Positions 1 to 64,000 of a stretch of 64,000 nucleotides of DNA are shown in pieces. The stretch is from Antedon mediterranea (taxonomy: Eukaryota; Animalia; Echinodermata), in contig NC_092671.1 of the NCBI RefSeq assembly GCF_964355755.1, forward strand, positions 20,088,001 to 20,152,000, written 5' to 3'. A model generated the notes under the pieces. That model was not told the origin of the DNA, did not search any database, and worked only from the letters and a program-made list of their open reading frames with translations. The position numbers were made by a program, and so were the translations under genes. Position 1 is the first letter of the stretch, and every line of letters starts with the position of its first letter.

Positions 1-948
1 TTCTTGAGCAATTTATTTTTCAACAGTCTTGTTATGAAACATTTTTAAATGATAAGAAGTACTGTTAAGGCCACCTCTGATCATAAATTGTTATTGTAGG
101 TCGATACAAAAATACAGCATGTAGGAACCGAAATTAAATTAATTGTACACACGTCTTTTCGAAAAAAAAAATGAACAGTAAAAAATGAGAATGTGCGGTG
201 ACTATACACATTTTTATATACCGTATATAAAAATGTGGATATAATATGATAGGAGGTTGGCCACTGGAGGAAATATTCATTACATATACAGTGTTGGCAG
301 TTTGTAACAGTAGGTAACAGGGGAACATTTTAGTTTAAAATTTTGTTTAGCAATTTTAATCAAACAACTAATTTTTTAGTCGAGAAAAATAGTTTTGTGA
401 AAAAAGTTTTTGATGAACACTAACTTGAGTACGCGACTGCAGCCATGTCGGCCTATATGGCCTTATTACTGTAAAAACGCGCCCATACAAGGGTGTCTAG
501 AAAACTCAGATCTCAGATAGGCCTATATCTGAGTTTTCTAGACCTAAGAAAACTCAGATACCTGACTTTTCTAGATCTAGAAAACTCAGATATCTGACTT
601 TTCTAGATCTAGAGTTTTTTAGTTCCAGAATAGAACTAGAAAACCCAAATGATTGGTTAATTTAAATGCATTTGCTTCTCAATTAGTGATAAAAGATGAT
701 CACGCATCTTCTATAGTATTATTAGTAGGGCCTATTAAACGCGTGACAATTGTATTAAATTAGGCCTAAATGTAGTCACACGCGTGTGTTTGTTCAAAAT
801 GCGTGTTTATTAAAAATCACTTTGGTAACTATGCTATTTTTATATAGCCATGCATCATAAAAATATAAATAATTGATTTATATAATATAACTTTTTTGAA
901 ATTGTAAACTATATGTCTCGTACTTTTGGAGATGATAAATGATGCCTC

Positions 949-3054
949 AAATTTCACTATATTTAAAAAATTATTAATCGTAAGTGAGTCACACTCAAAT
1001 TTTAAAGATGAGGCCTGAGTAAACGGGACCAGTAGTCCCACTCTAACTTATACTGGACGACTAAGAAGATCCTAATATAATCCCACCAAGTGAATCCCAG
1101 GAACAATCCGCCATTTTCTCACAAATACAGTATCAAATGTCACTATATTTTAAAATCGTAATTGAGTTACACTCAATTTTTAAAGATGAGGGACCAGTGG
1201 TCCTAGTCTTATACTGGACGACTAAAGAGGAACAATCCGCCATTTTCTCACAGATACAACATCAATTTTCACTATATTTTAAAATATTAATCGTAATTTA
1301 GTTACACTCAAATTTGAAAGGATGAAAGCTGAGTAAACGGGACCAGTGGACCCACTCTAACTTATACTGGACGACGACTAAGGAGGTAGTATAATCCCAC
1401 CAAGTGACTCACAGGAACAATTCGCCATTTTCTCACAAATAGGCCTACAGTATCAAATTTCACTATATTTTAAAATATTAATCGTAAGTGAGTTACATTC
1501 AAATTTAAAAGATGAGGGCTGAGTAAACGAAACCAGTAGTCATACTCTAACTTATACTGGAAGACTAAGGAGGTACCCTAGTATAATCCCACATACCCAA
1601 TGTAGCGTACTACGCGAGTTCGCTTGGTGGCGTGTGTGGTCAATCGACGCAGATAACAAAAGACACTGATCCAGCAAATACAATATCTACAATTTATTTA
1701 CAATAGACCGATCTTCCGTTCTGTTCTGGTGACTAAAAGAAGATAAAGGAAACTACATTACTTTCTATAATGTGTTACAGAATACAACGTTATTCAAGAA
1801 ATTACAGCGATATTATAATGAGTTAAATGAAAAGGTGTATAAGTGTACCAATTAAAATTAATATAAACATATCAATAGAATAGCGATCACAACAATGTTA
1901 CCATTAAAGCAACAAGTAACAAACGTATTCCTTATCAATTACCACTACAAGTTAAAACGAGCCATGGGGTTCAAAATATAAACCTACTTGACTTTGACGC
2001 CTCAAATATACCAATCACAGTAAACAGATGCACTTGAACTACTCCCAGTTCAAAACAGCTGCAATATAAATAAATCGATCCTTGTTTATAATTTATAACC
2101 CATCCCCTCTCAACTATCCAGTTGCTATTGGCAACCAAAACTTAAATTGCCCTCCAATGAATCGAAATGAGGCACCACTCAGGCATTACACTTTATAATC
2201 GTTATACCTTAATACAAATGATGTATAGATTTCCAAACTACAGTAGGTTATTCTAAATAGCATACAACTGCTATAATGTATCAATAATATCATAAAAAAC
2301 ATCCTAATTAGACATATTAAATCCTTATCGCAACTGGAGAATTTAAAACAATCACTAATATCAACAAAGGCAAGAAATATATATACGGTATATAATGCAT
2401 AGTTATAGTTTATAGCCTACCTACGGTATGAACGATAATATATATGATTAAAACAACTAATGTATATCGATAATGATACAGACTCTCACGAGCCCAATAA
2501 CGTCATAATCGATTATTCAACATTATAAACATAAAGTATTCTATAAAGAAAAAATCGGAATCAAGGTTGTCGAAATCACAAATGTTGCCAAATTACACAT
2601 AAATGTTTCATACAATAAACCAAGTTGTCAAAGTTACAAACAAGTTGTAAAAGTTACAAACAAGTTCCAAATAAACAATTTGTCACAACAAAAAATTAGA
2701 AAAGTGTCGAGTTGGAGATGTGTCGCTGTTCAAACCCAAAATTCATCTCTCCTGGAATTTGGTCACACCCCTATATATTAGACCTAGGAGCAACATCCAC
2801 AAAATTATAGAGGGCGTTCTATTATATTTCAATACTTTACACCCAAGAACAATCCGCCATTTTCTCACGAATAAAGTTTCAAATTTCACTATATTTTAAA
2901 AATCGTAATTGAGTTACGCTCAAATTTTAAAGATGAGGTCTGAGTAAACATGACCAGTAGTTCTACTCTAACTTATACTGGATGACTAAGGAGGTACCCT
3001 AGTATAACTCCACCAAGTGATTTCCAGGAACAATACGCCGTTTTTTCACAAAAT
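949..3054 (+). repeat. Tandem (satellite-like) array of ~185-bp units, about 5 copies, interrupted by a solo LTR
   Basis: Unit CAAATTTCACTATATTT...CTTATACTGGACGACTAAG...GGAACAATCCGCCATTTTCTCACA recurs at ~949, 1135, 1262, 1454 (split) and 2880. Confidence 0.9.
1601..2841 (-). mobile_element. Solo LTR (1241 bp)
   Basis: TGTA...TACA termini, perfect 5-bp TSD CCCAA (1596-1600 / 2842-2846), AATAAA on the - strand near 1695; it splits one satellite unit. Confidence 0.85.
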
Positions 3055-3384
3055 ATTTAAAATGTATATACCATAAAATCCATAAGTAACACTGAATATG
3101 TAAAAAATACACAAACGGCGTTTCATAGTTATTGTTAGCTGGGCTGGGGAAAAATAAATGTCCAGCCAGTCGATCGATCCAGTCCTGAGGAGGAGGTACG
3201 TTTCCACACACGGGCGAAAAACCAGACAGGTAACAGTCAGATTACCTCTGTTAATTAAGGTTATTATATTAGCTCCCAGATTATCACTAGTAGTGGCACT
3301 ACTGTAGGCCTACTAGACAAATAACTGGGTTTTCGAACTTGGACTAGGGGCCTACCTATCTAGGCCTAGGTAGACTAGTATAGG

Positions 3385-4165
3385 CGGTGTACATCGTGTT
3401 CGGCCGCAAACGGTTTCGGCCGCAATGTTTTGAATGCCCATATAAATAAGGTGCTATGTATGGAGCGCCAACGATGCATCAACTTCCGTTTGTTCTGCTG
3501 GTCTTTTCATTGGGTTATTCCATTCTAAAAATGTGGGTGCATTCTAACGTGATCGATCGAAATTGACCGACATAAAATGTACGGCGTATAATATCATATT
3601 ACTTTCTGTGATATAAGTATTATTTAGAATGCTGTGGTGTGGATATATTTGAATCTATTTTAAATGATTTAGATATACGTTTTTTTATTATTATAATAAT
3701 AATCTTAAACGGGCAATAAAACATTTACTCTTGCAGGCCTAATGTGTTCTAATAAAAACAGAAATGACCATTAAATCAGTTAATAATACATTAAGTATTT
3801 TAAAACTCTGGTTATATAGGCCTATTGTAATGTGTAAAAATGAAAACAGAAATGACCATTAAATCAGTTAATAATACATTAAGTATGTATAAATGTGTTA
3901 AGATTGTATATAATAAAATAATTTTCATTTTTCTCTATCTGTGATGAATCTAACTGTATCTAAAGAGAAATCGTAATATTATATACAATAATACAAATGT
4001 AGAGAAAAATCGGTAAAGCAATGCACCCCTATTTTTTGGATGGAATAAGCCACGGAGATCGCCAATCTAAACAATGCATTTAATATAAACAATGAAAGCA
4101 AGCCTGGCGTTCCATACTAAATACATGTGGCCGAACTCGTTGGCGGCCGAACACGACGGTATTCG
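3385..4165. mobile_element. MITE with TCGTGTTCGGCCGC terminal inverted repeats
   Basis: 3394-3407 is the reverse complement of 4143-4156; AT-rich interior with a ~45-bp direct duplication (3756/3843). Confidence 0.6.
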
Positions 4166-4307
4166 GCCTAGGCTAGGCCTACTTAGTACTAGCCTACTAC
4201 TACTACTATAGGCCTAGGAGGCCTACTAGCTAGGCCTAGCTCCTAGTAGGCTAGCCTAGGTCTATATAGAACTAAATTATAGGGGCCTAGGCTAGCTAGG
4301 TTTGTAA

Positions 4308-4420
4308 CGGGTGCAGGTCAAGTCGGCCCCAAACAACCTCGGCCAAAGTCAAGTCGGCCCCACGTCAACTAGGCCTAGGCCTCGAGTCAACTCTGCCTCA
4401 CGGCAACTCGGCCAAAACTA
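4308..4420. repeat. Orphan transposon end made of GTCAA(G/C)TCGGCC sub-repeats
   Basis: About seven degenerate GTCAACTCGGCC-like motifs; no partner end found. Confidence 0.4.
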
Positions 4421-4848
4421 AGCGGTCAACTCGACCACAATAAAGTATGGAACGCAAAAAGTGCTTAATATTATTATGATTCTTACTATCCACGCTTTAA
4501 AAAAAATGAAGAAATAAAAAATATAATATAATTAAAATAATATATTAAAAAATGAACTCATTGCCGATATGAATAGAAGTACCCGCGTGTTACAAAAACA
4601 CGTGCAGGTACCGCATTTTAGTAAATCGAAGACGGAGGCCTACGTTCTACCATTTGACCATAGAAAAAATGATCGTACATATCGTTTTTTTCCATGATTT
4701 GCGTTTTTAAAAAAGGGGAATCCCCCGGTCAGCGAAAACGCGTAGCAGTTGTAGATATCGAAAAAGCTTCCAAAGTCGCACATGCCTCATTTTTAAGCCT
4801 ATATTTATATTTTAACGGTAACATGCACTGTATTTTCTTTATGATTAG

Positions 4849-5118
4849 AGCCTGGTTTCCATTAAAATCGCTACAGCGTTTCCATTAAAATCGCTACACG
4901 CGCAGATGTCGCCGACGCAATCGGGAAGGCTCCCCGATTCATCGCAGTCAAATCGGCAAAGTTCAACCATGTTTAACTTTGCCGATTTTGTCGGCGATGA
5001 ATCGTTACGCCGCGTACCAAAGAATATTTAGCACTCGCGTACTAGATCCCCGATAAATTCTAGCGTTTCCATAGAATCGCTACGCTCTGTCGTGTAGCGA
5101 TTTTATGGAAACCAGGCT
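4849..5118. mobile_element. PIF/Harbinger-type MITE
   Basis: TIR AGCCTGGTTTCCAT / ATGGAAACCAGGCT in a TWA-like context; central palindrome AAATCGGCAAAGTT...AACTTTGCCGATTT. Confidence 0.75.
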
Positions 5119-5592
5119 TTAAGCCCTAGGCCGCTTCTACATGTTACAATATTAGTAAGAAAACGTACACAGTAATCAGTTTTAATAATACTCTAATATT
5201 TCAAATGACCTACAAACCAATGATGATCTGAGTTTTCTAGTTCCATTTTGGAACTAGAAAAGTCAGATATAGAAAACTCAGATATATCTGAGATCTGAGT
5301 TTTCTAGATCTGAGTTTTCTAGACACCCAGATGAAAACTGTCCACACACAATTGTAAACAGTTTAGGCCATTGTTGTAAAATTGAGCTCAAATAATTTTA
5401 CAGGATATGACTTGAATGAAATACAAAACAATTTTTAAATGAAAATATAACCTATGAGTTTATACACGAAATGGAATTTAAAGTACATCCCAGGCAAAAT
5501 TAACAGTTTATTTGAACTTTCGAAATACATTTTACTGTGCTGTCATTTAAAATATAAAGCAAAAATGAAGTTACAATTTTCTTTTTAGTGAA

Positions 5593-5661
5593 ATGTCTGG
5601 AAATCAACCTATTACCACTTTAAGATGTTTATTGAAAGAATTAAGACTTCTTCATTTGTCT
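5593..5661 (+). CDS. FMC1: FMC1 (mitochondrial ATP synthase assembly factor, LYR-like) coding exon 1
   Basis: MSGNQPITTLRCLLKELRLLHLS, GTAAGT donor at 5662 (phase 0); pyrimidine-rich AG acceptor at 5587-5588 just upstream of the ATG. Confidence 0.92.
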
Positions 5662-6047
5662 GTAAGTATTATTTTCTACTGTTTTGTCATTACAATAAAG
5701 GATGAAATACTTTTGTATATTATATTGACTAATGTAACATGATAAAGACTTAGAGTATATTCTTGGTCATTCTCAAGTAATTTTCAGGAAAAACTTTTTT
5801 TTTAATTTGTAAAATTAAATAACAATTTAGTATTTGTATGAAAAACTTTTCATTTCTCATGTTTTTTTAATGGAAAACAAAAAAATGTTTAAATTTAGTA
5901 TTTCTTCCAAAATTATGATAAAGTAGAATAATAAAATCCAACTGTTATTTTTCAAAATGTGGGTCTAAAACATCTTGGCTTGTACACATGTCTGTATGGT
6001 ATTAAAGCAAACAATGCCACTTGAACACTAAAATAATTTCATTTTAG

Positions 6048-6200
6048 GGTACCTTACAGAGAAAGCCTTCATATCGTTATATACTAGACCAATTCAGAAA
6101 GTTTAAAGTAACAAATGAAAAAAACTGCAGAGCTAGAAATGAGGCCCACCATAATGCACATACTTACAACTGTTTGTTAAGGAGTACTAGGGAACTTGAG
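6048..6200 (+). CDS. FMC1: FMC1 coding exon 2
   Basis: TTTTAG acceptor; GTLQRKPSYRYILDQFRKFKVTNEKNCRARNEAHHNAHTYNCLLRSTRELE matches the FMC1 pattern YRY..F..VT.EK.CRA..E....A.TY.CLLRS.R; GTATGT donor, phase 0. Confidence 0.95.
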
Positions 6201-7233
6201 GTATGTAAACATCAATAATGTCACCGTAAGTTCTTTCTGGCTTCCTCTGTCTTAACTAGGCATATTAACAGGAACAAATCACTGGCCTATTTTAATTGCC
6301 CATGTGCAAATTTTGAAACAAAAGAAAAATTAAAATGCGAAAATAAAAGGGCGCAAAATATTGAGAAATGCATTATGTTGAGAATTTTGGGCTTTACAGT
6401 TAGGCAAAACAAACAAATATTGTATTGGCCCCTACCTACCTTAAACTGACAAAAAAAAGGCAGCATATTTTTTTTTATGAGTCAATTGGTGATTGCCAAA
6501 TTGGCGAATATATTTCACTTCCCTTGGACGTCAAGAGAAGCTGCAACCAACCTTGAATCGTTTTTAATACAGTACTGACTACATATCTTATAATAAGCCC
6601 ACACGTTATACATGGGTGTAATAAACGTGTGTTAGGTACTAACATTGGCAATACTGTCCATATTCACTCTGCATTGAGTAATTCAATTGCAGCGAATTGT
6701 ATTTTTAATTTGTTGATTCATAAATTATAACTGGTATACAAACACACAGCTTTTACCATTTCCCGTCTGGAGAGTTCTGTTATAGTATTACAATGCCAGT
6801 ATCATGCATGCATTTAGCCCGTTACCTAATGTACGCCCCTGCTACGGACTGGACCATTAATCACTCCACGAAACCATGTTGTAGAGTTCTTCCGCATACA
6901 GGCCGAATAAATAAAATATAAAGTTTTTACCATTTGCCGTCCATGGGAAATCAGGTCTCTTATTACAGGCCTGATACAGTGCACATGCGTTTAAGTTGAT
7001 AATGAATTAATTCCACACCTCATTTTTGACTTTACCATTTTCGGAACCTTGTTTGTTTTCATTATAAACATGGGCTGATGTCAAACAAATTCTGCTTTAA
7101 AGTTCAGCTACAGGAATGAATTTTAAATATAATATCTGGTTGTACATAAATCAAATATTTAAACAGAATTCATTTCCCTTAATATGGTCGAATGCAAAAT
7201 TCTTCCATAAAAACCAGGAAGACTTTTTTTTCA

Positions 7234-8074
7234 GTAGTTAGGTACTTTACCTAATGTAATAACATGACTCTCTAGAAGGTGAAAAAAGATGGTGGATATA
7301 CGGTGGATAATTTTTGCTATAGCATGAAAATAAAAATCTGAAGTTGAATAAAAATACTAGAAATGTAAAATTCAAGTTGTATTACCCATATTTAGTCATC
7401 TAATAACATTTTTTACCACATCGTTTATTTTTCATAGCTTTTTAAAATGCCTCTCTATTTACAAAATTTGTATACAAAAGAATAGAGATTTTATTGTGTA
7501 GTTTGAACTATGTCGCGGGCATCGTACCGGGAGTTCCATATTTGACCACATGTGGTGTTCTTTTAGAACTAATTATTGTGAAAATTGTCGTGCAATAATG
7601 TCAAAGGTCAAAAGTGATATTTCCCGGCAAATTTCAAAAATATGTTTCATTAAAGCTAATATAAATATGGATATTCTGAACAATTTATGACAAAAATAAA
7701 ATCTTTATGACAAGGGGTTACCAAGATGACCCTTATGTAAAAACAAGGTCAAAGGTCAAAAGTGGCATTTACGGCCATTTTGAACGAAAACTTTTCATTA
7801 TATATTATAGTAGTACATAGAAATGTGCATATTCTGAACAATTTAAGACCAAAATCAGACCTCTATGATCACTCTTTCTCAGGTACCATCTATATTTAGG
7901 ATTTTGATAAATCCAAGATGGCCACCAAAATTGCCCCCAAAAAACCCCATGGGACAATATTTCGTCTTGGGAACATCAACAAATTATAATTACATATATT
8001 CAGGATTACAAAAATGTACACTAAAAAAATACATCATGGGGGTGACCGGTAACCCCTCCTTCCTACCTTACTAC
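7234..8074. mobile_element. Possible non-autonomous DNA element in FMC1 intron 2
   Basis: Short imperfect TIR GTAGTTAGGTA / TACCTTACTAC; internal GGTCAAAGGTCA motifs. Confidence 0.3.
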
Positions 8075-8321
8075 ATGTTTTACTGTATGTTTTTAGTGGT
8101 TGCACAGTACTTGAATTTTCTACGAAATTCTTCAACCTTAAAAAATAAATATTGTTATTTTGTTGAACTTAATTATGAAGTTTTTTAATTTTGACATTGA
8201 ATTTCACACTCATAATCAATGTTGATCGTGGCCAACCAACTTGTTTTACCAGGCAGAGGCATGTATAGACATCATTTTTTCTTTTACACATTGTAATAAA
8301 AAGGCTTTTAATCTATGTTAG

Positions 8322-8417
8322 GTACTGCATGCAACATTCTACAGGGGAGAACGTTCCATAGAAGAAAGTGCAAAATTAGTTGGACTTAAACTACCTGAGG
8401 CTCCTAAACCAGTCTAA
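8322..8417 (+). CDS. FMC1: FMC1 coding exon 3 (stop TAA; 105-aa protein in total)
   Basis: VLHATFYRGERSIEESAKLVGLKLPEAPKPV* carries the FMC1 C-terminal motif GERS(V/I)EESA.LVGLKLP. Confidence 0.95.
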   Translation, partial: VLHATFYRGERSIEESAKLVGLKLPEAPKPV

Positions 8418-9054
8418 CTGCAAATATATTTGGTAAGTCTAGTTTTTGATAAATTTGAGTACTGCAAGTTTATGTGGTTGTATGTATTATAGCAGGTGTA
8501 AACAAATTGCATGTAAGGCATAAAGGTGCAATATGCTATATTTAGTTGCACATAATGGCCACCCATTTGTTAATATCTCCCGGTAGAAAAGGAGTTTTAG
8601 CCATTTCTTGGATGATGTTACCATGCCATTGCCTAGTGGATGTGGGAACATACCCTAAATCAATACGGCGCACCTAAATTTGTTTTACTCGAAACTCAAA
8701 ATACTACTGATATAAAAGATTGTTTGATTTTTATTTGAATGTAAATATTATATTTACATAATTTCCTTTAGGTAGTTATTATTTGCATATTTTTCTATTA
8801 TAAATTTTATTTGACTTTCATTGCAGTGATCATTAGTTGATTGGTATTCTACTGATGGCTGTCAAAGTGTGTACTATCTTTGTTCTTTTTAAACTGAGTG
8901 TGTATACTTAATGTGTTTAAGTATTATGGAACATGCAGTTACCCCCTAATGTTATACCAACATTTTGATCTTAATAGGCTTTTAATTTTCTCCCGTTGCA
9001 TCTTTTTTTCGCACCGCACCTTTAGGCAGCCATATTCCCAGAGGACATATTTAT

Positions 9055-11620
9055 TTAGAAGCTTTTTACAAAGCGAAAGCTATATATCTACGGCCGACAG
9101 TTTAGGAATTTTGTAAACTCCACTAATTTATAGGTCCATGCTGCTCGACCCAAAATACAAAAAGAAAAGAGAGTCTATGAGGTCTCACAGTTTAACGAAT
9201 TTGGATTCTCGCACTTTGATTGGTTGACGCAAATCAACACACTGCGGAAGAATTTTCTCACGTGTGCTGTAAAGTCGCGTTGTCTACGAAAACTGTTACA
9301 TACGGGAAAATAATGTATTCGTTGAATGAATTTTATAATGTTGATATACAAAATATACTACTAAAAATAGCGTAGGCCGAGTTCAGACTACTGAGGGCAC
9401 AATTTGTTTACTTCGTTCCTGGTAAAAAACGATTATTTTTCGCCATTGTTTTGGACCCTATTTTTCAAAACTGCAAGTCAGATTTTCGTAATTCTTTCTT
9501 TATTATAATATTGAAACAAAATATTAACATGCAATTTAAATGTTAATTGTTATCAATAGATAGTAGGCCTATATATGGGCTGGGTCACTAGGGAGTGATG
9601 CTCCTACCCTGGAATATGTACACTGGAGTTTAGTTTATAATTATATTTTTGTTCTGTACAGTAGGCCAGACTATGTTACACAACATGTTTACTACTGATT
9701 GTTGAGAAATTATTGTTATAAATCATTATTTCTGAAGAAAAAAGAAAACAATACGTCAAAAAAGTCAAGACGCGTTTTTTAAAAGAAATATTTCTAGTTT
9801 AAACCTTATTGTAAAACAAGCCGGAGTTTTGCCAGTGTAATTTACAGTATGTTATGTTAAACTTAAAAAAACCACAACAATCTGTTTCATAAGTCAGTAT
9901 GGCTTCTGTAGGTGTGGTGTGTTGTTAGTACCATCTTATGTAGCCTTTTTGTTTAATAAAAAACAAATTTTATTTAGTTTGTTTACGATTGAGCTGTCAG
10001 ACTTGTTACAATTTTACTGAGATTTTACTAGAGATAATTACAAATATTATCCTTATTTTTTATTTAATGCTATATTACGCTAAAAATTGTTATTGATATC
10101 TACCATTTACCAAATATATTATGATATAATTTGTTCATTAACATACCACAATTTTTTTATGATACAGTTTCTTTGCATTGTTTATTTGATGGACATGCTG
10201 CATGATTCATCAGTTTTTGTGCATTTAAAGTTATTTTAGCACCATTTTTTCCTTTTTATATACCAATTTTATTCGTTTTCAGTTTTAAAGGCTTTTTAGC
10301 GCTTTGGTCACACATTTGCATTTAGTTAATGAATTTACCTGATTTTTGGCTTTGTTGCATTGTTTAGTTAGCATGCTTTTAAGCAACATTTCACTTTTCT
10401 TCTGCTAATCTTTGCCTCTCCTGATAGTCCATTCATTAATCATTTAGATTTAATTTGAAATTTTAAATATTTGCAAATAAAATTCAATCAAAGGTAAAAA
10501 GGTTTATTCTTACTGTAATTCTGTTCTGTTTCTTTACATGCAGTTGGTATTCAATGGTGATTTCAAATGGACAATAGACACGTTTCGCGCTCGCGACCAA
10601 TCAGAAATATGGGTATAGATTTGTAAACAAACCGAACACCTCTCGCCTAGTGCGTGTTGAAGCATAGCGAAATGGCGACTGCCGAGTGCTTTTGTTGCAA
10701 GGTGCATCATAAATGTTGTATATGTTGGATAAATCGTGAATTTAACTACACAAAATCACTGAATAATATTCCTGTTTTTAATTTTCAAACACTTGCTGAG
10801 TGGTTTGCGTCGGCTCCGAAGGATAGTGGCGCAAAATCTTGGAAATTTTTCAAGGAAAGGTACGTCCACGATGTCGTCGTGTCTCTCCGCCTGCCCGGTG
10901 GCGTTGCCTGATGCGGTACTTCGTCTACTAGGCCTAGGAGGCTTGGGTGTCTGTTTAAGCGCCGAAGAACATCACATAATACATGGAAGATGCAATAGGA
11001 GCATGAAAAAGAATGAAAGATAATAATTAATATATTTACGCAACATTTGTAAATAAAATCAACAGTTAACATGTATTAAATGCACCGGAATATATATATG
11101 TGTCAAACCAAAAATGACAATACATAAATAAAGTCGATGATTCCGAACCAAATGCCCAAATAATTCTACAGTGAATATAAAACATAAGTTTAGAAAATAA
11201 ATAACAACCTTACCATGCCATTCCATCAAAGGCTAGTTTTGACGATTGCTTTTTAAGATGATCATCTCTCAGTTCTCCCATGCTTTAACATACCTCTCGC
11301 TGTGTTTGTTTACCATTGTATACCCACTAAAAGGTCAAACTGACGGTGACCTCGCGAGCGCGAAACGTGTCTATTGATGCTTAAATTTATGTGGAATTCC
11401 TCTTGAACATTAGTATTCAGTCTTGTTGCAAGTTTCTTTCCTTCATGACCTTAAGACAATAGGCCTATAATATTTCTTATTCTGAAATTTATGGTGCCCT
11501 TTGGCTTTTGAATTACACAATTCATTTAAATCTTTTGTTTTATAACATTAGCTTAAAGCCAACATCTTATTAAATATTAAAGTATTAGACTGTGGGCCAA
11601 GGCTAAAAAAGGCCTTTAGT
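9055..11620 (+). mobile_element. Helentron/HINE-like non-autonomous element
   Basis: Left hairpin AGCTTT..AAAGCT, imperfect subterminal inverted repeats (9088-9105 vs 11585-11601), right GGCC..GGCC stem followed by TAGTTTT. Confidence 0.45.
10572..11376. mobile_element. ISL2EU-like deletion derivative (MITE)
   Basis: Perfect 25-bp inverted repeat CAATAGACACGTTTCGCGCTCGCGA; remnant KSWKFFKERYVHDV...GRCNRSMKKNE resembles the N-terminus of the SWIM/YqaJ ORF of ISL2EU elements. Confidence 0.65.
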
Positions 11621-11899
11621 TTTTTAGTTCCGTAGTCCACACCTGAGGGCAACAACAGTTTTACAAGAACATGTTCACTATATTACCAAATTCCAAAAAG
11701 TAAAGAGTTCCACCAAAAAACAAAAAAAGTTGCACGTTAAGGGGGTAAAGGTCATTCAAATGTCAAAAGGGATTTTTTTTTTCAATGTAGAATAATAATA
11801 GCATTGTTTTACGAACAACAACAAGAAGTTTCAATTTGTAATAGGCTCAAAGTGTAGGCCTACAATTATAAATAACATGGACGTATATTGCTTAACATT

Positions 11900-13850
11900 T
11901 TGTATTTTCAGTATCAACTTCTAGTGTGTTTCTGACATGATGGATTATTCGAAATGGTTATGTTTTCACTAAACTTTCCAGGTGTGGATTTTTTATTGCC
12001 AAAAAATGGGTGAATAATATGCTGTGGTGCTGGTAATGAATGCTTTCTATTTTTTTTCATCTTTGGTGAAGGTGCAACAGATGTATTTGGCTCTTCTTTA
12101 GACTAGTGCTGTATGGCAATGCCATTGGTGTTATGGGTTGATCCTTTTCCAGACAAAGTCTCTTCTCCGAAGTCATTATTATCCCACACAAGGGTTTTGG
12201 AATTTGTTTTGTGAGGCATGACGGAAGTGAATTCCCTTGTTTGAGCTGCAAAGTAGCTAACGCTGTGTCATGTTGAAGAACGGATGAGTGAGAAGTGCAA
12301 TGGCCAAAGCCATTCATCAAGCCAATGAGTTTGAGACGATCCACTCAAATGGCGTAATGCCATTGAAATGGAAGTATGCTTTGGCATACTTTTTCTACCT
12401 CTTGATTCCAAGTATATAATATCTTGAGCAATAGAGAGCAATCGTCTATGATGATCAGATACTTTTACATTCTATTTCATTTGGATCAGAAGATACACCT
12501 GTTATCCATGCAAGCATGTTAAACAACTTCACAGGTATCATTTTTTGTGCTGTTCTAAATTGATATCTGTTGGCTTCGGTGGCCATGGTAAATGTTCCTT
12601 TGAGGACAGGTCATGAATTTCCATGTTTATCGAGAGAGCACATGTAAACATATCTTTGAATGTTCTCTGATGATTTATGGGTCTAATAACATTAGAACTT
12701 CCATGCATGTTTTCTGAATCAGTTGTATCAATACTGGAATCAATATCCATATCGACAATTAACATACCAGCATTGACCTCATCTACATAAAAAACTCGCT
12801 TTCATTATTTCAAAAAGCTGGGGTTATCTTTTTTTAAGTTGGCGTTTTAAATTTTATATGCACTGGCATCAACATTTTCTTGCTCACGTACAATTTGAAC
12901 AAACAATTATTTCAACTTATTCAACCTGACGATGTTTTTCTTTTGAATAAGGTCTTTATACACAATTTGACGACTTTGAATAAATTGAAATATCAGCATC
13001 ACTGGCTTGAGGTTTCCGATAAAGAACTTGTGTGTATTCCTTATGGCATAAACGGTGATACCTCAATTCAATTGCAATGCAATCTTGGTCTTTAATTTGT
13101 TGAAGCAAACGTTCATCTTGTTTTAATTCCGCTGCTTCAAGAAGGGTACCACCATTAATGTGTTCACACATCATCAATTTCTCCATGGTCCTACTCGCTT
13201 TAAATCGGTCCACTCTTCCATATCGCAGTTTTTTGCAAATAATGCATACAGCAGGAAGGACATGTTTACTCCTAGCAGGGGTACTAACACTACTAGACAC
13301 CTTTGATCTCAGACAACGAAGCCTTTTTTTTCAGTGGAACTTCATCAACATTGCCTTTAAAAAAATACCTAACAATATTTACTCGACAGTATTTTATCTT
13401 GCAATATGGATGGGGATTAAATCCTATAAAGATATGAAAACAAAGAAGCGACAGGTGATTAAAGTCAATAATTCATTCTGTAAATTTGAGTTATTAAACA
13501 AATTAAATTAGTAGACAGTGAAAAAAGGAAGATTAGTCTTTATACCATGGTCTTCCGTGTCTGATTTGGTATTCTTTATTTTTTTCTTGGCCTTCTGAAG
13601 TCTGTAGGTATCAGTAAATCGCTGATAACATCTACGCTGATATCTTCCTCCCTTATCAGGTATCGGCAGTTGGGAAATTGTATCAATATCAGATTCAGTA
13701 GATTCCAAAAATGAGGTGGAGATTTTACCCTGTTCTGTGTTATTGCAGTCTTTCCATTTAATCACATACGGTAAATGGTTTCCAGCTAGAGTCTGGTTTA
13801 TTCATGCAGTGCATGAAACATTGTTTGGTATCCATGCTTCTAAATAAAAT
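11900..13850 (-). pseudogene. AcademX-like transposase remnant (frameshifted, N-terminal half)
   Basis: CIICKK, IAIELRYHRLC, LPWPP, LIGLMNGFGHCTSHSSVLQHDTALA and WDNNDFGEETLSGKGSTHNTNGIAIQ occur across several frames. Confidence 0.7.
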
Positions 13851-13999
13851 ATGACATAGTCATGTTTAATTTGAAAATAATAATAATAAAGGTAAACCTA
13901 GCCTGGGCCTAGGTACATTAAATATTATTTATAATGACGGTATTTTAAAGCATATAGGCCTATAATATACTGTTATATTTAATTATAAATTAATAATAA

Positions 14000-14027
14000 C
14001 TAGATGGTACGCGAGCGTACCATCTAG
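14000..14027 (-). other. GC-rich hairpin ending in CTAG (Helitron/Helentron-type 3' end)
   Basis: CTAGATGGTACGC-GA-GCGTACCATCTAG, a 13-bp perfect stem next to a T-rich flank on the - strand. Confidence 0.45.
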
Positions 14028-14632
14028 GTCGTGTCCACACAGATGGTTCTTGAATACGCAGTAATTTCAGCGTAGAAAAACCGGCGATTCCAATGTACTA
14101 TAGTACATTGTCGTTTACTGAAACGAATAAATAGACACGACGGCTGAACTAAAATTAGCACCCTGGGAATTAGGCCAACTTCCGAAGGAGAAACTTGTCT
14201 TTAAAATGAGTCCAAATTTTTTATTTGAACTCATTTAAATAAACCCAATTTGTGTTCTGTATACAACATTAAAGTTGAGGGATGGGGAAGAGGATGGGAG
14301 AACAATTTTTAAATATATTCTTTATCCTCTCAGTAACGAAATAGTGTTTTAAATGTTTTATAGGCCTATCAATAATATACCACTAAATACAGTAAAACAT
14401 TTACGATTTAATACTTTTTTGAAACTGTCCCTGTTATTTCAATTCAATTCATCGACATTTTTATTCCATAATCAAAATAAAAACATATACAAATACAATA
14501 CAAATAATAAGATAATGGAATGGGATACAAAATAAGCACAAGTGCTTTAAGCATGTAACCCTAACAAAAAGATCAAACAATTAGTACACACAAAAAGAAC
14601 AAACCAAAATAACATAATGTGATTTACTTAAC

Positions 14633-17599
14633 TTAAATATTTCTATTGTTATAATATTGCTTTAATCTCTGTTTAAACAAACTTAAAGTGGGGGATTGTT
14701 TTATATAGTCTGTTAAATTGTTCCAAATATGTGTTCCTTGGTAGGAAATACATTGCTGTCCGACTTTGGTGCGTTTTAGTTGTGGACAGTAGTTTGACCT
14801 GTTTCTAGTTGAGTAATTATGGAATGAGGCAGATGTACTAAATAAGTTATTAAATGATTCAGGTAATAGATTATGTTTATATTGATACATAAATATAGCA
14901 GTGTGTTTCGTATAAAGGTCAAAAATATTTAATGTTTGGGTTGAAATAAAAAGTGGATGAGAAGGATGCATAAAATGAACATGACAAATATTTCTAAGTG
15001 TTTTTTTCTGGAGAATATGTATACGGTTTAAGTTTGTAGCAGAAGTAGCACCCCATACTGTGATAGCATACGTTATTCTAGGTAATATAAGTGCATTGTA
15101 TACCGTTAACAAGATGTTACTTGATAACATAGACTTCACTTTGTTTAAGACACCAATTATTCTAGAAATACTGTTTGCTACCTCATTTACATGAAAATTA
15201 AACGATAAAGTTTCATCCAGAAATAAGCCTAGAAATTTAACTTCAGTAGCTTTTACTATACATTCATTTCCCATCCTCAATTCTAGTGAGGTAGTGTCAG
15301 CTGACTTATTTCTAGCCTTAAATATAACATATTTTGATTTGTTTACATTTAGCGTTAATTTGTTAGCAATAAACCAGTCCGAAAGTATAGATAACTCCTG
15401 GTTCATTGTATCAAAAGCTTGAGTAATATCATTGTGACTATAAAACACATTTGTGTCATCTGCATACATAATCATGTCTACATGGTTACATGCTAGACTA
15501 ATATCATTAATGAATATAAGAAATAATAATGGACCCAATATGGATCCCTGAGGAACTCCAGTGTTTACTCTCATTTTACTAGATGCAGTATTAACAATAA
15601 ATGTGTATTGTAGTCTTTTTTTAAGATAGTTTGAGAACCAGTTTAGCGGAACTCCTCTTATACCATAAAATCTTAACTTATCTAATAATATATCATGATC
15701 GATTGTATCAAACGCTTTTGATAAATCAAGGAAAACTCCTAGTGTGAACTCTTTATTCTCAATAGCGTTTGTGATTTTTTCAATCGATTGTATTAAAGCA
15801 TGACTAGTTGAATGGTGTTGTCTAAATCCATACTGTGTTTTACTCAGTACGTTATATTTTGAGAGGTAACAAATCGTTTGATCATACACAATCCTCTCAA
15901 ATATTTTGGAAAAAAAGGGTAAAATGGAAATAGGCCGATAATTATTTATATCGGAGATGTCACCATTCTTAAATACCGGGATAACTTTAGCAATTTTTAT
16001 ATCAGCCGGGACACAGCCCGATGATAATGACGTATTAATAATATGCAATAAAGGTTTTAAAATAAACGGGGAAGCAGATTTTATGAGTTGGGCACTTATA
16101 CCATCATGGCCAGGAGAAGTATTCTTTGTGTTTTTAATATAGTGGTTAAGTTCATGTTCAGTAACAGGCTTAAAAAACATTGAAGAGGTAAAATTTCCCT
16201 TTAAGAAAGTTCTGTGGGTGATTTCTTCATTTTGAGATTCATGCCTAAATTTATTATTTAGTTTTTCTCCAATATTAATAAAAAAAGAGTTGAATGCATC
16301 AGCTTTCTCATCATTATCAGAGAAAGTCTCAGTACCCAATTTTATTTTTGTAGGCAAATTGGTAGTCTTTTTCCTACCCATTATATCATTTAGGATTGTC
16401 CACGTTTTTTTAATATCTTGTTTATTTCGTTCAAACTGGACCATATAATATTCTTTTTTCCGATTTCTAATAGTAGTGGTTAACTTGTTTCTAAAATGTA
16501 TGTACGTACTTTTATTAGTAGTGGTGTTATTTTGTTTGTACTTTTTATATAATTTATGTTTTTGAGAGATAGCTCTGGCAATTTCAGCTGTGATCCAAGG
16601 AGATTTTAACTTGTTCGCCTTATTTCTAATTCGTTTTAAAGGGAAACAATTATCAATTGTTTTATTTAAAGTGTTTGTAAAATTTTGATAAGCAACATTC
16701 GCATTATTTGAGAATAGCACATCATTCCACTGATTACTTTGTAATTCTTGCAAAAAATACTCCGTTTGTTGAGGAGAGTATTGTCGTTTATATACAAATC
16801 GAGGATATTGCTTATTATGTTTTTCCAAAGTATCTACACAGAATATTGGGAAGTGATCAGAAATATCAGTAATAAGTATTCCACTTTTAAGGGACGTAGT
16901 AAAAGAATCGATGTTGCAATAAATGTTATCAATTATTGAAGCACAATTATCGGATATTCTAGTAGGACTTTTTATGATTGGCTGAAATGACTGAGAAAAT
17001 ATTGTGTCTAAGTGTGATTGGATAGTGTTGTCGGTAGATTGTTGGAGTAAGTTTATGTTATAGTCTCCCACAAGGTAAGCTTTCTTTTTTTCTAGATTAA
17101 TCATTTGCATTACACATGTTAATTCATCATCAAACTTTTGCAAGGAACGTGAGGGTGGTCTATAAACTATACCACAAATAACATTATTTCCTGATTCTAA
17201 CTCAATCTCAATAAAAATAGTCTCTGCTTCAGTCATACAAGATGACAGATCATTTCTAATAATATATGTTAGTTTGTTGGTAACATAGAACGCTACCCCA
17301 CCACCTCTCTTATCTTTCCTATCATTGTGAATCAAACTGTAGCCTGGTAACTGGTATAGATTAATATTATCTTTTTCGGTTAACCAGGTTTCACTGAAGG
17401 CAATAACGGAGAAGGCATGTACGAGTGAGTCTAAATAGTTTGAGATTAAGTCAAACTTATTAACAACACTACGACAGTTTAGTCCAAATATAGAAAAGTT
17501 TGATGATAAATTAGAATGTTCAAGTGAAGAAATTAAGTTATCTTCGTTAAAATATTCTGTGCTCACATTTACATTATCAAAGAGGTCACATTCAAACAT
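14633..17599 (-). CDS. LINE ORF2: APE endonuclease plus reverse transcriptase, 988 aa, uninterrupted
   Basis: SETWL, GGGV, YRPP, GDYN, SDHFPI (APE); YRPISIL, QYGFR, FLDLSKAFD, GVPQGSILGP, YADD, FLG (RT). Confidence 0.97.
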   Translation of the reverse strand: MFECDLFDNVNVSTEYFNEDNLISSLEHSNLSSNFSIFGLNCRSVVNKFDLISNYLDSLVHAFSVIAFSETWLTEKDNINLYQLPGYSLIHNDRKDKRGGGVAFYVTNKLTYIIRNDLSSCMTEAETIFIEIELESGNNVICGIVYRPPSRSLQKFDDELTCVMQMINLEKKKAYLVGDYNINLLQQSTDNTIQSHLDTIFSQSFQPIIKSPTRISDNCASIIDNIYCNIDSFTTSLKSGILITDISDHFPIFCVDTLEKHNKQYPRFVYKRQYSPQQTEYFLQELQSNQWNDVLFSNNANVAYQNFTNTLNKTIDNCFPLKRIRNKANKLKSPWITAEIARAISQKHKLYKKYKQNNTTTNKSTYIHFRNKLTTTIRNRKKEYYMVQFERNKQDIKKTWTILNDIMGRKKTTNLPTKIKLGTETFSDNDEKADAFNSFFINIGEKLNNKFRHESQNEEITHRTFLKGNFTSSMFFKPVTEHELNHYIKNTKNTSPGHDGISAQLIKSASPFILKPLLHIINTSLSSGCVPADIKIAKVIPVFKNGDISDINNYRPISILPFFSKIFERIVYDQTICYLSKYNVLSKTQYGFRQHHSTSHALIQSIEKITNAIENKEFTLGVFLDLSKAFDTIDHDILLDKLRFYGIRGVPLNWFSNYLKKRLQYTFIVNTASSKMRVNTGVPQGSILGPLLFLIFINDISLACNHVDMIMYADDTNVFYSHNDITQAFDTMNQELSILSDWFIANKLTLNVNKSKYVIFKARNKSADTTSLELRMGNECIVKATEVKFLGLFLDETLSFNFHVNEVANSISRIIGVLNKVKSMLSSNILLTVYNALILPRITYAITVWGATSATNLNRIHILQKKTLRNICHVHFMHPSHPLFISTQTLNIFDLYTKHTAIFMYQYKHNLLPESFNNLFSTSASFHNYSTRNRSNYCPQLKRTKVGQQCISYQGTHIWNNLTDYIKQSPTLSLFKQRLKQYYNNRNI

Positions 17600-18334
17600 T
17601 TAAATTAGACAGAAAAGGAAATGACAAATGAATAAAATTGAGCAAGCTGCTTACAGCAGAGAATAGTTAACACATAATAGCCTAAGTTAACAAGTATGTA
17701 CAATAAATTACAATATATACAATGTAATATGAATTGTTTTATCATGACATACCAACAACAACTAAACGACAGGCAGTGAAACAATAATGATGATCATGGA
17801 CGCCAATTAAGTATTTGGTTAACTTAAAAGATTTTGATCAATCTAACTCACCGATGTCCAGAATGTATTATTATGGCAAGTTATCGTTACTCACTGGTAA
17901 GTCAAACATCGCCGGTAAACAGCTACGTTGAAACGGTCTAGAACATGATGTTCAACCCAGTAACTCATCGATGAATAACCGGTAAACAACTACGTTGAAA
18001 CTTACATCGTCAACAGCCACTTAATTGTTGTTGGTATTTCTCATTATGTAACACTATCGTCGCACACCTGCCGTGGGTCACATGAATTAAAGTTTGAATG
18101 GACAGAGATATCCAGAACATAACACTAACAGCCAGGTGCGCGACATAAACAAACAAACTTCGTTTATTTACAATTTATAACGGTAGAAATACTACTACAA
18201 TCACATAATTAGTCTACGTTCTACAAGACAATGATAGACTCTGCGGTAATGTAGGTATGAAATATAATTCATAAACATTAATTAATTGTGTTCAATTGAA
18301 CATTAATTAATTTGGCTTAATGACTTAATTATAG

Positions 18335-18458
18335 TTATTTTAGTGGCTTGTATGGCTTACCGTCGATAAACAGTTGTCCATTTCTGAATACGGGCTTACG
18401 TTTTTCGGCATATGCCTGCGCCATAATTGTAGATAATTCTCTCTTTTTCTTCATGTCA
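18335..18458 (-). pseudogene. C-terminal remnant of LINE ORF1
   Basis: DMKKKRELSTIMAQAYAEKRKPVFRNGQLFIDGKPYKPLK* resembles L1/CR1 ORF1 C-terminal domains (LxIDG). Confidence 0.6.
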
Positions 18459-18785
18459 TATATTCGATTGAAATAGTAAAGTACATGTAACGATACACCA
18501 CTACGACCTTTATATTTTTTATAATTATTAATTAATACAAACTTTAAGAATCAACTGTCAGTAATACAGTTTTTATTTGTATATTATGTGTTTATATATA
18601 TCCAGAAGTAGAGCCTGTCCCTGTTATATTCGATTGAAATACTGTAGTAAAGTACATGTAACGATACACCACTACGACGTTTATATTTTTTATAATTATT
18701 AATTAATACAAACGTTAAGAAGCAAATGTCAGTAATACAGTTTTTATTTGTATATTATGTGTTTATATATCCAGAAGTAGAGCTA
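18459..18785 (+). repeat. Tandem duplication of ~165 bp
   Basis: TATTCGATTGAAATA...GTAAAGTACATGTAACGATACACCACTACGAC...CCAGAAGTAGAGC occurs twice. Confidence 0.9.
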
Positions 18786-20407
18786 CCCACAGTCACAGTA
18801 ATAAATGTTCTTTGTATATGTGTTTATATATCTAACAGTAACCACATTCACAGTAAGAAAATTTCGATTCAAATGGCGACCAAAAATGGTTAATACGTAT
18901 TACAATATTGTAAAAGTATTACAATACTATATCTCAGTTGTAAGTTTATTCCCCAAGGGCCCATCAATTTACCTACTTGTGTTAAACCAAGGACTCATAA
19001 ATTTACCTACAAACTGGTAGATTAGAATGTTCTATTCATCGCAAATCAATACAATTGTATAAACATATATTAAATCTATCAAAATAGTATTTTTTAAAGA
19101 AAATCAGCCTGTCTTCAACATTATGATGTTGTATTCGAGCTGTTCAACCGGTTTTCAGCCATTAAAAACAATTATCATAGGAGGAGACAGGAAAATGCGA
19201 ATCATCCTCTATTATTGTATTGCGGGTATTTTTCAAGATGGACATGCATTATAGACAGTGTATACCACGATCAGAAAACACCCCTATTTGGGGACAAATC
19301 GTTGAACCTAAATTCGTTTTAATTGTCAATAACTAATTATCGAACTCAATTTAATTAGTAACATCAGGTAGTTAAAATCAGTATCGAAAGTACGAACCAA
19401 CTTTATATATCATCGAGTAAACATTCTAGAAATACAAATGGGACTCAGAATGTTTGAATACCTACCAAACAAGAGTAGATAATTGTTTATTAATTACCAA
19501 ACCCATCTTTTATATCAAAAATCAAAAACAGTATCTATGGCACGCCCATGGTGCCTTTCAGAGGAGAACAATGAGTAATGATCTAACAGCAGATCGTTAT
19601 CAGTTGTGTTCTTCTTGCATAATCTTTTTAGCATAAAATTGTTGACCAAAAACAGAGTACTCTAGTAGCTAGATCAACTTTCGTATGCACTTTAAGGTCC
19701 AGAGAATTTGACTTCAGAAATTGGTTTAGGGTGGTCAAACAATCATTTTTGGCTTGGTTACACATTTTGAAAATGTGGCGAAAGGTCAAAAGGTCAGGGT
19801 CAAAGGTTATAAAATCAAACACCATTATGTCCTTAAATCTCGACAACCACTGGTCACAGCGAGGTAATTTTGGTCTTAAATTAATCAGAAGGTATACATT
19901 TATATTCAGTCTAATGAAACATTTTAGTCGAAAATGACCGGAAATGCCATTTCTGACCTTTGACCCATAAACCAGGGCATGTCTGTATCTCCGTAACTAT
20001 TGGCCGTAGTGACTTGAATTTGGGCTCAAATTGTTCGAAATATAAATTTAGTTATTTGTTACACATTTTGAACAATGTTACAAAAGGTCAAAAGGTCAAG
20101 GCCAGGGGTTATATGAATAAACACAAATAGGTATTTGTATCTCGGCAACCACTGGTCACAGCGAGTAAATTTTGGTCTCAAAATGTTCAGAAGGTATACA
20201 TTCATATTCAGTCTAATGAAACATTTTAGTAAAAAATGACCGGAAATGACATTTCTGACCTTTGACATACATACCAGGGCATCTTCTTTTCTCTGTAAGT
20301 ACAGGTCGTAGAAACTTAAATTTAGTATCAAATTGTTAGAAATACACATATTTACATTCATTCTAACAGAAAATTTGGATAAAAGATGATCAGAAATACT
20401 ATTAATT

Positions 20408-23400
20408 GGGTCATTCCATGCCAAATCAACAAATTAGTTGGCAGGTAATCTCTTAGATTTTGCTGATTTTTTTTCCTAAGGTACCTCTATCTATATAATG
20501 AACACATGCAAAAAATCAGCCCTCAATTCCAAGCGGTTTCGGAAATATGGCCGTTTTAAATTTGGTCGTCTCGCCCCATTTTTCGTTCCAAAATCGCGGA
20601 GTTTAATATTTTGTGTTTTTGGAGGTTTATATTTCCACAACGGACAAATATATTAAGCTGAAAATTACTACCCATGGATAATTCCCACTCAATAAACAGA
20701 ATCTTGTGAAAAAAAAATTTGATCTCTACTACTTTGGAAGATACAGCAGTCCGAAAACCCATTTTCGTTAAGCAAAATTAGCTTTTTTCGATTTTCGGCA
20801 GCCCTGTATACCCACAATAGCATTCATAGAGTGTTCAAACTTTTTAATTCTGTTATATAAGTACATACATTTACTCTAAAACAATAATATAATATTTTAA
20901 AGCTGAAATAACAAAATAACTAGTACCCAAAGTATGGTCCGGGGGAAAAACCATGAAAATAGCCCATTTTCTCGTTGACCTTTGACCCCGTAGATGAATC
21001 TTGACATACTTCAAAATTGCGTTAATTATTAAATACATATCAGATCTATATCCGATTCAAATTTGAAATTTGCAACTCCACTGCTTCATGGTTATCTAAA
21101 TTTTATAAACAGTGCTACTTTTTCATTTTTATATACTTTTTTTATACTATAGCCGTTTTTCGTACTTTTTGAGTTCTCTAAATTGATAATTAGAACTATT
21201 AACATTTTAAAATTAATCAATTTTAGCTAACTTTTTGTGCTGATTCCAAAAATGTAAACAGATTTACCATATCTTGTTTTATTCCTATTGATACTGTAGC
21301 CTAAAAATGATCGAAAATGACATTTATAGGATTTCTTTGTACATATTGGAAACACAACTTACATGTAAACTGGATGGTATTACTTTGTATTTCAACCATG
21401 CACATGCCAATTTTGATATATATGTATGTATAATAATAGTGTTCAGCTATTTAAAATTTGGTAACAGTGCTATAATACGTTTGTGGTCCGCTTCCAATAA
21501 TTATTACTGCCGACCTTGTATCTCTGGAGTATTAATACCACAGATAATATCCTGAAACGGCGGCACATAACATTGGTTAGCTGGATTATCTGGTGGCCAG
21601 TTAAGATTGCCTGTGCGTATTGATTTTTTCATGAACTTAACATGTACATCACTGTTTTCATCTGAACGTTCATCTATAGTTCCAATGTACCACTCCTTTC
21701 ATACATACAAGCAATATATTTACCAGTCATCATTCGGAATTGAAATGTTTTCTTCTTCACACACTACCTAACTAAACACACAGTGCTGTAAAAAAAAAGT
21801 CATCTTCAGACAATCTGCGCATTTCAAGCTTTCCTGCAGATATACCGGAATAAAGCTATGATGGGAGAGCGAGTACCCATAATAGTTTTTGATGATAAAT
21901 AGCGTTCCTCTAGTTTGTAAGCTTCTGTATTTTTCTGTACATCCTTATCACTTACAAAGAAGAATTTGATGCCAGCAATATTTTTAGAGACCCAGTCAAA
22001 CATTTGAAGAGCCGTGAGGATTTGGTTTCCTTCTGTTGCCTGTAAACTTGCTCGTGCAACAAGCCTCTTCACTGTACCGCAGATACCATCACATGGGCTT
22101 TTTCCATGACTAGTGGCAAAAAAATGCCACTGGGCATTAATGCATGATCAGATTGGTGATGACATAGGTTTGTGAGGTTTTTGTAATTTTTATACTGGCT
22201 TGCTGCACCATCACTATAGTGAATTAATTTAGTTGTATGTGGTAAGATTTCTTTTAAATAAGATGCCAACACATTTAATAAATGCATGAACTGTTGATGT
22301 TGCATGTTTAAGGCAGTCCGAAATAACACAGACACTAATGCACTTGAGATCTTCATTCTCCTTATAGTATATAGCAAATGGGTGGAGTGTCGCCTGGCTA
22401 TTGTCCCAATAGAATAGTTTTCTGCAAAGTCTAACAGTACGATGACTTCATCTCCTGCTGCTAACTGCTCTAAGGTTTCGCAAGTAGGAGGCAGCCTGGG
22501 CTTTTGTTACAAAATAGTGTTGACAAAGTTTATCTAAAGCATCGCATAGTGTCTGAAGGAGTTCTTGAATTGACAGTTGTAAGTTGTGTTCTGTCTGTGT
22601 GCATCCATTGCTTGTAATTAACAGAATCCTCCATGTCAACTTCGTAGTCTGAGCACACTTGCGACATCGACAAATAGCTCATGAGGGCTATTTTACCAGG
22701 ACAGTTGGTACAAGACCGCATCATGCAGTCCCGATTACTTATGTCGCATACCATTCTTGCGAGCAGGTCTTTGTATTCTTGTTTATTAGGAAGAGCTGCA
22801 ATAAGAAGCTTCACATTTTGATGTTTTTGGCAGACATAGGTACGTATGTCCATGTTTGAAGGATACCACCCAGTGACATGTAGTTAGTGGTTTCAATAAA
22901 CAAAGAAATTCTATAAATTTCATTTTCGATCATTTTTAGGCTCCAGTATCAATAGGAATAAAACAAGAAATGATAAATCTATTTAAATTTTTGGAATCAG
23001 CACAAAAAGTTAGCTAAGACTGATTAATTTCAAAATGTTAATAGTTCTAATTATCAGTTTAGAGAACTCTAAAAGTACGAAAAATGGCTATAGTATAAAA
23101 AAAGTATATAAAAATGAAAAAGTAGCACTATTTAAAAAATTTAGATAACCATGAAGCAGTGGAGTTGCAAATTTCAAATTTGAATCAGATATAGATCTGG
23201 TATGTATTTAATAATTAACGCAATTTTGAAGTTTGTTAAGATCCATCTACGGGGTCAAAGGTCAACGAGAAAATGGGCTATTTTCATGGTTTTTTCCCCC
23301 GGACCATACTTTGGGTACTAGTTATTTTGTTATTTCAGCTTTAAAATACTATATTATTGTTTTAAAGTAAATGTATGTACTTATATAACAGAATTAAAAA

Positions 23401-23842
23401 GTTTGAACACTCTATGAATGCTATTGTGGGTATACAGGGCTGCCGAAAATCGAAAAAAGCTAATTTTGCTTAACGAAAATGGGTTTTCGGACTGCTGTAT
23501 CTTCCAAAGTAGTAGAGATAACTTTTTTTTGACACCAGATTCTGTTTATTGAGTGGGAATTATCCATAGGTAGAAATTTTCAGCTTAATATATTTGTCCG
23601 TTGCGGAAATATAAGCCTCCAAAAACACAAAATATTAAACTCCGCAATTTTGGAACGAAAAATGGGGCGAGACGCCCACATTTAAAACGGCCATATTTCC
23701 GAAACCACTTGGAATTGAGGGCTAATTTTTTGCATATGTTCATTATATAGATAGAGGTACCTTAGGAAAAAAAATCAGTAAAATCTAAGAGGTGACCTGC
23801 CCAAATTTTGTTCAGATTTGTTGATTTGGCATGGAATGACCC
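20408..23842 (-). mobile_element. Sola2-like DNA transposon, internally deleted
   Basis: GGG...CCC termini, AATT on both sides, ~930-bp TIRs; transposase remnants HQNVKL, CMMRSCTNCPG, DFAENYS, SDGAASQYKN, FFATSHGKSPCDG at 21500-22860. Confidence 0.8.
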
Positions 23843-24058
23843 AATTACTAATCTTTTAAATGAAAAACATATCTACCTAACTTATCATTAGACAGTAATG
23901 TTATGCAATAATTGATGCTTAATGATTTCATTATACTGTAGGAATTAAAACAAATCCTTTACTGTTTGTAATAATTGTACTTTTGCTTATAATAATGCTA
24001 GAAAGTATTGTTGACCCCCGAACGTTCAAACATTTTGAGAATGCTAGAAGTAATTTAC

Positions 24059-25168
24059 TGTAGTTACCCGAATAAAATCCTCTGGCATTTATTTATTCAG
24101 GGAAGGTGTTTATTTTGTTGGGTGTAATAATGGTAACATGTATAATCAAATAAATACACCCCAGATATATATATAAAAAAAATATATATATATAATAAGA
24201 ATAATAACGGGATTAAACCTCATTCTATCCTGGAGGAAGTACAATCATGTAATAAAAGGTATCGGAGACCACAATAATAAACCAAGTCATTGTCATTATT
24301 ACGTAACACTGTTGCATAATAGTTTTGAATGTCAACGACAAAACTTATACATACACGTCTGTTCCCAGTGTAGATAATAAAACAATATATATTTCTGGAG
24401 ATTTATTATCAATACCACTAGAAACTTTGACATGTTTTAGGTACTGAATGCATTGACAATAAAAGCATCAGAAGTTTATCATGATAAAATCATACTACAA
24501 CACTGTACTACAGTACACAAGGGTGTTTTCAGGAAAGCTGGACATATTGTACAATAGTAATGAAACTATGTATTGGCATTTAAAACTATGCAAAAGATTG
24601 TTGTTTATTTGTAGTTACAAACAAATAGATGATAGAATGAAGATCCATTATGAGTGCAATCGTGTCAGGATAATGATGTGTCATTGTTTTATATCATTAT
24701 ACTGGCACCTGGAGGAGAAGATCCATTTAATGGAATCTATCACTTTTATTTTAAAAGACAGAAACATTTCGTTAAAAAGCATAAAGAGGAAAACGAATCA
24801 TGTAAAGTACCTTTTATCAGTTGAGAAACGAAATACAATTATTAAAATTAGAGTATTCCTTCAAATAAACCCCACCATTCCCTCCAATAGAACACCATGT
24901 GGAATAAACGCCCCGCCACATGCATTTACAGAATAATTGTATGACGTCAACACATTTCATTAACTACCATAATCTACAATTTACCAAGCATTTTGACATA
25001 ATTTTATCACTTTTTGATATTAATTGTGCAGTATTTTTTTACATCTAGGTGGTATTTATTTGATTATACATGTTACCATATTATACCCCAAATAAAGATG
25101 CCTCCTTTCCCCCTAAAAACCCTTTTGAACAATAAATGCCTGGAGCGTTTAATCGGATACATATGGCA
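24059..25168. mobile_element. Degenerate MITE at the centre of the foldback element
   Basis: Inverted arms, e.g. TGGTAACATGTATAATCAAATAAATAC (24131) vs GTATTTATTTGATTATACATGTTACCA (25052). Confidence 0.55.
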
Positions 25169-27340
25169 AGTTACTTCTAGCATTCTGAAAAGAACTGTTG
25201 AGCTTAACGTTTCTATCAAAATGTCCTCGGGGACAGCAATAACTTGAAATTAAAACAATTTAAAGTATCAGTTATTGCATAACATTACTGTCTATAGGAT
25301 AAGTTGTGTAGATATGTTTTTTGTTTGAAACATTAGTAATAGTATTTCTGTTCATCTTTTAACCACATTTTCTATTACAATGAATGTAAATATGTATATT
25401 TCGAACAATTTGATACCAAATTTAAGTTTCTACGACCTGTACTTACAGAGATATGAAGATGCCCTGGTATGTGGGTCAAAGGTCAGAAATGGCATTTCTG
25501 ATCATTTTTGACTAAAATGCCCCATTAGATGGAATATAAATGCATGCCTTCTGAACATTTTGAGACCAAAATTGTCTTGCTGCGACCAGTGGTTGCCGAG
25601 ATACAAGTACCTTTTTTATTTGTTCAAATAACCCTTGACCTTGACCCTTTGACCTTTTGTAACATTTTTCAAAATGTGTAACAAATAACTAAATGTATAT
25701 TTCGAACAATTTGAGCCCAAATTCAAGTCACTACGGCCAATAGTTACGGAGATACAGACATGCCCTGGTTTATGGGTCAAAGGTCAGAAATGGCATTTCC
25801 GGTCATTTTCGACTAAAATGTTTCATTAGACTGAATATAAATGTATACCTTCTGATTAATTTAAGACCAAAATTACCTCGCTGTGACCAGTGGTTGTCGA
25901 GATTTAAGGACATAATGGTGTTTGATTTTATAACCTTTGACCCTGACCTTTTGACCTTTCGCCACATTTTCAAAATGTGTAACCAAGCCAAAAATGATTG
26001 TTTGACCACCCTAAACCAATTTCTGAAGTCAAATTCTCTGGACCTCAAAGTGCATACGAAAGTTGATCTAGCTACTAGAGTAGAGCCTTTGATATATTAA
26101 ATGATATATGTGTGAATAAATACATTATCCCAAATTTCCTTAGTGTACATGGTCATAATTTAGTGGGAAATTTTTATGATAAAGCTTGAATATTTTCCAA
26201 ACATATGGTACCTTGATTAAATTATGAAAAAAAACAACCTTTTAATCACCAAACAATACAATACATTCGCATACTTATTTCGTATATTTATATACTAAAA
26301 TAAATAATAAAGCCATTTCTATATCAAGGGCTCTGATAACCTTGTTTTCTGTCATGTCAACGTTATGTTTTCCTAAATTATTATATTATGTTAAAACGAT
26401 TAAAGCAAGAAGAACACAAATGATAACGATCTGCTGATGTAATACTAATTTTAAAGGCAATATGAGATACTCTTGTTTGGTTTCAGTTTTTGTTGATAAA
26501 TCGACATAAATTTGGACGATTTTTGCTATAAAAATTGGGCTTTGATAATTAATAAACAATTATCTACACTAATTTGGTAGGTATTGCAACGTTTTGAGTC
26601 CTGTTTGATTCTGTTTAGTAGGATCCTCTAAATAACAAATATCCTAATAATACTAGAACAGCATCTGGGTATTTGTATTTCCTCTACTAGTATATTCATT
26701 AAATACAGTCAATTAATACAAAATATATAAAACTTCGCAGTCATAACACATTTTTATAAATTTTAAGGGAGGTTGCATGTAAACACTGTTTTTCCTTTTG
26801 ATCTACAGTATAAAGTCATTTAATTTGGTGCCGCATTATAGAATTAATAAAATAAAGTAATCTTCTCTTGTATTTATGATATTATAATAATGTTATTACT
26901 AGACTATATCATTATTTCTTAATTAATAAATACTATTTAACTAAAATGAAAAGCAAAACACAAAAAGAACATTTTATAATATTAATTATCTGTACAAAAT
27001 ATGTCATATGTCATATCATTTGTGTTGAATTCATGCATTAGGCCTAGCCTAGTCCTAGCTTCGGTCTACTAGCCTACCTAGTCGAATAATATTAAATAAC
27101 GGTATAAATACTTACAGATGTAATAAATCATTAAAATTGCCTTGTGCAGTCACTGACATCTCTAAACGCATTCTGACCAAGCCAAGCTTAGCACACAATG
27201 TTAATAGTTCCTGGGCGCGAATTTTTTTTTTCGGAGGTAAGTGAGGAAAAAAAGTATGAATTATTCATAAGACGTCCCAACTACATCCATTGCGCATGTG
27301 CGACTCTCGCGAAGGATAATTCTTTTCTCTATGGATAAAC

Positions 27341-27361
27341 CATGGAGTTTTTTGCTCCATG
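27341..27361. mobile_element. 21-bp palindromic insert with 7-bp TSD (P-type footprint)
   Basis: GATAAAC|CATGGAGTTTTTTGCTCCATG|GATAAAC. Confidence 0.75.
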
Positions 27362-27558
27362 GATAAACAAACTATACTTTTTGAGGACACAGCCATTCGC
27401 TTTTAGCAATAAATATAAGATACATTAATTTAGTGTATCTCGAAAATTGAAGTAATATAGTCTATTACTGTATATTAGTAAGGCCTAGAAGTAGCTGGGA
27501 CAACAGCCTAGCTAACTGCGCTAGCCTACTAGAAGGAGTTCGCGTGGATATGTGATAC

Positions 27559-27579
27559 CATGGAGTAAATTACTCCATG
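27559..27579. mobile_element. 21-bp palindromic insert with 7-bp TSD (P-type footprint)
   Basis: GTGATAC|CATGGAGTAAATTACTCCATG|GTGATAC. Confidence 0.8.
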
Positions 27580-27596
27580 GTGATACCAAGGCATTG

Positions 27597-27981
27597 TGTA
27601 GTGGAGAATTATAGTAATCAGAACAGTACTGTGGTTGGTCAACTAGCGTTCCAGTTATACAACAATACATCTGTAGTGAATTTATCTTAGTTGGTTCCGA
27701 GCTTTCTCAGGCGTATATATTTCCACGCGACGTACACAGCTGTCACTGAATGATAACTCATACAAAAAGTATATTTAACTCCACTAGAACTTTTATTCCT
27801 TGTAACTCGATTAATACATCTTTCTACCACTACCAGTCGAGCCTTAATATTCTCTTTATCAACTTTCCGTTTATCTACTCTGATCTTATTCTCTCTTCTC
27901 GTTTATCTACTCTGATCTTATTCTCTCTTCTCGTTTATCTACTCTGATCTTATTCTCTCTTCTCCTCTAATATCTATTACA
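27597..27981. mobile_element. Possible short solo LTR containing a 32-bp x3 tandem repeat (27868-27963)
   Basis: TGTAGTGGA...TCTATTACA termini; CGTTTATCTACTCTGATCTTATTCTCTCTTCT three times; no clear TSD. Confidence 0.4.
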
Positions 27982-30900
27982 TTCTACTTTTATACTGGAT
28001 ATGCAAATTTTAGGCTTCAGAGGAGGATAACATTTTCCCTCCAAAAATTATACGATTTTAATTGGCTAATAATAAGGCGGACCTGGTCTAAAGCATCCTT
28101 CTCTAAACACAGAGAATCACAACATCAATAATATGACAACATCCATTCATAGTAAGTTCGCATAAAAAACATCTATCTAATGGTGACAAAAATAGATAAA
28201 GTGGTAATGCTGTGCCTCGCTATGGCAGTCTGCTGCACCCGAATTTTGGTAGTCGTTTGGAGGCATTTCTTCGCTCTGATTTTAATTTGCCTTGCAGCAG
28301 AGTGCCAATTATATTTACCGAAAGTAGCCAATGCAGAGACTAAAGCAGCATCCGTAGTGATATTGTCAAACGCGGAGATGAATATCCTTAAAGGGGCTTT
28401 GTATTTAACATCATTATGTTCATTCACCTTCTTGCTGTGCTTTTCAAATATTGATTTCAATCTTTCTTGATCCTCAGTCTGGTCATCGTCGGTTGCTTCT
28501 GTACATCTTCCCCGATTCTGAAATGCATTTTCTGCAGAACGCTGTAGATTGAGGGAGTCCAACCTTACAATCTGAGGATCCTGCAGGACAGACTGACCGC
28601 TCCCAGTGGTAGCTGCAGTAGGCTCATCATGTCCAAGACCCATTAACCAGTCTCAATCTATATCATCTCTACCTATATCAGCAGGAAAAAACAATAATTT
28701 AATAATTCTTTTAAGATGTGTTCACTATGCATCTCTAAACTTAGTTTTGTCGGTCGGTTCTTTCAATGTTTATTACAGGCCATGCCCTTTCCTGCCAAAG
28801 CCTCCAGCTTGTTCAGAGCCAGCCATGGTATTATTATTATTATATAATATAGGATGCCTAATTGTGTTCTATACGCGAAAATATTGATTGCATGAGTCTG
28901 CCACAGTTCAATGTTTTCCTGTATACCCCAAAAATTAGGCATCCAATATTTAGGCCTTTTATTATTTACCTATAAAATATAAATTCTTTTATAACCTATC
29001 GCGGAAAGTTGAGCAAAACATCAGATGTTGTCAACAACATACATCACATCCATTCAAAATTCTGTGACTCAAAAAAATGTCTTGATTGGATGTACTCCAT
29101 AATATTAGGGGCTGGCTTATAGCATTCATATTCATTAAATATTCCACAAATACCTGTAATTGTTATTAATTAATTAATTAATATCGGTAATTAATTCTAC
29201 CTTGTGTAACCAGCAAACATGATTACACAATTTTACAATACAGATCTAGAATTCTGAATGGAACAATATAATTACCTGTAGCTATTGAATAATATAATTT
29301 CCTCAAAAAGGGTGACGTAATTGGAGTGTGATTAGAATTGATGATGTTGAAAGTCTTCATTACTGCATTTTGATGTTTGCATGGTCCACCAGTGTTTCCA
29401 ACAGGGCAAGTGCAGGTGCCAATGCTGATGTCCACATGATACAGCTTGTCTGTTGAAGCACTTGGCACTGAGTAATTTGATGCATTTTCCTCTTACAACA
29501 AATAAAAAGTAAAGTTATTGTCTATGATATTCATTATTCTATGTATGTTCAATTTTGTTGCTTGAATGTTCAGCGTTAGCGGCCAGTCAAATCCATGGTG
29601 AGCTAGTGAAATACCCAAGCGACTGGTCTGCTTTGGCCAGTTAAAATGGCTTATAAATTGGGACAGTCCTTTTGATTACGAACCAGTTAAATGATAGATT
29701 TACTGGTCTGGTGGGCCAGTTAAAAAAACCATAAGGGCAACACCTTAATGTTTGTTTTGCTTTACCTTCAGAATGTTGTCACAGTTGATATTCCCATCAC
29801 TCATGAAGTACCGTGATTGTTGAATATTGGCTGTGCGATTATTGGCAACATCTAAAAGTCATCGTGCATTAAGACTCCATTCTTGTGAGGATGAAGTCCA
29901 TTAACTGGGTGACGTTATACGCTTTCAGCCGGTACAAAACCTTGTCTTTTACGACTCGCATTGCACTCTCAACATAATTGTTGGTGTTGTTCCCTCTTGT
30001 CATTAAGTTGCTTCTTAAGCATATAGCCCAGGCCTCTTTTCGTTGGTATATGCTGTCCAGGTGTTCTCTGTACTTATGGTACTTTCTTGCTGCTGGGTCT
30101 TCGGTTACTGCTTCGTACCGTTCATTAAGCTCTCTGGCCGATAGCATAGACCAAACTCTTCAAGACGCCAAGGAGAGAAGGTCTGTCACATTTGGCAATC
30201 CTGTTTTTGGCATCCCATAGCCAGCGCCACATAGCCTGTAACAGATGAAATATACACAGTAGCAATGACGTTTCTGGATACACTGCATGGATGGCTAAAA
30301 CCGAAGTGCTTGGCAGTCATCTGTCATTGCTATCTGTGGCCCTTGTGCACCCCTGCCAAAATAGGAACCATCGGGAAGAATCGTCTGCAAAAGCTTGATC
30401 TCTGTTGTGATTGTTGCTTTGCTCTGAAGTAGTTATTACAACACCCAATGGTATAGCCCACCAGCAGATGAATATGTCAGGAAAATGAATATCCTGCTAT
30501 CCTGCAATTACCAGAGGAGTCAACAAAATTCATTTCGCCACTGTGCTTGACTTTGGTGTGTACCCGCTTCATTAAAAAAAATAAAAGTACATGGTTTTGA
30601 TTAGTTTCAGAAATATTTGTTTTTCCACCATACACCACACACCAATCATTTTTGTTTTGTTGAAAAATAGTTGAAGAGCCTTTTCAAATTGTGTAACTGT
30701 TCTCATTTTAAAAAAAAATTGGGGTTTTTTTTTGACCCTGCAAAATTTCTTATGCCAATCACAAGGCTTCTATTAACACAGCAATGTAAACAAATATCAT
30801 AGCAGACTGAAGGTCCAAGTCGGACGGTATAATAATACCCCACCCACATAGTATGTTTTATACTCTTCGAAAATGCGAAACTGTTACTTACTTTGAATTT

Positions 30901-33699
30901 GTGATGGATACCAAGTTCATGGTAGCAGGGCAGCCTGTGTTTTTTGTCCCTTTCCCTGGTTTTGATGACCTGGTATTGTGTTGGCATCTCACAACCTAAA
31001 GACAAGAGACAAACAGTAAGCAATAGGGAACTGCCACAACTAAATTATAGTAAAATTTACTTACCTTAGTTTGTCACTTTTTTTAAAGCGAACCAGTACT
31101 TGACATTATCATCATAATTATCATTATTATTTAAATTATAATCCCAGCCACAATTTGTTCTTATTAGTTTGTTCTACAGATTTGTCTTGTTTAATGTTCT
31201 AATATTGTGGTGATAAAATTAGATTTTTCAAGAGTGAAAAGGGAAGCTTAATCTCAACCTGGAGCGATTCGAACACATGACCTCTTCCCTAAAAGACTTA
31301 ATATACTGTAGCATCCAATTATGTATTTTCTTATTTTATTTATTTTTTGATAATCTTTTTGAACTTTAGGGGGAAAGAAGTAAGTAATGTAAATATATTT
31401 ACCCTGTATGTATTGTAACGCCCAGAATTGGGATATGTCTTGGATTTTCTCCAATTTAAAGAAGAGAACCTCTGAAATGCTTCAAGCCACTTTTGTACAT
31501 CTTCCTCTGTTGTTAGCTTCAACCGCAAAAGGCATGTGTAATTTACTTCATGATGGTATTCTGCAGGTAGAATGGCCTAAGGAAGTGACAATATTTACAT
31601 TAATTTAATTACATATTACAATTTACAGATATCTCTCTGACAGTGATGACGTAACTGAATGTAATTGAATTATTTAATATTTTTAATAAGTTATTCATAT
31701 TATTAATATATTCATAATTATTAATATTCATATTATTATTAGTATCATTAATTATCATCATTATCATTACATTTAATTATTATTAAATGAATTATTGATC
31801 ATTATTATTATTAATACATCAGTACATTTCAACTGCGCTCATCGCTGTTGCAGCGTGTAGTTAGTAGTAGCAATGGCATAGCCTACCCAACCCTCTATTT
31901 GTTTTCCAATCTGATGAAATCATTTAATATGCCATTTCTTCTTCTTATCCTACAAAAATAATATTTATAATAGGCCTAGCCTAGGCCTGACCTATATTAT
32001 TGTGGGCATGGTAACAAACTCGCCTGAGAGCGTTTGCAAAGGAGGCGCGACCGCACCGACATCATTCATACTGACTGAGGAAAGGGAGTCATCATCGTTG
32101 TCCTTTCATCCTCTCTAAACTAGCCTCCTCAGGGTAGGCGCAAAGGCCTAGATAGATAGAGAGGCAGGCAGCCTCAGGCGCAAAAATCAACACGATATAA
32201 CAAAATTATAATAAAGCATAACTGACCTCTAAGTTTTCATAGATTACATCGCGTCCTACATCTTCCTCATCATCATCACAAATTTCGCATTTGGATACCG
32301 TAATTTTTATCTTTTTTATATTGCGAAAAAGTTTTCTTCTTCTGTGTAACTTTATTTTTTCATAACGTCGCGCGAGAAAGGTGACGTAATCGCGATTAAT
32401 GTAATGCGCATGCGCAAATGACTCTGACTAGGATATCATGAATAATTCATAATTTTTTTCCTCACTTACCTACGAAAAAAAAAATTTTCTCCCTGGGCTG
32501 AATCGCAACCCTAATATTTATTTCATATTAATGGTTACTTTTTTAACTATCTGATTAATTCACATGATGGAGTACATCCATAAGGTGCCCCTAGTCACAA
32601 AAATAAAAAATATAAAAAATGGATGAAATGCACTTTACCGAATCAGGGCAGTTAAACTTAAAGGCCGGCACATTTAAATTCCCGTTTATGCATTAGTCTA
32701 TATTAGAATGGACAATTTGTGCGGAAAATATGTTTTTGGGCCAATTTCTTTGCAACTGCCAAACGCTGTTATCGGTAATCATCGGCTATTTTCCTACGTC
32801 ACAATTAGATCATTAGCGATATCGAGACAGCAGCATATGTGATCAGCGCAGCTGCAGTTATAGCAATGCTGCCATGCGCCATTTTAAATGAAAACCGGGG
32901 GCGGGTACCGTAGTACAAAACTGTATCCTTGCTCATGTTTCTACCTCATGCACACCGCTCCTGCCAAACATAAGATTGAGCACCCTTTTTATTTACCATT
33001 TTTCCAAACACCAAATGCAGTGATACCACTAGGCTAGGTTATGTTTCTTACTACTGTAATTACTATTTCTAAGCTGCTATAGGCAATAGCTGAATGCGGG
33101 ATGATTCGGCCCAGGTTTGATGGGATGAATCAGGGGATTGTAAATTTTCAAGGGTTGTAGGCCTACAAGAAGGCACAACCAAAGAGGATGAAGTTAATTA
33201 GAAAACATACAGTGTCGTTCATCATTATACAAACCAAATATTCTTACCACCACAAATCAGACATTCAACTGAACAACAGAATACTTTTGCCGAATAAATA
33301 TTATTATTATTATAATTTCCAGAATTTATTAGCTTCGTTAGGGACTTTCTCTGACTTTAAAAATTCTGCCTGTGTTTTATAGGCCGGAAAAAATAGGCGG
33401 GATATGATGGTATTGCTGTTTGGTAGCCCGATATAGAGTGTCATTTCCGGCGAACTATAGGTGCCATTTATTTATTTTTATTTTTTTTACGTGCGACAGT
33501 ACAATTTCCGGGCTTATGTCATTTAACAAAATTCGCCACCATGGGGGGCCTCTGGCGCAAAAACCTGTTATCTACGGACCTGGACTCGTGGGCAACCCCC
33601 TTAAAATAGTTCTGCGACCGCCCCTGTGTGGTCATGATCACAGACAGTCTGGTAATCTTTGTCTTCGCAAGAACTAAGAGCATAGGCCCTACAATGATT

Positions 33700-35243
33700 G
33701 GCAACTTTAGAATGGTTAGAAATGTGAGAACTTGTTATAAAGGTAACAAAGTGGTCAATTTCCTAGTCTGGCTGTACGCATACTGTAGTGTTCTTTAGAG
33801 GTTGAATTACAGAACCTCTACCATGTAACAACAAATGGTGTTCATGGCAACGTTGAAACGATATCTAGTTAAGTTAGGTATCCACTTCTGCAGTTCCTTG
33901 AAGGTTACCTATCAACCATGATTGATAAAATCTGACGTCTTGTACTCCAGTGGTTAGTATGAAGATCGCATTCTGATAGAGCATCTAATAGAGAATAATC
34001 GGTTCTTTCATCAGCCTCTGTCGTTTTATCACTTGATAAGCCTTTAAGTAGAGTAGTCGACTGACCAGGAGCGATTTCTTCCAGGCACGTAGAGATACAT
34101 GTGGAAATGTTTAGTACGGTCTGAAACTTGCTCCAGCGGTGCAGATAAAGGATATATAATTCGAATTGAGAAATGCATTTAATTTTTCTTAGTTGAAGAA
34201 AAAAGTTGGAACACAATAATTGATATAGGCTCATTTGAGTATCCATAACATCACACGCCTGTGTTTGACAAGTTGGAGTGGCTTATGGCATGTATAACTC
34301 ATTCTTATTACTATCCTGAAAATCAGAATATTGGTAAAAATTACTACTGACTTTGATTCAAATTTGATTCGTGATATATATAAATTGATGATGACAATGG
34401 CAGGGGATGCGGACAATATTCCTCCTACCACCAACATACAAAATAAAAGGAACAAAGTAAACATGAAACACAATAATTTACTTAATCTTTCCGCCAATAA
34501 ATGCGTATACATAAATGTTGTACTGTACGGTATTTTAAACTTATATGTGCGTGCACTCATCTGAGAGACGAGACTAGGGCAATTTGTTTCAGTGTTCGAG
34601 GTTCTGATGATGCTGGATGACTCCAGCATCTTACGGCAAGTTGAACAGATACCTGATAAAAGACGTAAAACTTTTACCTACAGGTTCTTTTTTAACAGTT
34701 TTAATTACATTAAATATATAAAAATATAAAATGAAATTATATTTACCTGAACCAAGTTGCAGGAAAGTTCCGGTTTTCTTTAATATTAGTTGCGAATCTT
34801 CTTCTTCTGCTAATACCCCTATCGCACTTGTGTCCCCTTTACCTTGCTTTGGATGTGATTAGAGAGATCAGACGGCACTCTACATATGTTGTTATTTCCT
34901 CGAGACCAACCTTAAACCCAAGTTCCGATCGATGCAAGGTACAAACAGTCCAACTATGAATATCAGCGGGCAAGGTAAACATGGCTGCTCGACTAAAAAT
35001 TAGGTCTACCTCACTATCGATGCCCGTAAACCTAAACGTGGATCTGTGTGCAGCGATTTCCTTCCGGCATGCTTGTAAAGGTAAGACTTTAGTGCTCTGC
35101 TTGCAATCTTTTCTATCAAATCCACAAGCTCCGCCGACCACTGATTTAAAAGGACATGAAATCTCCATGTTGTTTGAACTTAAAGCCATCAGACAATAGT
35201 TATATATAAGAATTATTGTCAACGTCTTTAAATTGTAAGACAT
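33700..35243 (-). pseudogene. Sola3-like transposase N-terminal remnant
   Basis: CPFKSVVGGACG..CTLHRSELG; HWSTRRQILSIM; TRYRFN; IDHFVTFITS; multiple frameshifts. Family assignment is from memory of the motifs. Confidence 0.5.
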
Positions 35244-36888
35244 AAACTAGTGTCAATGAATATATTGTTGTCTATCGAATATACGCTTCGCACAGGCTCG
35301 GTGAAGTGTTTTGTCTACTGTGGGTAATGTTTTGAAACATGCTCGTTGAGTAAGTTCCACCAGATTGACAAACAGGAAAATGATAACAAATGTGTTTTAT
35401 GCTATGAACTATGAGAGGATGGAATGATTAATAATATGGTTTGACAAAGCATAAGCAAGTGATTTTGATTTAATTGCTTAATTATCAGAAACATATTTTT
35501 AATTTGTGTTTAAATTGCAACTTAATTCAAAATTATTCCAGTAACTTTCAGTTTATCTTTAAAGTTTGTTTCTCATAATAAAAGTTTGGCTCAAAGCGAC
35601 TTAGATAACTAAATAGAGAAAAATACAGGATAGGATACAGGAAGCATACATGTGTGCAAGTGTCATTAAAAAAAAACTGTGTTACAGTAGTTTTCAATTT
35701 ATATTCAGTTTAAGAATGTCAGAAAATTGCGCATAGTTGCGCTACACAACCATATTTTCATTAAACTAAAGTCTGTTGTCCTGGTAAAAAACAAGGGCTG
35801 ATTGACCATGTGTGTTGGGAAAAAAATATGATATTTTCTGATGAAAATAAAACAATACCCTAGTCGAGTGTGCCCAATTAAAGATTTTCATCTTTCAAAA
35901 CTACCAAACTGTTGAATATTGTAGTCACTGATGTAATAAATTCATCAGGGGATGCCATGCCTCAAATTTTAAATATTGCATGCATGTGTCAATTTGCTGA
36001 GTTTCAAATATGATTAATTAATTAGTTAAGATGAAACAAGTTCACAGGTTAACAAAATCGGTCACAAGCACAACTTTAAAATACAATTTTAATAATCAAT
36101 TCCTAAAAAGCCACAAAATGTTCCAGCTTTCACATACAGCTCGTTTGATGAGGTCTGCATCTTTCCCATGATTAGTTTTCCAAGTATAAATTCTCATCTG
36201 CAAAATGCAATTCAAATTACTAAATATTTATGATTTAATTAGGGTGAAACAACACTAATCCCAATCCCACATATTTCAGTTTTAATACTATTAATATTTA
36301 AAAACGAGGCCTAGGCCTGTTAATTAAAGTAATATTTTTTTAAATTAATAAATACAGGACCGAGTGTAGGCTGGACTAGCCTATGGTAAATAACAATTCA
36401 TACTATTTATACTGCACAACACTATTTCAGGAATAATGCAGTTCAGGATATAACACAAAATGTATGCGGAGTGTCCCAACATGCCCCAGCCCTGTGAAAA
36501 GCTCGGATTTTATCACTCGAGGCCTAGTACAATTAAACATTGCCTAAATATTTGTTAGTGGTAAGTAAGGATGAATTTGATCATAATTATCTGGATGAAA
36601 ATACAAATATTTTTGATATCATGTAAAAAAATACTTACACAGTCAAAAGTAAGGCCTAGATTGTGGTAAATAAATTAGAAATCGTAGTATCACGTTGGAA
36701 CTTCGCATAAAGGTGCAGGGATTGTTTGGCAGAGAGTTACTGAAATTTTCCCAATTTATTTTAATGACAAGTCACTGTCCCAACTGCCCCGCTCTCCCCT
36801 ATTACACTCTAGTTCTTCATCTGTTGAATTGCTTGTATCTTTCATCAAATTGAGGATTGGCTTGACATACATTGATTAGATTTTTACT

Positions 36889-37260
36889 TTCGTTTCGTTT
36901 CGTAATATTTATTCAACCAAAAAACATATTATTTAACATAAATATTAAACATTTTAACATAACATTTCTACTTATTTTTTTGGCTGGGATCTGGTTTAGA
37001 AGTATTAAGTTGTCTCAATCAGACCCCTATCAAAACAAATATTAGAAATAGTTTAATAAGGAAAAAGGTTTACGCCTTTATTTAGACTTCAAATTATATA
37101 AGTAATTATGAAAATAAATATGTAAATCATTGACAGTTATATTTTTACTCATGGTAATTAGACAAATAAAAATACTTTATGCATTTCTTTAAAATTATTA
37201 AAGTTTTAAATTGTTTGGGATGTCGATTAATTAAGTCATTAAAACATCACATAAAGGTAT
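36889..37260 (-). mobile_element. 3' fragment of a LINE
   Basis: AATAAA followed by an (ACGAA)n tail on the - strand. Confidence 0.4.
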
Positions 37261-38362
37261 TTCAAATAATTACACCTGTGCTAGAGCTTTTTTTAAATTT
37301 GCCTCCATTCTTCAACATACAGAGAATTCGGACAAGTTCCATTATTTTCATCTAACATTAAAAAAACAAGCCCTATTTAACATGAGCTTTTGCCTCTAGC
37401 ATTTACTTGTTTGTTTCAGCCTAAAGCTAGTCATTAATGTCATAAATTCAATTATTTACAGTTAGTAGTAATAGTATACAGTTTGTAAACAACAAAATAT
37501 ATTTCCTATACATAATTATTACATAACATATTGACAAAGAAAAAAGAATGGAAATCACTGTAAACAACATATTCTGACGTAAACAAAAATGCAAATTTAA
37601 GGATGTAAAAATAAAATCAGTGAAAGTATGATAATCATTAAAAATAATAAAGGTGCGATAAACAGTATACTGTTCAGAAATAATTAACAGTGGATACTAA
37701 TCAAAGTATTGCATTATATCGGGCAAAATAGCGCGGCCAGCAAGTTTATAAGTAGATTCCCAGATCATTTTAAGTTTCACATCATTTGAATGGGTGTGAA
37801 CATAAACAGAATTACAGACAAACTCAAAAGAGTAACTGTCAGTGGTTGGAGAAGGAGGAACTTTTCTTCAATCATTTATGGGGATATCCACTGATATTTT
37901 TGCTTCCATTCTCCACAGCTTTTTTTAAACCAGTCTGTATTTCTTTCAGTTGGGCTTGTCTGTGTATGTTGATTTTCCTACATTATTTTCTTTCATTCAG
38001 TCATTATGGACTACATTATGATTATGCATAGCAATAATCCCTTTCGCTATATTTTTCCTTTCCAAGGTAGACCTAAAATGAATCGCAAATGAATAATGCG
38101 TTTTGAATGCTTTAAAATAATATTAACAATCAAACACAAGGCATATGTATATACTTAGCAAGATTGGTATAGATTTTCTTTTTTTAGTAAAAAAAACGTA
38201 AAAAAAACTTTTAATGCCTACTTACCACGTTTTTCTGAATGTTTTGTTGCCGTCTTTAAAAGCACACTTAGTGGTTTTCCGTCGCCATGCCTTGTGACTA
38301 AAGACAATGTTGTTGTAGTAGTATGTGTATACCAAACTTTTATTATATTGGGATGAGCCGTA

Positions 38363-41300
38363 GGGGAGATGTGGGAGAGTTGAGCCATTTTTCACTCAAT
38401 GCACTATTACCCCAATTCTATGAAGTGGAGAATAATGCCTAATATTGTAATACACACACCACCTAATGAGACATATACTAAGTATAGGCTACTAACCATG
38501 AAGTGGTATAGGTGTGACAATACTATTAAAAAAATTGTCGAAATGGCTCAAGTCTCCCTTGGTGTGGTGAGAGTTGATCCACTACTTGGGGAGGGTTGAT
38601 CCACTACTTTCAATTTCCAAGGATATTAAATAATGTTGATGATAATGCAGAAAGATTATACTATGTGGTAGCTTATATCATTTTTGACACATTTTCTAGA
38701 AATAGTAACTGTAAACTCAATAAGCTAAAACACACATAATGCAGTGTATGAATATAAAACATTGTTTATTGTAAAGTATTAAGTCAAAACAAATCACAGT
38801 ATATAATTATATTGTAGTAGTTGAAAAGTTATAGGCCTATTAGGAATAATGGAGAACCAGTCATACGTACATGTGTGAATCTCACTAACCTAGATTAAAG
38901 TAAATATCAATTGCTATTCATCATAATTCCTTTATTTAAGGTTTTTAATGTTCTGTTTTAAACGGGACTACTTTGATTGAGTTTAATTTTCCTATTTCAA
39001 GTTCCATTCTGTCAGACTGTATTGAAACCTGATCTGGTTTGAGCACCGGAATGTACTACCAACATTGGTAGGTTTTGGTAGCTTTCTCACAATATCATTA
39101 AAAGGAAATGATGCTGCATCTGTTTTATCTAGAATGAAGGTGGGCTGGTCTAAATTATTTCTACCCAATACTCGGCGGCAAAAAACACCATCGACGTCGT
39201 CCCCATTGATGTTTTCTATGCATGCAATGTAAAAGGCCATTTGTGATTTCCCAGCAAGCTTAACAAATCTTCATCAGGAGTGTCACTAACATCCATTAAC
39301 TCCATGTCTACATCGCTTTCACTTGAGCTGTCGGATGAGTTATTGTTTGTCGATTTGGATGATGTCTTCCCAAACAACTTAACTTTTGCATTTTGTGGTG
39401 GTTTTTTTTTGCAATCGAGCTTCCTGTTCCATCGCAATACTCTCACATACTGGAGTATCTGTTAAAATCTTTGTGCTTCCTTTCTTTCTTCTTACTGTTT
39501 TTACTTTTCTTGGACCAGCTTTTGGAAGTGGATGGAAAGCAGCTGGAGAAACATATGTTTCTGATTCATCTGTGTTGTTTGCTCAATCTGACAATTGATC
39601 TGATGAAGTAAGCCTGTTGGATCTCATTGGTCTCCCCATCATCAGTGCTTGAGTCAACTGACTCCATCCACTTGATGATCTTCTGGAAGTTCTCTGTCGG
39701 TCACTGTTGCTGGTGCGTAGTCCGATTCAGTAAAACAATCAGAGTTGAAAGGATAAATTCCTGTGTTGCTAAAACCAGAGATAACATTCCGTGGGACCAT
39801 AGCAGACAATTGGGCTTCTTTTACAAGGACTGGTATTTCATATATGGTCAGTGTCTTCCCTGTGTTAGAACGCATCCAGTTATCCATTGCCACGGCATAG
39901 GTACGTTTAAATGACCCATACCATGATACATCTAATGGCTGCAGTCGATGGCTGGTGTGTGGAGGTAATGTCAAAAGTACAACGCCATTTTCTTTTGCTG
40001 TATCAATGCATTGGATTGATATATGCAACTTGTGATTGTCTAAAATCATCAAAATGTTATGATCGACAGAACATCTTGTAGGGGTGATCACATGTTGGAG
40101 ATAGTCAAATGAATAGCTCTTCATTCATCCATCCACTCTTTGTTGCTCTCCCGATTGAACCATTTGGAGAACCCCTTATGAAATGGTCATAGTAGTTCAC
40201 GCGAGGAAAGTAAGCATCGAAGGCAAAACAACATCGGACGCATTAATTGTGTACGTTTCTTATCCAACTGTCAACTCGTTTTGAGTAGCATATTCATACG
40301 TCAAGTGTAGACATTTCTCCTTTGAAAGTCCATGAAACTGACTGGCAATACATTTGATGTGATTAGCCAATTCCTTTTCCATCTCAGGAGAGAAGATCAT
40401 GTTGCGTAATTTACAATTTTCATAACCAGTTAGAGCCCCTGCATTATCAGCATGTTTAGTAATAAACCGTTTAAGTGTCATCCGACCCACATTGAACTCA
40501 CACTTCTTCCTCCTTGCACAGCAGCTGATGCCCGCTCTAGAATATCTTCTGGGGTTTTAGCTTTCTCTGTTTTTCTTATATATCGACAGTGATAACTTAT
40601 TCAATTAAAATATGTTAAAAGGGAGAGTTGAGCCATGGCTCAACTCTACCCTATAAGACTGGCTCAACTCACCCCTATCCCACCATGTTGAATTTAAACT
40701 TGCATATTTCAAGAGTCAATTACATTTATCATACACAACTAGCCACAATAAAAGGGCTTAAACCATAACTAAAGCTGTATTTGTTTCCATAACCTATAGA
40801 ATATAAGTGTTATGAATTCACATACCTTATTTGCGGAAAATCACTTTTAATGTACAACTAGATTTAATTCGTCACTTTGACGAATTATAGGTTATATGCA
40901 TTGATTTAAATAAAGATAATTGATTGATTTAAGATATATTGATTGATTGATTTTCTCAGAATCTTTAGTTATTTATAATATATGATAGGATCTTGCTATC
41001 GCAAATACAATAGCCGGTATCATAATCCGATCAAAGATCCTTCTGCGTATATAATGTCATAAACCACATTTGTGTTTTTATTTAGATTTCATTATAAATC
41101 ATGTGTATAATCCATACACTAAGAAATACAATTGAACAAACAATACGGATAATAAAAAAAAATCTTATTTCGTTTCGTTTCCCAAGGTGAGACTCAAACT
41201 CGGTACCTTGAATGCTATAGACACGAGCAAAGACCACCGAGCCATACACAACTGACTAAAAATTATGGAAAGATTCCTCCGTGTATTTACTATGCAGTAA

Positions 41301-42487
41301 CCAATTTGGTGCAGATAGATTATTACATACCACAATGAATTATAATGTTTAACTATGATGACATCTTTAAAAACAATTTTTAAATGATGCACTGTCAAAC
41401 TATATACTTTTAACTTTAATATATGAATAAGGAAGAAAGTTAATGTTTAGTTTGTTATTTCGGCCTAAGAAAATGTTATAATTTGTTTGATTGTCAAAAT
41501 TAATTTTTTTAAATTTAATATGCCATTAATGATGACTTAATCAATCTCAATCTCTTAATTTCATCATACATATGATACATACACTTCAAGAAAATGAAAT
41601 AAAAAATAGGTGTTCCAGAGCATTATAACGATATATTAATTGTAAAATGTAGCATATTTTCACCATTTTGTTAACTTACATGTGCCTAGCCTGTCACTTT
41701 TGACGTGCTTGTATAACGCTGTTTCGCGTTGAAAAGTGAATAAAATATGATGATATTATCAAAGAAAGGTTATAAAACAGTAATCGGACAAAAAACAGTG
41801 CGCATTAACGTTGGACGCGCTGTGCGCGTGCAAAAATCTGTGCACTCATGGCAATTTTTTAAATGCTTAAAATTGCCTGAAACATACTCTAATTTCATCG
41901 AAAATAAATTCTGACAATTTTGAACATTTTAAGCGCGCGTACGCATGCGTTATATGCGCTACGCACGTAATTGTATTGCCATATGATGAAATATGACCTG
42001 AAATTTATGAGTACCAAATTTTGTTTAAAAGTGATTCATGCTTGTGAAGATATGATTACAAACGTGATTTCGTTAAATCGCGCGTAGACCAATTAATTTT
42101 TGATTCCGCACCGTGAAAACATAACCACATCGATTCCTGGCCATAAGAATAATACTCTGAAAAATTGACTTAGCTAGATGAAACTGATACCAAGATAATT
42201 CATGGACAAAATAGTGCTAAGGAAAGAATAAATAAATAAATAAATAAAGCTCCTGACAGAATCAAGAGGTTATATGCATATCATGCATACAACCTAATAA
42301 AACAAAAGCAGGTTTAAATCTACTGTTTTTTCATGAGCACATGTGTGCTGATCAGAACTAACACTAGAGGGCAGTAGTCAGTGGATATCATCTACCACTT
42401 CGATATAAAATCCAATGGATCAACCCTCCCTCCCACATCTCCCCTAACACTAAGCATCGCAGTGGCTCAACTCTCCCACATCTCCCC
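38363..42487 (-). mobile_element. pogo/Tigger-like (DDE_1) transposon, degraded
   Basis: 25-bp TIR GGGGAGATGTGGGAGAGTTGAGCCA with TA TSD; LMILDNH, LPPHTSHRLQPLDV; HTH remnant at 40260-40490. Confidence 0.92.
40856..42298 (-). mobile_element. HINE / DINE-1-like Helentron derivative nested in pogo
   Basis: On the - strand: 5' subTIR TAGGTTGTATGCA with adjacent inverted copy, (TATT)n microsatellite, 3' subTIR TGCATATAACCTA, hairpin AATTCGTCA..TGACGAATT, then CTAGTT. Confidence 0.8.
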
Positions 42488-44529
42488 TAACACTAAGCAT
42501 CATGTTTACTTCCCAGAAAACAGTTGATTTTAGCTTTTCATGACTAAAGCCCTCTATGTTTTTAAACTTCTTCACACCTACACGATCGATATAGTTGAAC
42601 ACGTCCAAAAGTTCAACTTCCAATTTTAGTGTTTAAATTTATTAAATGATGGCAATCGATATGCGGAATGTGAAGAGTTTGGTTTTTTTGTTGTCAATTC
42701 TTAAATTGCTTTACATCGCATCTCCCGTTCTTGCTCTAATCTGACTTTAAATGAGTTCACCTTTTTCTCTTCTGCCATTCTTTTTGCCCTTTCCTCATCT
42801 AATTCTGCTTTCAAATGATTAACCTCATGATTATCAACCTGATGGCCTTCTTCTGTTGTGGCAATGAATCCACCGGATTGCCCTTTTCGCTTACTCCCAT
42901 CACCAACCTCATCATCGTTTTTAAAATTGACTGCTCCGAACGTAATAATAACGTATTTCTTTCTTTACCTTCCTTGAACCTGGTCGTATTCTTTGAACTA
43001 TATGGCCTATCCCAGAAAAAGCCTCCTTGAAGAGGCGCCCGCATTTCTGATCTGTAGTTTTATGTGGGTATTGGTGTATTAGAAACCTTTTAACAACCGA
43101 TACAGGAACCTTCTCAAACTTTTTACCAGGTAAAAATTGTTTTAATATTGCTGCACGTATAGCATCATCTGAGGCATTTATTTTGAGCTACTATATTAAA
43201 ATGACTAAATTAACTACAATATATTTGTTTGACTTTGTAATTAACAACTTCTATTTTGTCTTATAAATGACTTTTTGAATCTTCACAAAGACCGCAATTA
43301 TTAAGTGATCCGTGTAATGCGCTTTTTATGATATTAGCCAGCCCCAAATAAACACTTATACACACATGCATAAGACTGTTTCCCAGTATGGAGTAATTTA
43401 ACCCATTAAATCCAAGTAGTTAATTATTTCATCTTGAGAATTAAATGCTATTTTGCACATATAAATTATTATGTATAAAATTATTATTATTCAATAGTTT
43501 GAAAAACGCATCAATTTATAATTGTATAGATTAATATTTATAGGCTGTAGATATGGTTTTATTTGTTGCTCTATGATCACTCTAATCAATTTAATCATCG
43601 GCAAACTTGATCTATAGTCCATTATTAAAATATTGTTTATCCACTGTTTCATACTAGGTAATCACAATGAAGACAGAGTGACGTAATCATAATTGATAAG
43701 TAGTTTATTTCAATTCCAATACCAAACATCATGTTACAATACAGCCAAATATGAAAACTACTAACTAAACACACAAACATCCTTAACATTGGAATAAAAG
43801 GAACACATTTAAATAGTTGCACTATCAAGTCAATAGTTCTACGCAGACAAAAGGTAAGACAAATCTACTGGTGGTATAATTCTAGTAAAAATTGTAAGGC
43901 CTATTTTATTCTATTGGTTTGTTACGGTTTATCATAATGAGTGATTGATATCACTTTGTACAATTTAAAAAATTAAAAAAGAATTTAAAAATAATAAAAG
44001 TTTTACAAAAACGAATCTCCTTTTCTACATCAATGTTGTCTCCATTATGGTTGCGTACTGTACTGTACTATGCAAATGTGTTCCATTGCATCCTGTCTGT
44101 AGTTTTCCCTAAAGTTTACCAACGATGGAGCAACAATGTGAGCAACAATTTCTATAATGCTGTTTTATGGGCACAAGCCTTGCAGACAATTTTGTTTTTC
44201 GTTGTTTTCAGTGTGAATCAAGATGTAGTGACTCAGAAATGTTAGAATATTCATTTAGGTGCTATATTATCACACTTCCCAATGTTAAACAATGTTTTTA
44301 CCCGAGGATCTTACATGGTGGAGTACCTTCTCAACGGGTCGTTGGAAAATTGAGTCATAATAAACCTCGGACACGAGTTGCGTTGAAGTGTTTTCGACAC
44401 TAAGTGAACACCTGAACTGATTGTTGACTTTTACAATTCCGTGTTCTATTTTACGTTTTGGGGGTATGCCTATCGCTCCCGGCCCTAATACATGCAACGC
44501 CGCATGTCTAATCGTCAACGCACAACAAA

Positions 44530-47500
44530 GTAGAGAAAGTAGAGCCTTTGAGATGCCTTCTTGGAAATCATGAGAGAGTTTGACTCCCATTTTAATTTGT
44601 TGTCAATTATAGTACCTAAGTATTTGTATTGGGTTACTCTTTCAACCTCGGTTTCTTTAATTAATCATCTCTTTGGTTTTAGTAATATTAAGTATTAAGT
44701 TCATATCTTCACACCAATTAACAAATCTTCCAACTTCATTAACAAATTCATTTACATTATGCTTACTATCGCAAAGAAAACCACTAATTACAGTATCGTC
44801 AGCGTATTTTACAATATTGCAATCTTTACTTAAAATATTAAAACTACTAGAATAAAAAGAGAACAAAATTGGAGAGATAACACATCCTTGAGGAGCTCCA
44901 ACACTGGTAAATTCTTTGTTGGATAGGATACCATTGCACTTAACCATCTGCAGTCTATTAATCAAAAAACTATATATAACTTTGGCGAGCTGAGGTGAGA
45001 CATTAAAACTTAATAATCTATCAATTAAAACATGTGGTAAAATAGTATTAAAAGCACTGGAGAAATCGAAAAATATAGACCGTACATAATTTCTTTTTGA
45101 ATCAAGGTGATGATATGTATCATGGAGATAAGAATTAACAGCATCGTCAACCCCTCTATTTTTCTTGTATGCAAATTGATTCTTATCTGCATTACCAATA
45201 TTTTCCTTAAGTCTAGAAACAATCAACCTTTCTAAGCATTTCATTAAATTTGAAGTAATTGCAATTGGTCTAAAATCTTTTGGTACACTAGGTTTATTAA
45301 CTTTAGGCAATGGATTTATAATAGAAGTTTTCCATATGCGTGGAACAGTACCATTTCTAAAAATAATATTAAAAATATGAGTAAAAATTGGACATAGTTG
45401 GATATTGCACACTTTTAAAATTCTGTTTGAAATCCCATCTGGTCCAGTTGCCTTATTGACTTTTACACGTGCAAATTCTCTTAAAACCTCGTCTTCATTA
45501 ATAAGAACATTATTATTATCATCATTACCAATATTGTTATTATTTTTATTATTATTATTGTTATTATTATTATTATATTCATTATCTTTAAGATTGTTAA
45601 GTTTCTCACTGGTAGCCAACATGTCTGTTTCATATTGACCATCATCAAATCTGCAGAAAAATTTGTTTAAGGAGTCCACAAACTTCTTGTCACATTCACC
45701 TACGTATTTTTTCGGTTTTTCTTTGTAGTCAGTGAGCATATACATTGCCTTCCAGGCCGAACGCGTGTCTTTATCCTTGAAATGTTTTTCCACATTAGCT
45801 TTATATTTTTGTTTTGCTTTTAATATACTAGCATCAATCTCCTTCTGAATTCGCTTCGCTTCATCTTTCTTACCGGCTGCATATTCTTTTTTCTTTTTAA
45901 CTATGAGACATTTCGTTTCATGTAAAAACCATGGCTTGCAATTTGGGTACATTTTTGTCTTCCTTTTAGGTATAATGGTATCAGCACAATAGTTTATGTA
46001 TGAACAAACAGCATTCACTTCAACATCGATAGAATTTTCGGATTCTGAGAAAACACCCCAGTCCGTAGATTCAAAACAACCCTTTAGCATATCAATTGCC
46101 TCAGTGCTCCAGATCTGCCTTTCTTTGACTACAGGCTTCTGTCTTTTTAAGATTGGCTTGTAGAGTGGTCTTAGAATCACGATGTCGTGGTCAGAGTTTC
46201 CCAATGGGGCACATGTTTTAGCATTATAAGCCTTGGGGATGTTTGAATAACACAGATCCAGAATTGCATTTCCTCGTGTTGGTTGCTGCACAAATTGTTT
46301 AAACGTAGGAAGAACAGTGTTCAGGTTAAATTGGTTAAAATCTCCCAGAATGATTTTTACAGCGTCTGGGGAATGCGATTCAATATTATTGACCTGCTCA
46401 GCAATGTGTTCACACGCGATAGTATAATTTGCACCTGGGTGAATATATACTATAAAAATAAAAATTTGTGGAAATTCGCGCGGTAAGTAGAAAGGTCTGA
46501 TCCCAACAGTAAGTACTTCATAGTCGGGTGTACAGGCTTTCGACCAAACCTTCCAGTTGTTACAAAATTGTTGGTTAAAGACCCCTTCCCTGCAATTTTG
46601 GACGTTTTTTGGAAAATAATACATATATATCACTTTAAAAACATTAAACCATGTCATTCCTTGTCTTAAATGTACGTTTTATGGTAAATTATGATAAAAA
46701 GTGAGAAACAATGCACTACCTAAGTAGCTCGCGGCGATCGACCTCTCGTGGACGGTCTCAGGCCTAGCCTAGCTAGGCTTAGTTTTGTAGGCCTAGCTGG
46801 TAAACATCGGTAACGTACGAACATCGTACGCTAGCTATATACCTAGTCTGACGTTGTATAGTTGCTGCATTAATTGTCTTTCTATTTTTGCCAGACTCCG
46901 TTGATACAAATTGGGGAAAACCCAGTATTTTCGCTGAAAAGTTAGGAGTCTTCCATTTGTTTTGGCTTCACGATCGATCGAAAAGTGGGCGAATTACAGG
47001 TGAAAAACAACAATATCAATCCGCGCGCAATGCATTTTGGGATTTATAGCGGGCCGCTATAATTATTAAAATCGATTTATTTTTCACATTTTTAACCGTT
47101 TAAAGACGAAAAAAGTTATCGCAATAGGACCATATAGTATTATTTTTACATTAAATATAGTTTGTGATCTTAAATTAGATCTAAAAAACGTAGGGAATGG
47201 GGCTTTAATATAAAGACAGACTCCACCACCTGTAGTTTTACCTGAATTTATGGTTCTATCACTTCTCAGGAGTGTGAAATTTTCAAGCTCAATGGCTGAG
47301 TCAGCGATTTCATCTTTGAGCCATGTCTCCGTAAAACATAGTAATGAAGCTTCTCTATATTCATGGAGAAATCGTATATTAGCTCGCAGTTCGTCCATTT
47401 TGTTCTGCAGTGATCTAACGTTACCAAAAGTAATGACAGGTAGAGGGTGTTTAGTTCCTCTTCTCCTTAGACGTTGACGGATACCACCTTTTTTCCCCCT

Positions 47501-47848
47501 TTTACGTTTACGTTTTGTTAGGCAAGTATTTAAATCCAAGCCCACAAGGTCAAGTGGCTTAGAGTAGTTCGGTTTACGGTACCATTTTAGTTCGTCTGCC
47601 GTGTAGGTGATTCGCATTGAGCGCACCATCATCATAGACACGTACGTAGGCCTAGCAGGAAAATTTTTGATAACAGTGACAAATAAAACAATTAACGTCC
47701 ACAAGTGCAACATTTCAAGTAACAACTATACATAGAATGTAAAAGAACACAAATTCTACAAAAAAGTAGAATACAACAGCAAATATAAATTCAAAATTTA
47801 ACGACACGAATTTACCAAGCGGGTCACCGCAGTGCAGCGCCACCAATC
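44530..47848 (-). mobile_element. Rex1/Babar-clade LINE (APE-RT), 3'-truncated
   Basis: RKRGKKGG, NVRSLQNKMDEL, CFTETWL, RPFYLPREF, DFSSAFNTI, GAPQGCVISP, KYADD, KTKEMI. Confidence 0.9.
46579..47204. mobile_element. TTAA-specific MITE (Kolobok-like, AG termini) inserted in the Rex1 ORF
   Basis: TTAA on both sides; imperfect TIR AGACCCCTTCCCTGC / GTAGGGAATGGGGCT; removing it restores GGGVCLYI-NQQFCNNW in frame. Confidence 0.85.
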
Positions 47849-49274
47849 AAAAAATGGGGAAATCTCTACAATAATTGGAATTCTTATGAAATAATACAAC
47901 TGTGGAAGACTGACTTTGTTTTGTCAAAACAAATGCCATCCACTTGGTCTTCTTTTTCTTTCGACATTCCTTTTAACGTTAAAATGTACGAATACTATCT
48001 TAAAATTAAATATATACTCAAATCCAAACGCGATTGTATTTTATGCTGACCAAAATTTGCACTTCAGATGGAAAGGAACATTCACGGTAAGATGTTGTTT
48101 TTGGTATCCATGTCACAATAACAGATTCCGATCAGGGTGTTTAAGAGTATGCGTCAGTATATGAGACATCACTTTTGATGAGGGCATACCAATTATTCCT
48201 TACACAATACCAGAGATTCCCAGTTCAACCCAATACGTGAAACATTATTATCATTACGGTTCCACCTGCAGTATTATTCAAAATTACTCTGGAACTCCGC
48301 AAAAATGATTTTGACAACAGCTTCCCCAATATACAGATGGACAAAGTGGTCTGGAATTATGCATTATGTATAAAAATGAGTAATAAAATTAGTGTTAATG
48401 TGTTGCAATCCTATAAGACCAAGTTGCAAATTTGACAGACCGTAGAGACTAGTGGCTATTCTGCTATACCAGGTTGGATTTCCAAGATGATCATAGTTGA
48501 GTCTTCGAGGCACTTGACCGTTTCTGACTGGCCTGCTGTATTCTTCCATTTCTACAGTGATGTCATCGCCTTGTTCTGTAACACTTTCCGGTTCATTGGT
48601 TGTTTGATCACCATCAGCAGACTCAGACCTCGTGTTAGTATCACCACTAGCTGTGTCTGCAGTTTTCACACTGAACTCGCTCCTCTTGTCCACTACTGAA
48701 ATCTGTGATACTCTTTATAAGTGTTCTAGGCGTGTATTCAGAGGTATCCATATTTGGAAATGTAGAAAGTACTATTATAGGCCTACTTGGAGTTTCTAGA
48801 TACGATGGCGTAAGTGAACCATGCTGATATCTATTTCAGAATTATCATTTTGTACAGGAGTAGCATTGAGAACATCCATGTGCTCAGTTTCACTGGCCTG
48901 ATCATTTACATTATCTACAGGAACTGATATAGTTAATACTTCTACAACAGATTCATCATCTTCATCACCGGAACAAGAATATTCATTCTTGGTTGTATTC
49001 TTTGTTTGTGATTGGGTTTTTGGTCGTTTATTCTTTTCTGGAACTGGCCAGGGTTATCTCACTTCTGTGATGTAACCAACAGGTAGAATAATTATGATCC
49101 CGATGCAAAGTTTTAGTTTGTTCATTGCCCTTTTCTTGTTTTAGTCTGCAAACTAGAAGGTCTACAAATTTCTCTATAATAATAAATGGTTCAGGTTTCC
49201 AACGGTCTGCAAGCTTATTCTTTCCTTTAAGTCCTAAGTTTCTGACTAGAACTTGGTCTCCTGGTTGCAGAACT

Positions 49275-50129
49275 ATGGGCGGCCATTAGGGCCAAAATAA
49301 ACAAACGTTACCGTACGAGCAATTCCGATCCCGTAAGCCCAAATAATGGCGTTAAAGACATAATTCCTCGAGTGACAAACAAATATTGCAGCATGGTTAA
49401 ATTGCCGAAGGGACAAAAATTGGGTTAATGATAAAATTGCCGTAAGGACAAAAATTGGCGTAAGGACAAATTAGCGAACAGTCAAAGTACATTGAGGGCA
49501 GCAAAGTATTTTAAAACCACGTGACTAAAAACACTTTGCTGGGGGTCGGTGGGGGAGGGGTCAGAAGGGTTAACAAAATAATCATGAAAGCGAGAATTGT
49601 AACAAACTTTGGAAACAGAATTCAGTGCCTTGCAACTTCTCTCGAAAATGAGGAAATTAATCTAAATCAAGTGCAATTTATTTTAGATGGGTTATGTATG
49701 CCATACAATTTGAACAATACTCGGAGTTGATGACTCTAATCAATCAAAAGTTTCGCGCCACCGAAAAGTTTCTTGTTTCGTTTCCTGTTTGCGTAGTGGT
49801 TGCATGCTGCCCTCAACGTTAACATTTAGTTAGACTGTACGTCAATTTGTCCTTACGCCAATTTTTGTCCTTTCGGCAATTTTGTCCTTACGCCAATTTT
49901 TGTCCTTTACGCCAAATTTTGTCCTTTCGACAGTTTAACCATACATCAAATTAACCATACGGCAATTTGTTCTTTCACCAATATGTTCATACGGCAATGC
50001 TGGTGTCCGTACGGCAATATTTGTTTGTCAATCAGGGAATTATGTCTTTAACGCCATTTGTTTGACTTACCGGAGCGGAATTGTTCGTACGGCAACATTT
50101 GTCTATTTTGGCCCTAGTGGCCGCCCATC
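49275..50129. mobile_element. MITE in the Gypsy integrase
   Basis: TIRs starting ATGGGCGGCCA with >100-bp inverted arms, AAATTGGCGTAAGGACAA sub-repeats, 7-bp direct repeat CAGAACT; removal restores ANAVLQPGD. Confidence 0.85.
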
Positions 50130-52176
50130 CAGAACTGCATTAGCTATACAGACTTACCTCCTTTTGTTAGCATGTCGAGCCTTTTCTGACTCTTTTCTTG
50201 CCATATTATAAGCTTTCTCAAGATCTTTACGAAGACGAATATTTGCTATGACTACGATTTTGGTTTTCATCGGGGTGCAAGTCGAAACAAATATCAACTG
50301 GCAAGCGAGCTTCCCTTCCAAACAAGAAAGTAGGTTTAAAATCCAGTACTGTCATGCTTCATGCAATTATATGCATGCACTAACAAGCTGACATGCTTAT
50401 TCCAATTTACTTTCTTTTCATTTTCTAATGTTTAATAGTGTTTGATTAAATCTCTTGCGTTGTGGATCTCCTTGTGGGTGATGAGGAGTGGTATGTGATT
50501 TCCTAATAGACCAGTGAGTTCTTTGATCAATTTACTTTCAAATTCTGGTCCTTGGTAGCCCGTAGTGTTGAAAGTATTGTTGCCATAATACCTCCGCAAC
50601 TGTGCTGTTTGATCATTTGTTGGAAAAGCTTGGACATACCCGGTGAAATGATCGGTCACTACCAGTATCGACTTCTGACCACTGCTATCTGGCTCAACAG
50701 AAAGAAAGTCCATACAGACCAACTCCATAGGTCCACTTGTTTTAATATTGTGTAGCGGTGCACTTTTTGAAGGCAAAGATTTACGTGCTAGGCAACGGCC
50801 ACAATGCTTGGCCCACTCTACAACCTCTGTTGACATCTTTGGCCAATAGAATCTCTCTCTAACTAACGCTACTGTGCGTTCAGTGCCATGATGTCATAAG
50901 TCATTATGGAGCATTGTCAAAGCCTTCACTCAGTAAGCCTTTGGTAAAAGAAGTTTGACTTTACTACCGTCTTGAGGTCTGGTTATACTACGGTACAGTA
51001 CATTATCTCTCAACATCAATTTGGTATTTATGACTTCTTTAGGTGAGATTTCACTCATTAGCGTTTGTAGATTCTCTTTAATTCTCATCTGATCAACTTA
51101 ATCTGCTGCATTAGCATCATAAGCGAAAGGTCTACCAGACAGTGCATCTGCATCTTGGTTAGTTCTACCAGGTTTATATTGAATGGAGAAGTCAAAATTA
51201 GCGAACACGGCCTACCATCGTACAAGGTATGTTACAGATTTGCAAAAAAACTTGCACTTCTCAGGAGAAACCTTGAGGCCAAACTCTTTTAAGCGGTCAA
51301 ATACTTTGGTTAGACGATTTTCCATCTCCTCTACTGTCTTCATGCCGGACATACAAGATTCCATCAATCTTTAAAAAGTAGACGGTGCACCTTTAATACC
51401 TTGAGGCATTCTTTCGAATTCATAAAAACTAATCGGGCAAGTGAAGGCGGTTTTTGTTGTTACTCTCACGCATAGGAATTTGATAGAAACCGGACTTTAG
51501 ATCAATTACAGAGAACCAATTGGAACCACTGCGGCAGTCGACATCTTGTATTAGAGTTACTACATACTGGTCTGACACAGTCCTTGCATTCAACTTTCTG
51601 TAATCGACGCACATTCGTAAGGAGCCATTTTTCTTTCTGACCATAACAATCGGTGAGGCATATCTGCTCTTTGATGGTTTGATGATTCCATTACTTAAAA
51701 GTTAGTGGATATGTATTTGTAAGTCAACTAAGTCTTCTGGGGATACCCTTCGTGTCCTCTCTCGAAAAGGAGTAGTGTCGTTCAAGTTGACTTCATGCTA
51801 GGCCTTAGAGGTCAATCCAATTCATGTTTGGCAAAAACATCAGTCTTTTTCTGGAACCTGCTAAACATTCGGCTTTTAACATCTACGGGAACTTCAGATC
51901 AGCATTTAAACGGTTAACTTACTTATGTCATTTAATTGCTTTGGAATTTGAGAAGAATTAGTTGAACAAAGGTTAGTAATACACTAGGGATAGTGGCTTC
52001 TGCTAGTATATTATTTTTATGTACATAGATATCTTTCGATCTGCTGTTTTTAACATCTATAATACAGTGACACGTTTTCCTCTGGGTAGTTTCTTAAGGC
52101 AAATAGTTGAATTTAAATGTGGGTTGACTTTGTTATTTGTATCATTTGTCATCGTTTAGGTTCTATTTTTATGTCT

Positions 52177-53508
52177 TGTCAGGACGCACACACCAGAAGT
52201 AATGACGATACAATAAGATTGGTTGCAATTTGGTATTCTTTATTTATGAATATCGGTACTCAAGATGAAGAACACAACATCAGCAAATGAAAAAAAAAAG
52301 AAAAACCTCTAAAAAACAATCAGAGAAATTCTGTAACAACATGTATTAAAGTTAACAATACATTATCTGTCTCGACTATATCAATATCTACTCTAAACAA
52401 ACAATAAGTTCTTAACATTTCTTTATCTATATAACATTAAGAATATTTCTGATAAAATAACATCATAAACTTGGCCTAAATCAGTAGCATTGTACCCATA
52501 ATAATACATGTTCTTATCAACAATCTAGCACTTGACCATTCAGACTTACCCAACTTGAGATAAACTATCCTCCAATTTTGTTGTAAAATCTCACTTGTTG
52601 TGCAAAAAACTAAAAATAATGATGAATAGTTTAAACAATCAACCTAATTATTTATTACTGTCTTATACAATTAACTTATAACTAAAAACTCTAAAATATT
52701 TATTTAAAATCTGACGCTCGATCAACATGGGCGCAGCCATCTTGAATCTTTGTTTACAACTATAGCGCCACCAATCATAAATAAATCTTAATCAACATGA
52801 CGCCCTCATCGGTTAAAAACTAGTTTACAAAATCTACCATTTATCGTTAAAACTCATGTTCTGTGAACATAATCCTCACAACATAATAAATCCTCATAAA
52901 CCAATAAATATACTCTTCTCTAAATAATATAATTACTTATAGGTCAATTACTGACACGCAACAATATCTCTGACTGATCGGACAGCGAGGTACACTAGCT
53001 GCTTTTGTTGGCACAAAGTGAACAGTTCCAACATAACTAGGCTGTGAATAACGTTCATTCGAGCCTAGCCTAAAGTTACTTATATAATCCAAACTACTTT
53101 TATCATCTACTGTAACCAACGTACCTTAGAACAAAATACAGTAATATAAATCTAAAATTTGAAGTTTAACCGGTTTAAATTAATATGAAGCATAAAGATA
53201 AATAACGGATGTTATTAATGTCAATCTCAGTTATCAGCGCTCCAAAAACATGTGTTCTCTCGCAGTCGCGGGAACAGCCCTATTACACCGAACCATCATA
53301 AAAAATTATTACTCCTATAATTGTTTCTTAATTCTCACTATTACATTCAAAGTTTGAAATGTAAGATAAAACAAAATTGTATAAATGTATAAATCGTAAT
53401 TGAAACAACCAAATTCTAAAATTTAACATTGTCATACAACACTTAATTTGAGGAACTATATTATTACTCTGTTCTATACTTTAGCTTGAATGAATTCAGT
53501 CTACGACA
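52177..53508 (-). mobile_element. Probable solo LTR inserted in the Gypsy element
   Basis: TGTC...GACA termini, AATAAA on the - strand near 52245, non-coding block that interrupts Gypsy coding sequence; no TSD found. Confidence 0.45.
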
Positions 53509-53643
53509 AAAAATCTGTGACTTCATCTGTTGGTTTTCTGACTATAGCTTTAATGCTTTTGTTGGTACCACCAGCAATAAGCTCACTACCAGCTGACCTT
53601 ATCTTGGTTATCAGCATTACGATATATAGCTGCACAATGTGTA

Positions 53644-53977
53644 TTAATTTATTTTATTTTATTCAATCGAAACCAACAGCGATATAATTACCGCCACTAA
53701 CAGGTTTGATACAAACAAAGCCAGGACTGTTTAAAGCACATTGATCAAGGGCTTCTCTCGTCCAGTGCCCACCTTGGGGGTCTGAGGCAGATACTAGATG
53801 CAGTGGCTGCTATAAGAGTCAGCAGTGCTGATTTCAAATGCCTAATGGGACCCCAGCTCCGTATACAGCACCCGCTATTCCCAGATGGTCTCCCATCTAA
53901 GCTCTAACCAGGCCCAATGTTGCTTAACTTCGGTGATCTGATGAAAACCAGTGTTTCAACGTGGTAAAGCCGTATTG
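53644..53977 (-). mobile_element. 5S rRNA-derived SINE (SINE3-type)
   Basis: 53861-53977 is a near full-length 5S sequence (GATCACCGAAGTTAAGCAAC, GGTTAG.GCTT.GATGGGAGACC, TGGGAATA.CGGGTGCTGTA) followed by a ~210-bp body and an AATAAAATAAAATAAA tail. Confidence 0.85.
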
Positions 53978-55372
53978 AAGAGTCATCTCAGGTATTGGGA
54001 ACCATCCCCTTTCTTACATTCCTGGCAGAGTTGATTGAACAATCCTGTGTTGGTACCAATAATTGCTTCATGTGAATTTTCAGTGTCTGGAACGACTAAT
54101 ACTAGAACTTCCAAATTCTTATTGGTGCCAGCAAAAGTTTGAGGGGAAAGCAATTCTAACCTTGATCCATCTGGGGTATGGTATTTTGCCACCACCACCA
54201 TGCCATAAGACTAAATCTGAAAAAGGATGCCCCCCCTTCAAATGTCCATTGGAGTTTCCCTGGTTGTACAGATGGCTAATTAATTTCTCGTTAACTAACG
54301 TGGCATTTGTAGTAGAATTTTGGGAAGTCAGATGGTTGTCGTCGTCCCCTACCTTGCCATTGGTTCATTTGTTGTTGTGGTTTTGGTTCTGGTTGCGATT
54401 GTTGACTTTGTTGCTGGGTATGAGCATTGCCTAGAATCGACTGTTTTAACATCTTCTCAATTCTGCTCATTCGCTCAATCAAATCATTATTTTGGACAGA
54501 ATGAGATGCAGCCACTGCGTTGCGGCTTTGCCCTTTAGCCTTCATCTGCCTACTTGATGTTTCTTCCTCCGCCTACTTGATGTTTCTTCCTCCCACCGTC
54601 TCACTTTTCTTAGTAGGGTAAGGTATGTTGGGGGTCCTTCTTGTAATTCTCTTAAACGCAAATCAACGAGCAGCAATTGTTCAAAGATGTTACCCCTTAT
54701 GAACTGTTCCAGTATTCATCTTGCCTTCTGAAATACCTCCCTTTTGCAGGACATGTCGTAAGGAATCCTGCAGCCGTGTATGGTAATGTGATAATAATAA
54801 TAGTAATGGTACTTGATATAGTGCATTATGCTGAAAGCCTCAATGCGCTTTACATAGACAGAAAAATTTAGAAAATTAAAAATTCAAAAGGTGGGTTTTG
54901 AGGAGAGATTCGAAGACACAGATGTCAATAAGCAACGCATTCCAATGAGAAACGGATGCAGAAGAAAAAGAACGATTTCTATAAAACTTAGAGGAAGGAT
55001 GAAATAAATGGGAAAGAGACTTGGATCCTGATCTCAGAGACCGCTTAGGAACATAAGGTTGAATAAGTTCAGAAATGAACTTGGATATAGAATTATGAAG
55101 AGCTTTGAAAACAAATAGCAGGATCTTGAAGGTAATTCTTTGTGTTACCGGAAGCCAATGAAGTTGTCTGAGCACAGGTGTGATATGTTGCCTTATGGGT
55201 CTTTTAACGACCAATCGGCAGCTGTGTTCTGGACTATATAGTAATGAATTACAACAGTCTAGCCTTGATGCAACAAAGGCGTGAACAAGAATATCAGTTG
55301 ATCTTGAATCCAGGTACTTCCGAATGCTTCCAATTTTACGAATAGCGTTGAGCCCAGATTAGCAGATGTTAT

Positions 55373-56420
55373 TCATTTTTTCATTCATTCAATCTTTTAT
55401 TTTGGAAACTCTGGTCCATAGAAAGTAAATTACATATAAATGAAATAAATTAAATAAACAAAATTACTACTACCATCTCAGGATGGCATTCCATCTGGAG
55501 AGCATTTTCGACTTAACTAGGACATTGCTTATAATCGTTGAGATTAAAATATTTTTGCTTGCATTAAGTCTACACATCAGGCCATATATTGATATTCTTA
55601 ACAATTCATAAAAAGAGGCAATTCTACATTACGTAAACATGAGGCTGGCACTGCAATGTCGAGGCCTTTGCAACAACATTCTTAAACCATTATTGTAGCA
55701 TACCTGGAGAGATCGCAAGGTACCTTGATTATAGTTGCACCATAATGTAGCACAATACATATTTACACAATATGTTCTAAATAAAACATATTTCACATTG
55801 ATAGAACACATACTAAATTTTCTGACCAAGGAGTTGGCTCGGACACACAAAGATCTGTATTGCCGCTTTATATCAAACTCATCACATGACCAAGATATGT
55901 GGTTGAGTCAACATATTCTAAGCTTTTGCCATTAATGGTAATAATAGGTTTCAATTGAATCCTCCGTGACTTAGGACAGATTATCATACAAGATGATTTC
56001 TTAGCATTGTACACAATGTACACATTTTTGGCCGCAAAGCATTCAGAAATTTTAATTAGATGTTGCAACCCTGATGCAGAAGGTGATATAAGCACCATGT
56101 CATCTGCATACAATAGGTTGTTAAATTTAATATTATTTAACTCACACCCTTCTTTGCTGTTGCTAAGCTTAATGATAAGATCATTTATATACATATTATA
56201 CAGATGGGGAGACATCACTCTAACACCATTTGATACATGAAAGGGCTCCGAAAAGGATTTGCCCCATTTCACAATAAAACACTGAATATTATACCAAGCT
56301 TTCAGTACTCTAACAATTGGACATGGAGTATCATTAATAATTAATTTCTTAAAAAGTGTCCAATGGTTCACCCTATCAAAGGCTTTAGAAGCATCGAGGT
56401 AGCATACAGGTATGGTACAG
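55373..56420 (-). mobile_element. RTE-X-like LINE 3' fragment inside L2
   Basis: 5-bp TSD GTTAT; (TGAA)n tail; LDASKAFDRVNH, LYADD, NSLVRKFSMCS..K..LFRTYC. Confidence 0.8.
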
Positions 56421-57145
56421 GTTATGTACCTGATTGGACATACTAAGCGTTGAATCCATGACCACTCCAAGGTTTCTACAGGATGACGAAGGTTGAATGA
56501 AAGAATTACCAATCTTAACAGATGCAGTCCACAGGCAGGCTTAAAACGGGAAAAATGAAAATTCAGTTTTAGCATCATTCATAACCAGTTTGTTAGATTG
56601 ACACCATGCTCGGACTTCGGCAATACAGGATTCAAGTTTACTGACAGCAGAATCATGCTGATGAGGGTTGACAATGACATAAAGCTGAGTGTCAACAGCA
56701 TACGCCATACACTTCACATTGTGAGATTCAATGAGGTCAATTAAAATAAACAGAAGAGGACCAACCACAGACCCTTGTGGAACACCTATTGTAAGCAGAG
56801 TCGGGTTCGACAAAACATCCTTGATGACAATTTACTGGGGCCTATCATTTGGATATGATGCAAACCAATTATGACTGATCCCAGAGACGTGATGATAGAC
56901 GATTTAATAACTGCTTATGGTTGATGATATCAAAAGCAGCACTGAAATCCAAAAGGACCATAAGAACCTCATTATAGTTATCAAGTGCAATGCTAATATC
57001 ATTATGCACAAGAAGTGCAGATTCTACACTATGGTTTGTACGATAGGCGGATTGTCTAGTGGCAAATAAGCCATTGCTATTCAGATATGATTGCAGCTGA
57101 CTGAACACAACCCTTTCAATAATTTTTCCAAGAAATGAAAGATTT

Positions 57146-58117
57146 CACACCTTCTGTTTTGTTGTACTTTTCTGGTGTTGTCTTTTGAATTTGATGTACC
57201 GTATATTTCGGTGTATAAGTCGCACTTTTGACACGCAAATTTGACCTCTAAATTAAGGGTGCGTCTTATACACCGAACATAAATGCCTCACCACACAGAT
57301 TGTACATAGGCCTAGGCTATGATATCGTCACCTCGTTTTCTAGGCCTGAGTTGAGTAGGCTAGGCCTAGCTACAGTAACTAACTAACGTAACGGCAACCT
57401 GCTTCTGCCTAGTTTTCAAGTCATTTTAGCATGATGTTATACTAAATATGATGAAAAGATTTGTTCATTATGGCGCTCCGATAAAATATCATTTGTAAAC
57501 GTTTACGTCGTACGATTGGAATAGTATTTATTTATACAGTAGTTATACGCACGATCGCCGTACCCCAAGCGCAAGCCCTTCTTTTGGTGGCACATGGTGT
57601 ACGGTATTCGACTAGTATATTCTCCAGGTGATTACAGCATGGACCTAGCGTACACACTTCTGGGATACATAGATACTAATCGAATACGATTGTCCGTGAA
57701 AACGTGCGCCCTCTCGAAATGATCGAGCGAGGCTAGCCCACACACGTGCGTGTTACACACACGGTCATGCACTCGATGTTGCGGCGAAACTCATGAATAA
57801 CAAGTTAGAAAGAACTTGTTGAGGCTGGGCGCGGCCGAGCCTAGGTAAGAAAAAACCTAAATAAAGGACGCCGTTGTAGATATAACAACATATATTATTA
57901 CAATAATATTGATTACAATTTAAAAAAACATTGTTTTGATGAAATATAAGGTGCGTCTTATACATCGACGATATAAAAAATACAGATATTTTACTCTCAG
58001 TTGGGGGTGCGTCTTATACACAGGTGCGACTTATACACCGAAATATACGGTACTGTTTATCGTCTTTTTTATAATGTATTTATGTATGAACCAAATAAAT
58101 TCAATCAATCAATCAGT
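57146..58117 (+). mobile_element. Short LINE/SINE 3' tail insertion in L2, itself split by a MITE
   Basis: AATAAA(TTCA)(ATCA)n tail at 58095-58117; it interrupts the L2 YR(P)ISNLSF motif. Confidence 0.55.
57199..58050. mobile_element. Tc1/mariner-pogo type MITE
   Basis: Perfect 27-bp TIR CCGTATATTTCGGTGTATAAGTCGCAC, TA TSD. Confidence 0.92.
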
Positions 58118-59118
58118 CTGTAACTTGCAAATTCCTCAGTATCCAGAGATGGCTTCTTTAACAATGGTGTTATGCTGAGTGAAGATGGAAAGATACCTAA
58201 GCTCAGTGAGGTGTTGACAACTTTGGTAAAGAAGGAAAGAAGGGTAGGAAGACAATTCTTAAATAATTTAAGAGGAAGCGGATCCAGGGAGGCTGACCTA
58301 ATGACATTAAGTAAATCATCAGCAGGGTCAAAGGTATTGAAATTACTTTTACATGATTGAGATTCAACAGTATGAGGGGAGGTTGACGAAAAAGTGCTGC
58401 AATATATCTCTTAATCTTGTTCTTAAAAAAGTCAGAGAATAGATTTGCAAGAGAATAGCATCATCATGAGCGGGAAGAGGACTAGAGATGGCAGTAACTT
58501 GTCAGCAACACGGAATAACTTGCGTTGATCACATCCTAATACCTCATCTTTGTGATACTTCGTCTTGGCCTTGAAAAGATGTTCATTGTAGTTAGTGCAC
58601 TAATTATGGTACAGTTGTTTGTCTACCATAAGACCAGATTTCAGCCACTTGCGCTCCAGACGTCGACGCTCCTGCTTCATTGAATGATGTTAACCTGTAT
58701 ACCAGGGTGCATGTGGGCGAAGCACAAGACTGCCATGCACAAGTGGAGAATGAGAATCCAATATTTTCCATGACACATTATATCCCTTCACCATAGAATC
58801 AATGTCAGAAGCCAGGGAATATTGGGAGAGAGAATCACGAACATCTGACCGGAATTTGACGATGTCTATGTTTTTGACATTTCGTGAAAGTACTTGTGTT
58901 CTGCTGGGCCCAGGACGATTGATGTCAACCTGACACTTTATGGCACGGTGGTCCAAAGACATACTATGTTGGATGGATTTTTTTCTAAGCAGGTCAGATT
59001 CTTTGCGGGAGATAAGTAAATCTAATGTATGGTTGGCGATGTGAGTTGGGTCGTGGATGTGCTGATATAAACCAAATGTCTCAAGAGTGTTTAGAAACAA
59101 TGCAGCATCCCTGTTGTC

Positions 59119-59900
59119 GAATGCGTCTTGTCGTTCTGCCCAGCACAGGTCCAGTAACGGCTTGCGTTTCAAGTTAGAGCATATTATTTCTTAAAGATGA
59201 GCCTAAGTGCCGCTGTTTCGGGGGACTATGTTTAAAGTACAGACATACAGCTTTATTTTATCTAGCATTTTGCGAACATCGGTGTTGGAACATGCATGTC
59301 CTATAACCAAATTCAGGCATTGACCAGCAATGCATATTGCTTTTGGAGCATCATCTCGAAACTGTTTCTGTACACCAATATACTTGCTGGACATCGCTGC
59401 TGTACACCAGCAAGCCCTGGCCACGCATGTTAATGATTTCAATTCCTAGGTCAGCTAGAATACACTTGATGTCATCTGCAATTTGCTGGCCAGTTGCCTG
59501 ACTTAATCCTAAAAATCTGACAAACTCTTCCTGGATATCATTAGACTCATCAACTTACCTAATGTATAAGGATAATTTTTCTTAATTATGTGACGCTGTT
59601 TTGTCCGCCAGCACACTGTAAAATTGAGCAGAGTTTATTTCATTAACTATAGCTGTTTTAGAATAATGTCATCGCTTATTACATTGATGACTTCATTTTA
59701 GATCTTTGGAGATATGTACGTTTTTTATAATTGGTGAATCTAAGACATTTTAAATTTGTGCCATTATGGGCCAACAATTTAAGGAGCGTCAGGAAGTTAC
59801 CCGGGTTGCCGTCCGTATTCAAGTTTTCCTTGTCGCCACTCAAGGCGATGCATTGTCGGCTACACCAAAGCAGTGTGTTGATTTCGTGCGATGTTCTCTT
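59119..59900 (-). pseudogene. hAT transposase remnant (ZMYM1/THAP12-like)
   Basis: NPGNFLTLLKLL, YISPKI.NEVI, FYSVLAD, IQEEFV, MRGQG, AAMSSKYIGVQ, LNLVI. Confidence 0.85.
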
Positions 59901-59960
59901 TAAATCTGGAGTCGATGATTGCAGGGATGGTTGCTTCTGGACTTTTCCTTGAGTGATACA

Positions 59961-60074
59961 TGGCCGCTAGGAAGAATAGTGAAAACATTTCCAAACAAAG
60001 ATCGGTTTGTGCAAAGAGTTAAAATTAAAACTCAAACAAATACCACTGTTCTTCCCCTGTTGGATGAAGATTAG
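59961..60074 (+). mobile_element. BEL/Pao pol C-terminal fragment
   Basis: WPLGRIVKTFPNKDRFVQRVKIKT is the typical BEL C-terminal motif. Confidence 0.75.
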
Positions 60075-60183
60075 ATTATACTGAACTTATAACATATTAT
60101 ATTAAACAGCATAATTATACTGTAAAACTGTATGTTACAATTTAAAAAAACTTTTGGAACTTTAATTGATTAAAAAAGAATGT

Positions 60184-61620
60184 CTATGATATAATAGTTA
60201 AAGAAATGATATATTTAAGCATGTAAACTTCATCACTTGGTAGTTCATTACTGTAGTAGCTTTTGCCAGACAATACGCCATACATTAAACCAGATGACAT
60301 TAGTCCAGATTCAAGCAAAATATCTGACAGTCCTGTACCTTCCATCTTTTTGCCAATCATCTTAAGATAGGCACCAACTAGATGAAATGTCCCAATTATC
60401 ACTATATGATTCTTATACTTTTCCGAGTTGTTCCATATTAGTTGATATACCTTGCATACATTCAAGTCGAAAATGTCATACCTTTGTCCTACGTCATTGG
60501 TTGCCTGCTCAGAATACCTTAAGCACTCTTGTACTGTACCATAATCTGTAATTGGTTGAGGTATGATTGGGTAATAGTCTATGGTTGTGAGGTTAGATGA
60601 GACATCTCCAGTTAGTGATATGTAACCTGCCCAACCTGGTATCTCCTGTTCTGTCCTACTACTGTACATACAAATAAAAACCCAAATGGAATAATCAGTT
60701 TTTAGGCATGTTAAAGTGACTGCCATCTTGATATGTTTCTAAACATTTCTGGAAGCCGACACATAAATAATTGCCCATAACTCCTAATATGCATGTACTG
60801 AAAAGTATCATTTTTAATGTTATGACATGCCTCAGTTGAGCTATAGTACATGTACATAGTAGTAGTATTGATTGTTTCAATACCTTTGCTTCAAAATGTG
60901 AACTGAGCCTGATCCAATAAGATCATTTACGTATTCATCAAATTCTTAGTGAAATGTTGACAAACAGGATGGATTGCAAATAATCTGAACAAACAAAAGA
61001 CTAGCTGTTTGCTGAATAGCTATTGCGGGCTCAAGCTCCAGAACAAAGCTATAGTTTTCTGAAAAGGTGCCTTAATGTAATACCAACAAAAATGTGCTTA
61101 GGTAGCTTCCACTTACCATTGGTAGCAGCTCTGCTAGATGATTTTATTTGACAGATGCAACTTTAAAAATGTTGTCATCTGGAACAACATCTAATTGGCT
61201 ATCAAGACATGCTGTTGGTGGCCATGGCAAATTGAATGCATCCAATAAAGTATTCCTTAGCAAGAAGGCAACTTCATTTAGTTTTTCTGTTGAACCTAGA
61301 TAAAATGCACTTTTAACAGCCTTGTATACTGTTCACATTGTTTTAATTTAATTTTTTAGTTTTTGCTTCTATAATTCTATATGCTGATTTCTGAAGTGCG
61401 GAAACATACACATCTTTCAAGTCTGTTAACTTTATGACCAAATGAAAATGTGTGGGCATCTTCAAGAGTTAATTGTTTTTTTTTATTTTCTTGATTTGTA
61501 CTTTTTTTCTGGATTTTGCAGATATTGTGTTAGGCAACTTTGTGATATCTGGCCTCACATGCAAATATTGCCGGTTTTAAACATCCAAGATTAGAGGTTA
61601 ACTGTTGGTAAAAGTCTCTA
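60184..61620 (-). pseudogene. Second AcademX-like transposase remnant
   Basis: FACEARYHK, LPWPPTA, KWKLPKHIFVGITLRHL, PGWAGYISL, IDYYPII, IFDLNVC, IIGTFHL, LSDILLESGL. Confidence 0.75.
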
Positions 61621-64000
61621 TGTAGCCATGAATTTCTACATAAGCAGCTATGTTATTTTCTGATTTTAACATTCGGTTAACAGAACCAAATGGCTTTTAT
61701 GACAAATATTTATAGCTATATACATGTACCTTAAAATAGTTAGGTATATAAATTCTGATTCTTAGTAACTAATCATTTTAGCCAATTTTTAAACAATAAT
61801 GTTGCATATTTAAACAATATATTGACATGTTGGTAGATACCAGAATTTTTCCATTTTCAAAAAAGATTTGACTTAAGTATATATCAAGATGGGATATTGC
61901 ATTTATGTGTTTAGATGCCATTAAGAAAAGCTTTGTCTTCATTAAGTTTTAGTTTGTTTGCAACCATCTACGAGCGTATTTCAGAAAATACATTCAGTTA
62001 GTTTATATCTAGCAGCAGATACATCCTCCTCTGACTTTGGATCGAAAGTTACATAAAGCTGTGCATCATCAACATATGTGATATGCTATACCTGATACCG
62101 TCTAATGATATCTGCTACAGGTTAAGCACAGAAAGTAAAGATCGATGGCCCTACTATAATAACTATCAAACCAACAAGAATACAGTTGATCACTTTTTTT
62201 TTTTAGTTTTATATTGCCACAGTACTCGCACAAGCAACTTACATATTTTTCTTATGCTAATAAATCAACATGTCTTTTTACTGTGCTATCAGTTTTAAAT
62301 TTTATATAAAAGATTGATATTAAAGTCACCAGTTTATAAATATGAAACTTTTCCATTATCACATGTTTTTCATAATAATTGTTAATTCTGTTATGAAGGT
62401 AATCGCATTGATTGCGCCAGGCTTATATAAGGCTAAATATTGCAGGGTCAGGTTTGGAAAGGATGTGGTTTTGCTTCAATGAAAATCGATTCAGTCTAAC
62501 AGACTGGATAGATCATCGCAACCCTTCCATTGATCTTCCGATTCTATCTTTATGGAGTAAAGTATAATTTGGTGAGAGATTATGTGAGTCAAGCACTATT
62601 TTTTTTATTTACATTTTGTTCACATCTATACTAGGCTTTCTAGTGATTTTCATTTCTATTTTGTTCACAAATTCTATTTTTACTTGCATGAACCCACCAA
62701 TCTCATCTGCTTGTTTAGCATTAACCATGTCCTCAAGAGTTCTCCTGAACCCTGTGGAAGGATACAAGGGTATTTGTATTCCTTATTGCAGAAGATTGGA
62801 CTCTTTGAACCTCCCTACCATGACGATGACAACATGATCATGCTTCTCCTTTGTTTTTAGCCTCTTCAAACTCGCTATGAATGCCAGAAAAGTGGTTTGT
62901 GTGTACCCAACACGCATGACAGATGGGTTTCGGAAGCATCCTTTGTTTAAACCTTTTGATAACTTGGCCAGACTTATGAGTGTAAATTCTATTCCTGACC
63001 ACTCATGGTCTGAAGATAAGTGTATTGCATGGTTGCAATACACTGTAAAATTTGATTATGTTATTTTTAAACACCAGATTATCCTGTCGTTGCATCAACT
63101 GAACATACATCCTTGTTCCCTTTTTACAGGATAAACACAAGGTGATAGACAGAGATAGATTAACAAGATTGTGATTAAACATAGCCTTTTTCTTGTACAG
63201 TCCTTTATATGAATTACTTCTAAAACAAACTTTGTAATTGCTGCAGATGTAAGGAAATTGAACTGAATTGCATATACGCATCAGGATGTGCTCAGCAGTA
63301 TTGCTGCCTGAATAAACTAGCCATAGCCATCCGCCATTATTATTTGCTCCAATGATCACTCCTATTAGATCGTGACAATTTAGATTGGAGAATTTATATG
63401 AGTTGTCTTCAAAGTGTGAAAGTCTAATATGATGACAGCAGGAGATTGACTTCTGCATAGGCACTCCATTAGAGTAGTAAATATAGTGCTGTATTTATTT
63501 GGGTCAAACTAAATTAAGATTTCCTCAGCCTGGTATATTGACTTCAATAATGACTTTGAATGCATCAAATTTATGCATCAATAATTCGTCCAAAGAAACA
63601 GCAAAACCATGAATAATCTATAGTTCTTTGGGATGCAAGATTCTCTTCAAAGATGTTATCAGATACTGGTAATGTGTTCAAGGTCAATCACTGTATTTTT
63701 TTTTAATTGTAAAAAAGCAATAAATGCACAAAGGTTCACATCTTTTGTATTGATTTTGTTTGATATAGCAGATGCATTTATATTAAATTAAATGGAATAT
63801 GATATTATATATATCTTCATTAGTTTTCATAATAGCATATGCTTACATAAATATTTACTGCTGTTTCCCATTCGTTTAATATAAAGTAAAGTATTTCCCG
63901 TGCAATCAAAATGTAATTTATTTTGGCAAAATATAGGCAATCATCATTCCAATAAAAAAGAACCATATTATAGGCTTGTGGGTATAACTGAATTTGATGT

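Follow-up and report, generated by a model that had tools for sequence, protein, structure and literature searches.

A One-Strand Pile of Transposon Remnants behind FMC1 in the Crinoid Antedon mediterranea, a Candidate piRNA Source

The FMC1 gene and its transcript

The window, the whole stretch of 64,000 nucleotides that was analyzed (contig NC_092671.1, positions 20,088,001 to 20,152,000), carries the host gene FMC1 toward its left end. The exon at 6048-6200 on the + strand matches P0001 ("protein FMC1 homolog [Antedon mediterranea]") at 100% identity, and tblastn places this protein on the + strand at 5593-5661, 6048-6200, and 8323-8417. Both lines agree with an earlier, sequence-only reading of this DNA, which had put FMC1 upstream of a transposon block. 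The first coding exon (5589-5661, ATG at 5593) has AG and GTAAGT ends, and the third (8323-8432) holds the stop codon at 8415-8417. A putative 3' untranslated region (UTR) intron follows on the same strand (8433-8826), beginning 15 nt past the stop with GTAAGT and closing with TTGCAG. In sequencing run X1, 459 letters are left over where a contig starts at 8826, while the DNA runs cross that position; FMC1 splice joints are absent among the 15 listed of 306 joints, and the intron is deduced from this contig start and the splice ends. The last exon, with its long 3' UTR, extends on the + strand from 8827 to about 10500 (X1 contigs 8826-9366 and 9645-10414; the right end is an estimate) and contains AATAAA signals at 9955 and 10476. 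The FMC1 transcript appears to finish in an ordinary last exon.

A block of transposons behind the gene

From 10.5 to 64 kb, the window consists of about 53 kb of pieces from many unrelated transposons, almost all on the - strand. The block had been said to start at 9000. Since 8827 to ~10,500 is the last exon of FMC1, its start moves to near 10.5 kb, where the first element, from 10572, lies about 100 bases past the distal AATAAA. That the block has no recognizable host gene was borne out: no host-gene domain was found in 10.5-64 kb among 150 long and 35 short + strand candidates, the latter produced by a loose exon rule able to recover FMC1 exon 2. This exon itself has no relevant Pfam match, so short exons can escape a Pfam search. 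ARAGORN found no tRNA, and a LUC7-type first-exon motif is absent from all six frames. The open frame at 42924-43187 has no Pfam match and only Atlas leads, all below 0.9; the center of the fold-back element described below and the upstream segment 1700-2500 likewise gave no meaningful Pfam match.

What does the block contain? Superfamily names that go beyond a Pfam domain (Academ, Sola2, Rex1, RTE-X, L2, CR1, and BEL for DUF5641) are those of the sequence-only reading or general background, and we take them as assumptions. For Academ and Sola2, the available part of PMC10294476 gives no defining features. Nearest to FMC1 is a short terminal-inverted-repeat (TIR) element (10572-11376) that cannot be oriented; its ends are visible, and DNA depth suggests ~100 copies. 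A broken Academ-type transposase remnant on the - strand (11944-13315) is matched by 33 of 67 tblastn queries (E=1e-16) and exists in about two copies. Next comes a young CR1-group LINE on the - strand (14430-18459; ~30-150 copies), which sits in a high-copy repeat. The empty-site joint 14429-18460 is present in all four runs, and the element's ORF2, a 988-aa endonuclease-reverse transcriptase (RT) frame at 14633-17599, is unbroken, so the earlier description of the block as fragments throughout does not hold.

A long fold-back element (19435-26607, not oriented), whose arms are up to 98% complementary (inverted repeats I2, I4, I10, and I23), encloses a Sola2-type DNA transposon on the - strand (20408-23842). 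The latter has ~930-bp TIRs starting GGG and an AATT target duplication, and its broken transposase (21450-22844) is matched on the - strand by 150 of 150 queries (best E=5e-78); the superfamily name follows from general TIR and target-duplication rules. A MULE-type remnant with TIRs (27210-32496, -; inverted repeat I11) carries a SWIM finger at 29226-29492 (E=6e-6). The open frames at 33908-35246 (-) had been called Sola3-like; homology searches found no relatives of them. A LINE-type 3' tail (36889-36913, -), an AATAAA followed by a short tandem repeat, was detected by a scripted rule that gave five matches, two of which were dropped (14476, inside the LINE 3' end, and 31758, low complexity). 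A weak, decayed protein-kinase remnant (37700-38200, -) has a best E of 0.2 and no Pfam match, with all seven PDB matches being kinases. A pogo-type transposon (38363-42487, -) shows TIRs, a TA duplication, and DDE_1 at 39657-40124. The tRNA-like SINE at 41165-41262 (-) was recognized by eye from A- and B-box look-alikes; the scripted SINE rule missed it, finding no - strand SINE and two + strand look-alikes (2697 and 33744) that were left uncounted.

In the right-hand part lie a Rex1-type LINE with endonuclease and RT frames (44657-47725, -) and a broken Gypsy-type LTR element with RT and integrase (48364-52000, -; outer limits approximate), the latter split by a TIR element at 49275-50128. 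A SINE3 (53640-53977, -) combines a tail with a 5S rRNA-derived head at 53860-53977 (Rfam RF00001, E=2e-13). An L2-type LINE (54879-59190, -; RVT_1 at 56544-57144) has two interruptions, a second LINE and, at 57196-58053, a TIR element (inverted repeat I20); the RTE-X-type 3' part at 55380-56578 (-) has RVT_1 at E=8e-14 and a tail found by the scripted rule. The same rule confirmed a short sense tail noted earlier near 58100, a LINE-type exception on the + strand (58094-58112). A weak transposase remnant (59201-59950, -) matches DUF4371 below the cut-off (E=8e-4), which we take to indicate hAT. The DUF5641 fragment of BEL/Pao type at 59955-60053 (E=1.9e-5, above the cut-off) is the sole + strand coding remnant found. 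Last come a second Academ-type transposase remnant (60256-61568, -; 67 relatives, identity up to 71%) and a weak, further decayed L2-type LINE (61900-63494, -; RVT_1 E=0.034) that the earlier count had not included. Solo LTRs had also been placed on the - strand; a solo-LTR rule yielded seven candidates, none convincing.

Strand bias

The antisense transposon pile behind FMC1 is real. On the - strand, 11 of 150 stop-free frames of at least 50 aa match transposon domains (RVT_1 in 7, plus endonuclease, SWIM, DDE_1, and integrase), 8 of them above the Pfam cut-off; four alternative frames that lie within the ORFs of the two LINEs stand outside this set. On the + strand, a single frame of 150 (59919-60071, DUF5641) exceeds the cut-off, and six others have weak, unrelated matches. 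Homology adds two Academ-type remnants, the Sola2-type transposase, and the 5S-derived SINE head to the - strand, and the weaker units there are the hAT DUF4371 match, the second L2-type RT, and the kinase. Counting firm support only, 11 units lie on the - strand and 1, the BEL-type fragment, on the + strand (p=0.006). With the weaker units the count is 14:1 (p=0.001), and with two noncoding - units and one + tail it is 16:2 (p=0.0013). DNA transposons alone, a small sample, stand at 6:0 on the - strand (p=0.031). By length, 14,006 of 14,105 tool-supported oriented bases are on the - strand, and a name-free check of stop-free frames of at least 120 aa beyond 9 kb gives 18 on - and 3 on +.

The bias and its BEL coding exception stand as first described, but the original figures of 14:1 and p of about 0.001 shrink under strict support to 11:1 and p=0.006. 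The original p-value also took no account of the selection of this window out of a very large scan: by chance, one such case is expected per ~160 (11:1) to 1,000 (14:1) comparable blocks.

RNA cover past FMC1

Run X1 is presumed to be RNA, a software guess that only its splicing pattern supports; its contigs carry neither strand nor level, and the runs were mapped over positions 1-20,000 of the window. Its spliced transcript carries the last exon of FMC1 to ~10.4 kb, and where FMC1 intron 2 is unique it seems to be without cover (bin depth 28.5, versus 28.8 expected from the exon alone). Beyond the gene, the first transposon remnant is thinly covered by a contig over 11826-12842, in which 3 of 1009 letters differ and 18 are gaps. 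No contig among those listed for X1 bridges 10.4-11.8 kb. The covered remnant has ~1.8-1.9 genomic copies, so the other copy may be where the RNA stems from. Per copy, the depth of the remnant (4.9 and 9.0) is inside the spread of values in 24 high-copy bins (0.9-13.5, median 3.4). Low-level RNA here is hinted at, a thin pointer to read-through.

A read-through source of piRNAs?

Why should so many unrelated elements share one orientation? The reading that we favor, and that we hold to be a serious possibility just short of probable, is that the block is a candidate uni-strand piRNA source fed by read-through, of the kind seen in the piRNA clusters that lie downstream of mammalian genes (piC-DoGs) or in mosquitoes. 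A bias antisense to the adjoining expressed gene and starting at its end fits both. RNA polymerase II would run on past the FMC1 poly(A) sites, some + transcripts would extend for tens of kilobases bearing antisense copies of every insert, and PIWI-bound piRNAs cut from these might silence the relatives of the inserts at other sites. Inserts in antisense would then be retained as useful guides, and sense inserts purged, or they would halt the transcript. The + strand transcribed trap proposed earlier keeps its antisense layout; its read-through has a thin RNA hint and direct precedents in piC-DoGs and mosquito core clusters, and its piRNA output is a prediction. Antisense content downstream of mouse genes was not, taken alone, a predictor of read-through, according to the part of PMC11615739 available.

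A rather unlikely alternative is that the block lies inside a long + transcription unit (a large intron, a long noncoding RNA, or a long FMC1 isoform), with ordinary selection against sense inserts and no special piRNA pool. LINEs and LTR elements within introns are described as generally biased toward antisense (PMC4353498), and against a 75% antisense background 11:1 would not be unusual (one-sided p=0.16; 0.04 at 65%). Old remnants are CpG-poor (0.20-0.70, versus 0.63-0.69 in the two least decayed LINE frames), as gene-body methylation would leave them. The search would miss exons lying past the ends of the window and short exons that belong to no Pfam family; still, among its long and short candidates it found no + exon with a known domain, and the FMC1 transcript appears to end in its ordinary last exon. 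DNA transposons, reported to be unbiased in cichlid introns (PMC4353498), are 6:0 here, a pattern not expected from ordinary selection in introns.

Could the pile be just a graveyard of transposons where genes are sparse, its bias a chance extreme from scanning many windows, helped by nested, nonindependent insertions? The chance rate given above and the nesting of several units speak for this, as does the absence of several marks. The + strand is not short of poly(A) signals; AATAAA is in fact commoner there (101 versus 72, p=0.033; in the spacers, 63 versus 44, p=0.08). The spacers show no T-over-A skew, and U1-type donor words no strand bias. As a local sign of methylation, CpG transitions between inverted-repeat arms are not in excess (5/44 versus 21/262 and 3/30 versus 19/245). 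On the other side, the bias runs in the direction that the neighboring gene predicts, the block begins at the gene end, there is the thin RNA cover at 11.8-12.8 kb, and blocks with a dozen orientable units per 53 kb probably make up a small share of the genome. We consider the graveyard unlikely.

A uni-strand cluster driven from a promoter of its own near 9-11 kb, flamenco-style and independent of FMC1, would share the strand evidence and could draw on near-expected CpG at 9-11 kb (observed/expected 0.98-1.02), CCAAT-like words near 9220 and 10597, and the discrete promoters of flam-type clusters (PMC10643416), but is quite improbable, as 9-10.4 kb lies under X1 contigs read as the FMC1 last exon and the CpG-rich 10.6-11.4 kb belongs to the ~100-copy TIR element.

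Returning to read-through, its boldest form would make this the first crinoid read-through piRNA cluster, in which a housekeeping mitochondrial gene that terminates leakily feeds an antisense store of all transposon classes, among them DNA transposons and SINEs, with a recently captured, still intact LINE. As a whole, that proposition is doubtful. Human FMC1 reads through into LUC7L2, which would be a hint that termination at this gene has long been weak.

Significance

Echinoderm piRNA source loci seem barely to have been described, and no crinoid piRNA cluster appeared in the titles or abstract openings found. With a named candidate driver gene and locus-specific junctions, the question is directly testable, and the locus could test the read-through model of mammals and mosquitoes in nonchordate deuterostomes. 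If true, the model could show piRNA clusters lying downstream of genes to be an old mechanism, shared across animals and predictable from DNA alone. If the read-through reading fails, the block helps to gauge the frequency at which piles of transposons on one strand form with no piRNA function.

Comparison with known systems

Like flamenco and flam-like clusters (PMC10643416 and PMC11400887), the block is a one-strand, nested transposon archive beside a host gene. The earlier label "flamenco-like" is nevertheless too specific: flam-like loci are described as Gypsy-rich (PMC11400887), with their own promoter and activity in ovarian follicle cells, whereas Gypsy dominance is absent here, a single unit making up ~9-10% of the oriented sequence. 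Uni-strand piRNA clusters defined by small-RNA data are also known from the slug Arion vulgaris and from planarians (PMC11615739); the available part of that paper states no link to an upstream gene for these.

Mosquito core clusters (10.1101/2022.08.22.504762) are closer, in that they start at the end of an expressed gene of the same orientation and their trapped elements are antisense. They are backed by chromatin and piRNA data. Fragments of non-retroviral viruses abound in those of Aedes, and none was found in the block. The piC-DoGs of mouse, human, and hamster are piRNA clusters downstream of genes that exceed 50 kb and hold dense antisense fragments (PMC11615739). There, piRNAs and read-through RNAs have been sequenced and the inserts are mainly LINE-1 and endogenous retroviruses; the block, in a different phylum, is known from DNA plus thin X1 cover, and about half of its units are DNA transposons. 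What it shares with piC-DoGs is the layout: antisense transposon fragments directly behind a host gene, over tens of kilobases, with the coding sequence and splicing of that gene intact.

Orientation of the transposon block

The transposons observed behind FMC1 do form a one-strand pile. A Pfam scan of 150 stop-free frames of at least 50 aa per strand found transposon domains in 11 minus-strand frames, with 8 passing the cut-off; the single plus-strand frame to pass it carries DUF5641 (59.9-60.1 kb). For a 184-aa minus-strand frame at 60.2-60.7 kb, homology search gave 67 relatives, the longest ~1,600 aa; these also match 11.9-13.3 kb, again on minus. Of the 2,203 relatives of the frame at 21.8-22.1 kb, the best 150 match only 21,450-22,844 (minus), a transposase within 930-bp terminal inverted repeats and an AATT duplication. 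The 5S-derived SINE head is also on minus. Firm units number 11 minus to 1 plus (p=0.006) and DNA transposons alone 6:0 (p=0.031), while 14:1 (p=0.001), the ratio of the sequence-only reading, is reached only by adding the weak hAT, kinase, and second L2-type remnants; these p-values belong to a window selected from a large scan, with about one chance case per 160 to 1,000 comparable blocks. Homology search gave no supporting match for its Sola3-like piece. By length, minus accounts for 14,006 of the 14,105 letters whose orientation has tool support. Names finer than a Pfam domain (e.g., Academ, Sola2, and L2) are presumptive, in part taken from the sequence-only reading.

FMC1 and the start of the block

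Antedon mediterranea is a crinoid, and the window is animal DNA of 30-40% GC. The upstream gene was rightly named FMC1: its 105-aa protein is placed on three plus-strand coding exons (5593-5661, 6048-6200, and 8323-8417), the second 100% identical to the record P0001, "protein FMC1 homolog [Antedon mediterranea]" (one match, one candidate). The protein's Complex1_LYR_2 match is weak (E=0.01).

Where does its transcript end? Five sequencing runs include the FMC1 region, none registered as RNA, and contigs of four of them (X1, X2, X3, and X5) were placed on positions 1-20,000. X2, X3, and X5 are DNA-like, with long contigs across both FMC1 introns and single-copy depths of ~50, 25, and 290. X1 has the coverage pattern of spliced RNA; depth in the exon-2 bin is 28.5, against 28.8 expected with the exon alone covered. 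One 1000-letter X1 contig matches 8826-9366, where the match breaks off at a TTGCAG acceptor and leaves 459 letters; the three coding exons could supply 336 of these. This break suggests a 3' UTR intron at 8433-8826, the FMC1 splice joints being absent from the 15 of 306 joints listed. It apparently begins just 15 nt past the stop codon and is followed by a last exon of ~1.6 kb, which probably extends to at least 10,414. AATAAA occurs at 9955 and 10476. The block therefore exists as claimed but starts at ~10.5 kb, not 9 kb, where the last exon occupies the DNA.

A candidate noncoding first exon in a CpG-rich stretch (3139-3229, ending at a GTAACA donor) could account for the contig's 123 unexplained letters. 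The interval 499-5330, upstream of and within the 5' region, contains a nested high-copy repeat whose two ends carry palindromic 15/32-bp units, together with four copies of a 131-bp repeat family.

Composition and age

The block is of mixed ages. At 14.4-18.5 kb, a LINE with ~30-150 genomic copies retains an unbroken 988-aa ORF2. It interrupts a high-copy repeat, and a joint representing the repeat without the LINE is seen in 4/4 runs. Other pieces are riddled with stops. The LINE's endonuclease-RT frame (14633-17599), with tens of near-identical genomic copies, suggests a recently active family, other copies of which have 156 additional letters at 17951. At 19435-26607 lies a 7-kb fold-back element (arms up to 98% complementary), made partly of a 150/301-bp repeat also found in an FMC1 intron (7594-7880). 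If transcribed, it would fold into long double-stranded RNA that might serve as a source of siRNAs. A decayed kinase-like remnant (37700-38200, minus) adjoins a LINE-type tail and may be a retrocopy or mobile-element cargo. Minus-strand open frames at 42700-43190 (Atlas leads all below 0.9) include a stretch reminiscent of a winged-helix DNA-binding motif.

Is the block transcribed?

In the first 20 kb, to which the RNA comparison is confined, an X1 contig covers 11,826-12,842 (3 mismatched and 18 gapped letters in 1009; depth 9.5), and unique FMC1 intron DNA is seemingly without cover. This fits low-level read-through, on a strand that contigs do not give. The remnant beneath has about two genomic copies, and its X1 depth per copy (4.9 and 9.0) lies inside the range seen in 24 high-copy bins (0.9-13.5; median, 3.4), contig depth being a poor gauge of expression. 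No contig among those listed for X1 spans 10.4-11.8 kb. DNA depth over 11826-13715 (~1.5-2 copies) points to a further copy of this decayed transposase piece, which perhaps lies in a sister locus.

The proposed plus-transcribed antisense piRNA trap is partly supported: the layout is real, and RNA cover over the first remnant is thin. Against it, AATAAA is commoner on plus (101 versus 72 at 10.5-64 kb, p=0.033; 63 versus 44 in spacers). Donor words show no strand bias in the block, slight plus-strand T-richness disappears after masking of oriented elements, and CpG transitions between repeat arms are not in excess. Old remnants are often CpG-poor; gene-body methylation could explain this if the unit is transcribed (PMC11292947, in part), but it does not discriminate between the rival readings. 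A uni-strand piRNA source fed by read-through from FMC1 is a tentative candidate, with a little under an even chance.

Alternatively, the block might belong to a long transcription unit in which inserts show the usual antisense bias, which we consider rather unlikely. The claim that it holds no recognizable host gene fits the Pfam results: no host-gene domain passes the cut-off in plus-strand frames of at least 50 aa, and 0/35 shorter exon-like plus-strand candidates match. This test is weak, as FMC1's own exon 2 lacks a relevant match and only exons within 64 kb are covered; those of a longer unit could lie beyond. The best discriminator against such a unit is the orientation of DNA transposons (n=6 elements), all minus here but unbiased in cichlid introns, where LINEs and LTR elements are antisense-biased, according to the available part of PMC4353498. 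A graveyard oriented by chance is unlikely; it draws on the chance rate among comparable blocks and on the nesting of several pieces, whose units are therefore not fully independent.

Comparison with known piRNA clusters

The accessible literature on crinoid and echinoderm piRNA clusters yielded nothing on such a locus. The flamenco comparison holds for one-strand bias only: Gypsy makes up 9-10% of oriented letters, whereas flam-like loci are described as Gypsy-rich with promoters of their own (portions of PMC11400887 and PMC10643416), and a cluster driven by its own promoter is quite improbable here. The read-through candidate is closer in layout to mosquito core clusters, which begin where an expressed gene ends (10.1101/2022.08.22.504762, in extract), and to piC-DoGs, piRNA clusters downstream of genes, in which host promoters drive 3'-extended transcripts of >50 kb across dense antisense fragments (PMC11615739, in the part available). 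piC-DoGs are defined by small RNAs, whereas the likeness of the FMC1 block is one of DNA layout.
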